Below, piece after piece: positions 1-64,000 of a stretch of DNA of 64,000 nucleotides. The stretch covers positions 6,983 to 70,982 of the forward strand of contig JAAOMT010000402.1 in NCBI GenBank assembly GCA_016748015.1, written 5' to 3'. Both the position numbers and the translations under genes were made by a program. The DNA comes from Geosiphon pyriformis uo1 (taxonomy: Eukaryota > Fungi > Glomeromycota). Under the pieces are notes generated by a model that worked only from the letters and a program-made list of their open reading frames with translations, was not told the DNA's origin and ran no database searches. Positions within the stretch are counted from its first letter, which is position 1. Every line of letters starts with the position of its first letter.

Positions 1-1872
1 TTACATTTTACATTTTCTCAAATTGTATAATCTAATAAAATAGTTATTTTTTAATGCATTTGATAATTTCTTTAAAATTAAATAGACATAAAAAAATAAC
101 CATTAGATATTAAAAATCGTTAATTTTTCAAAAAAAAAAATGGGGAAATTACGCGAATGTACCAAAACATTTAAGTATATTTTTAGCATAAGAGTTATCA
201 ATATTAAATTTTAGTTATTGAATATATTAATCTAGAATAAATATTAAATATATATACTTATATTATATTCTAGAGAATAAAAATCAAAAAACAGCTAAAC
301 TTATAACCTGATGGAATAATACTTTTATATTTAATAACCTNNNNNNNNNNNNNNNNNNNNCCACTCGGTTCAATTGGTGGATGATCGAAAGGTGAAAAAG
401 TTTTTGCTTAGTTTCTTGTCACAATAGATATCTCAGTTGTACAAAGTAGTTTTTTATTAAAAGTACAAAGTATTTCAAAAGCCTTAACTTCTAAATCTTG
501 TTCAAAATGTAAAATTTTGGTTTTATAGGATTTGTAATTAACAAATACTTTTTTCTTTTAAATAAATTCATTTCTTAAGAAATTTTATTAAAATTAGCAA
601 TATATATTTTTATTATTATTATCTTTGTTAGAATTGAAAATTATTATATTAAGGTTTACTTAACAAATATTTTCAATGTGTCATTCAGTTTTTAATTAAT
701 CAAATATAAATAATTTAAATTATTAAAATACTGTAAAGATACTATTTTAATTGTATTTGCTTTAACATAAATTTCTAATTTTTTCATTTTATTAATTATA
801 ATATTCAATATAAAAAAAAATCTTGTTTGATTAAAAAACAAAGTTAAAAATAGAAAATTGTGTAAGTTTAAATATATTTTTGAATTCGTTTGTTTTTTAA
901 GAAAGATACTTTATTTGAAGCTTTAAAAACTTTTTCCTCTTCATTTTGAGAACAATAGACTAAAATTGACTTTATTTAATAAGTTAAAAATGCATCCCAA
1001 CTGAATTTTTCAAGATCCATTTAACTTTTGTTAGTTAGACAATCCAAATATGACTTTGTTATTATAACTTCTTTAACACGAGTTAATAGATTGAAGAATT
1101 TTCTCTAATGGAATAGCATTATCTTTGGACTTGTTTCACAAGCTTGCATTTGCAGTCGATCCCCTATTATTTCTTTTAAACAACCACTATTTTTTGTTTA
1201 TTCTAATCCTTTAAAATAATCAAGATCTTTTGGCGACCTATTTGTGTATACATTTCAATTTTTCAAGTCACTCTTTAATTAAATAATAAATTATACAAAG
1301 ATGAATGACTTTTGTTATGAAAAATAAACATGCAGGTCCAATTTTAAGGCTATCAGTATTACTGCAATATTCAAAGTTCTTTACGATCATCAGAAAATCG
1401 TCTACTTTATACACTTGAGAATATAATTAATTTTTTGCAACTAGCTATTAATTTTATTTATACAAATGTATTTTATTATCCATTTGATTAAAAAATTAAT
1501 TATTTTATATTTTTGATCATGTGGTTAAGATTAGAACTGTTAAACAGCAAAGAGAGAAAATAATGCTATTAAATTAAAAATACTAATAAAATTTGTCGGC
1601 CTTTTGCGCCATGTAGTTATTTATGGTTTGGTCAAAAAAGTACTATATATTGAATTCCATTCCGGACTATCTCTACCCGTTTAAGAGATGTCAATGAGGA
1701 AATCTAATTTTTTTGGGATAGATGTCTATTTTCACAACTTTCTTTCATATTCTAACGTTACAAGGCCTAGTCTTCTCGGGAATGTGATTTAGGTTAAATT
1801 GCTTATTTATTGGTAAGGTAGACTCTTCTTTCCTTATGTAAAATATATGAAATTTGATAATCCTTTGTTTCT

Positions 1873-4826
1873 TTGAAAACCGTGGGTTGCGCTTCTTCAA
1901 TTGAAAACGCAAATTCACCTCTCGATAACCTTGTGAAAACGACGAAAAATGAGAAAAAAGTATTTAAACTGTATTCAAAAGCAGCAGAAGCGGGAAATAT
2001 AGCTGCACAAACTAATCTTGGATTTTGTTATGCTAATGGAAAAGGAACGAAAAGAAATGAGGAAAAAGCATTGAACTCTATTCAAAAGCAGCAGAGGCGG
2101 GAAATAGAAATGCACAATACAATCTTGCGTTTTGTTATGCTAATGGAGAAGGAACGACAAGAAATGAGGAAAAAGCATTTGAACTCTATTCAAAAGAAGC
2201 AGAAGCGGGAAATACAGCTGCACAAACAAATCTTGGATTTTGTTATGCTAATGGAAAAGGAACGACGAAAAATGTAGAAAAAGCATTTGAACTCTATTCA
2301 AAAGCAGCAGAGGCGGGAGATACAAGTGCACAATACAATCTTGCGCTTTGTTATGCTAATGGAAAAGGAACGACAAGAAATGAGGAAAAAGCATTTGAAC
2401 TCTATTCAAAAGTAGCAGAGGCGGGAGATTTAGATGCACAATACGCTCTTGCACTTTGTTATGAATATGGATTGGGAACGACGAAAAATGTAGAGAAAGC
2501 ATTTGGACTCTATTCAAAAGCAGCAGAAGCGGGAAATATAGCTGCACAAACTAATCTTGGATTTTGTTATGCTAATGGAAAAATAACGAAAAGAAATGAG
2601 GAAAAAGCATTTGAACTCTATTCAAAAGCAGCAGAGGCGGGAAATACAAATGCACAATACAATCTTGCGCTTTGTTATGCTAATGGAAAAGGAACGACAA
2701 AAAATGAGGAAAAAGCATTTGAACTCTATTCAAAAGCAGCAGAGGCGGGAGATTTAGATGCACAATACGCTCTTGCACTTTGTTATGAATATGGAAAAGG
2801 AACGACGAAAAATGTAGAAAAAGCATTTGAACTCTATTCAAAAGCAGCAGAGGCGGGAGATACAAGTGCACAAAGCAATCTTGGAAACTGTTATAGAGAT
2901 GGAATAGGAACGACGAAAAATGAGGAAAAAGCATTTGAACTCTATTCAAAAGCAGCAGAGGCGGGAGATACAAATGCACAAAGCAATCTTGGAAACTGTT
3001 ATATTGATGGAATAGGAACGACGAAAAATGAGGAAAAAGCATTTGAACTCTATTCAAAAGCAGCAGAAGCGGGAAATATAGCTGCACAAACTAATCTTGT
3101 ATTTTGTTATGCTAATGGAAAAGGAACGACGAAAAACGAGGAAAAAGCATTTGGACTCTATTCAAAAGCAGCAGAGGCGGGAAATACAAATACACAATAC
3201 AATCTTGCGCTTTGTTATGCTAATGGAAAAGGAACGAAAAGAAATGAGGAAAAAGCATTTGAACTCTATTCAAAAGCAGCAGAGGCGGGAGATTTAGATG
3301 CACAATACGCTCTTGCACTTTGTTATGAATATGGATTGGGAACGACGAAAAATGTAGAGAAAGCATTTGGACTCTATTCAAAAGCAGCAGAGGCGGGAAA
3401 TACAAATGCACAATACAATCTTGCGCTTTGTTATGCTAATGGAAAAGGGACGAAAAGAAATGAGGAAAAAGCATTTGAACTCTATTCAATAGCAGCAGAG
3501 GCGGGAGATGAAGATGCACAATACGCTATTGCACGTTGTTATAAAAATGGAGAAGGAACGACAAAAAATGAGGAAAAAGCATTTGAATTCTATTCTAAAC
3601 CAATAGAAGCAGGAAGTTTAGTTGCACAATTAAGATTCGAACATTATTATCTAAATGGAAATCCAAGTCGACAAAACAATCTTGAAACAACTCATCGAAA
3701 TGGATGGGGAACTACGAAAAATCTCTAAAATTTATTTAAACTTTATTCAAAAATACCAGATCCGGAAAATATAAGTGTACTATATAACCTTGGATGGTGC
3801 TATCAAAATAGATTAGGAACAGCGAAAAACCTTGAAAAGGCATTTGACCTATATTTAAAAGCAGCAGAGATAGATAACTTAAGTTATTCCAGTGATTTTT
3901 CTAATTTGAATGCCCGCAACCTTACACTAGTAGATCAAGATGACTTAGAANNNNNNNNNNNNNNNNNNNNNNNNNNNNNNNNNNNNNNNNNNNNNNNNNN
4001 NNNNNNNNNNNNNNNNNNNNNNNNNNNNNNNNNNNNNNNNNNNNNNNNNNNNNNNNNNNNNNNNNNNNNNNNNNNNNNNNNNNNNNNNNNNNNNNNNNNN
4101 NNNNNNNNNNNNNNNNNNNNNNNNNNNNNNNNCGAATTCTTTTTCAAATCGCTGGTGGCCTACGATTTATACATGACTCAAAACTCGTGCATGGGGACTT
4201 ACATCCTGGAAATATCCTTGTTTTGAAATTAAACCCCTTAAAAGTAGTCATTTCTGATCTTGGATTTTGTCGTCCTGCCGATTACGCTCCACAGTCTGGG
4301 AAAATATATGGCGTTCTTGAGTATCTCGCACTCGAGATTTGCAAGGGAGCTCAACATACTAAGTATAGCGATATATACAGCTTTGCTATAGTTTCCTGTG
4401 AAATTATTTCAGGAGAAAGACCTTTGAATAATACGGACCCTATTTACGTTCAATTTGATGTGATTGATGGAAAACGTCCTATAATCAAAAAACATACACC
4501 TCAATGTATTCAGGAAATGATTCAAAAAAATTGGCAATATGATCAATATTGTTGTGATAGTGCAGAAGAGCTCCAACAAACAATTATTAGCGCTCGCGAT
4601 AACTGTAACTTAAATGAACCTGTCCGTGAAAAAAGACTTAATTCTGAAGAGATACAAGATGGTAAACATAACACGACAAGATATAAAAGTCAATTAATCT
4701 CGTCACCTAGAAAAAGGGAATCTGCCTCTTTTACACAAGGTAAGCTTTCCATTTAATTTATTCAACATTGAACGATTTTTATTAATACGAATGCCTTTTT
4801 TTCAGATATGGATTGTGCCATTTAGC
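1873..4826 (+). pseudogene. SEL1-repeat + protein kinase (TKL-like) gene, disrupted; spans an assembly gap
   Basis: Tandem 36-aa SEL1 repeats ([23 protein letters not shown]) with a frameshift near 2070 and a stop at 3726-3728. After the N-gap (3951-4132) comes a kinase C-lobe with HGDLHPGN, DLG, SDIYSF, and APE changed to ALE. Paralogue of 58039-60160. Confidence 0.8.
1940..3870 (+). repeat. Tandem 108-bp SEL1 repeat array (about 17-18 units)
   Basis: gcatttgaactctattcaaaagcagcagaggcggga recurs at a 108-nt period. Confidence 0.9.
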
Positions 4827-7204
4827 ATAAATTATTCATTCAATTAAAAATAGAAATCCATGAAATCAGTAAGCACTTGAATATTCTTATTACTATTTAT
4901 ATTCATATTTAACTATAAAATTGTTTAAACAGATGAAAAATTTTCATCAAGAATGGGTTTTTTGTAATATTTTTTCTCCAGCTTTAATTCAATTTTTTAG
5001 ATAAAGTGATTTTGGAAAAGTTTACTACAATTCATATACTCTATTTGTGAATGTCAGATTTATTAAATATAAACCGTTTTCTTACCTTATTAAGAACATC
5101 TATATATAAATATTAAAATATTATTTTTAATCTCTAGACGATAATATATGTACATATATTCCATAACTAAATTACTTTGATTCCCTAATAAATTCATTTT
5201 TCTTTAATTTATTATGATATATAGAAAAGTAGAATTATAAACTATAAATATTTTCAAAAGAAATATAATTAAGGCTTTTAATCTATTTAAGAATAATAAA
5301 ATTTCTCTAATTTCTAAAACCCAAAAATACTTTAATACATAAAATCAACAAAAAAGATGGGTAATATAATAGGGTCTATGGTAGCTTTTTAATGACTATA
5401 AAAAAAGATTCTTGAATCTTATTTGAAAATATTAATTTATTCTTTGTCTTAATCTGGTATCCAAAATAAGAAGTATTAATTGATTATTTAGAGAAGTATT
5501 ACCTCCCTAGAATTAATTTAAGGTTATCTCACAAAAATTGTAAAAAACCAGGACATAATAAAAGAAAAAAGTTCAACATTAACTCTAATCTACGAATCAA
5601 AAGTCTTTAAAAAAAGAAAACTATCAGTATTTATCATAATTGTGTTCATATATTGTTTTTGATAGTGTTGCCACAGTAATATTTTTAAAGCTTTTTAGAT
5701 CTCTATGAACATCTTTTCATTTATCAGTGATAAAAGTAACGGGTTCAGAGGATTGGGTATATTTGTTTTTTCACAATATTTTAAGTTATTATTTTGATTA
5801 GAATAAAAATTAATAATTAAATTCAATATTGAAGAATCTGTTTTTTCTTATTAAATACACCCAATTTTAAAATATCCAGCTCAAAAATAATTGTGAATAT
5901 TTAGACTTAAAATCATCTAACTCTGTCTAATCGTTCACCAAACATTCATAAACTGGTGAACTAAAAACCTTTTTGAAATCCTTCTCAAGTAATTATCCAA
6001 TTTGTAGTCCAAACTATTAAACACGCATCAATAACTTTCATACTATTCAAGGTAATTTTAAATTAATTTACAATTAAATTACTTAAAACATTGAATTAAA
6101 TCCAATACAACGATTTCTAATTAAAATTTTGCTGTAATTTCACAAATTTTAAGCGAAAAAAATTGATAGTTTATGTTTTAGCCAGTAAATTTCGAATTAT
6201 TCAATAAATTAAAAACCAAGCATCAAATACAAGATTTTCATTATTGTGATAACTATTTAGGTAATTAGAACTTCCTTGGTTTTTAAAAATAATTTTATCA
6301 AAGAACCAACTATTATTAAATATATAAATAAGAGCTGAGAATCAAAAATTATTTCCATTAAAGTAAATATGTCAAGTGCAAATATACTAAGAATTCTTTA
6401 TAGTCATTTTTGGAACAATTATTAAACAAACTTAAAATAAAACTTTTTCCATTTTTTGTTTATATACTTACTGATAAAAAAAATAAAAATAAAAATATTA
6501 TTTATTAAGAATTAGATTTTATTTTGCCATAAATCATTTAGAACTTTGATTTTTTTTTTCAAATGATTCAAATATAAACCAATAAAACAATAAAAAAATT
6601 CTAATTTACCTAAATATAATTTTTTTCAAATACCAATAAAGATTTATAACGAAGCAATTAAAATTTATTTATTTCAAAAATATCTTTGAACAAAATTTCT
6701 TTTCAATAATTAAACATCAATTATTAAAATGGTTTAATAAATCTTGATTAATTTGTTTCAAGCTCTAATAAAAATGGAATCTTTTTTTGTATCCCAGCTA
6801 TATTTAAGATCAAAATGAAGTAGGAGTTATTTTTAACATGTGGTTGTAATATTTATTTAGTTTAAAATTCACTTTCAATCATTTACAAAAATCTTTAATT
6901 CTAAAAAAGTTAAAATCTAAATTTTCATGTCAAATATCTAAATTTATCTACATAAAAATGTTTAGTTTAGTATGGAATGAAGAAATATATTTATTTGTGT
7001 AACTTCTACTTTCACTAATAAATGTATAAGAAATTTCTGATAAATTCAATTTCCTAAGCTTTTGTGACAAAAGTTTCTTCTACTTTATAACTTAAAGCTC
7101 CATTATGATTAGTTTAGAAACAAATGGATTCTTAAGAACGGTAAATCCAGCCTTTTTTTTTAAATTAAAGAGTGTTTAAAAGACTAAAGATATATTACCG
7201 GATT

Positions 7205-8744
7205 TTATAATGAAGTTCTCATGTAGTATCCGAAATAGGGTCCTTCATGCGATTTTACCCCAATTTGTGGATCTTGAGACCAGTATTGTGCATTACAATA
7301 CTATTAATTAAAAATAAAATTTATTATTATAATGATTCATTAACCTTTACATTAAACAATCCGACCCTTTCAAAACCCTTTATCATACCGGATTATCTGC
7401 CATCAAAACTGGAAAACATTCATAAACCTCTGGCCACCTATATTGCCCATCTGCTTCATTCCCTTCTTCCTTTTGCTGTTGACAATCACAATTTTGCTCT
7501 TCAGCGATCCAAATCTCATTCGAAATATGTTTCAAAGTTTTTGGAAATTCTGGCACAAAATCATCGAAATAAGTGACACGATTCAATTCTGATATTCGCG
7601 CTTTAACCCATTCATTGAATATTTCGTCACCTATCTTAGGTTGCCCGAACGTGGTTATTATGATCGTGGGTGGTATCTGGCCTAAGCGTGCCAATCGTCT
7701 GTTGAACAATATGGCTGACAGGATACTAAGTGCTTGATAGATTATTTTTTAAGATTATAAATTTTTTAACATTCTGTAAAAATTTTGAAAGTAAAATTTA
7801 CAGAAACCTACCACCACCAGTTCCATGCCCCGTAAAATAATAATCACAACATCCATAATTTCTTTTCTGATCAATTGATCCAGGCACCGCATTATCAATC
7901 AAAATTTGGATTTCTTTCTCAATCGCATTAGCAGTAATCGCATAATATTCATCTACCAATCCATCGAGAAAATTCAAAAATTTTCTCATCCTCACAGGTC
8001 TTTTTTGCCATTGTTCTTTTGTGAATTCTTTCCCACGTATGTAAATTATTATTGGAGGCTTGTTGCTGGTAGATAAAGGTAAAGCTTTATTGAGTAGTTC
8101 TGTATTTGCTGGGAAAATAATAATTTTGTTTGAAATCATATGAGTTGATTCAACGGAATAGTAATGAAGTTGAAGAATTTAAAGGATCCTAATTTTGAGT
8201 TTTATTTACCATATACCCCAGGAGCAATATCAACAACTAATTGATAAGCTTTATTTGCATGCATTGCCAAAATTCTTAATTTCATCAACTTTTCAAAATC
8301 CCTGATCTGTCTTGCAAATCGTTTTTGCCTTTTAACCAAATGTGATTTTGATTCAGATAAAGAAGTTGTATAAAAAGAAGATATTTGCGAAAAATTTTTA
8401 TTGTTTTGTATGGAAGTATAAGAGATTTGGAAATTCTTTAAGTTATTGATCAGGGTTTTATTATTTTTAGTTTTCCATGGTTCTATATTATTGTCTGGTT
8501 TTAATATTTTTATTAGTGAATTAAAACTTTTTGGTTCCAAGAAATTAATGAAAAATAAAGTTGAATGAAAAACTATGGTTATTAAAAGAATGGATATTGA
8601 AATGGCAGCGAAAGATTTTAAAATTTTGTGATTTGAACTTAATTTTCTTTTATGAGATATTATTATGATTTCAGAGAAATAGGAACCGTTTAAATGATAA
8701 TAAAACTTGGATTTCAAATTTAGAAAAAATTTGGGTAAGACCAT
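7205..8744 (-). CDS. Lipase class 3-like protein A with N-terminal TM segment; nucleophile Ser absent (GHGTG)
   Basis: Four exons with GT-AG introns (about 8744-8210, 8108-7812, 7732-7389, 7300-7205). Motifs FTGHGTGG, TFGQPKIG, RVTYFDDFVP and C-terminal HEGPYFG. Confidence 0.8.
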
Positions 8745-8951
8745 CTTTGGAATTTCTACTTGAAACTCTATTTTACAAATATTGATAAAAATGAATGATT
8801 ACTCATATATACAAATATCATGATTTAAAATTATCTTTCTTTGTGTATTATTGGAATTTTATTTAATTGAAATCGGAAAAATCAAAAATCATTGATAAAC
8901 CAGGCTTTTACCAAAAACTTGTTTGCCGAGATTTTTTCATTTTGTATAATG

Positions 8952-8985
<34 letters not shown>

Positions 8986-10339
8986 GGAATAACATTTTAT
9001 TACGTAAATTACAATTTGAAGCAGCTGATGATCATGAATTTAGTAACTAATAACATTTTTAAAAGGATAAGTGTGAGTCATTCCCCTTAAAAAGAGCTTT
9101 CTTTTTAAAATTCTCGATAAGGCTGAAGGGATGACAAATTTGAAATTCTACCCGTTGAAATTTATTTCTGGGATACTTGGAGAAGGTTAAATAATCTACT
9201 AAATGTTTTAGAAATGAAACAGTTTTTGTAAACATTCAGGTTTCATAAAGTGAAAGAGATCTTCCTCATGAATTTATAAATATGGGAAGATTTGAAAAAG
9301 AAATTTTTGAAAGTTGACGAGTTTAATGTTGCTTGCTAAATTTTTATATAATTAAATTTTTTTCAAACAACTTATTTCGACGAAAGACAAGTTTCAACAA
9401 ATTTAGAAAAAAATTCATTTATATTAAAGGATTTTTATTGTTTAAGATATCACTTTTCTTGATTTTCTTTTTTTTAAAAAAATAATCAAAACATCAATCA
9501 AAAATTTACTGAATTAGTCTCTAAATTGATAGAATTATTCGAAGCTTTCCTTTTTGTTCAGATGTCCAAAAATGGATTTCAACAAAAATCATTTTAACTG
9601 GTTGTAACCTTCGTAGAAAAGTTTCACAACCATTTCTTATTAATAGTTAAAAAAAAATTTCAATTTCATCTTTAATTCAAACTAAAATTATTTGATAAGT
9701 CAAAGAATACTTTGAATGAATCAAATTTTTATGATAGGAAAAATCAAAAACAAAAAAAGATTTTCTAATTTCCTGATCGGGAGGGAATAATCATATTTGA
9801 TACATACATGAAAAAAAAAAGAATCTTTTAAAGGAAAATTAAATTGATAATCCGTTTAATAAAAGAAAAAACTCATTTAAGGCTATTATCTAAATTACTA
9901 TTTATTTTGAAATCTCCGTAATCTTTAATTTTTTACCCAATCATAATCTATAAAGTTTTTGAAAAATATTAAAGTTCAAACTTTTTACTGATAAACTTGA
10001 ATTATTTTTGCCAAGCATTCTTATCAGTAATTCATAATAAATAAGAAAAAGCTAATAAAAATATATATCATTATCATCATCATCATCATCATCATAGAAT
10101 TTATTTTTGATTCTAACTTTTTTTACCTTTTCAATTGTGTTCTCTCGTTATCAAATTTAAAAAATAATAATCTTTAACTTGAGTTTTCTATTTAAGCTCA
10201 AACAACGAAATAAACTGGGTGAGCAGAAGCGTATTATTAACTAGCTATTTAATCTTTTTATCAGAAAGTAAATTTACGATATATATAAATCATTTATAAC
10301 GAAAAACCAATTCGAACATTTATTGTTTATGTCCACAAG

Positions 10340-10412
10340 ATGTGGTTTCAAACACTCAAAAAATCTAAAAGATATAACACAATTATTTCAGAGCATTTAA
10401 TAGTCAATAATT

Positions 10413-10464
<52 letters not shown>

Positions 10465-12013
10465 CAACAATAACAACATATATGAGTTCAATATAAAAAA
10501 GACATTTCTCAAGAATATTTTAGAATTTTTACTAATTTTCTTGTTTTTCACATTATTTTTTGGCATTTCATTGATAATTTATAAAGTAAATCTTAAAATA
10601 GAAACACCTATAGAAGATAAATTCATTAGACTTATTCCTCACACCAATCATATATTTTACCATAAAACCAAATATCCTTCTATATCATCAACTACTTTAT
10701 TTCGAAGAGACGAAAAAGTACCAAATGTTGAGGATACTAAATTAATGTATAGCCCAAAAGTGGGGGAAAATAGTGCGTCACTGATTATGGGTCTGGCAAG
10801 AATGGCTCGGACTGCTCATGCCGGGTATTGTAAAAATAACGATGGGTTGGGAGAATTATATCATGGTGTTAAAGGTATGGTCAAAAATATCAAATTAAAA
10901 TAGATTTTTTCGAGTAATCTTATTAGAGGTGGATTCTCTTTAGAAATTTCATTCCACTTTTTTCATTATTATTATTATTATTATTATTTAAGAGATTGAG
11001 ATATTTAAAAATTCAATAATTTTTTATCTATTATCCAAAGTCGAATCACAGTTGACTATAGTGCCAAAACAAATTTACACCTGGTTTTCTACTGAGCACG
11101 AGTTAACGGTAACCCAATGGGAACAACATATCTCTCAAATGGTGAATTTTCCAGCTGCTCCTGCAGCAGTGGATAAAATGTTTTTAGCACCCGTTCTGGA
11201 GATGGAAAAGAATTTAATGCAAAATATTAAAAATCTATTGAAGGTGGATCCTAAACCACCAGAGAAACTCCACTTTACTGGATTTGGAATTGGTGGTGGT
11301 AATTAATTTAATTTAAATTTACCTTTTAATTGTGATTAAAAAATTGGACAATCTCTGAGTCTTTTTTTTAATTATCTCAAATTACTTATATATTAGCATC
11401 TGCGGTAATAGCAGCTTATATAGTCCAAGAAAACTTTTTAGCAATTCCAGAATACTCTTCCTTGCGTATGGTTGTGATTACTTTTGGTCAACCACGCATT
11501 GGTAACGTTCACTTTGCCCGATTGATTAATCGAAGCAAAATTAACATTTATCGAGTGACACATACACAAGATCCCATTATTCGCTTCCCGACATATAAAT
11601 TCGGTTTTCGACATCACGAGATGGAATACTGGATTGGCCCAAAGACTTGCGATTGTGAAGGTACGCCAATAAAGCCAAAGTTTGATATGGGCCCAACAGG
11701 GTTGTCTGAATACGATCTGTTTCGATGTCGGGTTTGGAATGAGAGAAAAGGACAAGTGGAACCGATTGATCATCCGGTAAATTTAAATAATTGTTTGACA
11801 CATATCAATAAATTATTATAATAATTTTTATTCTTTTTTTTTTTGCAATTCAAGGAGTGCAGTGCGGGTCAACCATTTGATGAGAAAGACTCCCAAAATG
11901 CACATTGGGGTCCATATTTTAATGTGAATTTTCAGGACTGCTCATTGGATTATGACAATCGATTTTTTAAACATTTAGATAATCGTCTGAATATACTTAA
12001 GAAAAGTGAATAA
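10340..12013 (+). CDS. Lipase class 3-like protein B with N-terminal poly-Asn and TM segment; nucleophile Ser absent (GFGIG)
   Basis: Four exons. Motifs FTGFGIGG, TFGQPRIGN, RVTHTQDP, HHEMEYWI, HWGPYF; stop TAA at 12011-12013. Confidence 0.8.
10413..10477 (+). repeat. (AAT)n/(AAC)n coding microsatellite giving poly-Asn
   Basis: Trinucleotide run in frame in lipase B exon 1. Confidence 0.9.
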
Positions 12014-12255
12014 CTAAAATAGTTGAGGTATTAAAGGAGATTAGAAACAAGAATAATAAAAAAACCTCATTTTTATTTTGTATACTATTGTAATTTGAAA
12101 ACCGTTTATACATTTAACATGGAACTTTAATAACAAGTCTGATTTAAAAAGAACTTTTATATACATAAATTCTGAAAAAATAAAAAATAAAAAAGACAAA
12201 TCAATATTTAATAATTAAAATTGTAAATTAAGTTTAATTTCTAAAATATTAAAAA

Positions 12256-12297
<42 letters not shown>

Positions 12298-13757
12298 CTT
12301 TGAATACAAGTAATTCAAATGACAATTAAAATAATCAGAACATTATATAAAAAAAATTTATTCAACGTGTTCTTGAAAAAAATTTTTATTTTTTAATAAA
12401 ACAAAAAACTTTTCAGTTTAAAAACTTAAAAGTTATTTAATTAATTAATATATTTTTTCAATTAAAATAAATTAAACTTCATTTCAATTCAATTCAATTC
12501 ATTTCAATTCAATTTAATTAAATTTTTATATTAAATTATTTTCTCTTTTAAATATTTAACAGGTTTTTTAACCAAAATAAAATAATAAAAAAAACTAGAA
12601 ATGATAACTAAATATTTTCCTCAGCCATAAAAAAATCTTGATACAATTTTTATTTTGATTGGAAATAGGATATTCTAGTTTAAATCATGTTTCTCTTTAC
12701 ATTTTTATTAATTAAATAATTTAATTATCGTTGTTTATATTTATCACTAAAAAAAAATTTATTTCAAATTGATTCTTTTTTCTAATCCCTCCCCCCGCCA
12801 TGTGCTATCTAGCATAAACATTTATTTAACATAAACAAGATCATCTTCAAGTTGAAATTTAAAACAAATAAATGAATCAGATTACTTTTTAAAAAAAATT
12901 AAAAATCAAGTTGGGATAAATAAGTTAGTAACATAAAAAAAGATAGTCCAAAATCTAATTTTTTTTTGTTATTCCATCATACCCCTTTTTTGGAAAAAGA
13001 ATCAGATAAAATTCTATTTCAAATCTAAAAAAAAAAAAAGAACTTTATTCAAAAAACACTAAAACAATCAATAGCGTTAAAATAAAATAAAATAAAATAA
13101 AATAAAATAAAAAATGACTTCAACTAGGGTTTAAAATTTTCTTTTGCGAAACCTATGAATCTCCCAAGTTTGATTTGGATGACAACAGTTTTTAAGTGAG
13201 AGTGGAAAGATAAATTCATATCTACCCAATAAATATCTATTTACTAGGTATATGGGTAAAATTTCTTTTTACCAAAATTTAGTAGATTGAACTAAATTCC
13301 CACTTGCCATCATCAAATGACTAAATCTCAACTTCAAATTTAATATTTCTTTTTTTCTTATTAAACTTATATTAATTAAATCACTGACCATCGCATGTCA
13401 ATGACACCATCGCGATATTTTTAAACAGTGGGTCGTTATCTATTTTCTTTAAATAAAATGGTTGATTTTTAGATCATCATTTTTATTTATTTTGCTGACT
13501 AAAATTAAGTTAGAAATTATCCGAAACGTCTTATCTTCATTATGAGATTTTCTTTTAAAAACTAAACCGATTAAAAATATTCCCTAGATAATCGAGAACG
13601 TTTAAATTCCCGGTATTGAAACTCGTAAAATTTTAATGAAACACAATCGAGTTTTCAAGGGCTAAATCGATTTAAAAAATAAAAATATATAAAAACAACA
13701 ATAATAATAACAATAATAACGAAAACTACAACGATTAGAACAAATTTTATTCTTCAA

Positions 13758-14730
13758 ATGATAAAAACTAATTCTAATAATTGCTTCATTCCTATTCAAT
13801 CAGTTCCTTACGAACGTTCAAATACAAATAGTACTTTGACGAAATTTATTATCATAAAAAAATGCATAGACTGGATTATTTTATCGATTTTTTTACTCGG
13901 AATTCTTTTAAGTCTAAATCATATAAATTTTGGAAAACTTGAGATTTCTAAAAATTTATCAAAAGAAAATCATACTTTAAAGAACGACAAGATCTCATCA
14001 AGAGACTTCATTACAAAGAAAATTCATTTTTCAAAAAATTCATTCAATATCTCAAAAAAATTGAAAAGATGGAAGATTGCTACCTTTATTAAAGATAATA
14101 ATGATGAATCAGAATATAAAATCTTAGAACGACTCAATTCAAACAGGCTATCTAGATTTGAGAAGTATGCTAGGATCACAAATGAGGTTTATTGCCGTAA
14201 AGATGAAACAACTAAAATTGGCCAAGGAATTGATGGTCTGTACAAATAAGCCTGTTTTCCTATGGCCTAATCTTTTAAGATTGACATAAAATTTATCCAG
14301 TTTCCACCTTATTTTTTTCTTCCTCTTCATCATCATCATCTTCTTCTTTTGGAGCAGTTAGGGTACAACAAATAGACAATTCACATGAAATTATACTATC
14401 ATTTCGCGGTCAAGATATAAATCATGAGCTTTTCAGGATGCGTGAAAATATCCTTTCCCCATATGAAGCTATCGGTTATGATTCATATCAAGAAGAATTA
14501 GTCGATAATGATTTTTATTCCAGATTCAAAAGAATCAGAGATTTGTTGGATCAGTTGGTTGAAGTTCATCGTAAAGAGTTTTTAACTTATCAATTAAAAT
14601 TCACTGGCCATGGAGAAGGAGGAGGTATAAAAAATATTTTTCTTTTATTTTTGACTCCTTTGAAACTTTCATCTCTTTATGTTTTTTAAATAGAATTATC
14701 AATCAACTTTATTTATTATTATTATTATTA

Positions 14731-14762
<32 letters not shown>

Positions 14763-15332
14763 CTATTTCATAGTATGGGCAGTCCTGAGCGCCCTCGCCA
14801 TTAAAGCAAAACATAATCACATCGAAATAGAAGTATACACATTCGGTGCTCCAAGAATGGGGAATTACATATTTGCACGTAAAGTGAATCGTGAACTCAC
14901 GGTACATCGAATCACATACTTCAATGATCAAGCTCCACAATTTCCTCCTCAAATTTTAACAAATGGAGAAAATAGTTACTGGCATCATTTGCAAGAATTT
15001 TGGATTTTACCGATTCAAGAATGCAATTGTCTGACACCGGAAATGGTAAACCAACCACTTGTAACTACTTATAGAGTTTATCGATGTCTCGAGAGAAATG
15101 ATGAGAATGGGGAGGTATACAATGAACCTGAGGTGAGAATTTAAAATTAAATTAATATTATAAATTATGAATATACAAAAATTATGAGAAAATTTAACTC
15201 GATTCATTACAGGAATGCAATAAAATGGCACAAAAATACCCAAAAGGCGCGTCGGCTGCACATTTCGGTCCTTATTTCGGAGTTATTATGAATGATTGCA
15301 GCCATATCCCTACCATTACACCCGAAATTTAG
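13758..15332 (+). CDS. Lipase class 3-like protein C with N-terminal TM segment; nucleophile Ser absent (GHGEG)
   Basis: Four exons. Motifs FTGHGEGG, TFGAPRMGN, RITYFNDQAP, HHLQEFWI, HFGPYFG; stop TAG at 15330-15332. Confidence 0.8.
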
Positions 15333-16196
15333 CGACTGAAAGATTAAAAACACAAATTTTAAAAAAAGAATCTTTTATTTTCTTTTAAAAAATACTCACT
15401 TTATTAAACCTTTTTACAAGTAGAAAATATTTTTAGAATAAAAAATTTTTTCAGGGCCTTTTTAAGTCCTGCTGAAATTCCTAAATTACTAATAATCATT
15501 TAAATAATCTGAAATTATTTAGGCTGACTTATATTATCAGTCAAATTAATATTTTAAAATTACGAATAATCATAAGAATTAAATCTGAATTCCAAAGTAG
15601 AAATTTTATAAAAAAAGTAAATATTTCTTTTCAGTATTCATAAACTCAATTCTTATTTAATTTATTACAAAAACTAATATCATTATATGAATTTAATTAA
15701 TCAAATTGACACGAGATTTGTTTTTTTATTTTGTAAAAAATTTTTAAATCTCTATTTTCTTTTGAATACTAAATTTCATTCTGAGATTATTTATTTATTA
15801 TCAATCAAAATTATTTCAAAATTTATGTAAAAGAAAATTATTTCACAATGAACTATTTTATGAAACTATCCTCAAAGACGAGAACAAAAGAGGGTATACT
15901 CATTTCCGAAAAATTATTTTTAAACCTTTATAAGAAAATATAAAAAATTACTATTTAAAAATTTATCTAGATTTGAACAAAGATTCTATTCAATTGATGT
16001 TCTTACTCTTGTATATGCTAACCAAAATATTAGTATCTATTTACATGAAAATATTCAGTGATTTCAATGTAAATGTTTACCTTAAAAAATATATACTAAA
16101 GCTTCTTGTAACAATCATAAACTTTTAAATCTCTTTATCAGCTTTGAATTCATTAGTAACTTGATTTATTGAGGTTGTTATCAAAGATATAATATT

Positions 16197-17631
16197 TCAT
16201 GCTAAGCCGGGACAGTTCCCCATTAGTTGATCAAAATATGGACCTTTATGTGATAAAAAGTTACCTTTTTGACCCTTATTACATGCCTTTGAATAGAAAA
16301 GGGTATACACTCGTCTTAAAGACATTTACACTATAAGTCATATATACAAATTAAAAAAATAATAAAAATTTTCTCACCTTTGACTCTTCTCTTAAAAAAT
16401 TTTTTGAAATAAAATTCAGACATTTGTGTACAATAGGTTTTTCTGAACATTCGCAATTTGTTTCTATCCAGTACTCAGTACCATGATGTTGGTATGGTTG
16501 ATTGTCTAACATTCCTTTCGGTAATTGCGGAATGGCATCGTCATTAAAAGTAATACGATAGATTTTGAAGGAACGTTCATCAATCATTCGTCGAAATTGG
16601 GCATTAGCGAATCGAGGTTGGCCAAAATTGTATACAGTGATATCGAATCTTGCACCTGAATATATTGAAGTGCAAAAGAACAGACCTAAAAGATTTGCAT
16701 ATACTTGAGCATGATAATTCAAGTTCAAGAAAAAGCTTAATATATTTTAATATAAAGGATATGTTATTTCCAAGAAAATATTTTCAAAAATTATAACAAG
16801 CCTACTTCCGCCAACGCTAAATCCCGTTATGCTAAGTTTTCTTTTTTTCAATTTCGGATTGGCAAGCTTTAAAATTTTATGTGCTGACATGACTTTAACA
16901 AGAAGTTGATCTTTGGCTTTTTTCCAAGTTTCTAAAATAATTTTATCGATTCCACCTTTTGAAATTTCAAAATTTTCAAACTCTTTTGATCCCCATGACA
17001 TCCATTGAATGTCTATTGGTTCTATTGCATTAATATATACAATAATTTCTTGTGTTTCCTTAAATGCAATAGCATCAGCTCAAAGTTTCCCAAAAATTAA
17101 AAAAGTTGTTTTGTTAAAAATTATATTATTTTTAAGAAATGGGTCAAGTTGAATGGAAAATTTACCCCAAATTCCTGTTGTGACCAAGTGATGTGTGTCA
17201 TTAAGACAAAATGCTCGATTCGAATAATATGCAAATTTTTTAAAACTATCTAAAAGCTTTTCGTCCTTTATTTCGTTTCGATACGAAGATAAATCTGATA
17301 TTGAATTTCTTTTATAGATTATAGTTTTTGGTGGTATTATCAAATTAATTTTATCCGAAATTGATTTAGGAAATATTAATGTTGTTGATATCTTGTTATT
17401 CTTTAAATCATTGATATATCCCGGAGAATCAAAGTAGAATTTAAGAAAATTTATTGGATAAACATTTTGACTAATTCTTTGCTTAAAAATCTTCCACTGT
17501 GTAAAGATACAACTTTTCACAGTAAAAGAAGATTGTAAAAAATGTTTAAATAAAAAAAATAATGTTAATAACAAAATGGCTATTTTAAAGAAAATAGAAT
17601 GTGAACTCTTTTTTTTAAGTGAAAAATGCAT
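16197..17631 (-). CDS. Lipase class 3-like protein D with N-terminal TM segment; retains G-x-S-x-G (GFSVG)
   Basis: Four exons. Motifs ITGFSVGG, NFGQPRFAN, RITFNDDAIP, HHGTEYWI, HKGPYF; stop at 16197-16199. Confidence 0.78.
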
Positions 17632-17803
17632 AATATGAAAAGAATTATCTCTTGATAATTAAAGAAAATAGTGTTTTAAATAGCCATTTTTTGTTTAAAA
17701 TTTAGAAACTTTTATGATTATGCAAAAAGACCCTTTGTTTTTTTTTGTGTGTTTAGTATATAAGTTTAATCTAATAAACAACATTATTATCAATCGAATA
17801 CTG

Positions 17804-17843
<40 letters not shown>

Positions 17844-19589
17844 CTTAATTATTGTTCTAAATATTTACTTTATCAGAAAAACTAATATTTTTAATAGTTA
17901 TATAGTTATATATTATACTAATTTTTATACATTTAATTTTAATAATATTCTCCTTAGAAAACTTTAAACCCTTGAAAAAAAAACCCATTCCACCAAAAGC
18001 TAATTAAAAAGTTATGACAAGATGAAATGATAGTATATAAGCGTTTATATTTTATGATTACCTGTTTGAATTAAATGCTTGTGACATTACACTATATTCT
18101 ATTTTACAAGTTTACAGAAATTTTGAAAAATCCTGAATGATACAGCTATGATAAATTAAATAATTATCAAATAAACTTTATGATAATATTTATATTTGTT
18201 AAATTTACTATAAATTTATGATATTTTGATCAAATTAATAAGTACAATTAATTTAAATTTTACTTTATTAAAGCCGAAATTATTAATTTTATGTTAACCA
18301 TTAATGCTTTTTTTTAATTTTAAGAAAAAAATTATTATACAAATTCAATATTCATTAATTTAAATTGCAATAAAAAATTTGTTTCTATATATATTTTGAT
18401 ATTTTTTGTTTATAATGACGGAAACATCATTTTAAGAATTTGTCGCGTTACCAACCTCCTTTCAAAAAAAAGCCGACGCCTAAATCTTATTTTTGTTTCC
18501 CTTGATGTCACAAAACTTCCTATTTATTTATGCTGTCTTCGGTTTTATCTTTTCACACCTAAATAATGCACCCTAACCCCATAAAACCAAACGATAAAGT
18601 TATTAAGAACTTTTGACGCAATAATCATCACAATACAACCGAATTTACTAATTAACTTTGCTCCTATCAATGTTACTTCGTCCTACTTTGCAAAAATAGC
18701 TACATTTCGGATATTCATTGTCTTGACCGCTCACAAGCTTAGTTCTCGTAAAAGTCACCACATCGGCAAAATCGTCCACAGAAATCATTTCGTTACGGCA
18801 GAAGCGTTCAAAGAAATGCATCCAGGGCAAATCAACAAGTCCTGGGGCTACATTGTCATCATGTTCTTCACCTCCAATAATAACTTTGTGATAACTCCAA
18901 GCAAGACTTCTACATGTCAAGTTCTGCGGTGGTCATTATATATAACTCGGACGTCAAATCTATTAAGAATATTTGAAGTATAATGTAGGAGAAAAGTAAA
19001 AGGAAGGATGGCAAAAAAAATACAGCACCTTACGAGGTTTTTATTAGGCTAATATAAAGAATAGGCAAACTTTCCAGAGGTGTTACTTATTAATTTTTTT
19101 AGCATGTTTGCCCTATATATTCAAGCTTTTCAAATATTGACAGATATCCTCATGGTCTAAGATGACAATGTCACGTACTACATATATGTGCATAGGATAA
19201 CTAATTTGATGAAGCAGCAAGTCATTGAAAATTACTGCTTTATTAACAGAATATACTAAGTCTAAAGAGCAAATGCGCATTTAAAATCAACACAACGCTA
19301 TTTATTAGTAAAACATCTTTTCTAGTATCTAGAGGATAACTAATAATCTTTGAAAGACTGTCCCGAATTCAATAAAATTATAAAAATATTATCACGAGGT
19401 TAAATGAACATCCCAATTTAGTGTAAGATGCAAGATCTTACGCCATATTGAATACAGTAATTCCGCGCGCGTAACCAAATATGCCTCACAATCACCAAAA
19501 GCTTTAATAGATGCCATATTAAGAAATTACAATGTTCGCAATCTAAAATTTAATTATAAAAAGTCTAACCCATTTTCACCTTCACTATT

Positions 19590-21380
19590 ATGAACCTAAT
19601 ATACCATCTGCTCAAGACAGCACAAATGATACACCTACTTCTTATTGTTCTTGTTTTATTACAAAACGATGCGATTCTTGTTTCTTCCTATTTCTCGCCA
19701 TCCCCTCGGTGGGCTCATATAGCTTCTCTAATTGATAAGAGAATTTATTTCGTTGGTGGAGTGATAAATTTGATTGATTATGCAATTGATAATGCATACC
19801 TAGATCTTTCTCAAAATTTTTCCACTAATTCACCCGCTTTTTATGAAGTTGAAACATTACCCAGATCTCTAAATATGTCCTTCACATCAGCTGAGGTGGT
19901 AAAAACCAAAAATATAACTGAACTTATTGTATTTGATGGAAATGTAAGTTTCTTAAGTCGAACTTTAATTATTAAAATACGTAGTTTTAATGCTCAAAAA
20001 AAAATTATTTTTCAAGTGGCTCGATCCCAAAAAGTATTATATTTACACCTGTAAAACAGATCAAAATAAGCTCACATGGTTTCAAAATAATGATGCTCAA
20101 TCGGGAAATCCAGGGGCAAAGAGTTATATTAATACAGTAATTGATAAAAAAGGAAGAATATATTTTTGGGGAGGGTTTCGGAATAATACTTACTTGGAGG
20201 ATAAAGCAATGTATATATATAATACGAACTCTACATCCTGGACTAAAATCGCGCCATTGAATTCTCCTTCACCAAGGTTTTCTTATACTGCCACATTATT
20301 ACCAGATGGACGCATTATTTTTATTGGTGGGGTTGGCCATTTTTATCCAAATCCAGAAGCAGATCTGAGTGCGGTAATTTGCAATCTAAAGCTCGAGGGA
20401 AATTTATTATGAGTTCTTTAATTTTTGATTTTTTATATAGATCTTAATTTTTAATATCAATGAAAAGCCTGAGGATCCATGGTCTTATGAGGTTATTTAA
20501 TATAAAAATATTAAATTAAATTTTTTTAATTTTGATGACACTAACTTTGGGTTAAAAATATAAACAGTCAGCAAAAAGCGTCGTTGCTCTAGGATCTAGG
20601 AGGGGACATACAGCAATCCTTGGTAATTTAATAATTGATTGTAAATTTTTATTATTGAATTTGTCTTTAATATCATTAAAACTATTTAGCCTCTGATGAA
20701 TACAATATCATAATTTATGGGGGTCATGACAACTTCACTCGTCCAGCTAATCCTTTAATGGTTTTAGATACAAAAACATTTATATGGTCAGTACCAATTG
20801 TAGAATCTCTTCCTAATGATTTATCAGTGCTCTCTTATCATACCGCTACAAGATATCAAAACTTGATGATTATTGCATTTGGTAAGTCTTCTTAACGCCC
20901 TACTTTTAATTGCCTCAATTCAAATCTTTATAATAATATTTTTGCAATATAGGGCTTCATGATTACAAATCCCCAGATTTTAATTCGAGTAAAGAAATAA
21001 GAATATTTGATATATCTAATGGAACTTTTAAGTGGCTACAAAATTATGTAGCTCCTGAAATCACCGAAACTCCATCAGGTCCCGGGATGACCGAAACTGC
21101 AGTAGGTCCCGTGACAACCGAACCTTCCCCTCCGAATAATTTAGGACTTATTATTGGAGTCCTTCTTGCCTCAATTGGTTTAATATTTTTGGGATCAGCT
21201 TTTGTATTTATTTTATATCGTCGCCGCTCAACAAAGGCTAATAATATTCAAGGAAACGCAACAAACAACCAAGTAATCGAAAATTCAAGATTTCAGCCAC
21301 ATTTGTCTATGGTAGTACCAAATGTCTCTAATTTAGCAACCGAAGTAAAAATTGATTCTACCTTTCATAGGTTTATATGA
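19590..21380 (+). CDS. Kelch/galactose-oxidase-like beta-propeller type I membrane protein A (signal peptide, single TM)
   Basis: Hydrophobic N-terminus; Kelch motifs PSPRWAHIA..IYFVGG, SPRFSYTATLLPDGRIIFIGG, SRRGHTAIL, YHTAT; TM GLIIGVLLASIGLIFLGSAFVFILY followed by RRR; several GT-AG introns; no disruption seen. Confidence 0.82.
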
Positions 21381-21849
21381 AGCAGATAACTCTATATTAC
21401 ACCTTTTGATATTACCCATTAGGTGGTAGGCTATAATATTATTTGATTTTCATTCAATAATGTTACTTCAAAGTTAATATAAACGTTTTTAAAATTTAAT
21501 GTTTTAATGACTTCAACCGAAATTTAATTTCTCATTCAATATCTTTCGAGAATGGTGTCTTTTCTGAAAGAATCTCGAGTCTTTATAATGAAGTGATAGT
21601 ATTCATCAAAATATAAATTGACAAAAATTTCCTTATTTTTAAATCAAGATATCAGTGTGGTGAAATCAAGAAATCTATATAGTTTTAAAGTTGGGCTTGT
21701 TTTGAAATATCCTATTGCTGCTACCTTACATTTCCTAGGTCAGACTTAAAATGTCACCTCAATCTCAGTGCCATTATAGTGTGCTAAATTTTTGATTCTC
21801 CATGGAATATATACTCAGAGTGACTCAAATGCCGGAAGATTAAATTCTT

Positions 21850-22760
21850 AAATGTTAGACTTTTTATAATTAAATTTTAGCAAGGTTATAAACATTGTGA
21901 AAATTTCTAATTTCTTAATATGGCATCTATTCTCTTGATGACCTAATTTTGGCTCATGGTAATTATAAAACATACTTGCTTATGCGAATAAGTTGAACAA
22001 TACTGCATTTAATATGGCGTAAGACCTTGCATATTACACGCTAAATTAAAACCCGATATAACTGGGAAAGAATATTTTAATAATTTTAAAAAATGTTACT
22101 AATAAATAGCGTTATGCTGATTTCAATGCGCATTTGAGCTTAAAACCTTCAATTGATAACCACTTTACATAGAATTCAGAAAACTTTGTTATTCTATGCA
22201 CGACTTATTTTTTATACATGTAGTACAAAATATTGTCCCATCTTGGATTAGGATATATGTCAATAGGTGATTTGCGAGACCTTTTTATAATAACTCATTA
22301 GGTCATTTGAGGATTCTTACACAAAATCAGTAGCTAAATCATAGCTAAAAAGCTTTTCTACTTTTTTAAAGGCATATTTTTAATCGGGTAATTGTATTTT
22401 AAATATTGTTACCTATTCTTAGCGTTGATGTAATAATTCTTGAAACACCAGATTCAGAAATTATTATTTATGCCATTTAAATTCGAATTAATAAATCTTT
22501 AGTTTTTATGAGTCGTAAGTTCTTTGAAAGTTGAAATTGCTTAATCTTATAATCCAATATTCCTTGCTGGATGTGGAAGAAAATCTATTATTGAATGAAA
22601 ATTACACTAATTCATAGAAGATTTAATGTGCACCCGCATCGTTACATAACTCAAATTTATTGGGTCTAAATAAATAATATTCATCTAATAGATCAATAAT
22701 TTGTTTTAGTATTCAATATATGAAATCTTTCTTTTGTGATAGAAATATATAGTCCTGGTC
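21850..22760 (-). promoter_or_regulatory. Orphan copy of the Kelch-gene upstream region with no CDS following
   Basis: Inverted copy of about 19150-19570 and direct copy of about 56985-57690; includes the tataaaaagtcta TATA segment; no Kelch exon downstream. Confidence 0.65.
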
Positions 22761-22814
22761 AGAACAAAATAAAATAGATAAATCTTCAAATCTTCAAAGG
22801 AGCTTTACAAATTA

Positions 22815-23005
22815 ATGGATATCTGACCATAAACACATAGAAAATCTCCTTAATGGGTGAATTTGTACCATACCATAACTTAGTTTTATTAAATGGGGGT
22901 ATGCTATCAAATAATAATTCTCCATCTCCAACCTTTTTTGACAAATAATAAATAAAATAATTTTTGCTTTTTAAATATCTGGAACATTATTGAGATAGCT
23001 TAATG
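22815..23005 (+). promoter_or_regulatory. Truncated copy of the CAAX-peptide gene upstream region
   Basis: Matches 52510-52705 (aatctccttaatgg..gaatttgtacca..ctccatctccaacctttttt..attgagatagcttaa); similarity ends before the TATA box and ORF. Confidence 0.7.
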
Positions 23006-24989
23006 TTTTAGAATTCTGATTCAGTTAGTATTTTTTTTTAATAATAAATGGTCGCGTAAAGGCCCATAATGTTTTGCTAAAAAACTAGTCGTGTTTTCTT
23101 AATTTTCTTTTCTTCAATCTAATTAAAATAAAAATTCAATTTGATAAACAAAAGAAATTGTCAAGAATCGCAATATTTACTTTTTTCAAGAAATAATTTT
23201 AGGTTTCCATTACTGATTAAAAAAATGAATGTAGAAACAAAATATTCTTTATATTATTTACGATATTTGTTTTTATTAGTCGGATCACAAACTGCTCAAA
23301 ATAATAACATTGTTAGTCTTTGATTAGATTCAAGTTTATTATTTAAAAAGATTCTTGAAATCAAAAAAAAATTGGAAGAGCTTTGCCAGAGGCTGATCTA
23401 AGCCTCATATTAAAAGCACATAAGTAATATATTTTTGGCTATGATGAGTGAACAACTTTACAAATTAAATAAAATTATGAACAATTATAAGTCAAGATAA
23501 ATGAATTTAAAATTTGCTAATTATTATAAGATTTTTAGAAATATAAAAACTTTGGGCATTAATAATAAGTAATTTGAAATGTTAAGTATCTACATATTTA
23601 TTATTCATTCTAGAAAGTCAAAAAACCTGAAATCATTCAAATCGTCAAATGGGCTCATAAAATGAAATAATTATTAAATTTTGGCATTAAGATATTTGAA
23701 AATTATAAATTGTTGGATTTTTTAATCAGATCAAGATGCATGTTTTTGAACAGAAATTTAAAATTTTACTTCATGCTCTGAAAAAAGTAAATTTGTTAGT
23801 TTAAAGAATCCCATAAACTTTATGCAAATTTTTTTTCAAAAATTCTGTATTCAATTCTGTGATATAAAACGTATTACCAGAAGTTGTTTTTCGTTCACGA
23901 TCATAATCATCAATTGGAAATTTAAGCTGCCAATCATCATCTGAATCACTTATTCTAAACAATTTATTTTAATTTCATGGTTACCCGAATGTTTTTTTCA
24001 CGCTTCCTTTTATATTGAGTGCAGCAAATACCTAACCAAGAGTGAATTTAATTTATCAGTCCTCATGCTAAACCCTACAAATATAAACTGATTTCAAATT
24101 ATCTGACTTTAATTTTTTTTCTCAGAGTTTATATAATTCTGAGACAAGACGTATGCTACTTGTCGGTAAGAAATAATTTACCATTTTCTGTGTATGCTAT
24201 CGGGTTTAATAAATTAAATTAAATCAAATTCTACAGCTGTTTGATGATATCAATTATCAACGCTAACAAAAATTTAGAGAGAAACCTTAAAAATTCAAAA
24301 TTAATATTTGCCGACTATAAAATTTAGCCTTTCCATTTCTTCCTAAAATGTTTTTGCAAATTATACCTTTAATATCATCTTTCATTATCACTAAACTAGT
24401 GATTGGTATAATAATTGAGCCCCTCAAGAGAAGACTGAAAGTCTTTTTTGGAGATTCACTTGTCGAATAATTTAGTTTGAAGGAAGTTGATACTGTAAAA
24501 TTCCCCGAGTGAATTTACCTCTTTTTTGAATTTAAAGAAAATATATTAGAAGCTTTTTTTGTTCACAATAAATGTATTTCTAGATAAAAATATTAAAATT
24601 TTCAGGAACGTGTTTGGCAAAAAAGATTTTGAATTGATATTAAATAATAATACATGAATACTGATAATATCCTTTGTTTTATGATGAAAATTTAACGCTC
24701 TATCCGGAAAATATAAAAAGCTGCTTAGTTTCATCAGTCCCTGCACAAAAACTATAGTCAATATCTTGAATTCTATTTATTTCGTCCAAAAGAATTATAT
24801 TGAAATTTTAGCAGCATGGATTTTTTAATACATAATAAAACAAAAGTGTGATTTGTATTATGAAATAATTTTAAATTGTGTTTTAAAAATATAGAGGAAG
24901 CTTAAAAGCAAGTTAAGATATCAAACCACTGGTTAAATTTATTTAATTTTGGGCATTAAAAAGTTCCCTTTAATTTCGTTGCATATCTA

Positions 24990-25150
24990 TTATATTCTTT
25001 TGGACAAGTCTTTTGCCATTTATAAGTCAAGTCAGAAGTGCTATATATGGCTGGAGATTCGCTTGCACAATTCAATTTTCAATGAGTGTTATGATAGTGG
25101 ATGGGGAGCGACCAAAATGATTTAAACTTTATTCAAAAGCAGCAGAGGTG
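24990..25150 (+). pseudogene. Degenerate SEL1-repeat fragment
   Basis: Reads [28 protein letters not shown] across frameshifts. Confidence 0.6.
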
Positions 25151-27228
25151 ACCTAAGTATTAACTTTGTCATTTGCCCTTTTATTAGCTATATAAGCAAG
25201 ATGCAAAAAAGCATCTATCTGACAATAAAAAATTATTTATCTTAATATTCTTTTCCTTTCAGATTAAAGTCATCATTTTCTTTCTTGAATTATGTGTTAA
25301 AATTTACAAGACTTGCTTTTGTAATTCACAGAATAAACAATCTTAAAAAAATCTATCCTGTTGTTGAATTCTAAAAGCATTGTTCAAGACATAAAATTAT
25401 AGCAGCTATGTTATTTTTTATTAAAAATCACACATTATTCCTTTATCTTCAAATTTTCTTCGAAAAAATTAGTGACTGTGATTTTAAGACAATTAAATCC
25501 CTTGCATATTTAATTTGCCTTCTGTTGAAATTCTTAGTTAGATTTATATTACTCTTAATTACTTTATCCTCTGCTCATTAATATATTATTTCAATACATA
25601 ACATTGTTATTAAATATAATTAGTTACCATAATATTACACAAGCATTATAAATATGATACTTTTGTATTTAAAGTTATATTGATATTGTAAAACTATTTT
25701 TAGTTTTTTATAACCAATTATTTTAAAATTTTCTTAACTATTTTATACTTATTATGTAATTTTAGTAATTTTTTATTTTTCTTTGGAATTTCGATAATTG
25801 AATAAAGTATAAACATTTTTTTGCCTATTTTATCTATTTTTGGTTATATTGTAAAACAATATAACAGATACAACAATATTAAATTTTTTTGGCAAGTATT
25901 ACAGATTTTTATGTTATTTAAAAAATATTGCACTTTTTTGAACATAGAGACTTGAGTTATAAGAAGCGAAAATTCTTATATACAGTATGATTTAAGCTAT
26001 GATAATATTGTGCAGTGTTAAAATTATTTTTCAAATTTTTTGCTAAAACCAAAAAACACTACTGTAATTTTTTAATGTATACATAATATATCTTTGTTAA
26101 TAACATAGGTTTTCAAGATTTTTTCAAATTAAATGCAGTAGTATTCTTGACAAATTAATAAGTATAATTTAAGCATTGGTTATAACCTTCTATATTTTTT
26201 TATTACCAATGATCTTGTCAAACTTATATAATGTTTTTCTTAATAAGAAATAATTTTTTGTTAGCTGTCAAATTAGTTTGTTGTGATTTAACATATAAAT
26301 GAATTAATTGGTGTCATTTTTACAGTTTTAAATAAGGCTTAAATTAGAATTTTTATAATTATTACTTTTTGATTATAATATAAGTGTAGAAATTTTACAT
26401 TAGTGTATATAATCATATTGTTTTCTTAAGCCAAATTTGTTACAGCAATTTTCTTGAAATTTGAAAAAGTAAAAACTTTTTAAATTTTTAATCACATTAA
26501 ATATTCTTTTTTTAAGATAATTTTTTTGGTGCAATAATATTTTTTACTAATAAATAATAATATTAACACCATAGAATTTAAAAAATTTACTGTTTTAAAT
26601 TCTTTTATGTAACAATAATAGTAGAAATCAAAATAACAAAATAAAACAATATCATCTATTTTTTATTAAATCAATTTACTTTTGAGCTTTATTTAATAAG
26701 TTTGTGCACTTAGCTTTAAATATTTAAAAACTTAACAAAATTTGTATAAAATGTACTTGAAAGTTTTTTCCTAGAATTTCTTGTTTACTACTTTTCAAAC
26801 CAATTTTTGGTGCTAATAATATTTTTTTTGTTTTCAGGCTCCTTTTTTCTAATATTGTTATCAAAAAACAACTTTTAACTTAAAAAAGTAAAAAGAGTAG
26901 AAATTCAAGTTGTATTAATAAATAAATAAAATTATTTAAACAACATTGAATTAATGCAAAAATATAATAAAGATTCAAAAATGATATTTATGTACTTTGG
27001 TTCTGAATAGTAGTATTAACTTTTGCTTTTTTATCCATTATTAAAAGAAAATAATCATGCAAAGAGTCTCAATTTAGTATGCATTGATTTAGATAAAGTT
27101 TTAATGTTCCTCTTAAAAAAATATAAATCAAAAGGAATGGCCATGACTTTTATAAATTTCGGTTGATAATAAATTGATAACGGTGGTGGATATTTGAAGA
27201 GAATTATTATTGCCGATAAAATACAACT

Positions 27229-27360
27229 TTACATGATCGAGCATTGGCCAGTACCGCTACCGTCGTCTGGGTCACCGGTTGGTCCTTTAATAGAGCCGTT
27301 ACCGGGAGCAATAATTGAGAGGGGATTAAAGGACGATTGATTGTTGGTTGTTGGTTGCAT
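27229..27360 (-). CDS. CAAX peptide P1, putative lipopeptide pheromone precursor (43 aa, ends CSIM)
   Basis: ATG at 27360 to TAA at 27229; MQPTTNNQSSFNPLSIIAPGNGSIKGPTGDPDDGSGTGQCSIM; TATA at 27462-27468. Confidence 0.85.
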   Translation of the reverse strand: MQPTTNNQSSFNPLSIIAPGNGSIKGPTGDPDDGSGTGQCSIM

Positions 27361-29864
27361 TTTTTCAAATTATTTGATTTACTTTTAACGTTGTTGTTTT
27401 GCTTTTTGTCTTTGTTATTTCAGTGAGATTGAGAGAAAAGAAATTGGGAAAGCATCACCAGTTTTATAGCAAAGCATCATAGCCTTCTCGCTAAGACTTA
27501 ATATTAGAAACAATACTAACTGAATCAGAATGGTAAAATGCAAAAAATGTGACTAATAAGAGGTTGCCTTTATTGTTCTTTTTAATTATTATTTCGATAG
27601 ATGCGTTGTTAAGAAGATTTCGACAAAAAACATATATAGCTAGCATAGTACGATTTTATTTAGTTTGTTAACATAAAATTCCATAAGTAAAACACAATAA
27701 TTATAATGATAGATTTTCAGGAATATTAATAATTCCTTTAAAATATAAAAAATCTATGGCTCTAAAATATAATAAAAAATTGAAAAAAGAAATATCAAAA
27801 ACTCTTTCAAAAAATTGGTTTGCGAATAACTTTTTTTTAAAATGGAACCGTTTTTCTAAACCATTCTTCTTAATTATTACCTCTTGATTATTCCGATATT
27901 TTAGCTATATATTTTACTTATTGAGGGTTTTCATCATCATCATTAATGAATTAAATGGCATACTCAATTGATATAAAGGGAGAATAGAAAACATTACGAA
28001 AAACTAAGAATCCAGCAAAATTGAAAAAGCATGCTTTCAGGTCCAAATTATGATTATAGATATTTTTATTTCTTTAAGTTTATACTTAACGGCAAAGTTT
28101 CTCTAAATGAAGATAAAAATTATGAAAACAAGAACAAATAACTGTTTATCCTTTTAAACTTAATTATTTTTTAGTTCAAAATATACATGAACTTTGGTCA
28201 AATTATTTTAGGGAATAGATTATTAATTTGAAGGTTGTTATTAATTTAAATTCTAATTAATTTAAAAATAAAAGTCATATTTACAGTAAATATAATAATA
28301 TAAATATAATTGAAGGCGTAATAGGTAAATGGTACCTATTAAAAAAAAATATCAAAGAAGACAAAACTTTCCTTGGGCTTAATGAACTATATAATATGAG
28401 AGATACAGAGTGGACTATTTTTAATGCACCTTAAGTTAGTATACAGTATATATAAAATTAGAATATGAATTTCAATAACTTTAAACATTCCATTTGCATT
28501 TAGAACCTTTTTTTATAAAAATATTAAATCAACACATGGTCCGATAAACCTTAATTGAATACAAATGCTTGGGTTTCAAGATTTTTTGTCACAGCTATTG
28601 CAAAACCAAAATTAATTAAATGATTTTCTTTTGTTGTAATATTAATTGTAAACTTTATTTTTTTCTTTCTAATTCAAAATATTAATTTTTAATCAAAATT
28701 AATAATACTTATTTTTATGCATTAATTTTAAAATAAATTTGAATTTTACATAATTATTTACAGAAGCAATTTTTTTACAATTTATTATAATGAGGTTTTT
28801 TCAATTAAGTACTTGTAATTTAGAGATTATGGATTTTAATTTTTTATAAGCAATTTTTGTTAATTTAAAATAATTTTTTTATTATATTTAGACAAAATGT
28901 GATCAAATTGCTATTTAACTACATACAATATATATATGTTACATATTAAGTGCAGCTTATGCACTTTCTACATGTGACAAGTTATTTAGCATAGGCTTCT
29001 TCATTTTTAGTTCAGTAGGCTTTGGCTGAATCAAAGACAATGAGCAATGATTTGCAATGATATCCCCAACAATGGATGATCTTTAATTCAATAAGGAAAG
29101 AAATAGCATAAACAAATATTTTTCGTTGATAATTGCATTTTCAATCTAGTTGGTCAGCAGATAAAAACCAACCAATATTTAATTAAGATTCTAATTTAGA
29201 GACCTAAATACGCTTAAGTGTATTATTTTGGACGGATTTATTGACATGAGCATATGAAGAATAATATGATTTTTTTCCATATAACGCTTTTCCATATTAT
29301 AATAATATTCAAATTTATGATAATGATTTTCGGAAAATAATGATAACTAAAATATTTTATTTTTAGGTGTAAAAATTAACTGTATTTATTCTTGATTATC
29401 TTTTCCTATATAAGCCATAAAATAATTCGATTGATAATCGTTACTTTATCTATCCATTTATAATATCTTCGTCTCGCCCACGCCATGGAAAGTTCGATTT
29501 CAGTAAATTAATTGGGATTTTAGCCTTAAAAATCTTTAATGTTTTCATTTTTGATGATCTACTCAACAATCTTCCCATAAAAATTTTTTTTTTATAAATT
29601 CTGGACCAATCTTCAGAGCACACTTTCACTACTATCATATGTTTTATTAATAAAATTAGTTTAATTCTTAAGAAGGCAAAGTTGCTTAGAAATTAACAAT
29701 AAAAGAAAAATTCGCGTAACTAAATATGACTTTTAATCATTAAGGGCCATCAAAGAGAATAGATACCTAAATTAAGATATTAAATTCTACAACTTTTCTA
29801 TAAAAAGTTTCAATATTTTTGACCATTATAAACCTAATATACCATAATCTTGAAAAGAGCTCGA

Positions 29865-31534
29865 ATGATAAACCTATTTCTCATAATTCTTGTTTTTTTA
29901 CAAAACGATGCGATTCTTGTTTCTTCCTATTTCTCGCCATCTCCTCGGCTGGCCCATATAGCTTCTCTAATTGATAAGAGAATTTATTTCGTTGGCGGAA
30001 CAATAAATTTGATTGATTATGCAATTGATAATGCATACCTAGATCTTCCTCAAAATTTTTCCACTAATTCACCCGCTTTTTATGAACTTGAAACATTACC
30101 CAGATCTCTAAATATATCCTTCACATCAGCTGAGGTGGTAAAAACCAAAAATATAACTGAAGTTATTGTATTTGATGGATATGTAAGTTTCTTAAGTCGA
30201 ACTTTAATTATTAAAATACGTAGTTTTAATGCTCAAAAAAAAATTATTTTTCAAGAGGCTCGATCCCAAGGAGTATTATATTTATGCTTATAAAACAGCT
30301 CAAAATAAGCTCACATGGTTTCCAAATAATGATGCTCAAACGGGAAATCCAGGGGCAAAGAGTTATATTAATACAGTAATTGATAAAAAAGGAAGAATAT
30401 ATTTTTGGGGAGGGACTCGGAATTTTACTCACCTTGAGGATAAAGCCATGTATATATATGATACAAACTCTACATCCTGGACTAAAATTGAGCCAAAGAA
30501 TTCTCCTTCACCAAGGCATTCTTATACTGCCACATTATTACCAGATGGACGCATTATTTTTATTGGTGGGGTTGGCCATTTTTATCCAAATCCAGAAGCA
30601 GATCTGAGTGCGGTAATTTGCAATCTAAAGCTCGAGGGAAATTTATTATGAGTTCTTAAATTTTTGATTTTTTATATAGATCTTAATTTTTAATATCAAT
30701 GGAAAGCCTGAGGATCCATGGTCTTATGAGGTTATTTAATATAAAAATATTAAATTAAATTTTTTTAATTTTGATCACACTAACTTTGGTAAAAAATATA
30801 AACAGTCAACAAAAAGCGTCGTTGCTCTAGGATCTAGGAGGGGACATACAGCAATCCTTGGTAATTTAATAATTGATTGTAAATTTTTATTAATTGAATT
30901 TTTCTTTAATATCATTAAAACTATTTAGCTGCTGATGAATACAATATCATAATTTATGGAGGTCATGACAACTTCACTCGTCCAGCTTATCCTCTCATGG
31001 TTTTAGATACAAAAACATTTACGTGGTCAGTGCCAATTGTAGAATCTCTTCCTAACGATTTATCTGTCCTTTCTTATCATACCGCTACAAGATATCAAAA
31101 CTTGATGATTATTGCATTTGGTAAGTCTTCTTAATGCGATACTTTTAATTTCTGCAATTCAAATTTTATAATAATATGTTTGCAATATAGGGGCTCATAA
31201 TTTGACAAATCAAGTGTATAATTCGAGTAAAGAAATAAGAATATTCGATATATCTAACGGGACTTTTAAGTGGCTACAAAATTATGTAGCTCCATTAACT
31301 GTAATCGACTCTCTACCAAAAAATCCGAAAAATTTAGGACTTATTATTGGAGTCCCTCTTGCTTCAATTGGTTTAATATTTTTGGGATTAGCTATTATAG
31401 TTATTTTATATCGTCGTCGTTTAACAAAGACTAATAATAATGAAGGAAGCACGACAAACAACCAAGTAATCCAAAATTCAGGATTTCATATTAAAGGGAA
31501 CACAACAAACAATCAAGTAATCGAAAATCCATGA
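29865..31534 (+). CDS. Kelch beta-propeller type I membrane protein B
   Basis: Close paralogue of A with the same intron positions; signal peptide, Kelch motifs, TM followed by RRR; no disruption seen. Confidence 0.82.
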
Positions 31535-32737
31535 GTTTAGTCACATTTATCAATGGCAATACCAAATATAATTTTTCAAAAATTTATGAAATTCTTAAAA
31601 AAGACTGAAAAAAAGTATTAAGACTGAATTTACTATTAAGAAACGTAATTAATTATATTTTAATTGACCTTCCGATTGAAACCGCGCTCGGCTAGCTGAG
31701 GGTTAAATGATCGTCAGTTACCCCATATACATGTACCATAAGATTGGTTTCATAAAGATAAATTCACCTCTGAATTCTGTTAAGTTTTTATTATAAACCC
31801 GATTGACAAGGCAAATTCATTTCAATTTAATAACAGCTAAAACGAATACAGCTAAAAATTATATCTAATGAAAAGCTTTAATTTATTTAGGTGAATCATT
31901 TGATTTTTTGCATAGCTATTTTTTGGCCCAATCCATGGTTAGTAAAATTGCTTGGAGTTCAAAATTAGATTCCCATCAACTACATATGAGTGAAAAAACT
32001 TTATCCATTCTAATTAATTCCAAAACCGATGATAAAGAAAAATATGGCAATATACATTTCTTTTAGATGGTTATTTGTAGATGAAAAACAGGAAATATCT
32101 TTTATTTCTTAATAAACACAACGGAAATAGAAATATCTAAAGCATATTTGCTTCAAAAGATAATCTTGAATTCATCAATGGTCACATTTAATTTACATAG
32201 TATAGAATGAAAAAAAATAATCAAACTTAGCGTAAGGCTTTGAGCATTGCTCTTGCTATAATAATCTCACGGTTTTCGAACTCTGCTTTCAGCATGTTAC
32301 TTAATGTAAAGCTGATATACAGTGTATATAGTGTATACATTGTAAAAAACCTTTCAAAAGCTGAATTGTATCATATTCATGTTTAATATTATATGTTATT
32401 CATAAAATGCCTTCTCTAATCCTTCTTTAATGGATGAAAGCCAATATGTCTTTTGATCTCCTCGGGCATTGTTTAAGTATTTTAACAATGCATCTGTCAA
32501 TCAATAATTTAAAAAATAAAAAATTCGGCATATTATTTGTGATTTCCTATCGATTTTCGCTTTTTAACATTCTGTTTAAGTTATTATTGTTTCTAATGAT
32601 AGATGTTATTGTGAAAGCTATGATGTTTTGCTATAAAACTGGAAGTGCTTTCCCAATTTCTTTTCATTCAATCTAACTAAATAACAAAGGGAAAAGCAAA
32701 GCAATAACATTTAAATTAAATCAAATAATTTGAAGAA

Positions 32738-32865
32738 ATGCAACCAACAACCAATAATCAATCCTTCAAGCCCTCTCAATTATCGTTCCCGGTAACGGGT
32801 CTATTAAAGGACCAACCGGTGACCCTGACGACGGTAGTGGTACTGGCCAATGCTCGATCATGTAA
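32738..32865 (+). pseudogene. CAAX peptide P2, frameshifted copy
   Basis: 128 nt instead of 132 (net 4-nt loss near 32762-32772). The 3' part still encodes ..IKGPTGDPDDGSGTGQCSIM* but out of frame with the ATG. TATA at 32632-32638. Confidence 0.8.
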
Positions 32866-33804
32866 AGTCGAATATTATTGGCATTAGCAATTCACCTCTC
32901 CAATCCATCATCGGCAACAATTTATTATCAGCCGAAATTTATAAAAGATATGGCCATTCCTTCTGATTATACTTTTTTAAGAAGAACTTTAGAATTTTAT
33001 CTAAATTAATACAAAACTAAATTTAGACTTTGCACAGGATCATTTAACCTTTAATCATGAATAATTCAATTTTTTTAGAAATATTTCGAATTTTGCAGGC
33101 TATTCTTGTATGGGATCTGGTTGCACAGCATTATTCATTTTCAATGGTGTGTGTAGGTATTTATTCCCGCATCACTTTCATATTCATTTAGATTGAAAAT
33201 AGTAATGACAATGGGAAACATAATATAACTTTAGAGTTAAATTAATTCCACACTATAATACATTTGTCATTGTTAGAACTTTTCTAGTTAGTTTTTTAGT
33301 GAAAATTTTATTTAACAAATAATATGAGAAGGGGTTTAAATTCAAATCCAAAAATAATTATTGAAAGGTCAAACTGATCGGGATCTAAACCTTTAAAAGC
33401 CTTTGTACATGCATAAACAATGATTTTTGATGATCGATTCAATTCATTGATAGCGATCTTTCCATAAAACTAAATTTTCTATAAAACGCTGGGACCAGTC
33501 TACTAAGTATAGCATCACCTTCAAGTATCTATGGTCATATGCTTTATTAATAAAAAAATATTAGAAATAATCTAAAATTAATTTTAATTCTTAAGAAAAG
33601 AATTTTCTAAACCAGAAGGCAAACTTGCTTAAAAATTAGTAAAAGAAACCATTCGCGTAACCAAATATGCTTTACAATCATTAAGTGTTATCAAAGAGAA
33701 TAGATACTTATTAAAAAATTCAGTTTTACAACTTTTTTATAAAAAGCTTCAACCTTTTTGACCATTATTAAACCTAATATACCATTTTCTTGAAAAAAGG
33801 TCAA

Positions 33805-35527
33805 ATGATAAACCTATTTCTTATCATTCTTGTTTTATTACAAAACAATGCGATCCTTGTATCGTCCAATTTCACGCCATCCCCTCGGTGGGGCCATACA
33901 GCTTCTCTAATTGATAACAGAATTTATTTGGTTAGCGGAGGGATATTTCATAGTTATGCAGTTGATAACGCATACTTGGATCTATCTCAAAATTTCTCCA
34001 CTGATTCGCCCGCGTTTTATGAATTTGAGACATTACCCAAAATCTTTAAACGTGTCTTACGCATCAGCAGAGATAGTAAAAACTAAAGATAAAACTGAAG
34101 TAATTGTATTTGCGGGAGATGTAAGTTTCTTAAGTTTAGAACTTTATTTGTTAAAATACGCAGTTTTGATGCTCAAAAGATTTTTTTTAAAGTCGATAGA
34201 TCCAAAGGAGTATATTTACACTTATAAATTCGCTCAAAATAAGCTCACCTGGTTTAGAAATAGTGATAATAAGTCGGGAAATTCAGAGGGCAAGGACAGA
34301 GATTGATACAGTTATTGATGAAAAAGGAAAAATATATTTTTGGGGAGGAATTCGAAATAACGTTTATATGAATAAAAAAATGTATATATATGATACAAAC
34401 TCTACATCCTGGACTCAAATCACACCATTGAATTGTCCTTTACCAAGGTTTTCTTATACTGCCACATTATTACCAGATGGACGCATTATTTATATTGGTG
34501 GATCTAGTGGTTCTTATCCAGATCCAGAAGCAGATCTGAGTGCGGTAATTTGCAATCTAAAGCTCGAGGGAAATTTATTATGAGTTCTTAAATTTTTGAT
34601 TTTTTATATAGATCTTAATTTTTAATATCAATGGAAAGCCTGAGGATCCATGGTCTTATGAGGTTATTTAATATAAAAATATTAAATTAAATTTTTTTAA
34701 TTTTGATGACACTAACTTTGGGTTAAAAATATAAACAGTCAGCAAAAAGCGTCGTTGCTCTAGGATCTAGGAGGGGACATACAGCAATCCTTGGTAATTT
34801 AATAATTGATTGTAAATTTTTATTAATTGAATTTTTCTTTAATATCATTAAAACTATTTAGCTGCTGATGAATACAATATCATAATTTATGGAGGTCATG
34901 ACAACTTCACTCGTCCAGCTTATCCTCTCATGGTTTTAGATACAAAAACATTTACGTGGTCAGTGCCAATTGTAGAATCTCTTCCTAACAATTTATCTGT
35001 CCTTTCTTATCATACCGCTACAAGATATCAAAACTTGATGATTATTGCATTTGGTAAGTCTGCTTATTGCGATACTTTTAATTTCCGCAATTCAAATCTT
35101 ATAATAATATATTTGCAATATAGGGGCTCATAACTTGACAGATCAAGTGTATAATCCGAGTAAAGAAATAAGAATATTCGATATATCTAACGGGACTTTT
35201 AAGTGGCTACAAAATTATGTAGCTCCATTAATGCTCACGAAAATCACCAAAGCTCCTACACCTTCCACTGAAATTAACGTAACTCAAACAGCTACCGCTA
35301 CCGCTGTACTAAAAAACTCGAAAAATTCAGGACTTATTATTGGAGTCTCTATTGGTTCAATTATTTTAATATTTTTAGGATTAGCTATTATAGTTATTTT
35401 ATATCGTCGTCGTTTAACAAAGACTAATAATAATGAAGGAAGCACGACAAACAACCAATTAATCCAAAATCCAGGATTTCATATTCAAGGGAACACAACA
35501 AACAACCAAGTAATCGAAAATCCATGA
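33805..35527 (+). pseudogene. Kelch type I membrane protein C, frameshifted
   Basis: Paralogue of A and B with +1 frameshifts near 34040 and 34290; the ORF track splits at both sites. Confidence 0.72.
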
Positions 35528-37222
35528 GTTTACCCACATTTATCAATGGCAGTACCAAATGTAATTTTTCAAAAAATTTATGAAATTCTTAAAAAGACAC
35601 TGGAAAAAATATTAAGACGGCTTTTGAATTTATTATTAAGAAACGTAATTAATTATATTTTAATTGACCTACCGATTGAAACCGCTCTCGGCTAGCTGAA
35701 GGTTAAAAGATGGTCAGTTACCCATAAAGATATACTTTAAGCTTAGCATATTTATGAAAAATCTTTTAAAGAGAAAAGCAGCAGATTGTAATATCAAAGT
35801 TTATACTTGTTGAGTTATTGCTTTATAAATTATCAGTCTATTGATGGTGGTTGATTAGCCTGAATCTCGAAAAAAAAAAAAAAAAAATTACCGATTTTAG
35901 GTTTTTATAATAAACTATTGTCAGATATCTATTTATACGCATATAATTGTGAAATTAATTAACTTTCTACAAATCTATTGAAAAATTCTTCATTTGTTTA
36001 TTTAGGCTAAAGATAGCATCTTAAAAGATTAAAAACAGCCCCATAATTTATCATGGGTTTACTTTGTCGCAAATGTAGAATTAATATTTAAAAGCCTATA
36101 AAATTTTCCCACATTATAATGATTTTGAATATAATTTGTTTTATCGTATTTTAAGAAATTACAAATCATCTTAAAAAAATCCAAATTTCTAACATAGAAA
36201 AATTAATCTATTAATAAAGTTCTTTTCAAATAATATAAGACATTTGATATTAATAATTTCAGAGTTATCTTTATAAGTTTATACTTTTTATTTCGAAATA
36301 AATTCACTTATAAATCGATCATAATTGCGTATTAGTTTTTATTTTATTAGATATATCGATAAAAATATATTAATAAAATAAATGTGACTTGTCTTTTGAT
36401 TGTATTAAACCAAAAATAAAGTTATTAAGTTTATTATTAACAGCAAGTCAAAGTAATTTAAAATTTTTAAAATAATATCTATTTATTTGATTTAATTTCA
36501 ACTTAGAAACTGTGATTAGAAATTCATGTTATATAAATTCAGTTTTTATTAGTTTGTGTAAAATAATTTTTTTTAGTTTAATTCCAATTAGTTTTTGCCA
36601 ATTTAATAAAACTTTCCCTTTAAAAATTAGACCACTGAAAATTATTAAAATAAAATGAGAATTTTAAGATACATTTTTTTAAAATATCTTAATATCTAAT
36701 AATTATTTATTTTATTGTATATTCTTTATTCAAAAATTAAATTATAATAAAAATAATTTTTTTTGTAATAGTTTTCTTTACTATTTAAAAATTATTTATT
36801 AAAATTATTTCATTTTTTGATTAATTCGCGATCCACATCTAATGTACAGTAGATGTGTTGTACGATAATAATTGGTGGTTGGATTACATCGTGAATGGCA
36901 AGGAAATAAAATAAAAATAAAAAATAATTTATTAGATAAGAATAAAAATAATTTTTTTTGCGAACTATATATATAAAGTTTATTAAATAAATATTATTTA
37001 AATTTGAAGTAAATTAATGTCATGATAGTTTAAAAAATTTATGTTTTTTTGATTTTTCATTTATTTGATTAAAATTTTTTGAAAAGGTAGTTTTTTTTTA
37101 AATAAGGGTCAATCATCAACTAATATCTTTTAAACCAAACAGCTTTCAATTTTTGTTGTAAATTAACTTATTTTATTGGGATTTTAATTTAATCAAAAAA
37201 TTAATTTTGAAAAAGTCTAAGG

Positions 37223-39522
37223 TTAGGAGCTATTACTAATATCTGATTTATTATCACTTTCACACTCTTCCTCAAGAGCATTAGTAATATTAACGTTTCT
37301 GTCAAATTCTTCTCCCTTATCACTCTTTCCGACAACTCTGTTAATTCTACTATTCTCGCTAGATTGATCATTATTATTTCTCTCATTAGCATTATGATCC
37401 TCATCCTCAACATTTTCAAAATGAACCCGAGCACGTTGCATCGCTTCGAAATATCTAATCGGTAAATGATTTTGGAAAAATGAAGGTAAAATTCGTTCCA
37501 TCCATATCAAAGGACTCCTAGCAGGATGTTCGTGAAGTGGTTTAGTACGAAAAACGTCTTTTCTACTTGACCATAATTTACCATTTTTCATAAATTTTAT
37601 TCCTGTTTCATTTTCCGTGTCAACTTCTTCTCCTTTCAATGTATTCCATCCAAAAATTGAAGCTAAAGAATAGTCACTCCTTTTTCGTTCCACAATAACC
37701 GGTTCAACCGCAGTATCAAAAGAATCGCAAGTCGATACTGGTTTCCTACCATTCTGGAAAAATCTTACTCCTTCACCAACATGCGCATAATTTAACAGAT
37801 TCATTTTATTAACGAGACGTCTGATACCAGGATCTTCATAGCCGGGCGGTAATTTTGTGATGATATCGGTATCATTGATCACTCGCCATAAAGTATTTGG
37901 GCGGTCGAAAGGATCATTTGAAACGGCTGAAAAATGAGCCGCGAAATCTGCGTCACCGATAGCCGGGGTACCGAAGAGATATCCGTCTCGTAAAATGCAA
38001 TTCTCGCCAAGATCTAATGGGGAACGAAGGAGGCGAGAGTAGAATAGAGTTCCAAGGGCGGCACCTAATGAATGACCAGTTACCCAGAGATTTATTGGTT
38101 GATCAAGACTAAAGCTGGAAGAGTTGTTATTTGATGTTGAAGCTGATGAAGACTGCCTAGAACGAATTTGTAAAGCTTTAGCGCGAATTGCTTTTATGAT
38201 TGTTATATATGGACTTGCTGAATGACCTCTTGAGGTTTTGTGGCCTCCGTCTGGAAAGAGGGAGGTGTAAAAACCTTCATGAATTTCCCCAAATACATAT
38301 CCTCTTTGGTAGTGAAACATAAATGAATGAGGGGTGTAAATGTTTGATGGATGTTGAATAATAAAAATTTAAACGATCTTTTGAAATCATCATTATTCAA
38401 AAACTCTTTTTAAATTACCTCGCATCAATGCGTTGAATCATCGAATCTACCAAGAAATCCTCGAAATCAGTTGGTGTCGTTCCTTTAAATACGACCACTA
38501 TAAATCGATGTTCATATGACCAAAACATTCCAGCGAATGGTCCACCCAGCGAATTTAATTCTGATAAAGAGGTAAATTCTAATCCCCATTTTTGAGATTG
38601 TTCACGTATACGAAGTTCGCTTTCATACAACTGTCGATTCACATCTTGATATGCTTCCGAAGTTCGTTCTAATTTATTTTTAGCGAGATCTGTAATCTTT
38701 TTATGAGCATTACGAACCTTCATATCATCACGTTCATAGACAATCGCGGACATTAGAAGGAGAGTTTCGGCAATATCTAAATTAAAGGGTCGAGCTTTTT
38801 TCGTGCTGGTTATATCAAATTTTGTAGCTTGATGGTGGTATTTTTGTGTAGTCGGTAGGGGTTGTTCTAACCCTAGAAGACCATCATTTATAATTTCAGA
38901 GACTTCTTCGGAAAATAATCTTGGATCCCCTAGGTAAAAGAAAATTAAAGTTATGTGAGTATTGGTGAATCATCAATTCAATTTTTGAGTTTAAATTTTA
39001 AATCACTTATTAGTGACAAATTAAAAATTTCCCATGTTTATACTCACACCAATTAACCGGACTCAAACCGTCACCCCATTTCTTCGAGATTCCATTTAAC
39101 ACATTTCCCAATCCACAATAAAAAGATAGTTTTAATGATAATTCGACAACTACCAGCGAAATGACAATAGTAGGGAACACGGTCATAATCAAAATAAAAT
39201 TCACGGGATGAAAAAGTGGCATTGACCAATCAAATAATATTGTGAATAGTAAATTTCTTATAGCGCGATGAACATAAACCATATAAGTTAAAGAGGGAAA
39301 AAGTGTTGGAAGAGAAGTAAATGATTGTGTAGCTGCTGATTTATTTTTATGCGTTTCTGTTAAATCGCGAAAATGGGGATTAGCATCTTCATTATAACTC
39401 TTGATATAGTCACTAATAGATGGGGGAGACGTTTTGAGGTGGAATTGGGAGAGTGGATTCGATTTTTGATCAGGTACAGAGTTATTTGTGAATTGAAGGA
39501 AAGTTGATTTTTGAGTTGGCAT
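37223..39522 (-). CDS. Lipase class 3 / alpha-beta hydrolase with N-terminal membrane segments and intact catalytic motif
   Basis: Three-exon structure; VVVFKGT, IHEGFY, WVTGHSLG, FGTP..GD, RVINDTDIITKLP, C-terminal His (QNHLP). Confidence 0.88.
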
Positions 39523-42500
39523 TTTTGATGATTTGTTTTAATCTGATTTGATATATGAAATGATTCAATTTCGAATGGATTTAGATCAAAGAGGTTCTAA
39601 GATGAAATCCAAAGGAACAAAGATGAACAAAGAAACTTTATAGAATATTTAAGAATTTTTTTATGTCAGATAGAATGAGTTTTTTGAATTTTTACCAAAT
39701 ATCGACAATGTTTATTTAAAGGGAAACTAATTTCCTGACCTTTTTGAACGAATTAAGTCAAAAAACTGGTCTGGGTAAAAATGAAAATCAAATAACCTAA
39801 TTTTATGATGATGATGATAATGATGTATTGTTTGTGTCATTTTAAAAGATTTTCTTTCTTTGTTCTACGATCAGAAAAGCAAATAATTATGCATAAGATG
39901 ATATTGGGAAAGGATTTTTTCAAAAGAGTCTTAACTTAATTATCTTAAATATGATTATGGTATACAACTTCATATGTCAAATATTTTTTATTAGATTCTA
40001 AATGGTTAAGTTCTAGAATAAAACTAGCTTTAAAAAAGATTATTTTAGAGCGTAATTTGACAATGATTAATTATATTTTCTATAAATTAAAACAGTTTTT
40101 GACAATTAGTATTTGAATCTATTTCAATGTAAATTAAATTTGAGATATTATAAAAGATTCAAATTTATTATACCATATATTTTATATTACAAATTTTTTT
40201 TTAAATATTTATATTGAAAATAATTGTCGAGTAATTAGCGCAATAAAATTGTAATTAAATAAATTTTGCATTTTTGTTTGAATTGGTTAAAACATGAACC
40301 GATATAAATAATAATTATAATATTTTTTTTTGATTATTTTGATTATTTATTTTTATAAGGTGGTATCATTTTGTATTTGGTAAAATTTATTTGTTTATTT
40401 GACTGTTTTTTTTTTACGTAAATCTGCGAATAATAAATTCATTTATTAATGATATAAAATTATCAAATAAAAATCTGCTTTCAAGAGGATATTTTTTTAA
40501 TTTTCTTTTAAATAAATTTTTTTAACTATAATGCTAAGTAAATATTTTTTAATTTTTGAAAATCTATTAAATTTTTACAAATTTTAATAACATTTTAGAT
40601 TGTTAAATGATATGATAAATTGTATATACAACATATATCGTGTATATTCTAAACAATTGTGATCTGGTTCTACAACATGCTTAAATTTTTTGGTTGTTTG
40701 TTAATGATGATGTAGTGTTTTGCTGACATGATCATGACGTATTAATCATTTTGCTACATACAATGCACAAATTTCCTATCTCTATGCCTACAAGTATATT
40801 CACATATGAAAAATTAACAAAATTGCATGATTGACATAAAACCTATTATGCAAAATTTAACTGGTCATGAGATTTTCATTGAAGTTCGCAGAATTCTTGG
40901 GAATCATGATTTATTTATTTCACGAGGCTGTACAGGTTGAATTTATTTATTTTTCATAAAATGATGAGTCTAATATAGATTAATTAAGATTGATTATGTG
41001 AGAACTGTGAGAACTGCTAAACCAAATGAGTTCTGTCATTATCTCCTTTTTAATTGCGTATTCAACCCTGTCTCGCTGCTAACAACGGGAATAGGAATTC
41101 CGGAAAAGAAAAAATTTGGGTCCCACATTACCTAACTTATTAATATCTCGGCTTCACATTATCTCAAATCAGTCATCAATTTTTAATGCTTTGTTATTGG
41201 TTGAGTTTTTTAATTATACTTTCTTATGATTGCCAGCATGAGAAAAAACCAGATTCTATCGATAAAATTTGGTGCTTTCGATATGTTGAGTGAAATAAAC
41301 TAAATGAGAGAACTTAAAAACTAGATCTTTCAAGAAGTCATGCTTTTCTTTGTTTAGTCAAATAAAAATTCAATTTTCTTGAATACGCAAGTCATCTAAA
41401 CGGAAAATTATTCCTCTAATCTTTAGGCTGATAATATTTAGACTAATAAAATTTTTACAAAGAAAAAGTTTTTCTTTAAATCATGTATAACAGGAAAAAA
41501 TTATATTTTATAATGTATTTTTAGCATCTGGATACAGTATCATTTTCATCTTAATGCAATTGGTAAATTTTATTCAAATTATCATAAGTATTTAATATAA
41601 ACCCAAAGTAAAAATTTTATCATCAAATTAAAAATTTACTAAAATTTTAATTTTTAAAACTGATTTTTGAATGTTAAAAGCAATGATAATAATTCTTATT
41701 TTTTTTGAATATATCTAATTCTTAAAAATCAAAGAAAAAATAATTAAATATTGAAATATAGGTTTACAAAGAAAATTTCGTTTAAAAAAAATTTTATTTA
41801 AATTAAAATCTTGATTTTTTGTAATTGATTTATTTTAACCAAAAAAAAATTTTAAAATTGTTTCTTGTAAAATTGAAATTATGAGATTATCTATTTATAA
41901 ACAATTATAATATCAATATAATAAAAAAGTTCTTTTAAATAAAAATTTTGACATTTAAAAATAATATAATTTATTAAAAAAAATTTATAGCCTGAAATTT
42001 TTTTTTTAAATAAAACAGTTATTTTTGATTTAAATAAAAATACACATGAATTAAATTTTTATAAATATATTCTATATATTGAAAATAGTTAATGAAACTC
42101 GGGATTTAAAAATATTTTTACTTTAAAAAAAAATTTTAATATTACTCTTAATATTATTATTTAATTTAATTAAAGTAAATTTACTTTGAAAAAAAATTAA
42201 ATAATTAATCTGATAAATTTTAATAAAAAACAAATGTATCCAAAATTTTTTTGAACTTCACATTATTTAAAAAGAAAATAATAAATCGGTTTTCTTCATT
42301 CTGTAAAAATTTGTCATTTTGATATGTTGAAAATCAAAATATTTCGTTAAATTTTATATAAGAATTGACAATTTTTCTGCAACTTAAAAATTTATTTTGC
42401 GCATATAAAATAAGATTTATATATCCCTATACATTTTTATCAATCAAGAAATAATTTGAATGTTTCATTTTTAATCTATAGAAAAAATTCAAAAGCCAAT

Positions 42501-42760
42501 TTGCATTTAACAAAAATTTTTCAGTACCTTAATGAAAATTTTTTATTATGCATGAAATTATAAGATTTTAGAATAATTCCAGTTCATTGTAACAGTTACA
42601 AATTTTTCTCATTTATAGTTTTTTCTATATCAGAGGGAAATTAAATTCAATTAAATTAAACTAGATTAAATTAAGTAAAGTAATACAAGTTTTTTGGATT
42701 AAGATCAAAGAAATAATATTAGAAACCTAATGTCATGTTTAAAAATTTTGTGAATCGGAA

Positions 42761-44372
42761 TCAAGACCAATCCTCTTAAATATAAAAAAAAAAAGTGTTA
42801 AAATTTTTAAATGATAAATTTTATAAAAATTTTCGGTTAATTTCTTACCTTCAGGAAGATAGACAAATTCTGTTAAAATTGACATTAAGAGAAGAAAGAA
42901 AAAAAGTTTAAATAAGTTAATCCATAAAAATTTTCAAAATGAATAAAGTTAATCAATAAAAATCTTCAAAAATAAAAAAAAAAACTAAACCTTTTAAAAA
43001 ATTAATCATTCGGAAAGTTAAAAGTCGACTTGAATAAACTGCTTTTGGATGAATATTGGGTGGTGATTTAGCTGTTTCCAATGTTTCTTTTACGAGTTTA
43101 TCTGCTTCGGAAAACTGTAAATACTCAGTTGTAGAAGAGTAATTATTAAAACGTCCAAGATCATAAAGTCTCAATCTAACTTGAGTAACAGCAGGACGAT
43201 TCGATGGAATACTATCCCAACATTCTTCTATTAGTTCAGCAAGACAAGGTGGAATATGAAAAGTGATTTCAGGTCTAATACCATTTAAAATATCTATGAC
43301 AAGTTTGGAGTCATGAGGACGATCATGAAAAGGAGGCTTTCCTGTTGCCAATTCCCATAATAACATTCCGAAACTATAAATATCACCAGCTTTATCGAAC
43401 TCTTCACCTCGTAAAACTTCAGGTGGTATGTATGGAATTACTCCAAATATTCCTTTTTCTGCTAATTTCTTGTTAGCAGGTTGACATAATCCGAGGTCTG
43501 AAACATTTGCAAATTCTCCATTGGCCAGGCGATAAATTAGAATGTTACCAGAGTGTAGGTCACGATGAACTAAACCAGCAGAATGAACTGTGATAAGACC
43601 TGACGCAATTCCTGAAGCTATTCTCAACCTATCAGACCAATAGCTAGAATAAAAATTTGATGATAGATAATCTCGCATATCTCCATGTTCGGCAAATTCC
43701 ATTACAAATCCGTAATCAAGTGTTTCCGGGTTTTGAGTGATCCCAATAACATCAGAAATACCAATCACAAATTCGGGGTTATTTGCCATTATAGAACTTT
43801 GAATATTTATCTATTAAGAGACACCCCCCCCCCCGTAAAAATTTTTATCAAGTTCAAAAATTAAAAAAATATAAAAAGATCAAATTTTCAATGAAAAATT
43901 ACTCAATTACCTTTTTAAAGAGTTCATCCCCCTGTCTTGAATCATTCATAAATTTTACTGCAACATTTATCGATCCATTTCTTTTAAATTTCGTTTCACC
44001 ATGGTGCTTTAAAGTCTCGAAATCAATCATTCCATCAATCCATGTTGCTTTATAAAAAATACCAAAACCTCCTTGGGCAATATAGGAAATATCTGTCAAA
44101 CGTTCATATGGAATCCATTCATAGTGATGAATCTCATTGTAGAGGTTGGGATTATAAATTGGATTTTTGATTATCTCGTCAATTGCTTGATTTCCACTTG
44201 AAAAATCTTTATATAGATTTTGAAAAATTATGATTTTACATGTCGTGCAATCATTGTATCTATTATATCTCATGCTCAATTTGCATTTTTTACATTTATT
44301 ACAATTATGAGGCTTTTCTGGTCGAGTTCTCTTGCATCGAAATTTTTTTATTGATGAAATCAATAAACCCAT
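42761..44372 (-). CDS. Tyrosine-kinase-like protein kinase with an N-terminal Cys-rich region
   Basis: CxxC pairs, WIPY, IAQGGFG, VAVK, HRDLHSGN, DLG, YIPPE, DIYSFG; short 3' exons inferred from GT-AG sites. Confidence 0.85.
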
Positions 44373-45823
44373 ATTCGGTATAAGAAACGTGGATGAAATG
44401 TGTTTGTCGATGTTTATGAATATTTTTGTTTTTCAATACACTTTCTCTTAAGTTAGGAATGAGAGTTTTTAAAAAAGTTTGGGAACGAGATAAAAATGAC
44501 ATCAACTTTTTTACGATTTGGGAAATCTGATGTTTTAATCGGTTTTTATTTATCGATAAACATTTCTATTTTGATGATCATACGTTACAATCGGAATATT
44601 TGGGCATCGAACAATGTTAATTTAAAGTTTTCCATTGTTTTGATAGACTTTTCCATGGAACAATGCCCCCGCTGTTCTGATCGGATCGAACATTAATCAG
44701 AGACTTTTTGTAAATATTCAAGATCTTTTAACATCAAAATAATTTATATATTAATATAAAATAATAATTTTTGAAAACTTTTGTATTTTTATAAAATGTC
44801 TGAAATCAATGTCAAATGAAATAAATTTTTTTCATTTTTCTTGGACTTTGATTTTTTAAGCTTATAAACAAACTTATGACATAAACATAAAAGTTTCAAG
44901 TATCAAAGGCATTAATAACTTTCTATATAAATATATATATAACATTTCTAAAAATTTACAATAAAAACAATTCCAGCATCACAATTCAATAAATAGGTCT
45001 TCTTATCACATACCAAGTAAAAGAGTCAATAACCTTTTTTAATTCACTAACAAAATAAATGATCATTGTTTTTAATTAAAAACTATTTGTTTTGTTGTAT
45101 TATAACAAATAGGTTTTGATTCAATCCAAAAATTTTGATTTATTCCTTGATAAATGAACCAAAATATTTTGAAATTATCAAAAGGATTCTATTATCATTT
45201 AAAAGTGTACACAATGTAAAATTTCAAGAGAATTTATTAGCAGTAAATGTCTCATTATTATTATTCAAAATGTTCGAACTTTCATTCTTTAAATTGCAAG
45301 TTAAACTGGGAATATTAAATTAATTGGCTTTCATTTGATTTTATCTAAAGCCAAAAAAATAAGGCTTAATACTAAGAAGCAAACAATTTAGTAGCCTTTC
45401 TATTGAATAAATGACGGAAACCTGTATTATTCTTGAAAACACAAAATATTGTGATCCCTAAGATTTCTTTTGTTCACCAAACTCAATACTAGAAACCAAG
45501 TCAAATATAACGACAATAAAAAATTTAGTAAACAACATTGCACTAATGCTAAATATATATAATTAAGATTCAAAATAATATCTATATACTTTGGTTGTAA
45601 ATAGTTTTAATAACTTTTCTTTTGTTTTTCATTATTAAAAGTTAAATAATCATGTAAAGAGCCTAAATTAGTATTATATTAATTTAGATAAAATTCTAAA
45701 GTTCCCCTTGAAAAAGTATAAATTAGAAGGAATGGCTATGACTTTTATAAATTTCGGTCGATAATAAATTGTTGACGGTGATGGATTGAAGAGGAGAATT
45801 ATTATTGTGGATAAAATGTAACT

Positions 45824-45955
45824 TTACATAATCGAGCATTGGCCGGTACCACTACCGTCGTCTGGGTCACCGGTTGGTCCTTTAATAGACCCGTTACCCG
45901 GAGCGATAATTGAGAGGGGATTAAAGGACGATTGATTGTTGGTTGTTGGTTGCAT
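45824..45955 (-). CDS. CAAX peptide P3, putative pheromone precursor (same peptide as P1)
   Basis: 132-nt ORF ending tgc tcg att atg taa; TATA at 46057-46063. Confidence 0.85.
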   Translation of the reverse strand: MQPTTNNQSSFNPLSIIAPGNGSIKGPTGDPDDGSGTGQCSIM

Positions 45956-48028
45956 TTTTTCAAATTATTTGATTTACTTTTAACGTTATTGTTTTGCTTT
46001 TTGTCTTTGTTATTTCAGTGAGATTGAGGGAAAAGAAATTGGGAAAGCACCACCAGTTTTATAGCAAAACATCATAGTCTTCACGCTAAAATTAAGTATT
46101 AGAAACAATACTAAATAAATCAGAATAATAAAATGCAAAAAATGTGACTAATAATAAGTTGCGTTTATTGTTCTTTTTAATCATTATTTCGATGGATGCA
46201 TTGTTAAGCTATCTCAACAATGCCCCAAATATTTAAAACAAAAAATTATTTATTTGATCATCAGTCAAAAAAGGTTGGAGATGGAGCATTATTCTTTGAT
46301 ATCATACCCCCTATTTAATAAAACTATAGTACGGTAATGGTACAAATTCAGCCATTAAGGAGATTGCCTATGTGTTTATCTTTAGTTATGCATTAATTCA
46401 TAAAACCGAAAACAGGATTTTCTTAAGAACAATGCTAAAAGCATTGCTTTAATATTTGATTATTCAGTTCCTAATAATCACTTGACGCTATGTATCACTA
46501 AAATTCAAATAGATTTCATTCTTGATAAATTAAGATTGTGTTTTTGGGAGCAAAATATCCTTATATTCCTAATTTTTTAGATGCAAATAAGAGAGTTTGC
46601 TATTTTTCTGGTGTAAAACAGCAGTCTATGAAGAAATGAATTTACCGTATTGTTCTTTGTTGGTCAAGTTTGGAAATTAATCGGAATTGATAAATTTTAA
46701 TTAATTAATTAATGTCAACTACTAACCATTTTGCTACATATGAATTTTGAGCTGAGAATACTTATACGGAAATTAATCTTGAAAATTACAAACTTTTTAT
46801 TAGATCTAATTCTGTGGAACCACAGTATGTGTAAATATTTTTAAATCATTACTACCAAGTATTTGATGGTAAATTTTGCTTGTAAAATCAAGATTAAGTT
46901 TAGCAAACAGGGAAAGCCGGAGAATTGAATAGGTTTTTTCCAGTTTGGAATTTGCTAACTAGCTTAATAAACTGCAAGATGAATTGAACTATTTTTCTCA
47001 GAACAAAATCTTTAAATGAAAAAATAAATATCTTTCTATTTAAATTTAAAAATTACTCAATTATTTTGTAAATTTCAATAATTCCTATGAAATTTTTTGA
47101 GAATTTATTCAATTCAATTTTTCTGGCTAAATCGATACTTAGTTTCCAAATTTCCAAATTTTTGGCTTTGAGCATTATTAAATAAAGGTCAATGTCACTT
47201 CAAAATCTTCTCTCTTTAAATATCTCACTTTTAAAGGTAGTAACTTTGTATTGTGATTATTTTGATCAAGCAATATTTTTGAATAAAAAATTGTTTCATA
47301 ATGAAGATGCCTATTGTAAGTTTTATTCAAATGGCTACTCTTGAAATCTTCAAACAAATTATACATAAGCTAGTAATAAAATTATTTTATTCACATCTCT
47401 TGCAAAAATATTACATGACTATTTCCCAGTTTTAGGCAATCAGTATCGTATAAAAATTTATTTTATAACATTTTATTTGTATTGATATTAAAATCTTCGC
47501 CCAATTTTTGAATTGGAACTAATCATAAAATAACTTTTTGTATAACCCAAAATTAAATAATTTACTGAATCAAAACACAGTATAAAAGTTTGTTTCAATC
47601 ATTAAAATATTGTTTCTGCCATTTTAAGAAATTATCCTTTAATTTCAAGCCATGGTTCAAAGATATTTATAGAAGACCTGAATAACTTTCTTTATTGGTG
47701 ATAAAATTTTTGAAAAAAAACTTGCTTTTTCCAAATTAGCTATTTTTTGTGCTATTTTTTATTGGTAGATTAATATTATATTATATAAAAACAAGTCATG
47801 ATATAAAATTATTTAAAAATCTAGTCAAAATACATTGCCCTAAATGCTAATATATAATTAAGATTAAAACAAGGAACGAGAAATTCTCCTAATAATGTAT
47901 ATATTTGAAAGGTTAGGCAACTATGTAAAGAGTTTAAATTCGGCAATAAACCGGAGGTAACGGCCTTAATTCGGTTGATAGTAATTCGGTGACGGTGAGG
48001 AGGATCTTTAATGCGACTAATATCGAAT

Positions 48029-48160
48029 TTACATAATTGAGCATTGACCGGTACCGCTACCATCATCTGGATCACCGGTTGGTCCTTTAATAGAGCCATT
48101 GCCCGGAGCGATAATTGAGAGGGGATTAAAGGAAGATTGATTATTAGTTGTTGGTTGCAT
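48029..48160 (-). CDS. CAAX peptide P4, putative pheromone precursor (same peptide as P1)
   Basis: 132-nt ORF; 14 nucleotide differences from P1, all synonymous; TATA at 48262-48268. Confidence 0.85.
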   Translation of the reverse strand: MQPTTNNQSSFNPLSIIAPGNGSIKGPTGDPDDGSGTGQCSIM

Positions 48161-50722
48161 TTCTTCAAATTGTTTGATTTACTTTAAATGTTATTGCTTT
48201 GATTTTTTCTCTTTGTTATTTAGTTAGATTGAATGAAAAAAATTTGGGAAAGCACTCCCAATTTTATAGCAAAACATCATAGCCTTCACGCTAACATCTA
48301 TCATCAGAAACAATAGTAACTTAAACACAATGTTAAAAATGCAAAATCGATAGAAAATCATAAATAATATGTTGAATTTATTGTTTTTTAGATTATTGAT
48401 TGACAGATGCATTGTTAAGATATTTAAACAATGCTCAAAAGATCTAAAAAGCATATTGCGTTTCAAAATTCATTATCAATTAAAGAAGGATTAGAGAAGG
48501 CATTTTATTCATAACATGTAATATTAAACATACATACGATACAATTCAGCCATTGAGAAGGTTTTTTACCATGTATACATTATATATTAGCTTTACATTA
48601 ATTAACATGCTGAAACCAGAGTTCGAAAAACGTGATATTTTTGCAAGAGTAATGCTCAAAGCCTTGCACTAAGTTTGATTATTCAATTTTTCTACCCTAT
48701 GTAAATTAAATTTGACCATTGATGATTCAAAATTCTCTTTTTGAAGCAAATATGCTTTAGATATTTCTATTTTCATTGTGTTTATTCAGAAATAAAAGAT
48801 ATTTCCTGTTTTCCATCTACAAATAACCATCTATAAGAAATATATATCGTCATATTTTTCTTTATCATTCAATTTTGGAATTCATTGGAATGGATAAAAT
48901 TTTTTCATTCATACGTAGTTGATGGGAATATAATATTGGACTCCAAGCAATTTTACTAATCAAGGATTGGACCAAAAAATAGCTATGCAAAAAATCAATT
49001 GATTTACTTAAATAAATTAAAGCTTTTCATTAGATATGATTTTCAGCTGTATTTATTTTTTTAGAAATATTTATAAAGATAATTTTGCAGGCTACTCTTG
49101 TGATGATTGTTACCATATGGCAATAATATTTCATGTTTTGTGTTTGGTCATTGATATAGGTTTGAGAATGTTCTTGCTTGAAGTTAATTTCATTTGCAAA
49201 ATGAAGATTAATTATAATAAACAGGCGAATGAGGATGTATAAATTTTTAGTTTATAAAGCTAGCATCAAATTACAAGGATAAATTGCCTTAATTTTCTGA
49301 ATTTTCTGTAGGGAATCAAATAAAACTTAATAAATTGTAGTTTCAAATACCTAAAAAGGCTATGAAAATACAAACATTAGATTTTTGTTTAACAATAATA
49401 AATATAATAGATTATTTTATATTTTAAAATAATTATTATTTATTCTTGAAAAGTAATTAAAATTTTTAATAATATACAGTTTTTTAGATATTGTTTCTAA
49501 AATTGCAAAAATTTTATTATTGGGATTGAATATATCTTCAATTTTAATCAGACTAATATTATTTTTTTATTAATCATATGATTTTGGTTGAAACTGCATT
49601 TGTTTTTAAGCCTTATTATATTGTTAATTTTCAATTTTCTGTTTCTAACAATAAATTGATAAACTTCCACATAAAATAATATATGTAAATCAATTTTAAA
49701 AGTTTTTGAGTAAATGATTAAAAAAACTTAAATTTAGATTTGACTTCTTTGTTAATAACATAATTGTAAATTAGCACATAAATTCTAAATATTTGTTTAT
49801 TATTTCATATATTACAACCAATTTCATTATATTTTAAATCAATAATCTGTTTTTTGCGTGTTGTATCTATATGTTTTTGAAAAATCGTTTATTTGGCAAC
49901 TTTTAAGATACATTAAAGTAAGAAAAAGTAGCCAAGTATAAATGCCAATGACATTGAAAAATTTTATATTTTTTATTAATATGTATGGCATATCCAATTA
50001 GGGTGATTCAGGAAATAAATAATTCAAAACGTTTCTTTAAAACAAATTTCATAAATTGTTATTGTTACCAAGGAAACTAGAAGGCTTTTTAATTTGCATT
50101 AAAGAAATTTCAATTCCAATCTCTAAAATATTTTTTGGTTCGGAATATTCAAAAAATACTTCTAGTCATAAATTTCAAATTCAAAGTTCTTTTATTTTTT
50201 TTCCTATCACACAAGAATAGAACAATCAATATTTTTATTATTTTCTGTAAAAAATTCTCATTAATACAAAGGTGCCGAGAATTATGAATTGGTGGACACC
50301 TGATATATAATGTACAAATGTAAAAAACCTTCTCAATTGCGGGATTTGTACCGTATTTATGTTTAATATTATATGCTATTAAAAACTATGCCTTCTCTAA
50401 TTTTTCTTTAACTGATAATCAATTTTGAAAGCTAATATGCTTTCAGATCTTTTGGGGCATTTTTTAATATCTTAAAACTGCATCTGTCAATAAATAAATG
50501 AAAGAACAATAAATTTAACAAATTATTTGTAATTTTCTATCGAGTTTTGCTTTTTAAACTTATGATCAAGTTATTATTGTTTCTAATTTTTGATGTTAGG
50601 ATTAAACTGTCTTGCTATAAAACTAAAAGTGCTTCCCCAATTTCTTTTCATTCAATCTAACTAAAATAACAAAGAGAAAAGCAAAACAATAACATTTAAA
50701 GTAAATCAAATAATTTGAAGAA

Positions 50723-50854
50723 ATGCAACAAACAACCAATGATCAATCTTCCTTTAATTTTCTCTCAATTATCACTCCAGGTAATGCCTCTATTAAAGGA
50801 CCAACCGGTGACCCAGACGATGGTAGCGGTACCCGTCAATGCTCAATTATGTAA
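50723..50854 (+). CDS. CAAX peptide P5, variant precursor (P3Q, N7D, P13F, A18T, G22A, G38R)
   Basis: MQQTTNDQSSFNFLSIITPGNASIKGPTGDPDDGSGTRQCSIM*; TATA at 50616-50622. Confidence 0.8.
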   Translation: MQQTTNDQSSFNFLSIITPGNASIKGPTGDPDDGSGTRQCSIM

Positions 50855-52843
50855 AGTCAGTTATTATTGACATTAGTCATCCTCCTCACCGTTACCAAAT
50901 TACTATCAACCGAGATTTGCAAAGCTTAAGGCTGTTACCTCCGTTTTATGTTGAATTTGAACCCTTTACATGATTACCTAGCCTTCAAATATACATGTCA
51001 TTAGGGGAATTTCTCTTTCACTGTTTTAATCTTAATTATACATTAGCATTTAGTGCAATGTAGTTTACAATATTATTAAATAATTTTATATTATGACTTG
51101 TTTTATAAAATATAATTAATCTACGAAATAGATATAAAATAATCCCGTATCAAACTTAATCAAAATAACACAAAAAAGATATCTACTCTGGAAAAAGGCA
51201 AATATTTTTTTCATTAACTTTTTTTGGATTTATTAACAATAAATAAAGCTATTCAGGCTTTCTATAAATATCTTTTAACTATAGCTTGAAATTCAAAGGT
51301 ATTTTCTCAATATGGCAAAAACAATGTTTTTTTGATTGAAACAAACTTTTATACTGTGTTTTAATTTAGTATATCTATTATGTAGAATTTTTAATCGAAA
51401 TTGATTTATTTATTTTGAAGTTTTCGTAAAAAAATCTGCGGCATTTTATCATTGTAGAAAAGTTTCCTCAACAAGAAAGATAGTTTCGGTATGCGTGATA
51501 AAAGATATTGTACAGACAAATCAAACTTGGTAGAGAAATAGACTGTTATATAGATATTGTTTACCTAAAACTAGTAAATACTCATGTAATATCTTTGCAA
51601 AAAATTTGAATAAAGTGATTCGATTACTAGCTTAGGTATAATTTTTTGAACATTTCACGAAAGAGCTATTTGAATGAAACCTACAATTGGTATCTTCTGT
51701 ATGAAACCACTTTTTTTAATTTTTCAACATCAACAACATTGCATGATCAAAATAATTACAATAGAATGTTCTCACCTTTAAAGTTGAGATATTTAAAAAG
51801 AGAAGATTTTGAAATGACACTGACCTTATTTAATAATGATCAAACCCAGAAATATAAAGATTTAAAAATTTAGTATTTACAGACTAAGAATTTAATAGGT
51901 ATCATTAATATTTACAAAATAATTAAGTAATTTTTAAATTTAACTAGAAAAATTTTCATTTATTTATTTAAAGATTTTGGACATCTATATATTTTATTTT
52001 GTTCTTAAAAAAATAGATTAATTCATCTTTGGAATTTGCTAACTAGCTTAATAAAGAGCAAAGTGGAAAACCTATTCAATTCCTCGGCTTGCCCTGTTTA
52101 CTAAGCCTAATCTTTGATATTTGCAAGCAAAATTAACCATCACAGGATCAGATCAAATGAAAAATTTAAGGTTCTCAAAATTAGCTTTCTGCACAAGTAT
52201 TTGAATTAAAAAACTTATCATTTCTGATTAATTTCTAAACTTAACTAATAAAGGACAATATGATAAATTCATTTTTTCATAGACTGGTGTTTTACACTAG
52301 GAAAATAGCAAATCTTTTATTTTTCATCTAAAAATTAGAAATATAAGGATATTTTGCTCCCAAAAACACAATCTTAATTTATCAAGAATGAAATCTATTT
52401 GAATTTTAGTGATACATAGCGTCAAGTGATTATTAGGAACTGAATAATCAAATATTAAAGCAATGCTTTTAGCATTGTTCTTAAGAAAATCCTGTTTTCG
52501 GTTTTATGAATTAATGCATAACTAAAGATAAACACATAGACAATCTCCTTAATGGCTGAATTTGTACCATTACCGTACCGTAGTTTTATTAAATAGGGGG
52601 TATGATATCAAAGAATAATGCTCCATCTCCAACCTTTTTTGACTGATGATCAAATAAATAATTTTTTGTTTTAAATATTTGGGGCATTGTTGAGATAGCT
52701 TAACAATGCATCTATCCAAATAATGATTAAAAAGAACAATAAATGCAACCTCTTATTAGTCACATTTTTTGCATTTTATCATTCTGATTCATTTAGTATT
52801 GTTTCTAATACTTAATGTTAGCGTGAAGACTATGATGTTTTGC

Positions 52844-52850
52844 TATAAAA
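52844..52850 (+). promoter_or_regulatory. TATA box of P6, conserved in all six CAAX-peptide copies
   Basis: gcTATAAAA about 105 nt upstream of the ATG in every copy. Confidence 0.7.
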
Positions 52851-52951
52851 CTGGTGGTGCTTTCCCAATTTCTTTTCCCTCAAGCTCACTGAAATAACAA
52901 AGACAAAAAGCAAAACAATAACGTTAAAAGTAAATCAAATAATTTGAAAAA

Positions 52952-53083
52952 ATGCAACCAACAACCAACAATCAATCGTCCTTTAATCCCCTCTCAATTA
53001 TCGCTCCGGGTAATGGCTCTATTAAAGGACCAACCGGTGACCCTGACGACGGTAGCGGTACTGGCCAATGCTCGATCATGTAA
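52952..53083 (+). CDS. CAAX peptide P6, putative pheromone precursor (same peptide as P1)
   Basis: 132-nt ORF from atgcaacca to tgctcgatcatgtaa. Confidence 0.85.
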   Translation: MQPTTNNQSSFNPLSIIAPGNGSIKGPTGDPDDGSGTGQCSIM

Positions 53084-53766
53084 AGTCGAATATTATTGGC
53101 ATTAGCAATTCACCTCTCCAAATTATCATCGTCAACAATTTATTATCAGCCGAAATTTATAAAAGATATGGCCATTCCTTCTGATTTATACTTTTTCAAG
53201 AGGAACTTTAGAATTTTATCTAAATTAATATAAAACTAAATTTAGACTTTGCACAGGATCATTTAACCTTTAATCATGAATAACAAAAGAAAAGTCATTA
53301 GGACTATTCACAGCCAAAGTGTATAGATATTATTTCGAATTTTAATTATATATTTGTATTAATGTGATGTTGTTTGCTGAATTTTTTATTGCCGTTATAT
53401 TGGACTTGCTTTCTAGTAAATTGCTTAATAATACAATAAATAATTATAATAATAGAAAAAAATTATAGGCTTTTAAATATTAAACTTGTATTTGCGATAA
53501 AGATAACTCATAATAAATTGAAATAATTGTCACTGTTTTAAACTTTTGAGATGATATCTTTCGCCATAAAACAAAAATTTTTGGTAGATTTATACACTTA
53601 CTGTCTTGTAAGAAAAAATTGGAAAAATATGAATCTACTAAGATTACGTTTGGTTTAACCATTTTTGGTAAGTTTTATGACAGTAAAATAGAAACAGAAT
53701 ATTAGGTAAGTCGCTGAGCTCTAAAAACGTATTAACTAATAGTTTTTTTTAAAACTTGTTTTTGAA

Positions 53767-54847
53767 ATGCCGACTTCAAAGCAAGAAATGCAAAGTCGTA
53801 TTACATTTTTGGAAGCAAGAAATATGAAAGGCGAAAAAAATACAGAATAAAACGAATATACCCCTTTCTACAATCTATAATATCCTCAAAAAACTCAAAA
53901 AAAAGGAACAATAAAGCATGCGAGTGGTAATGGTCAGCCAAGAAAGATTATGGGAAATTCTTTGAAAGTATTAGGGCAGATTCTTCGTAGAGATTCCTTA
54001 GTTTCGTCTAGATATTTAGCAATAAAGTTTACTAAGAAAAGAATAAATGTTTCTCATGTTACTATTCAAAACCCTATATCTAATCTTAATTATAAAAAAA
54101 GTCTTCCTAGAGCAACACCAATGCTGACTGAAGAGCATAAGCGAAAACGTGTAAAATGGGCCAAAAACACCTGAATTATTATTGGAAAAGAACAGTTTTT
54201 ACTGATAAAACGTCTTTTCAACTTTTTCAAAACATAGTAAAATGTTGGCATAAAGGTACTCGACTAATTTGTTTTATGCCTAAAGATCAAACAAAAATTC
54301 TCGCATGGGGGGGTTTCTACGAAAAAGGAAAAACTAGTTTATTCTGTTTTGTTCAAATAATGAATGCTCAATTTTATATAGATATTCTTCGTAACCACTT
54401 ACCTGAAATTAGAGCAATGCTGGGGGATAATTGGCGATTCCAACAAGATAATAACCGCAAGAATACTAGCAAGCTTGCCAAAGAGTTTATTACTGAGAAT
54501 ACAACTGATTTGTTGGGGTGGCCATCTAATAGTCCCGACTTAAACCCAATAGAAACCTTTGAGCTATTGTTAAAAAGAATGTAGAAAAAAGAATGTGTTA
54601 AAATCGTAGTGAATTAGAGAGATTTATTGGGGAAGAGTGGCAAGATATTTCTGAATCTATCTTAATTGGGTTAGTAGGATCAATAAGTGAAATGATAATT
54701 GAGACAAATGGTGAAAGAATTTCCTATTAATTTTTTTTAATAAAATTATAATGGTATTTGACTTTCTAATAAAAGTTGTAATTTGGTACATTAGTTAAGA
54801 CATAGTGATTATTTTTATATTTCCGATTTTTTTTTTACCAGACTGTA
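53767..54847 (+). mobile_element. Tc1/mariner (DD34E) transposon, decayed transposase at 53767-54730
   Basis: HTH region (IPLSTIYNILKK), LTEEHKRKRVKWAK, VFTD, FQQDN, WPSNSPDLNPIE; several frameshifts; probable right end ACTGTA at 54842-54847; left TIR not recognised. Confidence 0.85.
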
Positions 54848-55370
54848 TTTTTGAGATTCAGATTAATCAACCACCATAAATAAACTGAAATTTATAAAAC
54901 AAAATCAGCAAGTGTGAATTTTAACATTACAATCTGCTACTTTCCTCTTTAAAGATTTTTCAAACATAAAATACTGAAAATTTGTGCGCGAAGTGGTCAA
55001 AAAGATACATAGAATTATTGTCATTGGTTTTAAAAATAGTAAATATCTGTCAAAACGGAATTCGTTTTAGCTGTTATTAAATTGAAATTTATTTGCCTTG
55101 TCAATCAGGTTTATAATAAAAACTTAACAGAATTCAGAGGTCAATTTATCTTTATGAAACCCATCTTATGGTACATGTATATGGGGTAATTGACCATCTT
55201 TTAACCTTAAGCTAGCGAGTGCAGTTTCAACCGGAATGCCAATTTATAATTAATTACGTTTCTTAATAGTAATTTCAAAGCCGTCTTGAAAATTGTTTTT
55301 CAGTTTCTTTCTAAGAATTTCATATAATTACATTAAGATTAACATTTTGTACTGTCATTGATAAATGTGG

Positions 55371-56955
55371 CTAAATTCTTGGATTTTTGATTGCTTGGTT
55401 GTTTGTTGTATTTCCTTGAATATTATTAGCCTTTGTTGAGCGGCGACGATATAAAATAAATACAAAAGCTGATCCTAAAAATATTAAACCAATTGAAGCA
55501 AGAGGGACTCCAATAATAAGTGCTAAATTCTTCGGATTTTTTTGTGGAGCAGGAGTTACTGGAATTTCGTGGATTACAGTGGGGGTCAATGGAACTACAT
55601 AATTTTGTAGCCACTTAAAAGCTCCATTAGTTATGTCGAATATTCTTATTTCCTTAGTCGGTTTGCTTTCTGTAGCTGTGGTATTATATTCCCCTATATT
55701 TCCAAAAAATATTATTATAAGATTTGAAATGCGGAAATTAAAAGTATCGCATTAAGAAGACTTACCAAATGCAATAATCATCAAGTTTTGATATCTTGTA
55801 GCGGTATGATAAGAGAGCACAGAAATATTGTTAGGAAGAGATTCTACAATTGGTACTGACCATGTAAATGTTTTTGTAATTAAAAACCATTAGAGGATAA
55901 GACCCCCATAAATTATGATATTGTATTCATCAGCAGCTAAACAAATATTAAATCATTTTAAAAAAAGTTAATTAATAAACATCTACAATTAATTATCAAA
56001 TTACCAAGGATTGCTATATGTGCCATCCTATATCTTAGACTAACGACGTTTTTTGCCTCCTTTTTACATTAAATAACCTTGTAAGACCATAAATTCTCAG
56101 GCTTTTCGTTAATGTTAAAAATTAATATATATATATAAAATCAGATATTAAAGTATTTATAATAAATCTCGCTCGAACTTTTGATTGCAAATTACTCTAC
56201 TCAAGTCTCCATCTGGATCTGGATAAGAATGGCCAAATTCACCAATATAAATAATGCGTCCATCTGGTAATAATGTGGCAGTATAAGAATTCCTTGGTGA
56301 AGGAGAATTTAATGGAGTGATTTGAGTCCAGGATGTAGAGTTTGTATCATATATATACATTGTTCTATCCTCTGAGTAAGTATAATATTGAGGTCCTCTT
56401 CAAACATATATTCTTCTATTTTTATCAATTATTGTCTTAATATCTCTCCTTGCCTCTGAATTTTCAAATTGATTATGACTATTTGGAACCAGATAAGTTT
56501 ATTTTATAAGTATAAATATTATACTTTTTGGGACCTATCCACTTAAAAAAAATTCTTTTGAGCGTATTTTAGTATTGGATTTCTAAGCTTAAGAAATTTA
56601 CATTTTCATCAAATAAAATAACTTCAGATATATCTTTGGTTTCTACTACCTCAGTTGATAAATAAGATAGATTTGGAGAGTTGGGTAATGTCTCAAGTTC
56701 ATAAAATGCGGGCGAATCGATGGAGAAATTTCGAGAAAGATCTAAGTACATGTTATTACTTGCAAAAATTTCATTTGAACTCATTACCCCGCTAAAGAAA
56801 TAAATTCTTTCATCAATTAGAGAAGCTATATGGGCCACCCGAGGAGATGGCGAGAAATAGGAAGAAATAAGGATCGCATCATTTTGTAATAAAACAAGTA
56901 ATATAAGAAATAGGTTTATCATTTGGGCTTTCTTGAGTGTTAAAGCAGATAACAT
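55371..56955 (-). pseudogene. Kelch type I membrane protein D, disrupted
   Basis: Paralogue of A-C; Trp-to-TGA near 56400 and a deletion plus frameshift near 55880-55905; TM followed by RRR is retained. Confidence 0.75.
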
Positions 56956-58038
56956 ATTAGGTTCATAATAATGAAGGTGGAAATGATTTAGACTTTTTAT
57001 AATTAAAACTTAACGAGGTTGTAAACATTGTGAAAATTTCTAGTTTCTTAATATGGCATCTATTCTCTTTGATTACCCATTTTTGGATCTTGGTGATTGT
57101 AAAAAATGCATATTACACCAAATTAAGATTTTCACTTAACCTCGATAGATTCGCCAAACAGTCTTTCAAAAAGTTTTACTAATAAAGAGCGTTGTGCTGG
57201 TTTAAATGCACATTTAAGCTTAAACTCTAGTGTTATATTCTATTAATAAAGTAGTAACTTGCTGCTTCATTAATAACCACTTTATATAGAATTCAGGAAA
57301 CTATGCAAGACTTGTTATTTAATATAGTATATATACATGTAGTATGTGACATTGTCCAATATAATATTGCTATAGAAATGATTATTCACTTGAGGTGATA
57401 AATATTTAGTGGCTAAGAGTTTTAGGATTTTTTGAAAATTGAACTCGGTTTAATCTTTTAGTTCATTTGATACAACATTTCTTGCTAGATGTAGAAAAAA
57501 AGTAATATCGAAGGAATACTACATTAAATTCATAAAAGATTTAATGTGCATTTACATTGTCACACCTTTATCGGTAACTAAAATTTATCATGTTTAAATA
57601 ATAATATCCATCTCATAGATAGATAATTTGTTTCAGTATGCAATATGCTAAATCTTTTTTTCTGATGCAAATATACAGTTCTGATAGAAAGTAATGTTGG
57701 ACAACTTTTTTTGGATTGGATAATTTTTTAAACACACTAAAAATTCAAGATAAAATTTACCCAAGCGAGAGCCTAAGAAATTATATTAAACTTGTTATTA
57801 AAACTATTATTAAAGAAGCTAGCGAAACGATCTGCAACCCCAACTTAAGATTTCCATTTAAACTAAAAATAGCAATAACCAGTTTAAAAATATAAATGAG
57901 GGAACCAACTAAGCATCTATTTTCATAGCTAACTTTCATTTCAGATTTCTTTGAATTATAAGTTGAAATCTTTATTTATTAGCGAGAAAAACTTTTTAAA
58001 ACTTCTTCTTTACTAATCCAAAATATTGAAGTTTGATA

Positions 58039-60160
58039 ATGCATTCTTCAACTTCATCAATTCAAAAGAAAACAATACCTCTCGAACGGCTTTAAGGAGC
58101 ATTCATAGTCATCAAAGAAAATTTGGCCCTTTTTCCAGCTAGTGAACATTCAACAAAAGTTGCTAACTTGGTGAAAGAATATCTTGTGCATAATCAGAAA
58201 ACACCTTAAGACTTATTCAATTGCTTGAATGATAAAAGTTCAAAGCGTTCGATAGACAATATTTTGCTCGGCTTTTCTTTAGAACATGGAATTGGAACTA
58301 TTCCTAATTTAACAAAAACATTTTTAGAATATCAGAAAGCAGCGAATGCAGAAGATTCTCTTGGACAATTCTTCTTAGGTTACTGCTATAGCTATGGCAT
58401 TGGTGCTTCACAAGATCGAAAAAAAGCATTTGAACTCTTTTCAAAAGCAGCAGAGGCAGGAAATCCTTTTGCACAAAACAATCTCGGATGGTGTTATCTA
58501 AATGGAATAGGAACAACGAAAAATGAGAAAAAAGCATTTGATCTCTTTTCAAAAGTAGCAGAGGCGGGACATTTAATGGCACAAAACAATCTTGGACTTT
58601 GTTATGAAGATGGGGGAACGACGAAAAACCTCTGAAAAAGCAGCAGAGGCAAATAACTTAAGTTATGGTAACAATTTTTCTAATTTGAATGCTCGCAACC
58701 TTACTTTAATGGTTCAAGATGATTTAGAACATTTCATGTTACAATTCCTAAATCGAGGTTTAAGACTCTCGGATGACTCTAAAGGGAATTTGTCGATTTT
58801 GAAGCTTTCTTCGACCAGCTTTTTGATGAATTCAAGTGTTTTAAATGTGGTAGCATGGGCATAATTATTACTGGATTTCTTATATGTCCATTTTGTGACA
58901 CTGATAATATTAATAATGATATATTTGAATCCAGATTACCGGAATGTCTGGAATGCTATCGCACATTAAAAGATCCACTTTGGTGTAATTTTTGTGAATC
59001 ATTACAATTTTCAAAGACTTGGGGTACATGGAATAGTGGAAATCATAATATTAATCACTATATAAAATATACACAAAGCGCTTCCGAAAGCTGTAGGGAA
59101 TATTTAGAATGGATTTCTCCTGACGAGATGATATTTTTAGATCAGGTGGGAATGGGAGGATTTGGTGTTGTTAAAGAAGGCAGATGGGAGAGAGGCAAAA
59201 TTCTTTTTTGGGACAAGAAAACTCAAAAGCATGAACGAGGCGGTGTTACAAAAGCTGCTTTGAAATATTTTAAAAATAGTCAAAATCTTAGAATATATCA
59301 ATTTAAATGAAGTATTTTCTTTTAAGAATATTGTTAAATTTTTATTAGCCTTAATTCTTATTCTAACACGAGAAAACATCTTAATTTAGTTCATTGCTCA
59401 TCTTCGTTGTGCCTTTTGCAAATACATCCTTGAATTCTATGGAATCACAAAAGATCTTATAAACAATGAATTCGTTATGGTTTTACCATTTGCAGAACAT
59501 GAGGACCTTAGAGCTATTCTAAAGATGAACAAGGATACTTTTACTTGATATATGTTTCTTCGTATTCTTTTTCAAGTCGCTGGTGGCCTACGATTTATAC
59601 ATGACTCAAAACTGGTGCATGGGGACTTACATCCTGGAAATATCCTTGTTTTGAAATTAAACCCCTTAAAATTAGTCATTTCCGATCTTGGATTTTGTTG
59701 TCCTGCCGATTATGCTTCACAGTCTGGGAAAATATATTGCGTTCTTGAGTATCTCGCACCCGAGATTTGCAAGGGAGCTCAAAATACTAAGTATAGCGAT
59801 ATATACAGCTTTGCTATAGTTTCCTGTGAAATTATTTCAGGAGAAAGACCTTTGAATAATACGGACCTTATTTACGATCAATTTGATGTGATTGATGGAA
59901 AGCGTCCTATAATCAAAAAACATACACCTCAATGTATTCAGGAAATGATTCAAAAAAATTGGCAATATAATCCATATTATCGTGATAGTGCAGATAACTG
60001 TAACTTAAAATGAACCTGTCCGTGAAAAAGACTTAATTCTGAAGAGATACAAGATGGTAACCATGACATGTCAAGATATAAAAGTCAATTAATCTCGCAA
60101 TCTAGAAAAAAGGAATCTGCTTCTTTTACACATGGTAAGCATCCCATTTAATTTATTTAA
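58039..60160 (+). pseudogene. SEL1-repeat + TKL kinase gene, disrupted
   Basis: About 3-4 SEL1 repeats, Cys-rich linker, GMGGFG, AALK, HGDLHPGN, DLG, APE; in-frame stops and frameshifts (e.g. near 58095, 58208, 58635, 59548, 59990); kinase tail nearly identical to 4140-4830. Confidence 0.82.
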
Positions 60161-63100
60161 CATTTAACAAATTTTTCTAATACTAACGCCTTTTTTTTTA
60201 GATATGGATTGTTCCATTAGCCTAAGTTATTCATTCAATTAAAATAGAAACCCACGAATAAATGATATAATATTTTATATTAACTATAAAAATATGAAGA
60301 ATTTTCATCAAAGAACGGGCTCTTTATAATAGTTTTAAATAATTTTTTTGTTTAAGATGATTTTGGAAACCGCTTTCTTATTTTTTTTTAATATTTTTAT
60401 ATAAAAGTATTATTCCATTTAACCATTAGTTAAGTTAATTTAATATTTTTATTCTCTAAAAAGAAACATGTATTAATCTTTTTAATATTTTTTATTAATA
60501 GCGTTGTTTTGCTGTTATGTTATTTATCAAATGAATACAAAACCCCCAAATCAATTTGACAAGAATGAATTGATGGGAGAAAGATTAATTAAAAAAAGGA
60601 GAAAATTATGTGAGCGGGGCAAAACATTAAGTGCCTTTTACTTATATTTTTAGCATAAAAGGTATTAAACGCTTCAATATAAGATTTTAAATTATTAAAA
60701 CTTATCATGATATATGTAAATATTTTCAAAGGAATGTGTTAGGGTTTTAAATCTTTATCAGAATAGAAAGTTTCTCAAAATTCTAGAATCTAAAATAGCT
60801 TAATTTCCTAAATTATAAGGTTAACCTCTTTAATTCATAAAATCAAGAAAAAAAGCGGGCAAACATGATGGTACCATAAGGTCTATTAGGCTTTTTAATG
60901 GTGATTACTTTTTTATAAATAAAGCAACAAGCATTATACTTCAATTTTTCATATCAGATTAAACCTACAAAAACTGAATCAGACCCTAATCTTCTAATAT
61001 TGAATAGACCATTCAGAGAGGCAAATAAACGAGGTCATTCAACTCATTTTGATGAACGCGTTACAATTGATTCAGGGAAAGATTATTTATCACAAGAAAT
61101 TTCAAAATCAAATCTTGTTAGGAAAAGAGGATAAATATTTTGTGATGAAAAGTTAGATGATGACGTGGAAATAAAACCTTTAGACAAAAATTCGCAAAGC
61201 AAACCGAAAAATGAGTATAATAATTCTAAATTAATTTTTTATGAATTCTTTGCTTCTAATAAAAAAAAAGGGGATATTGACGAAAAGAGGGGTATTGAAA
61301 CAAACGGTTTTAACAGTCTTCTAGTTTACAAAGATATGTCTCTTCTTTGTTGAAATTATCTTGATTGGAATCAAAGTGATGAAGGGGTCGTATATTTATC
61401 ACACTACCTTAATGTTTGTTTCGAATGTATAGATTTTATGAACAAAATTCAATATGACAACCAGATAAACTACTTTTTCCAAACATTAGCCTTATAAATG
61501 TACTTTATAAAGATGCAGTAGCATCAACAAGTGAAGCAGGTAAGTGAGAACTTTAAAAAAAAAAAAAAAAGATACCATTAACAGTATTAATTTATTTGCT
61601 TCTGATTTTTTTATTGGTTCCAGTGTTGGGTAAACTTTTTGTTTGTAGGTATGCGTTTGGGCCAAAAAAGGGACTTTACAATAAGTTGAAAAAAGATACA
61701 CCAGTGGGATAAGTTTGACAAAATCTGTAATTTTCATTTTTATTATTTCCCATCAATCTCTGTTTAATGGAGAACCCATTTTGAAACACAGGAATCGTAT
61801 ATGCACTTAAGAGTTGCCAAAGTGTCTGTCTATTCTTCACGTTATAACCAGGATGTGAATGCAGTTGTTACCAGTTTAATCTATGTGTGAAGACAAAAAA
61901 GGGCAGAGGCCAGTGGAATTTTCATATGTGTGTATGTATGTATGTATGTATGTAAGTGTGTGGTAAAAATGGATATCAATCTTGAGATGTTATAACTATT
62001 CCAAAAGTCTCTTATAACTAGTAAAGGCTCAAAAATCTGAAATAGAAAGAGCAGAAAATTCTTATCAATTTAAATCTATAGGTTTCAAGCTATTAAAGAT
62101 CGCTCAGTTTTTAAGAGGCCTAAGATGACAGCATATATTTTTTGTGTAAGAAAATAAAAAAAAAAGGTTTATACTCAAAAAATCATTCTTTTTTTGGGGT
62201 CTTAAAACTAAAACAAGATTATCCTCAAAATTATCTTTTTTAGCATTATTTAAAATTGAAAAGATTTTTTTGGTGCAACAATTAATCTTTTGTACAGCAA
62301 TGTACTCAAAAAGTTATTGTTTTTGAGCGAATATACAGCAAGATACATATTTATGCATGTACTTTACGTGGGGGGGGGGGGGGGGGGNNNNNNNNNNNNN
62401 NNNNNNNNNNNNNNNNNNNNNNNNNNNNNNNNNNNNNNNNNNNNNNNNNNNNNNNNNNNNNNNNNNNNNNNNNNNNNNNNNNNNNNNNNNNNNNNNNNNN
62501 NNNNNNNNNNNNNNNNNNNNNNNNNNNNNNNNNNNNNNNNNNNNNNNNNNNNNNNNNNNNNNNNNNNNNNNNNNNNNNNNNNNNNNNNNNNNNNNNNNNN
62601 NNNNNNNNNNNNNNNNNNNNNNNNNNNNNNNNNNNNNNNNNNNNNNNNNNNNNNNNNNNNNNNNNNNNNNNNNNNNNNNNNNNNNNNGGGGGTTTTTTAA
62701 TTAAACAATCGATTATGTCAATATTAGTTGATAATCAAAATTGTGAAACAATTGTTTAGGAAAAAAAAACTCGTTTAAAAAGTTATCTATGGGAAAGAGG
62801 TTCGAAAATTAGATTTTCCAATAATAAAAAACTTGTCAAATACTATTAAATGATTCATTTTACACTGTGTGTTGGTTTGACTTGTAATTATTTAATTTTC
62901 TTCCTTTTGACACTCAAAATATTTTTTTCCAAGCTTTTGTTTATATAAATAAAATAATTATCGAAATTCACAAATCAATTGTAAACAAACATACATGGAT
63001 ATTAAATAGCTTGTTATTAGAAAATAATATAGTCTAACTTTCGAAATTCTTGATCAAACATTACTTTCCATCAAGTATTTCTCAATTTCTTATAAAAAGA

Positions 63101-63330
63101 ACAGTTGAGTTTCTTCTACTTTTAGTCATCAAAATTTAATATTGATTCAAAAATAAAAACTTGAACTAAATTTCACACCAGATTTTCCAATGCTATTATT
63201 TTAACAAGTTATTTCAAAGCTTTTTTATTTATCCAACCAAAAATTTCGAGAAATTCAATTTTGTCTGTAGTGTTATCAGTTATTTCTCCATGGAAATCAT
63301 TCTTTAAAGTTAATGAGAGTAGAGTGAACA

Positions 63331-63367
<37 letters not shown>

Positions 63368-63765
63368 AATTTGATAATAAATATGTTTTCAAAGTGGGTT
63401 GTATTTGTAAGGGAAATTTAAAGATCAACAAATTTCTGTATAGCTTGGCTTGAAATAACAATTCTTGGGCCGAGAAAATAATGAGTTGAGTTGGCACTTT
63501 AATAATTAAAATTGAATTTCTGTCATAGAAACAAAAATAACGAAAGAAACTTTCTGGCTATTATTGATGTGACAAAAAGATGTGAGATTTACCAAATTTA
63601 TCATTGAATCTAGTAATTGAGTTGATTTCGGAGAAGCATATATTTGATCCCTTTTGAAAATATCAGATATAATGGTGGTGGTGATACTTGAAGCCTAAAA
63701 AAAATGGAAATTAATTAAACGGCTATTATAGCTCAACTAACAAATCAAATCAAAAAGCTTTTTAT

Positions 63766-63963
63766 TTAATAGAAAATTCGATTACCATTTCCTTCTATAA
63801 TTAGTTCACAACGTCACTTCTTCTAGCCTTTTAAGAAGGCAATAGACTGTGGTAAAAGGGACGTTTGTTTGAGCTTGTATTTCTTTTTCCATTTTGTATA
63901 CCCTCCTTCCTTCCACAAATGTAACACGGCTTGGCGTTTCATCTCTGTCTTGGAAACCGATAT
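63766..63963 (-). mobile_element. Internally deleted Tc1-family relic
   Basis: The minus strand gives SVSKTEMKRQAVLHLWKE..EIQAQTNVPFTTVYCLLKRL joined to CELIIEGNGNRIFY*, matching the N- and C-termini of the 53767-54730 transposase (..EMIIETNGERISY*). Confidence 0.65.
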
Positions 63964-64000
63964 TTCAAAGTAAAGTTTTTTTAAAAAAGTTATTTACAAC

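Follow-up and report, generated by a model that had tools for sequence, protein, structure and literature searches.

A dispersed family of 43-codon CaaX peptide genes in Geosiphon pyriformis, candidate precursors of an a-factor-type lipopeptide signal

The window analyzed here, a 64,000-nt stretch of contig JAAOMT010000402.1 from Geosiphon pyriformis (Archaeosporales), a fungus related to those of arbuscular mycorrhiza (AM fungi), contains six copies of a 43-codon gene ending in CSIM and a stop codon, five of them intact and one frameshifted. These copies, their promoters and the related elements are as follows.

22804–23134, plus strand: promoter-only relic of a seventh copy, TATA box degenerate, coding part absent
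27229–27360, minus strand: copy 1, 43-codon CaaX (CSIM) peptide gene, intact; TATA box 27462–27469, HMG-type sites 27509–27514 and 27572–27577, inverted site pair degraded
32738–32865, plus strand: copy 2, pseudogene, frameshifted by a 4-nt loss near codons 9–12; promoter remains with TATA box 32631–32638 and HMG-type sites 32468–32489 and 32586–32591
45487–53418: imperfect inverted duplication of ~8 kb that holds copies 3–6; outer arms 92% identical, inner arms 74–80%
45824–45955, minus strand: copy 3, intact; TATA box 46057–46064, HMG-type sites 46104–46109 and 46167–46172, inverted pair 46200–46221
48029–48160, minus strand: copy 4, intact; TATA box 48262–48269, HMG-type sites 48309–48314 and 48380–48385, inverted pair 48411–48432
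50723–50854, plus strand: copy 5, open frame with CSIM; TATA box 50615–50622, inverted site pair broken
52686–52850, plus strand: promoter of copy 6; inverted HMG-type pair 52686–52707, sites 52735–52740 and 52798–52803, TATA box 52843–52850
52952–53083, plus strand: copy 6, intact; reference sequence for searches

All six units were located at the positions and on the strands given in a preliminary description of this DNA, which had also recognized the frameshift in copy 2, and its guess of a Glomeromycotina-like source agrees with the origin of the DNA from a member of the Glomeromycota. The TATA box that it reported as conserved, CTATAAAA, lies ~108 nt before each ATG and, as it had claimed, there is no signal peptide, the 43-residue product having a polar N-terminus without a hydrophobic leader. 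The peptide encoded by copies 1, 3, 4, and 6 is identical. Copy 5 differs from its sister copy 4 by six amino-acid changes and five silent ones and, based on these counts and its broken inverted site pair, is probably decaying. A canonical CaaX end was present in one of 568 other ORFs of 30–60 aa in the fetched DNA which, together with the fact that nearly all differences among the copies are silent, indicates that the family did not arise by chance. No tRNA or Rfam families were found in the region.

The family had been described as unannotated, which holds except for four of the six window copies, as these lie within NCBI models that begin with the peptide or contain it. In these public models the CaaX is spliced away, at the junction of the last codon and the stop or a few codons earlier, and the family consequently stayed hidden. 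Taken at face value, the models would make the unit an initial exon within longer, spliced genes, with the GT at the Met/stop junction as the splice donor and the CaaX incidental, and every copy does have G-T-(A/G)-A at that junction. However, the modelled downstream exons are mutually unrelated and their donors differ, while the similarity between clusters stops at or near the stop codon. In addition, 25 of 26 copies have an A at the +5 donor position, in contrast to the GTAAGT of clear Kelch-gene donors, and the Cys-a-a-X is maintained over two families. We consider it very unlikely that the unit is a first exon.

Beyond the five intact copies in the window we counted 18 more, located on six additional contigs or on different parts of them, giving 23 intact copies on seven contigs and a total copy number in Geosiphon of at least 24. 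The window is one cluster of a dispersed multi-locus family and not a mating-type locus. Orthologs were identified in two Ambispora species, with ends of CVIM, CVIV, or CIIW, so that the CaaX and stop (TAA or TGA) are kept across the genera although the aa residues vary. Profile searches with two alignments as queries, which cover called proteins of 24–75 aa, matched only these two genera and none of the Glomerales or Diversisporales; as these two orders also possess STE3, this result weighs against a pheromone role. As only called proteins in this size range are visible to such searches, this result does not equate to absence. A metagenome scan by protein pattern found no relative, and searches of Pfam, PDB, and ESM Atlas with the peptide gave no match. 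We rejected the sole metagenome DNA-pattern match (L012), which lies within a prokaryote-like gene and is fortuitous, and the matches to coral and other repeat proteins (P0012, P0016, P0019) as low-complexity chance matches.

The conservation of the intact copies is that of a protein under purifying selection, with a dN/dS of 0.034 (19 intact copies) and identities across contigs of 97, 98, and 68% at codon positions 1, 2, and 3, respectively (binomial P ~4e-16). Residues 22–43 are unchanged in 21 of the 23 intact Geosiphon copies, while the residues just before the Cys differ between species; this pattern of invariance within a species and variability between species is that expected for a species-specific ligand. 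In the comparison between genera, conservation of the N-terminal part is no lower than that of the C-terminal part. These data also bear on the possibility that the copies are passengers of a transposon or repeat, or haplotype or assembly duplicates, without a function of their own. The preliminary description had allowed that they might be scattered as transposon parts and they are indeed dispersed; moreover, copy 6 has a DDE_3 transposase-like ORF at a distance of 1 kb and the two copies at locus L011 are identical. However, the fixed ends, terminal repeats and neutral divergence typical of transposable elements were not found among the copies: the flanking sequence that they share varies in length from tens of bases to >900, they cluster according to contig, which is the pattern of local duplication, and silent-site divergence has reached a dS of ~0.7 with almost no replacement changes. 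The selection and flank comparisons largely refute a passenger or duplicate origin, which we regard as extremely improbable.

The peptide passes a published sieve for a-factors (<100 aa, an Asn 5–20 residues before the Cys, multicopy; 10.1101/2021.09.28.462209). It is 43 aa without a signal peptide, has a CaaX at the motif level (CSIM/CVIM conserved) and an invariant Asn21 that would leave 19 residues, at the upper limit, and is multicopy with the predicted mature part conserved within the species. Pfam and PDB searches gave no sequence match to a known pheromone family; between distant fungi, pheromone sequences normally cannot be aligned (10.1101/2021.09.28.462209). With respect to the CaaX itself, an a-factor with a CSIM end mates as well as wild type in yeast, CVIM is prenylated and cleaved, and both work in yeast reporters (PMC9231725).

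Based on these features and those of the promoter below, we believe that each copy is likely to encode the precursor of an a-factor-type signal that is farnesylated, exported and perceived by a Ste3 receptor, with mate recognition and autocrine/hyphal-fusion signaling about equally probable as its role. By analogy with yeast, the single-exon genes would be switched on by HMG-box factors, Cys40 of the product prenylated by farnesyltransferase, SIM removed by Rce1, and the Cys methylated by a Ste14-type enzyme. The preliminary description had named Ste24/Rce1 as the cutting enzymes of such pheromones; for CSIM in yeast, the Rce1 assignment stands but that of Ste24 does not (PMC9231725). The N-terminal part may be cut after the invariant Asn21, leaving 19 residues, or after Lys25, leaving 15, and the lipopeptide would be exported by a Ste6-type ABC transporter and sensed by a Ste3-class GPCR, its dose raised by the many dispersed copies. 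It counts against such a role that the mature part is predicted to be long, acidic and hydrophilic, with a GRAVY of ~-1 compared to +0.7 in the case of a-factor, and the very high copy number, the single dominant peptide type and the lack of STE3 linkage are also odd for an a-factor.

The conservation along the full length, N-terminal part included, together with the very high copy number and the lack of receptor linkage, would suit an abundant intracellular prenylated microprotein, in which the whole 40-residue chain is farnesylated and resides on membranes or bound to a partner, the copies providing bulk. However, the peptide has no polybasic or palmitoyl second anchor, its C-terminal half is acidic and its net charge negative, properties that are more in keeping with export than with anchoring in a membrane. 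No fold or family was found for it, its layout is a-factor-like, and its promoters carry HMG-type sites. A microprotein of this kind is, in our estimation, improbable.

The promoters combine a TATA box with conserved HMG-box-type sites (ATTGTT/AACAAT), of which there are 29 in nine locus representatives compared to 4.7 in shuffles and a mean of 0.55 in random AT-rich windows. Neither the yeast Ste12 PRE nor the exact Ste11 TR box was enriched. In Fusarium, the site measured for the MAT1-2-1 HMG box is ATTGTT (PMC4559316). The HMG-box families of AM fungi, however, are hugely expanded, with possibly non-sexual roles (PMC4771724), and HMG sites therefore need not mean sex.

This raises the possibility of an exported lipopeptide, acting as a signal or as a surface-active compound, with a target other than Ste3, such as the Nostoc or plant partner, endobacteria, or competitors, for which the high dose implied by the copy number and the single peptide type would also be fitting. 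To our knowledge, however, the characterized fungal exported CaaX peptides are all Ste3 ligands, and the family is kept in Ambispora, whose hosts are plants and not Nostoc. A non-Ste3 target is also at odds with the orphan STE3 reported for this species: one class-2 (STE3) and no class-1 (STE2) GPCR are listed for G. pyriformis, and none for Rhizopus or Mortierella alpina (PMC12842992 Table S3). We view such a target as unlikely.

Returning to the a-factor-type precursor, all sequence-level tests of that proposal in the preliminary description (size, no signal peptide, CaaX, Asn, multicopy, purifying selection, HMG-type sites) were in its favor, and an STE3-class receptor is reported for the species; its term "locus" was not upheld, as the family is on at least seven contigs and no STE3 domain was found among the called genes within ~10 kb of the fetched copies or the scanned window ORFs. 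The STE3-linked, allelic pheromone genes of a basidiomycete P/R mating-type locus were likewise not found among these copies, in which one peptide dominates. Kelch-transmembrane genes were rejected as a dedicated receptor since they flank copies only in the window and L011 and belong to an expanded family. The Ig-like membrane gene beside copies in both Geosiphon (L009) and Ambispora (L005) is not evidence of synteny (28% identity).

The Glomeromycota are the textbook "ancient asexuals." Since 2013 they have been known to possess an STE3 receptor and an STE6 exporter, with orthologs of both in Rhizophagus, in which the peptide was sought but not found (PMC3834313), a miss that can be attributed to gene callers splicing the CaaX away. 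In our literature search, we came across no account of a peptide pheromone in the Glomeromycota. We consider the odds slightly in favor of the Geosiphon family being the first peptide pheromone outside the Dikarya and representing the class of ligand to which the orphan Ste3 of the Glomeromycota naturally responds. If so, signaling by lipopeptide and Ste3 under HMG-box control would be older than the Dikarya split and would still operate in a lineage without observed sex, in an unusual high-dose form with >20 dispersed copies. The family is a concrete candidate to test on the group's orphan pheromone receptor, as a defined farnesyl peptide of 15–19 residues could be synthesized and applied to the receptor or to germinating hyphae, which would allow a direct test for cryptic sex or self/non-self recognition. 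In addition, its combination of a CaaX-stop, multiple copies, and a TATA box with HMG sites offers a homology-free way to find counterparts in Rhizophagus and Gigaspora.

Among known systems, the Saccharomyces cerevisiae a-factor precursors (MFA1/MFA2) are similarly short, single-exon and multicopy, with no signal peptide, an N-terminal extension and a CaaX. They differ in length (36 versus 43 aa), in the mature part (12 aa and hydrophobic versus a predicted 15–19 aa, acidic and hydrophilic) and in copies (two versus at least 24); yeasts usually have 1–3 (10.1101/2021.09.28.462209). Asn21, Ile24-Lys25-Gly26, and Asp30-Pro31 are at the same positions in Mfa1, which is cut at N21|Y22 (PMC2134810). 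As this resemblance (P ~0.002) comes from one after-the-fact comparison and is absent in Ambispora gerdemannii (L006, P 0.09), we treat it as a lead only.

The basidiomycete lipopeptide pheromones (Ustilago Mfa, Cryptococcus MF, tremerogens, rhodotorucine A) also have CaaX precursors of ~40 aa and, as listed for Geosiphon, an STE3-only receptor system with no STE2. Their genes are under HMG-box control (Prf1, Mat2) and several of the mature pheromones are polar and Gly/Asn/Asp/Pro-rich. In contrast to the dispersed and nearly all identical Geosiphon copies, not seen next to STE3, the basidiomycete genes lie beside the receptor in the P/R locus as distinct alleles. The Schizosaccharomyces pombe M-factor (mfm1-3) likewise has a 30–32-aa extension plus CaaX, several unlinked copies and HMG-box control (Ste11/Mat1-Mc), but differs in its nine-residue mature peptide, introns and three copies, and in the TR box of Ste11. 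Filamentous-ascomycete precursors (Sordariomycetes and putative Leotiomycete) are 45–64 aa with a Ser/Thr-rich start, as in Geosiphon, and a CaaX, which is CSIM in some putative Leotiomycete a-factors; they are usually missed by annotation and unlinked to the receptor (PMC10569646). Unlike the Geosiphon peptide, they have a GY motif, are usually single copy and are paired with an alpha-factor/Ste2 system, which Geosiphon lacks. In Fusarium oxysporum, a fungus without known sex, a-factor-like signaling is autocrine (PMC13308352).

The CaaX peptide units are real, selected, multicopy micro-genes with conserved HMG-type promoters, present in two families of the Archaeosporales (Glomeromycota), the order of Geosiphon pyriformis. 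All six 132-bp units in the window lie at the coordinates assigned to them in the preliminary description, and four of the six encode an identical 43-residue peptide ending in CSIM and a stop. A tBLASTn search across the window found no coding copy beyond these six.

27229-27360 (-), copy 1
32738-32865 (+), copy 2, frameshifted through loss of four bases
45824-45955 (-), copy 3
48029-48160 (-), copy 4
50723-50854 (+), copy 5, six substitutions
52952-53083 (+), copy 6
22804-23134, promoter-only relic of a peptide gene

Copies 3-6 are contained in an imperfect 8-kb inverted duplication. The CaaX ending is not a chance feature of this AT-rich DNA, because among 568 further ORFs 30-60 aa long in the DNA retrieved, a single one carries a canonical CaaX. 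Assembly gaps (N runs at 341-360, 3951-4132, and 62388-62687) touch none of the peptide genes.

Further loci were reached through mis-annotated protein matches, and the six additional contigs sampled in this way contributed 18 more intact copies. The family therefore comprises at least 23 intact copies and one pseudogene on seven contigs, a lower bound, and is dispersed rather than forming the single locus initially proposed. Copies cluster by contig in a tree, and the flanks they share, from tens of bases to more than 900, have no common boundary; this pattern points to local duplication, together with occasional dispersal and decay, and not to a transposon. Among 19 intact copies dS was ~0.70 and dN 0.024 (ratio 0.034), cross-contig identity at codon positions 1, 2, and 3 was 97, 98, and 68%, and residues 22-43 were identical in 21 of the 23 intact copies. 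Set beside this constraint, the idea that dispersed copies are passengers of a repeat is extremely improbable. Copy 5, with five silent and six replacement differences from its sister copy, and one copy outside the window (on L009) appear relaxed or divergent.

L009:10001-10132, divergent Geosiphon copy with four substitutions in its predicted mature portion
L011:4205-4336 (-) and 10001-10132 (+), an identical pair of copies, inverted, with flanks also identical

Some of the L009 changes are toward Ambispora residues, and this copy has fewer promoter sites; it may carry a second specificity, or it may be decaying. The L011 pair is either a very recent inverted duplication or an assembly duplicate.

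Every public gene model that includes the peptide splices out its stop and CaaX, appending unrelated tails or fusing it to adjacent kinase, lipase, Kelch, or membrane genes, which is why the family was overlooked. The final codon and stop do read GT-(A/G)-A, as they might if the unit were the first exon of longer spliced genes. However, donors and tails vary from model to model, similarity between clusters ends at or near the stop codon, and 25 of 26 copies have A at the +5 donor position, whereas clear Kelch-gene donors read GTAAGT; we consider a first exon very unlikely.

Relatives of these genes occur in Ambispora leptoticha, with five copies inside 14 kb, and in A. gerdemannii, where at least two are present. 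Their peptides are 59-74% identical to those of Geosiphon and end in CVIM, CVIV, or CIIW, followed immediately by TAA or TGA. The N-x-Q-S-x-F-N-P block, Ile17, Asn21, G-P-T, Asp30, Gln39-Cys40, and Ile42 are invariant, and most interspecies variation falls in the eight residues preceding Gln39.

L006:8307-8435 and L008:10001-10129, A. gerdemannii copies with different residues ahead of Cys
L007:3469-3588, 39-aa A. leptoticha copy with a CIIW terminus, three residues after Asn absent

Unlike the uniform Geosiphon set, the A. gerdemannii pair possibly provides two ligand types in one genome; the CIIW copy is probably degenerate. No relative was found outside the Archaeosporales among called proteins and by exact words, and pheromones can evade homology search (10.1101/2021.09.28.462209).

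The conserved TATA box noted previously was recovered in each Geosiphon copy, with CTATAAAA 103-122 nt upstream of the ATG. Upstream, conservation is strongest in a ATTGTTTC site and in ATTGTT-N10-AACAAT, an inverted pair, both retained across contigs despite poorly alignable surrounding DNA; the pair is lost from copy 5, which is probably decaying. Nine locus representatives, three of them from Ambispora, contain 29 ATTGTT/AACAAT sites; dinucleotide shuffles give 4.7, with a maximum of 14 among 1000. Random AT-rich windows have a mean of 0.55 sites, and 0.3% of them reach four. Since the promoters share ancestry, this excess reflects retention, not independent gain. Fungal pheromone genes are typically under HMG control (Prf1, Ste11, Mat2). 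Experiments have established ATTGTT as the site of the Fusarium MAT1-2-1 HMG box and of SRY/SOX (PMC4559316). These sites are no proof of a sexual role, because AM fungi carry many HMG genes (PMC4771724).

In yeast, a-factor ending in CSIM mates like wild type and is cleaved by Rce1, not Ste24, and CVIM is likewise prenylated and cleaved (PMC9231725). The Geosiphon peptide passes a published a-factor filter through its invariant Asn21, leaving 19 residues (10.1101/2021.09.28.462209); a predicted cut after Lys25 instead would leave 15. Both predicted mature forms differ from yeast a-factor in being acidic and hydrophilic, and they lack the second anchor that keeps farnesyl proteins membrane-bound. 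An intracellular prenylated microprotein is unlikely. Asn21, I-K-G, and D-P occupy the same positions in yeast Mfa1 (PMC2134810); the match (P ~0.002) is a single comparison made after the fact, and we therefore regard it as a curiosity.

In a survey covering 1,357 fungi, G. pyriformis is listed with one receptor of the STE3 class and none of the STE2 class; Rhizophagus and Endogone have one STE3-class receptor each, Gigaspora margarita has two, and Rhizopus and Mortierella alpina have none (PMC12842992 Table S3). Class D receptors are absent from Rhizopus (PMC5705715). Halary et al. reported STE3 and STE6 in Rhizophagus, where a peptide gene was not detectable (PMC3834313). No STE3 domain was found among genes called near any fetched peptide copy; the arrangement is therefore not that of a P/R locus of the basidiomycete type. 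Alongside this receptor record, export of the peptide toward another target seems improbable.

By analogy, the family is a candidate for a-factor-like function, and we consider the a-factor-type route likely: the peptide would be farnesylated, cut at its CaaX by Rce1, methylated, trimmed of its N-terminal part, exported by an ABC transporter, and bound by Ste3. The signal could act in mating or in autocrine and fusion behaviour; Fusarium oxysporum, which is asexual, offers a precedent for the latter (PMC13308352). No description of a glomeromycotan peptide pheromone was found in the literature searched. Compared to plain a-factor precursors, the family is distinguished by high copy number, dispersal, a single peptide type, and a long acidic mature part.

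Other genes in the window are as follows.

19590-21380, 29865-31500, 33805-35527 (+), and 55342-56955 (-), four paralogous Kelch genes
54156-54584 (+), partial DDE_3 transposase of Tc1/mariner type, 1 kb downstream of copy 6
1927-3870 and 58285-58730; 4133-4864 and 59561-60258, Sel1-like repeats with kinase, 108-bp tandem array
7440-7655, 11456-11656, 14782-15036, 16447-16653, and 37223-38320, at least five clustered class-3 lipase genes

The Kelch genes, 78-88% identical in DNA, alternate with the peptide genes and encode products with a signal peptide, Kelch repeats, and a single transmembrane segment; the one at 33.8 kb is apparently frameshifted near its start. The Sel1-kinase array, a gene type typical of Glomeromycota, is present twice, 55 kb apart. 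Lipase genes also adjoin peptide copies at two other loci, L010 and L011.

Follow-up and report, generated by a model that had tools for sequence, protein, structure and literature searches.

A multicopy family of CaaX micro-ORFs under purifying selection in Geosiphon pyriformis, candidate precursors of an a-factor-type pheromone

The genome of Geosiphon pyriformis contains many copies of a 43-codon micro-ORF that ends in a CaaX box, and in nearly all of these copies the encoded peptide is under strong purifying selection. We consider it probable (roughly 0.6) that this multicopy family of 43-residue peptides represents farnesylated pheromone precursors of the a-factor type. Selection on the peptide implies translation and function; prenylation of its cysteine or a role as a pheromone is not thereby implied.

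Arbuscular mycorrhizal fungi and their relatives possess meiosis genes, a mating-type-like locus, and a STE3 receptor; to our knowledge, sex has never been observed in them and no pheromone is known from them. A previous survey of arbuscular mycorrhizal fungi recovered STE3 and STE6 and searched for a peptide pheromone gene, which was not found (Halary et al. 2013, PMC3834313), and the literature that we searched holds no later report of such a gene in Glomeromycota. As a candidate for the mating-type signal that is missing from these supposedly asexual fungi, the micro-ORF peptide ranks first. If the peptide is that signal, the arbuscular-mycorrhizal lineage would have a working farnesyl-peptide pheromone system of the kind seen in the Dikarya, with dozens of gene copies kept by strong selection and controlled by HMG-box mating regulators; lipopeptide pheromones would be older than the Dikarya, and the genes would constitute direct molecular evidence of cryptic mating or pheromone-guided hyphal fusion. 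The selected CaaX peptide family of Geosiphon and Ambispora offers a concrete molecule for synthesis and receptor testing, as well as a marker for the timing and place of signaling between these fungi.

The window analyzed here (64,000 nt of contig JAAOMT010000402.1 in assembly GCA_016748015.1, positions 6,983 to 70,982) holds six copies of the micro-ORF, which spans 132 nt when intact (Table 1). P1 and P4 both translate to MQPTTNNQSSFNPLSIIAPGNGSIKGPTGDPDDGSGTGQCSIM (43 aa, ending CSIM-stop), and 23 further copies in the genome encode a peptide identical to that of P1. The frame-broken P2 also carries nonsilent changes (e.g., GCT>GTT), and the replacements in P5 are P3Q, N7D, P13F, A18T, G22A, and G38R. 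P3 through P6 are oriented outwards within an inverted duplication whose arms match at 92% (45487-46706 versus 53418-52204), 74% (46864-47480 versus 52142-51516), and 80% (47556-48603 versus 51379-50287). A DDE transposase fragment is situated near the micro-ORF copies, at 54156-54584.

Table 1. Micro-ORF copies and associated features in the window (positions within the 64,000-nt stretch)
Feature	Position	Strand	Description
P1	27229-27360	-	Intact 43-codon CaaX micro-ORF; ATG at 27360, CSIM, TAA stop
P1 upstream region	27361..27613	-	Inside a ~0.7-kb unit common to other copies
P2	32738-32865	+	Broken copy, 128 nt; 4-nt deletion in codons 9-10 causes a frameshift
P3	45824-45955	-	Intact, same peptide as P1; outer left arm of palindrome
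P4	48029-48160	-	Intact, same peptide as P1; 12-14 silent differences from P1, P3, and P6
P5	50723-50854	+	Intact but divergent; 6 residue changes; CSIM-stop kept
P6	52952-53083	+	Intact, same peptide as P1; outer right arm of palindrome
Inverted duplication (palindrome)	45487..53418	.	One arm carries P3 and P4, the other P5 and P6

An earlier note on this DNA had claimed 14 synonymous and no nonsynonymous differences between P1 and P4, and recounting gives the same result: all 14 base differences (in codons 5, 6, 9, 17, 19, 20, 21, 30, 32, 33, 37, 38, 41, and 42) occupy third positions, and the peptide is identical. P3 and P6, also said to differ only silently, do so at six sites, all six of them third positions (P6 differs silently from P1 at four). 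Random substitutions in the ORF would be silent in 23 to 29% of cases, and the probability that 14 of 14 are silent is 1.6e-9 to 3.4e-8; that of all 14 falling at third positions is 4e-8. The indels described for the flanks are present as well: P1 and P4 are 34% different over the downstream 200 nt, with five gap events, and 26% different over the upstream 200 nt, versus 10.6% and zero gaps in the ORF itself. Base composition likewise bears out the description of the ORF as a GC-rich island (46.9% GC, versus 25.5 to 26.5% in the 300-nt flanks).

Genome-wide, there are 34 full-length copies, of which 33 are intact; the intact copies amount to 29 distinct DNA sequences, and 24 of them encode an identical peptide. 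CSIM-stop is present in all 33, and the C-terminal half (codons 23 to 43) is the same in 31. Copies are arranged as local tandem and inverted arrays in about 12 clusters, within repeat units of ~0.7 to 1.2 kb that lie in repeat-rich DNA and contain no further ORF or transposase. Redundancy of the assembly does not account for these numbers: only one pair of loci (L008 and L009) is 98% identical over 2.9 kb, and the remaining copies are distinct loci. Most likely, the many copies encoding one identical product serve dosage.

Across the 29 distinct intact sequences (Nei-Gojobori, all pairs), dN/dS is near 0 solely in the CSIM frame (0.034), as the earlier note had anticipated; it is 0.17 in the antisense frame that shares its wobble positions with the sense frame, and 2.6 to 6.5 in the remaining four. 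An antisense ORF was rejected, in that the frame contains a stop and lacks a conserved ATG, and its value is the expected echo of the shared wobble positions. Third-position enrichment extends to the whole family, with variable sites distributed 5/2/32 over codon positions 1/2/3, versus 19/16/16 and 8/6/8 in the adjacent 129 nt upstream and downstream; three-base periodicity is thus confined to the ORF and ends at its boundaries. Start, stop, and length are fixed across the intact copies, which are free of any indel while their flanks are gapped. The ORF changes almost only at silent positions and is therefore truly translated and strongly selected, in agreement with the claim that the CAAX frame is translated, and the micro-ORF is a genuine gene, translated and consisting of one exon.

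The further claim, that the whole precursor is constrained, applies to both halves of the peptide, the pro-region included, but not to every copy in the window: P2 is broken and P5 evolves in a neutral-like manner. On the tree of all copies, 147 silent events stand against 20 replacements, and 141 against 6 once the two divergent copies (P5 and C704, the latter on another contig) are left out. These 6 replacements all fall in codons 2 to 22 (6 replacement versus 74 silent events), and none falls in codons 23 to 43 (0 versus 67; Fisher p = 0.03); the pro-region is slightly less constrained than the C-terminal half. The terminal branches of P5 and C704 together carry 14 replacement versus 6 silent events and are indistinguishable from neutral evolution.

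Homologues occur in a second genus, Ambispora: four copies share an 18-kb contig in A. leptoticha, and at least one copy is present in A. gerdemannii. These ORFs are unspliced, are 39 to 43 codons long, and end in CaaX-stop; among the five copies examined, four terminate in CVIM-stop and one, a degenerate copy, in CIIW-stop. Between Geosiphon and Ambispora, dS is saturated, dN is ~0.16, and omega is ~0.1; one pair of A. leptoticha copies differs by 18 silent versus 2 replacement changes. Conservation between the genera spans all 43 residues, N-terminal half included, and Asn21 is invariant in both. On the evidence of these homologues, the micro-ORF family is conserved across families of the order. 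No relatives beyond Geosiphon and Ambispora were recovered by a profile search of 1.84 billion representatives or by two word searches; matches to coral and sponge repeat proteins were discarded as low-complexity noise, and a locus from a metagenome scan (L040; 58% GC, no CaaX) as a chance match. Nine Geosiphon and Ambispora members gave no match to Pfam-A (24736 models) at E <= 10, and a protein atlas gave no usable match for the peptide. By these searches, the micro-ORF peptides form a new sequence family; that they resemble none of the Pfam pheromone families, and nothing in the atlas, weighs against the pheromone reading.

Conserved elements mark the promoter region upstream of the ORF. 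TATAAA lies ~97 to 147 nt upstream of the ATG in 32 of the 33 intact copies (31 of them within -103 to -127; at 27468-27463, or -108, in P1), and every intact copy, including P1, has an A at -3. Upstream ATGs between the TATA element and the start are depleted (2 in 3501 nt, versus 38 +/- 6 in shuffles). Copies in the window have an in-frame stop 4 codons upstream of the ATG, and an N-terminal extension is not conserved (open frames of 44 to 95 codons). The HMG-type words AACAATG and CATTGTT are conserved upstream in Geosiphon and are present in Ambispora: P3 and P6 have TATAAA at -108, AACAATG at -250, and CATTGTT at -267, and P4 has them at -108, -256, and -273.

The computational filters for a-type pheromone genes of Srikant et al. 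(bioRxiv 10.1101/2021.09.28.462209), which led to the Yarrowia lipolytica MFA1-4 genes, call for CaaX-stop with an ATG no more than 100 codons away, an Asn lying 5 to 20 residues ahead of the Cys, multiple near-identical copies, and the occurrence of homologues in related species. All of these features occur in the Geosiphon family, with Asn21 placed such that Gly22 to Cys40 spans 19 residues. The ORF is short (43 codons) and intronless, its polar N-terminus (MQPTTNNQSS) contains no apparent signal peptide, and its CaaX box, with X = Met, is followed directly by the stop. By established CaaX rules, Met in the X position directs the protein to farnesyltransferase. Receptor and CaaX processing are represented in the genome by a single STE3-type receptor locus (PF02076, 148 + 75 bits, two exons) and by homologues of ICMT (Ste14-like) and Ste24 (Peptidase_M48_N); STE2 had no match in the Geosiphon genome. 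Most fungi can be expected to encode STE3, ICMT, and Ste24, and their presence is no proof of a link to the peptide. The peptide genes are unlinked to the sole STE3 gene, which sits on another contig; with both in one genome and unlinked, the arrangement gives no evidence of a simple scheme of two mating types. One homeodomain gene, situated 21 kb from two copies on contig C657, was not accepted as a MAT locus because it encodes a long, Q-rich protein and has no second homeodomain gene adjacent.

By analogy with the known a-factor pathway, Cys40 would be farnesylated, Ste24 or Rce1 would cut off the -SIM tail, and the Cys then left at the C-terminus would be carboxymethylated. The N-terminal pro-peptide might then be removed by a cut after Asn21, yielding a 19-mer (Gly22 to Cys40), or after Lys25, yielding a 15-mer. 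The lipopeptide could be exported without a signal peptide via a Ste6-type ABC transporter and be sensed by the STE3 receptor; whether the micro-ORF genes specify the ligand that the orphan Glomeromycota STE3 receptor has so long lacked is, in our view, an even call.

The most serious rival to the pheromone reading, which we nevertheless consider unlikely, is that the peptide is a translated, prenylated microprotein or a secreted peptide other than the STE3 ligand, such as a regulatory peptide anchored in the membrane, or a signal that serves hyphal fusion, self-recognition, or symbiosis instead of mating. Selection proves that the peptide functions and leaves its role unspecified, conservation of all 43 residues between Geosiphon and Ambispora fits an untrimmed product, the C-terminal part has an acidic, hydrophilic character, and the peptide genes coexist in one genome with an unlinked STE3. 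Against such a role, dozens of copies of one CaaX peptide follow the habit of pheromone genes rather than that of intracellular CaaX proteins; we know of such amplification for the former and not for the latter. The upstream HMG-type words also speak for a pheromone, as do the lack of any Pfam match to known CaaX proteins (such as Ras, Rho, and G-gamma) and the fact that STE3 would otherwise be left an orphan in Glomeromycota (PMC3834313).

Two other explanations would remove the CaaX peptide altogether. That the micro-ORF is the first exon of longer spliced genes, with CSIM-stop not a real C-terminus, agrees with all public Geosiphon and Ambispora models (50 to 792 residues), which begin at the same ATG and run on past a predicted intron. 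However, these models exit the ORF at varying points (after DDG, GSGT, QC, CSI, or CSIM), and their downstream parts are unrelated and copy specific (a Kelch gene and a transposase-like piece are among them); in model G9A89_004933, for example, the P2 tail is spliced onto a neighboring Kelch-repeat gene. The CaaX-adjacent stop, moreover, is kept without exception by the 33 intact Geosiphon copies and the 5 Ambispora copies examined, and conservation, the absence of gaps, and three-base periodicity all cease there. A first exon is thus very improbable, and the public models instead expose a systematic annotation error, in which the functional C-terminus is spliced away in every case. Hardly credible is a noncoding origin, in which coding constraint is mimicked by an RNA or DNA element that is itself conserved, or by a sequence carried along in a repeat or transposable element. 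The copies do reside in ~0.7- to 1.2-kb repeated units in repeat-rich DNA, with the DDE transposase fragment (54156-54584) nearby, but the units contain no other ORF or transposase and form local arrays rather than dispersed insertions, on which basis a transposable-element passenger was rejected. The 5/2/32 variation by codon position is restricted to the ORF, and homologues from another family keep the frame, CaaX box, and stop at saturated dS. RNA covariation, the alternative that the earlier note had raised, fails: RNAalifold predicts 16 pairs with 0 compensatory changes, and a conserved structure was rejected with no excess folding energy, the P1 fold being no more stable than shuffles (z = +0.84). 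The silent-substitution test could be applied to find similar genes in other early-diverging fungi.

As pheromone precursors, the Geosiphon peptides would resemble MFA1 and MFA2 of Saccharomyces cerevisiae in layout: both are short intronless ORFs (36 to 38 versus 43 codons) without an apparent signal peptide, with an N-terminal pro-region, an Asn 5 to 20 residues before the Cys, and a CaaX box immediately before the stop whose X suits farnesyltransferase; in both, several genes specify one mature product, and the partner receptor class (STE3) and processing enzymes are present. Yeast a-factor precursors start with MQP(S/I)T, compared to MQPTT in the Geosiphon peptide. There is no detectable sequence homology between the two. 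Geosiphon also differs in having at least 33 copies, versus 2 to 4 for ascomycete a-type genes, and in that no second (alpha-type/STE2) system was detected in its genome. Whereas yeast a-factor is hydrophobic, the putative mature Geosiphon peptide is acidic and rich in Gly, and the Geosiphon pro-region is conserved across families, to a degree that is unusually high for a pheromone precursor; both features count against the pheromone reading.

Basidiomycetes use only farnesylated pheromones and STE3-type receptors, and their precursors (Ustilago maydis Mfa1/2, Cryptococcus MFalpha/MFa, and those of the mushroom B locus) share with the Geosiphon family a length of ~35 to 60 residues, a CaaX end, polar and Gly-rich mature parts, and genes that are often multicopy. 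Basidiomycete pheromone genes are regulated by HMG-box factors at ACAAAG/AACAAT-type sites. They adjoin the receptor gene in the mating-type locus, whereas the Geosiphon clusters are unlinked to STE3; their products vary by mating type, whereas 31 of 33 intact Geosiphon copies share codons 23 to 43; and the Geosiphon peptide has no match in Pfam. Within the Glomeromycotina, candidate secreted signaling peptides have also been proposed, on sequence alone, for Rhizophagus irregularis, in the form of KEX2-processed repeat proteins with an alpha-pheromone-like layout (Le Marquer et al. 2019, PMC6339444). Those are secretory repeat proproteins with a signal peptide and KEX2/STE13 sites, of the type that pairs with STE2, whereas the Geosiphon family consists of single-unit CaaX peptides of the type expected for a STE3 ligand.

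The micro-ORF of 132 nt occurs in six copies, P1 to P6, within the window (27% GC; contig C551:6983-70982 in the 128-Mb assembly of Geosiphon pyriformis, Glomeromycota, Archaeosporales). P1, P3, P4 and P6 encode an identical 43-residue product, MQPTTNNQSSFNPLSIIAPGNGSIKGPTGDPDDGSGTGQCSIM, P5 retains the CSIM-stop despite six residue changes, and P2, its frame broken by a 4-nt deletion, is a pseudogene.

Copies of the CaaX micro-ORF in the window
Copy	Position	Strand	Feature
P1	27229-27360	-	micro-ORF copy
P2	32738-32865	+	micro-ORF copy, out of frame
P3	45824-45955	-	micro-ORF copy
P4	48029-48160	-	micro-ORF copy
P5	50723-50854	+	micro-ORF copy, residue changes
P6	52952-53083	+	micro-ORF copy

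The earlier note had described silent divergence between these copies, in GC-richer islands with indel-bearing flanks, and this observation holds in all details. P1 and P4 differ at 14 sites, 14/14 of them silent third positions in exactly the codons listed there (5, 6, 9, 17, 19, 20, 21, 30, 32, 33, 37, 38, 41, and 42); P3 and P6 differ at six sites, each in a third position and silent. With an expected silent share of 23 to 29% for random substitutions in the micro-ORF (varying with transition bias), the probability of 14/14 silent differences is 1.6e-9 to 3.4e-8, and that of 14/14 falling on third positions is 4e-8. P1 and P4 are 10.6% different and gap-free inside the ORF, versus 26% different over the upstream 200 nt and 34%, with five gap events, over the downstream 200 nt; GC content is 46.9% in the ORF versus ~26% in its flanks.

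A whole-genome search with protein and DNA queries recovered 34 full-length copies on 12 contigs, most of them grouped in local arrays, along with three or four degraded fragments; 33 of the 34 are intact, representing 29 distinct DNA sequences, and only one locus pair (98% over 2.9 kb) is a possible assembly duplicate. Twenty-four intact copies encode an identical peptide, and seven others carry one or two residue changes confined to their N-terminal half. Among all pairs of distinct sequences (Nei-Gojobori, six frames), only the CSIM frame, that of the micro-ORF, gives a dN/dS near 0 (0.034; pS = 0.40, pN = 0.019), as the earlier note had anticipated: the antisense frame sharing its wobble positions yields 0.17, an expected echo, and is interrupted by a stop, and the remaining four frames yield 2.6 to 6.5. 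Variable sites are enriched at third positions of the ORF (5/2/32 on codon positions 1/2/3, versus 19/16/16 and 8/6/8 by phase in the adjoining 129 nt), and the ORF aligns without gaps, versus 5 to 60% gaps in the flanks. By parsimony, on a tree built from the ORF plus flanks, there are 147 silent versus 20 replacement changes; leaving out the terminal branches that lead to the two divergent copies, P5 and one on contig C704, lowers the counts to 141 versus 6 (P ~ 1e-76 under neutrality, where 75% replacement is expected). Judged by these substitution patterns, the micro-ORF peptide is translated and under selection, which supports the earlier interpretation.

Constraint extends to the pro-region (codons 2 to 22), as had been proposed, with a gradation: all 6 replacement events of the main family (the intact copies minus the two divergent ones) fall there, against 74 silent, whereas codons 23 to 43 have 0 against 67 (Fisher p = 0.03). 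Constraint is thus strong in both halves, nearly absolute in the C-terminal one and slightly looser in the pro-region. The own branches of P5 and the C704 copy jointly carry 14 replacement versus 6 silent changes (p = 0.38), compatible with neutrality; these two copies are either in decay or functionally diverging. P3 to P6 lie in an inverted duplication (45487-53418; arms 92%, 74%, and 80% identical in three blocks, spacer ~1.7 kb) whose inner pair, P4/P5, has diverged at the protein level and whose outer pair, P3/P6, only silently.

Signals around the ORF are also shared. TATAAA lies ~97 to 147 nt upstream of the ATG in 32/33 intact copies (at -103 to -127 in 31), and position -3 is A in every intact copy. 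Between TATA and start, only 2 ATG triplets occur in 3,501 nt (28 distinct leaders), versus 38 +/- 6 in shuffles and 38 to 76 in equal-length flank stretches, although, because the copies are related, these are not 32 independent trials. The words AACAATG and CATTGTT, which form the core of HMG-box sites, rank with the most strongly conserved columns upstream, and these putative HMG-box sites are found upstream of Ambispora copies too. ORF GC3 is 0.39, versus 0.19 to 0.28 in five neighboring ORFs; genome-wide, the copies prefer C-ending codons (AAC, GAC, ATC, ACC, GGC, and TTC), unlike neighboring genes, a bias that may stem from high expression/translational selection or from GC-biased gene conversion among the copies.

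When 1.84 billion representative proteins were searched with a profile, and word searches were run with single and aligned queries, the peptide family turned up solely in Geosiphon and in two Ambispora species, A. leptoticha and A. gerdemannii, from a different family within the order; since such tiny genes are rarely annotated, absence from other Glomeromycota is not deducible from protein searches. On their contigs, the Ambispora ORFs are unspliced, with 39 to 43 codons; CVIM-stop closes four of them and CIIW-stop a fifth, degenerate one, and four of the five share one 18-kb contig. Between the genera, dS is saturated (1.1 to 1.9), dN is ~0.16, and omega is ~0.1; a pair of A. leptoticha copies is separated by 18 silent and 2 replacement changes. 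Invariant residues include M1, N6, Q8, S9, F11, N12, I17, N21, G26-P27-T28, D30, Q39, C40, and I42.

Two other readings of the conservation were rejected. A conserved RNA structure, the alternative raised in the earlier note, would entail covariation, but in the consensus fold of 31 copies none of the 16 pairs shows a compensatory change and the covariation term is only -0.75 kcal/mol, and the P1 RNA has no folding advantage over shuffled sequences (z = +0.84). A longer spliced gene is what public models depict (50 to 792 residues; Geosiphon G9A89_006322/006324, 021138-021140, 004937/004938, and 023116; Ambispora 5214-5217_t, 1891_t, and 3394_t): these share the ATG, but their point of exit from the ORF is inconsistent and what follows is unrelated sequence, every one losing the CaaX-stop through a predicted intron, whereas all intact copies retain the stop that follows CaaX. 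We read them as prediction artifacts; the true 43-residue product was not found in the protein databases searched.

As to function, Srikant et al. define farnesylated fungal pheromone genes operationally by a CaaX-stop with a start <=100 codons away, an Asn 5 to 20 residues before the Cys, multiple near-identical copies, and homologues in relatives. The Geosiphon family matches this definition, with Asn21 lying 19 residues ahead of the Cys. The genome contains, besides the CaaX-stop and promoter features, ICMT and Ste24-type protease homologues and one STE3-type receptor locus on a different contig (PF02076 on two exons, 148 and 75 bits, matched exon by exon); a search of the genome for STE2 gave no match. 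The main alternative, a prenylated peptide with a role other than pheromone, seems to us rather unlikely, if far from negligible: in its favor are a pro-region with unusually high conservation, a C-terminal part that is acidic, and a genome in which peptide genes and a single receptor gene coexist. From sequence features, the micro-ORFs are most likely CaaX lipopeptide pheromone precursors, a new sequence family in a phylum with none known before. Halary et al. 2013 (PMC3834313) found STE3 and STE6 but no peptide pheromone gene in arbuscular mycorrhizal fungi, a 2020 study (PMC7490403) still reported none, and we found no later description of one in the literature searched; the KEX2 repeat proteins of Rhizophagus are alpha-type-like and differ in class from the CaaX family. 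By analogy with yeast and basidiomycete pathways, a pheromone precursor of this kind would be farnesylated at Cys40, lose -SIM, be carboxymethylated, be trimmed N-terminally past Asn21 or Lys25, be exported by an ABC transporter, and be sensed by STE3, for which it is a plausible ligand.

A Pfam scan of window ORFs turned up no mating-type gene. Elsewhere, a Q-rich homeodomain gene of 604 residues (G000:C657:365669-365839; locus L041 4670-6484, -) lies ~21 kb from a divergent CaaX pair, C657:387079-387208 (L030) and 389542-389671 (L029), a proximity with a chance of ~5% by rough count; it is probably not a MAT-like locus, because a second homeodomain gene is absent beside it. L029 and L030 both end in TGA, not TAA, and have N7S in common, which needs two base changes (AAT>TCT). 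Within the window, a Kelch-repeat gene forms a ~2-kb tandem duplicate (29671-31745 and 33614-35744; 88 to 90% identical) flanking the P2 pseudogene, and in public model G9A89_004933 (426 aa) the tail of P2 is joined to the first Kelch gene. An ORF fragment at 54156-54584 (+) matches a DDE_3 transposase domain (E = 1.3e-7), onto which model G9A89_004938, with a KRKRVKWAKN-rich tail at its end, may splice P6. Runs of N, which are withheld or unassembled sequence (341-360, 3951-4132, and 62388-62687), do not overlap the micro-ORF finding. Sel1-repeat, tyrosine-kinase-like kinase, and class-3 lipase ORFs occupy 2472-3728, 4187-4756, 42953-43789, 58225-58635, 59552-60013, 37223-38320, and 16351-16728.
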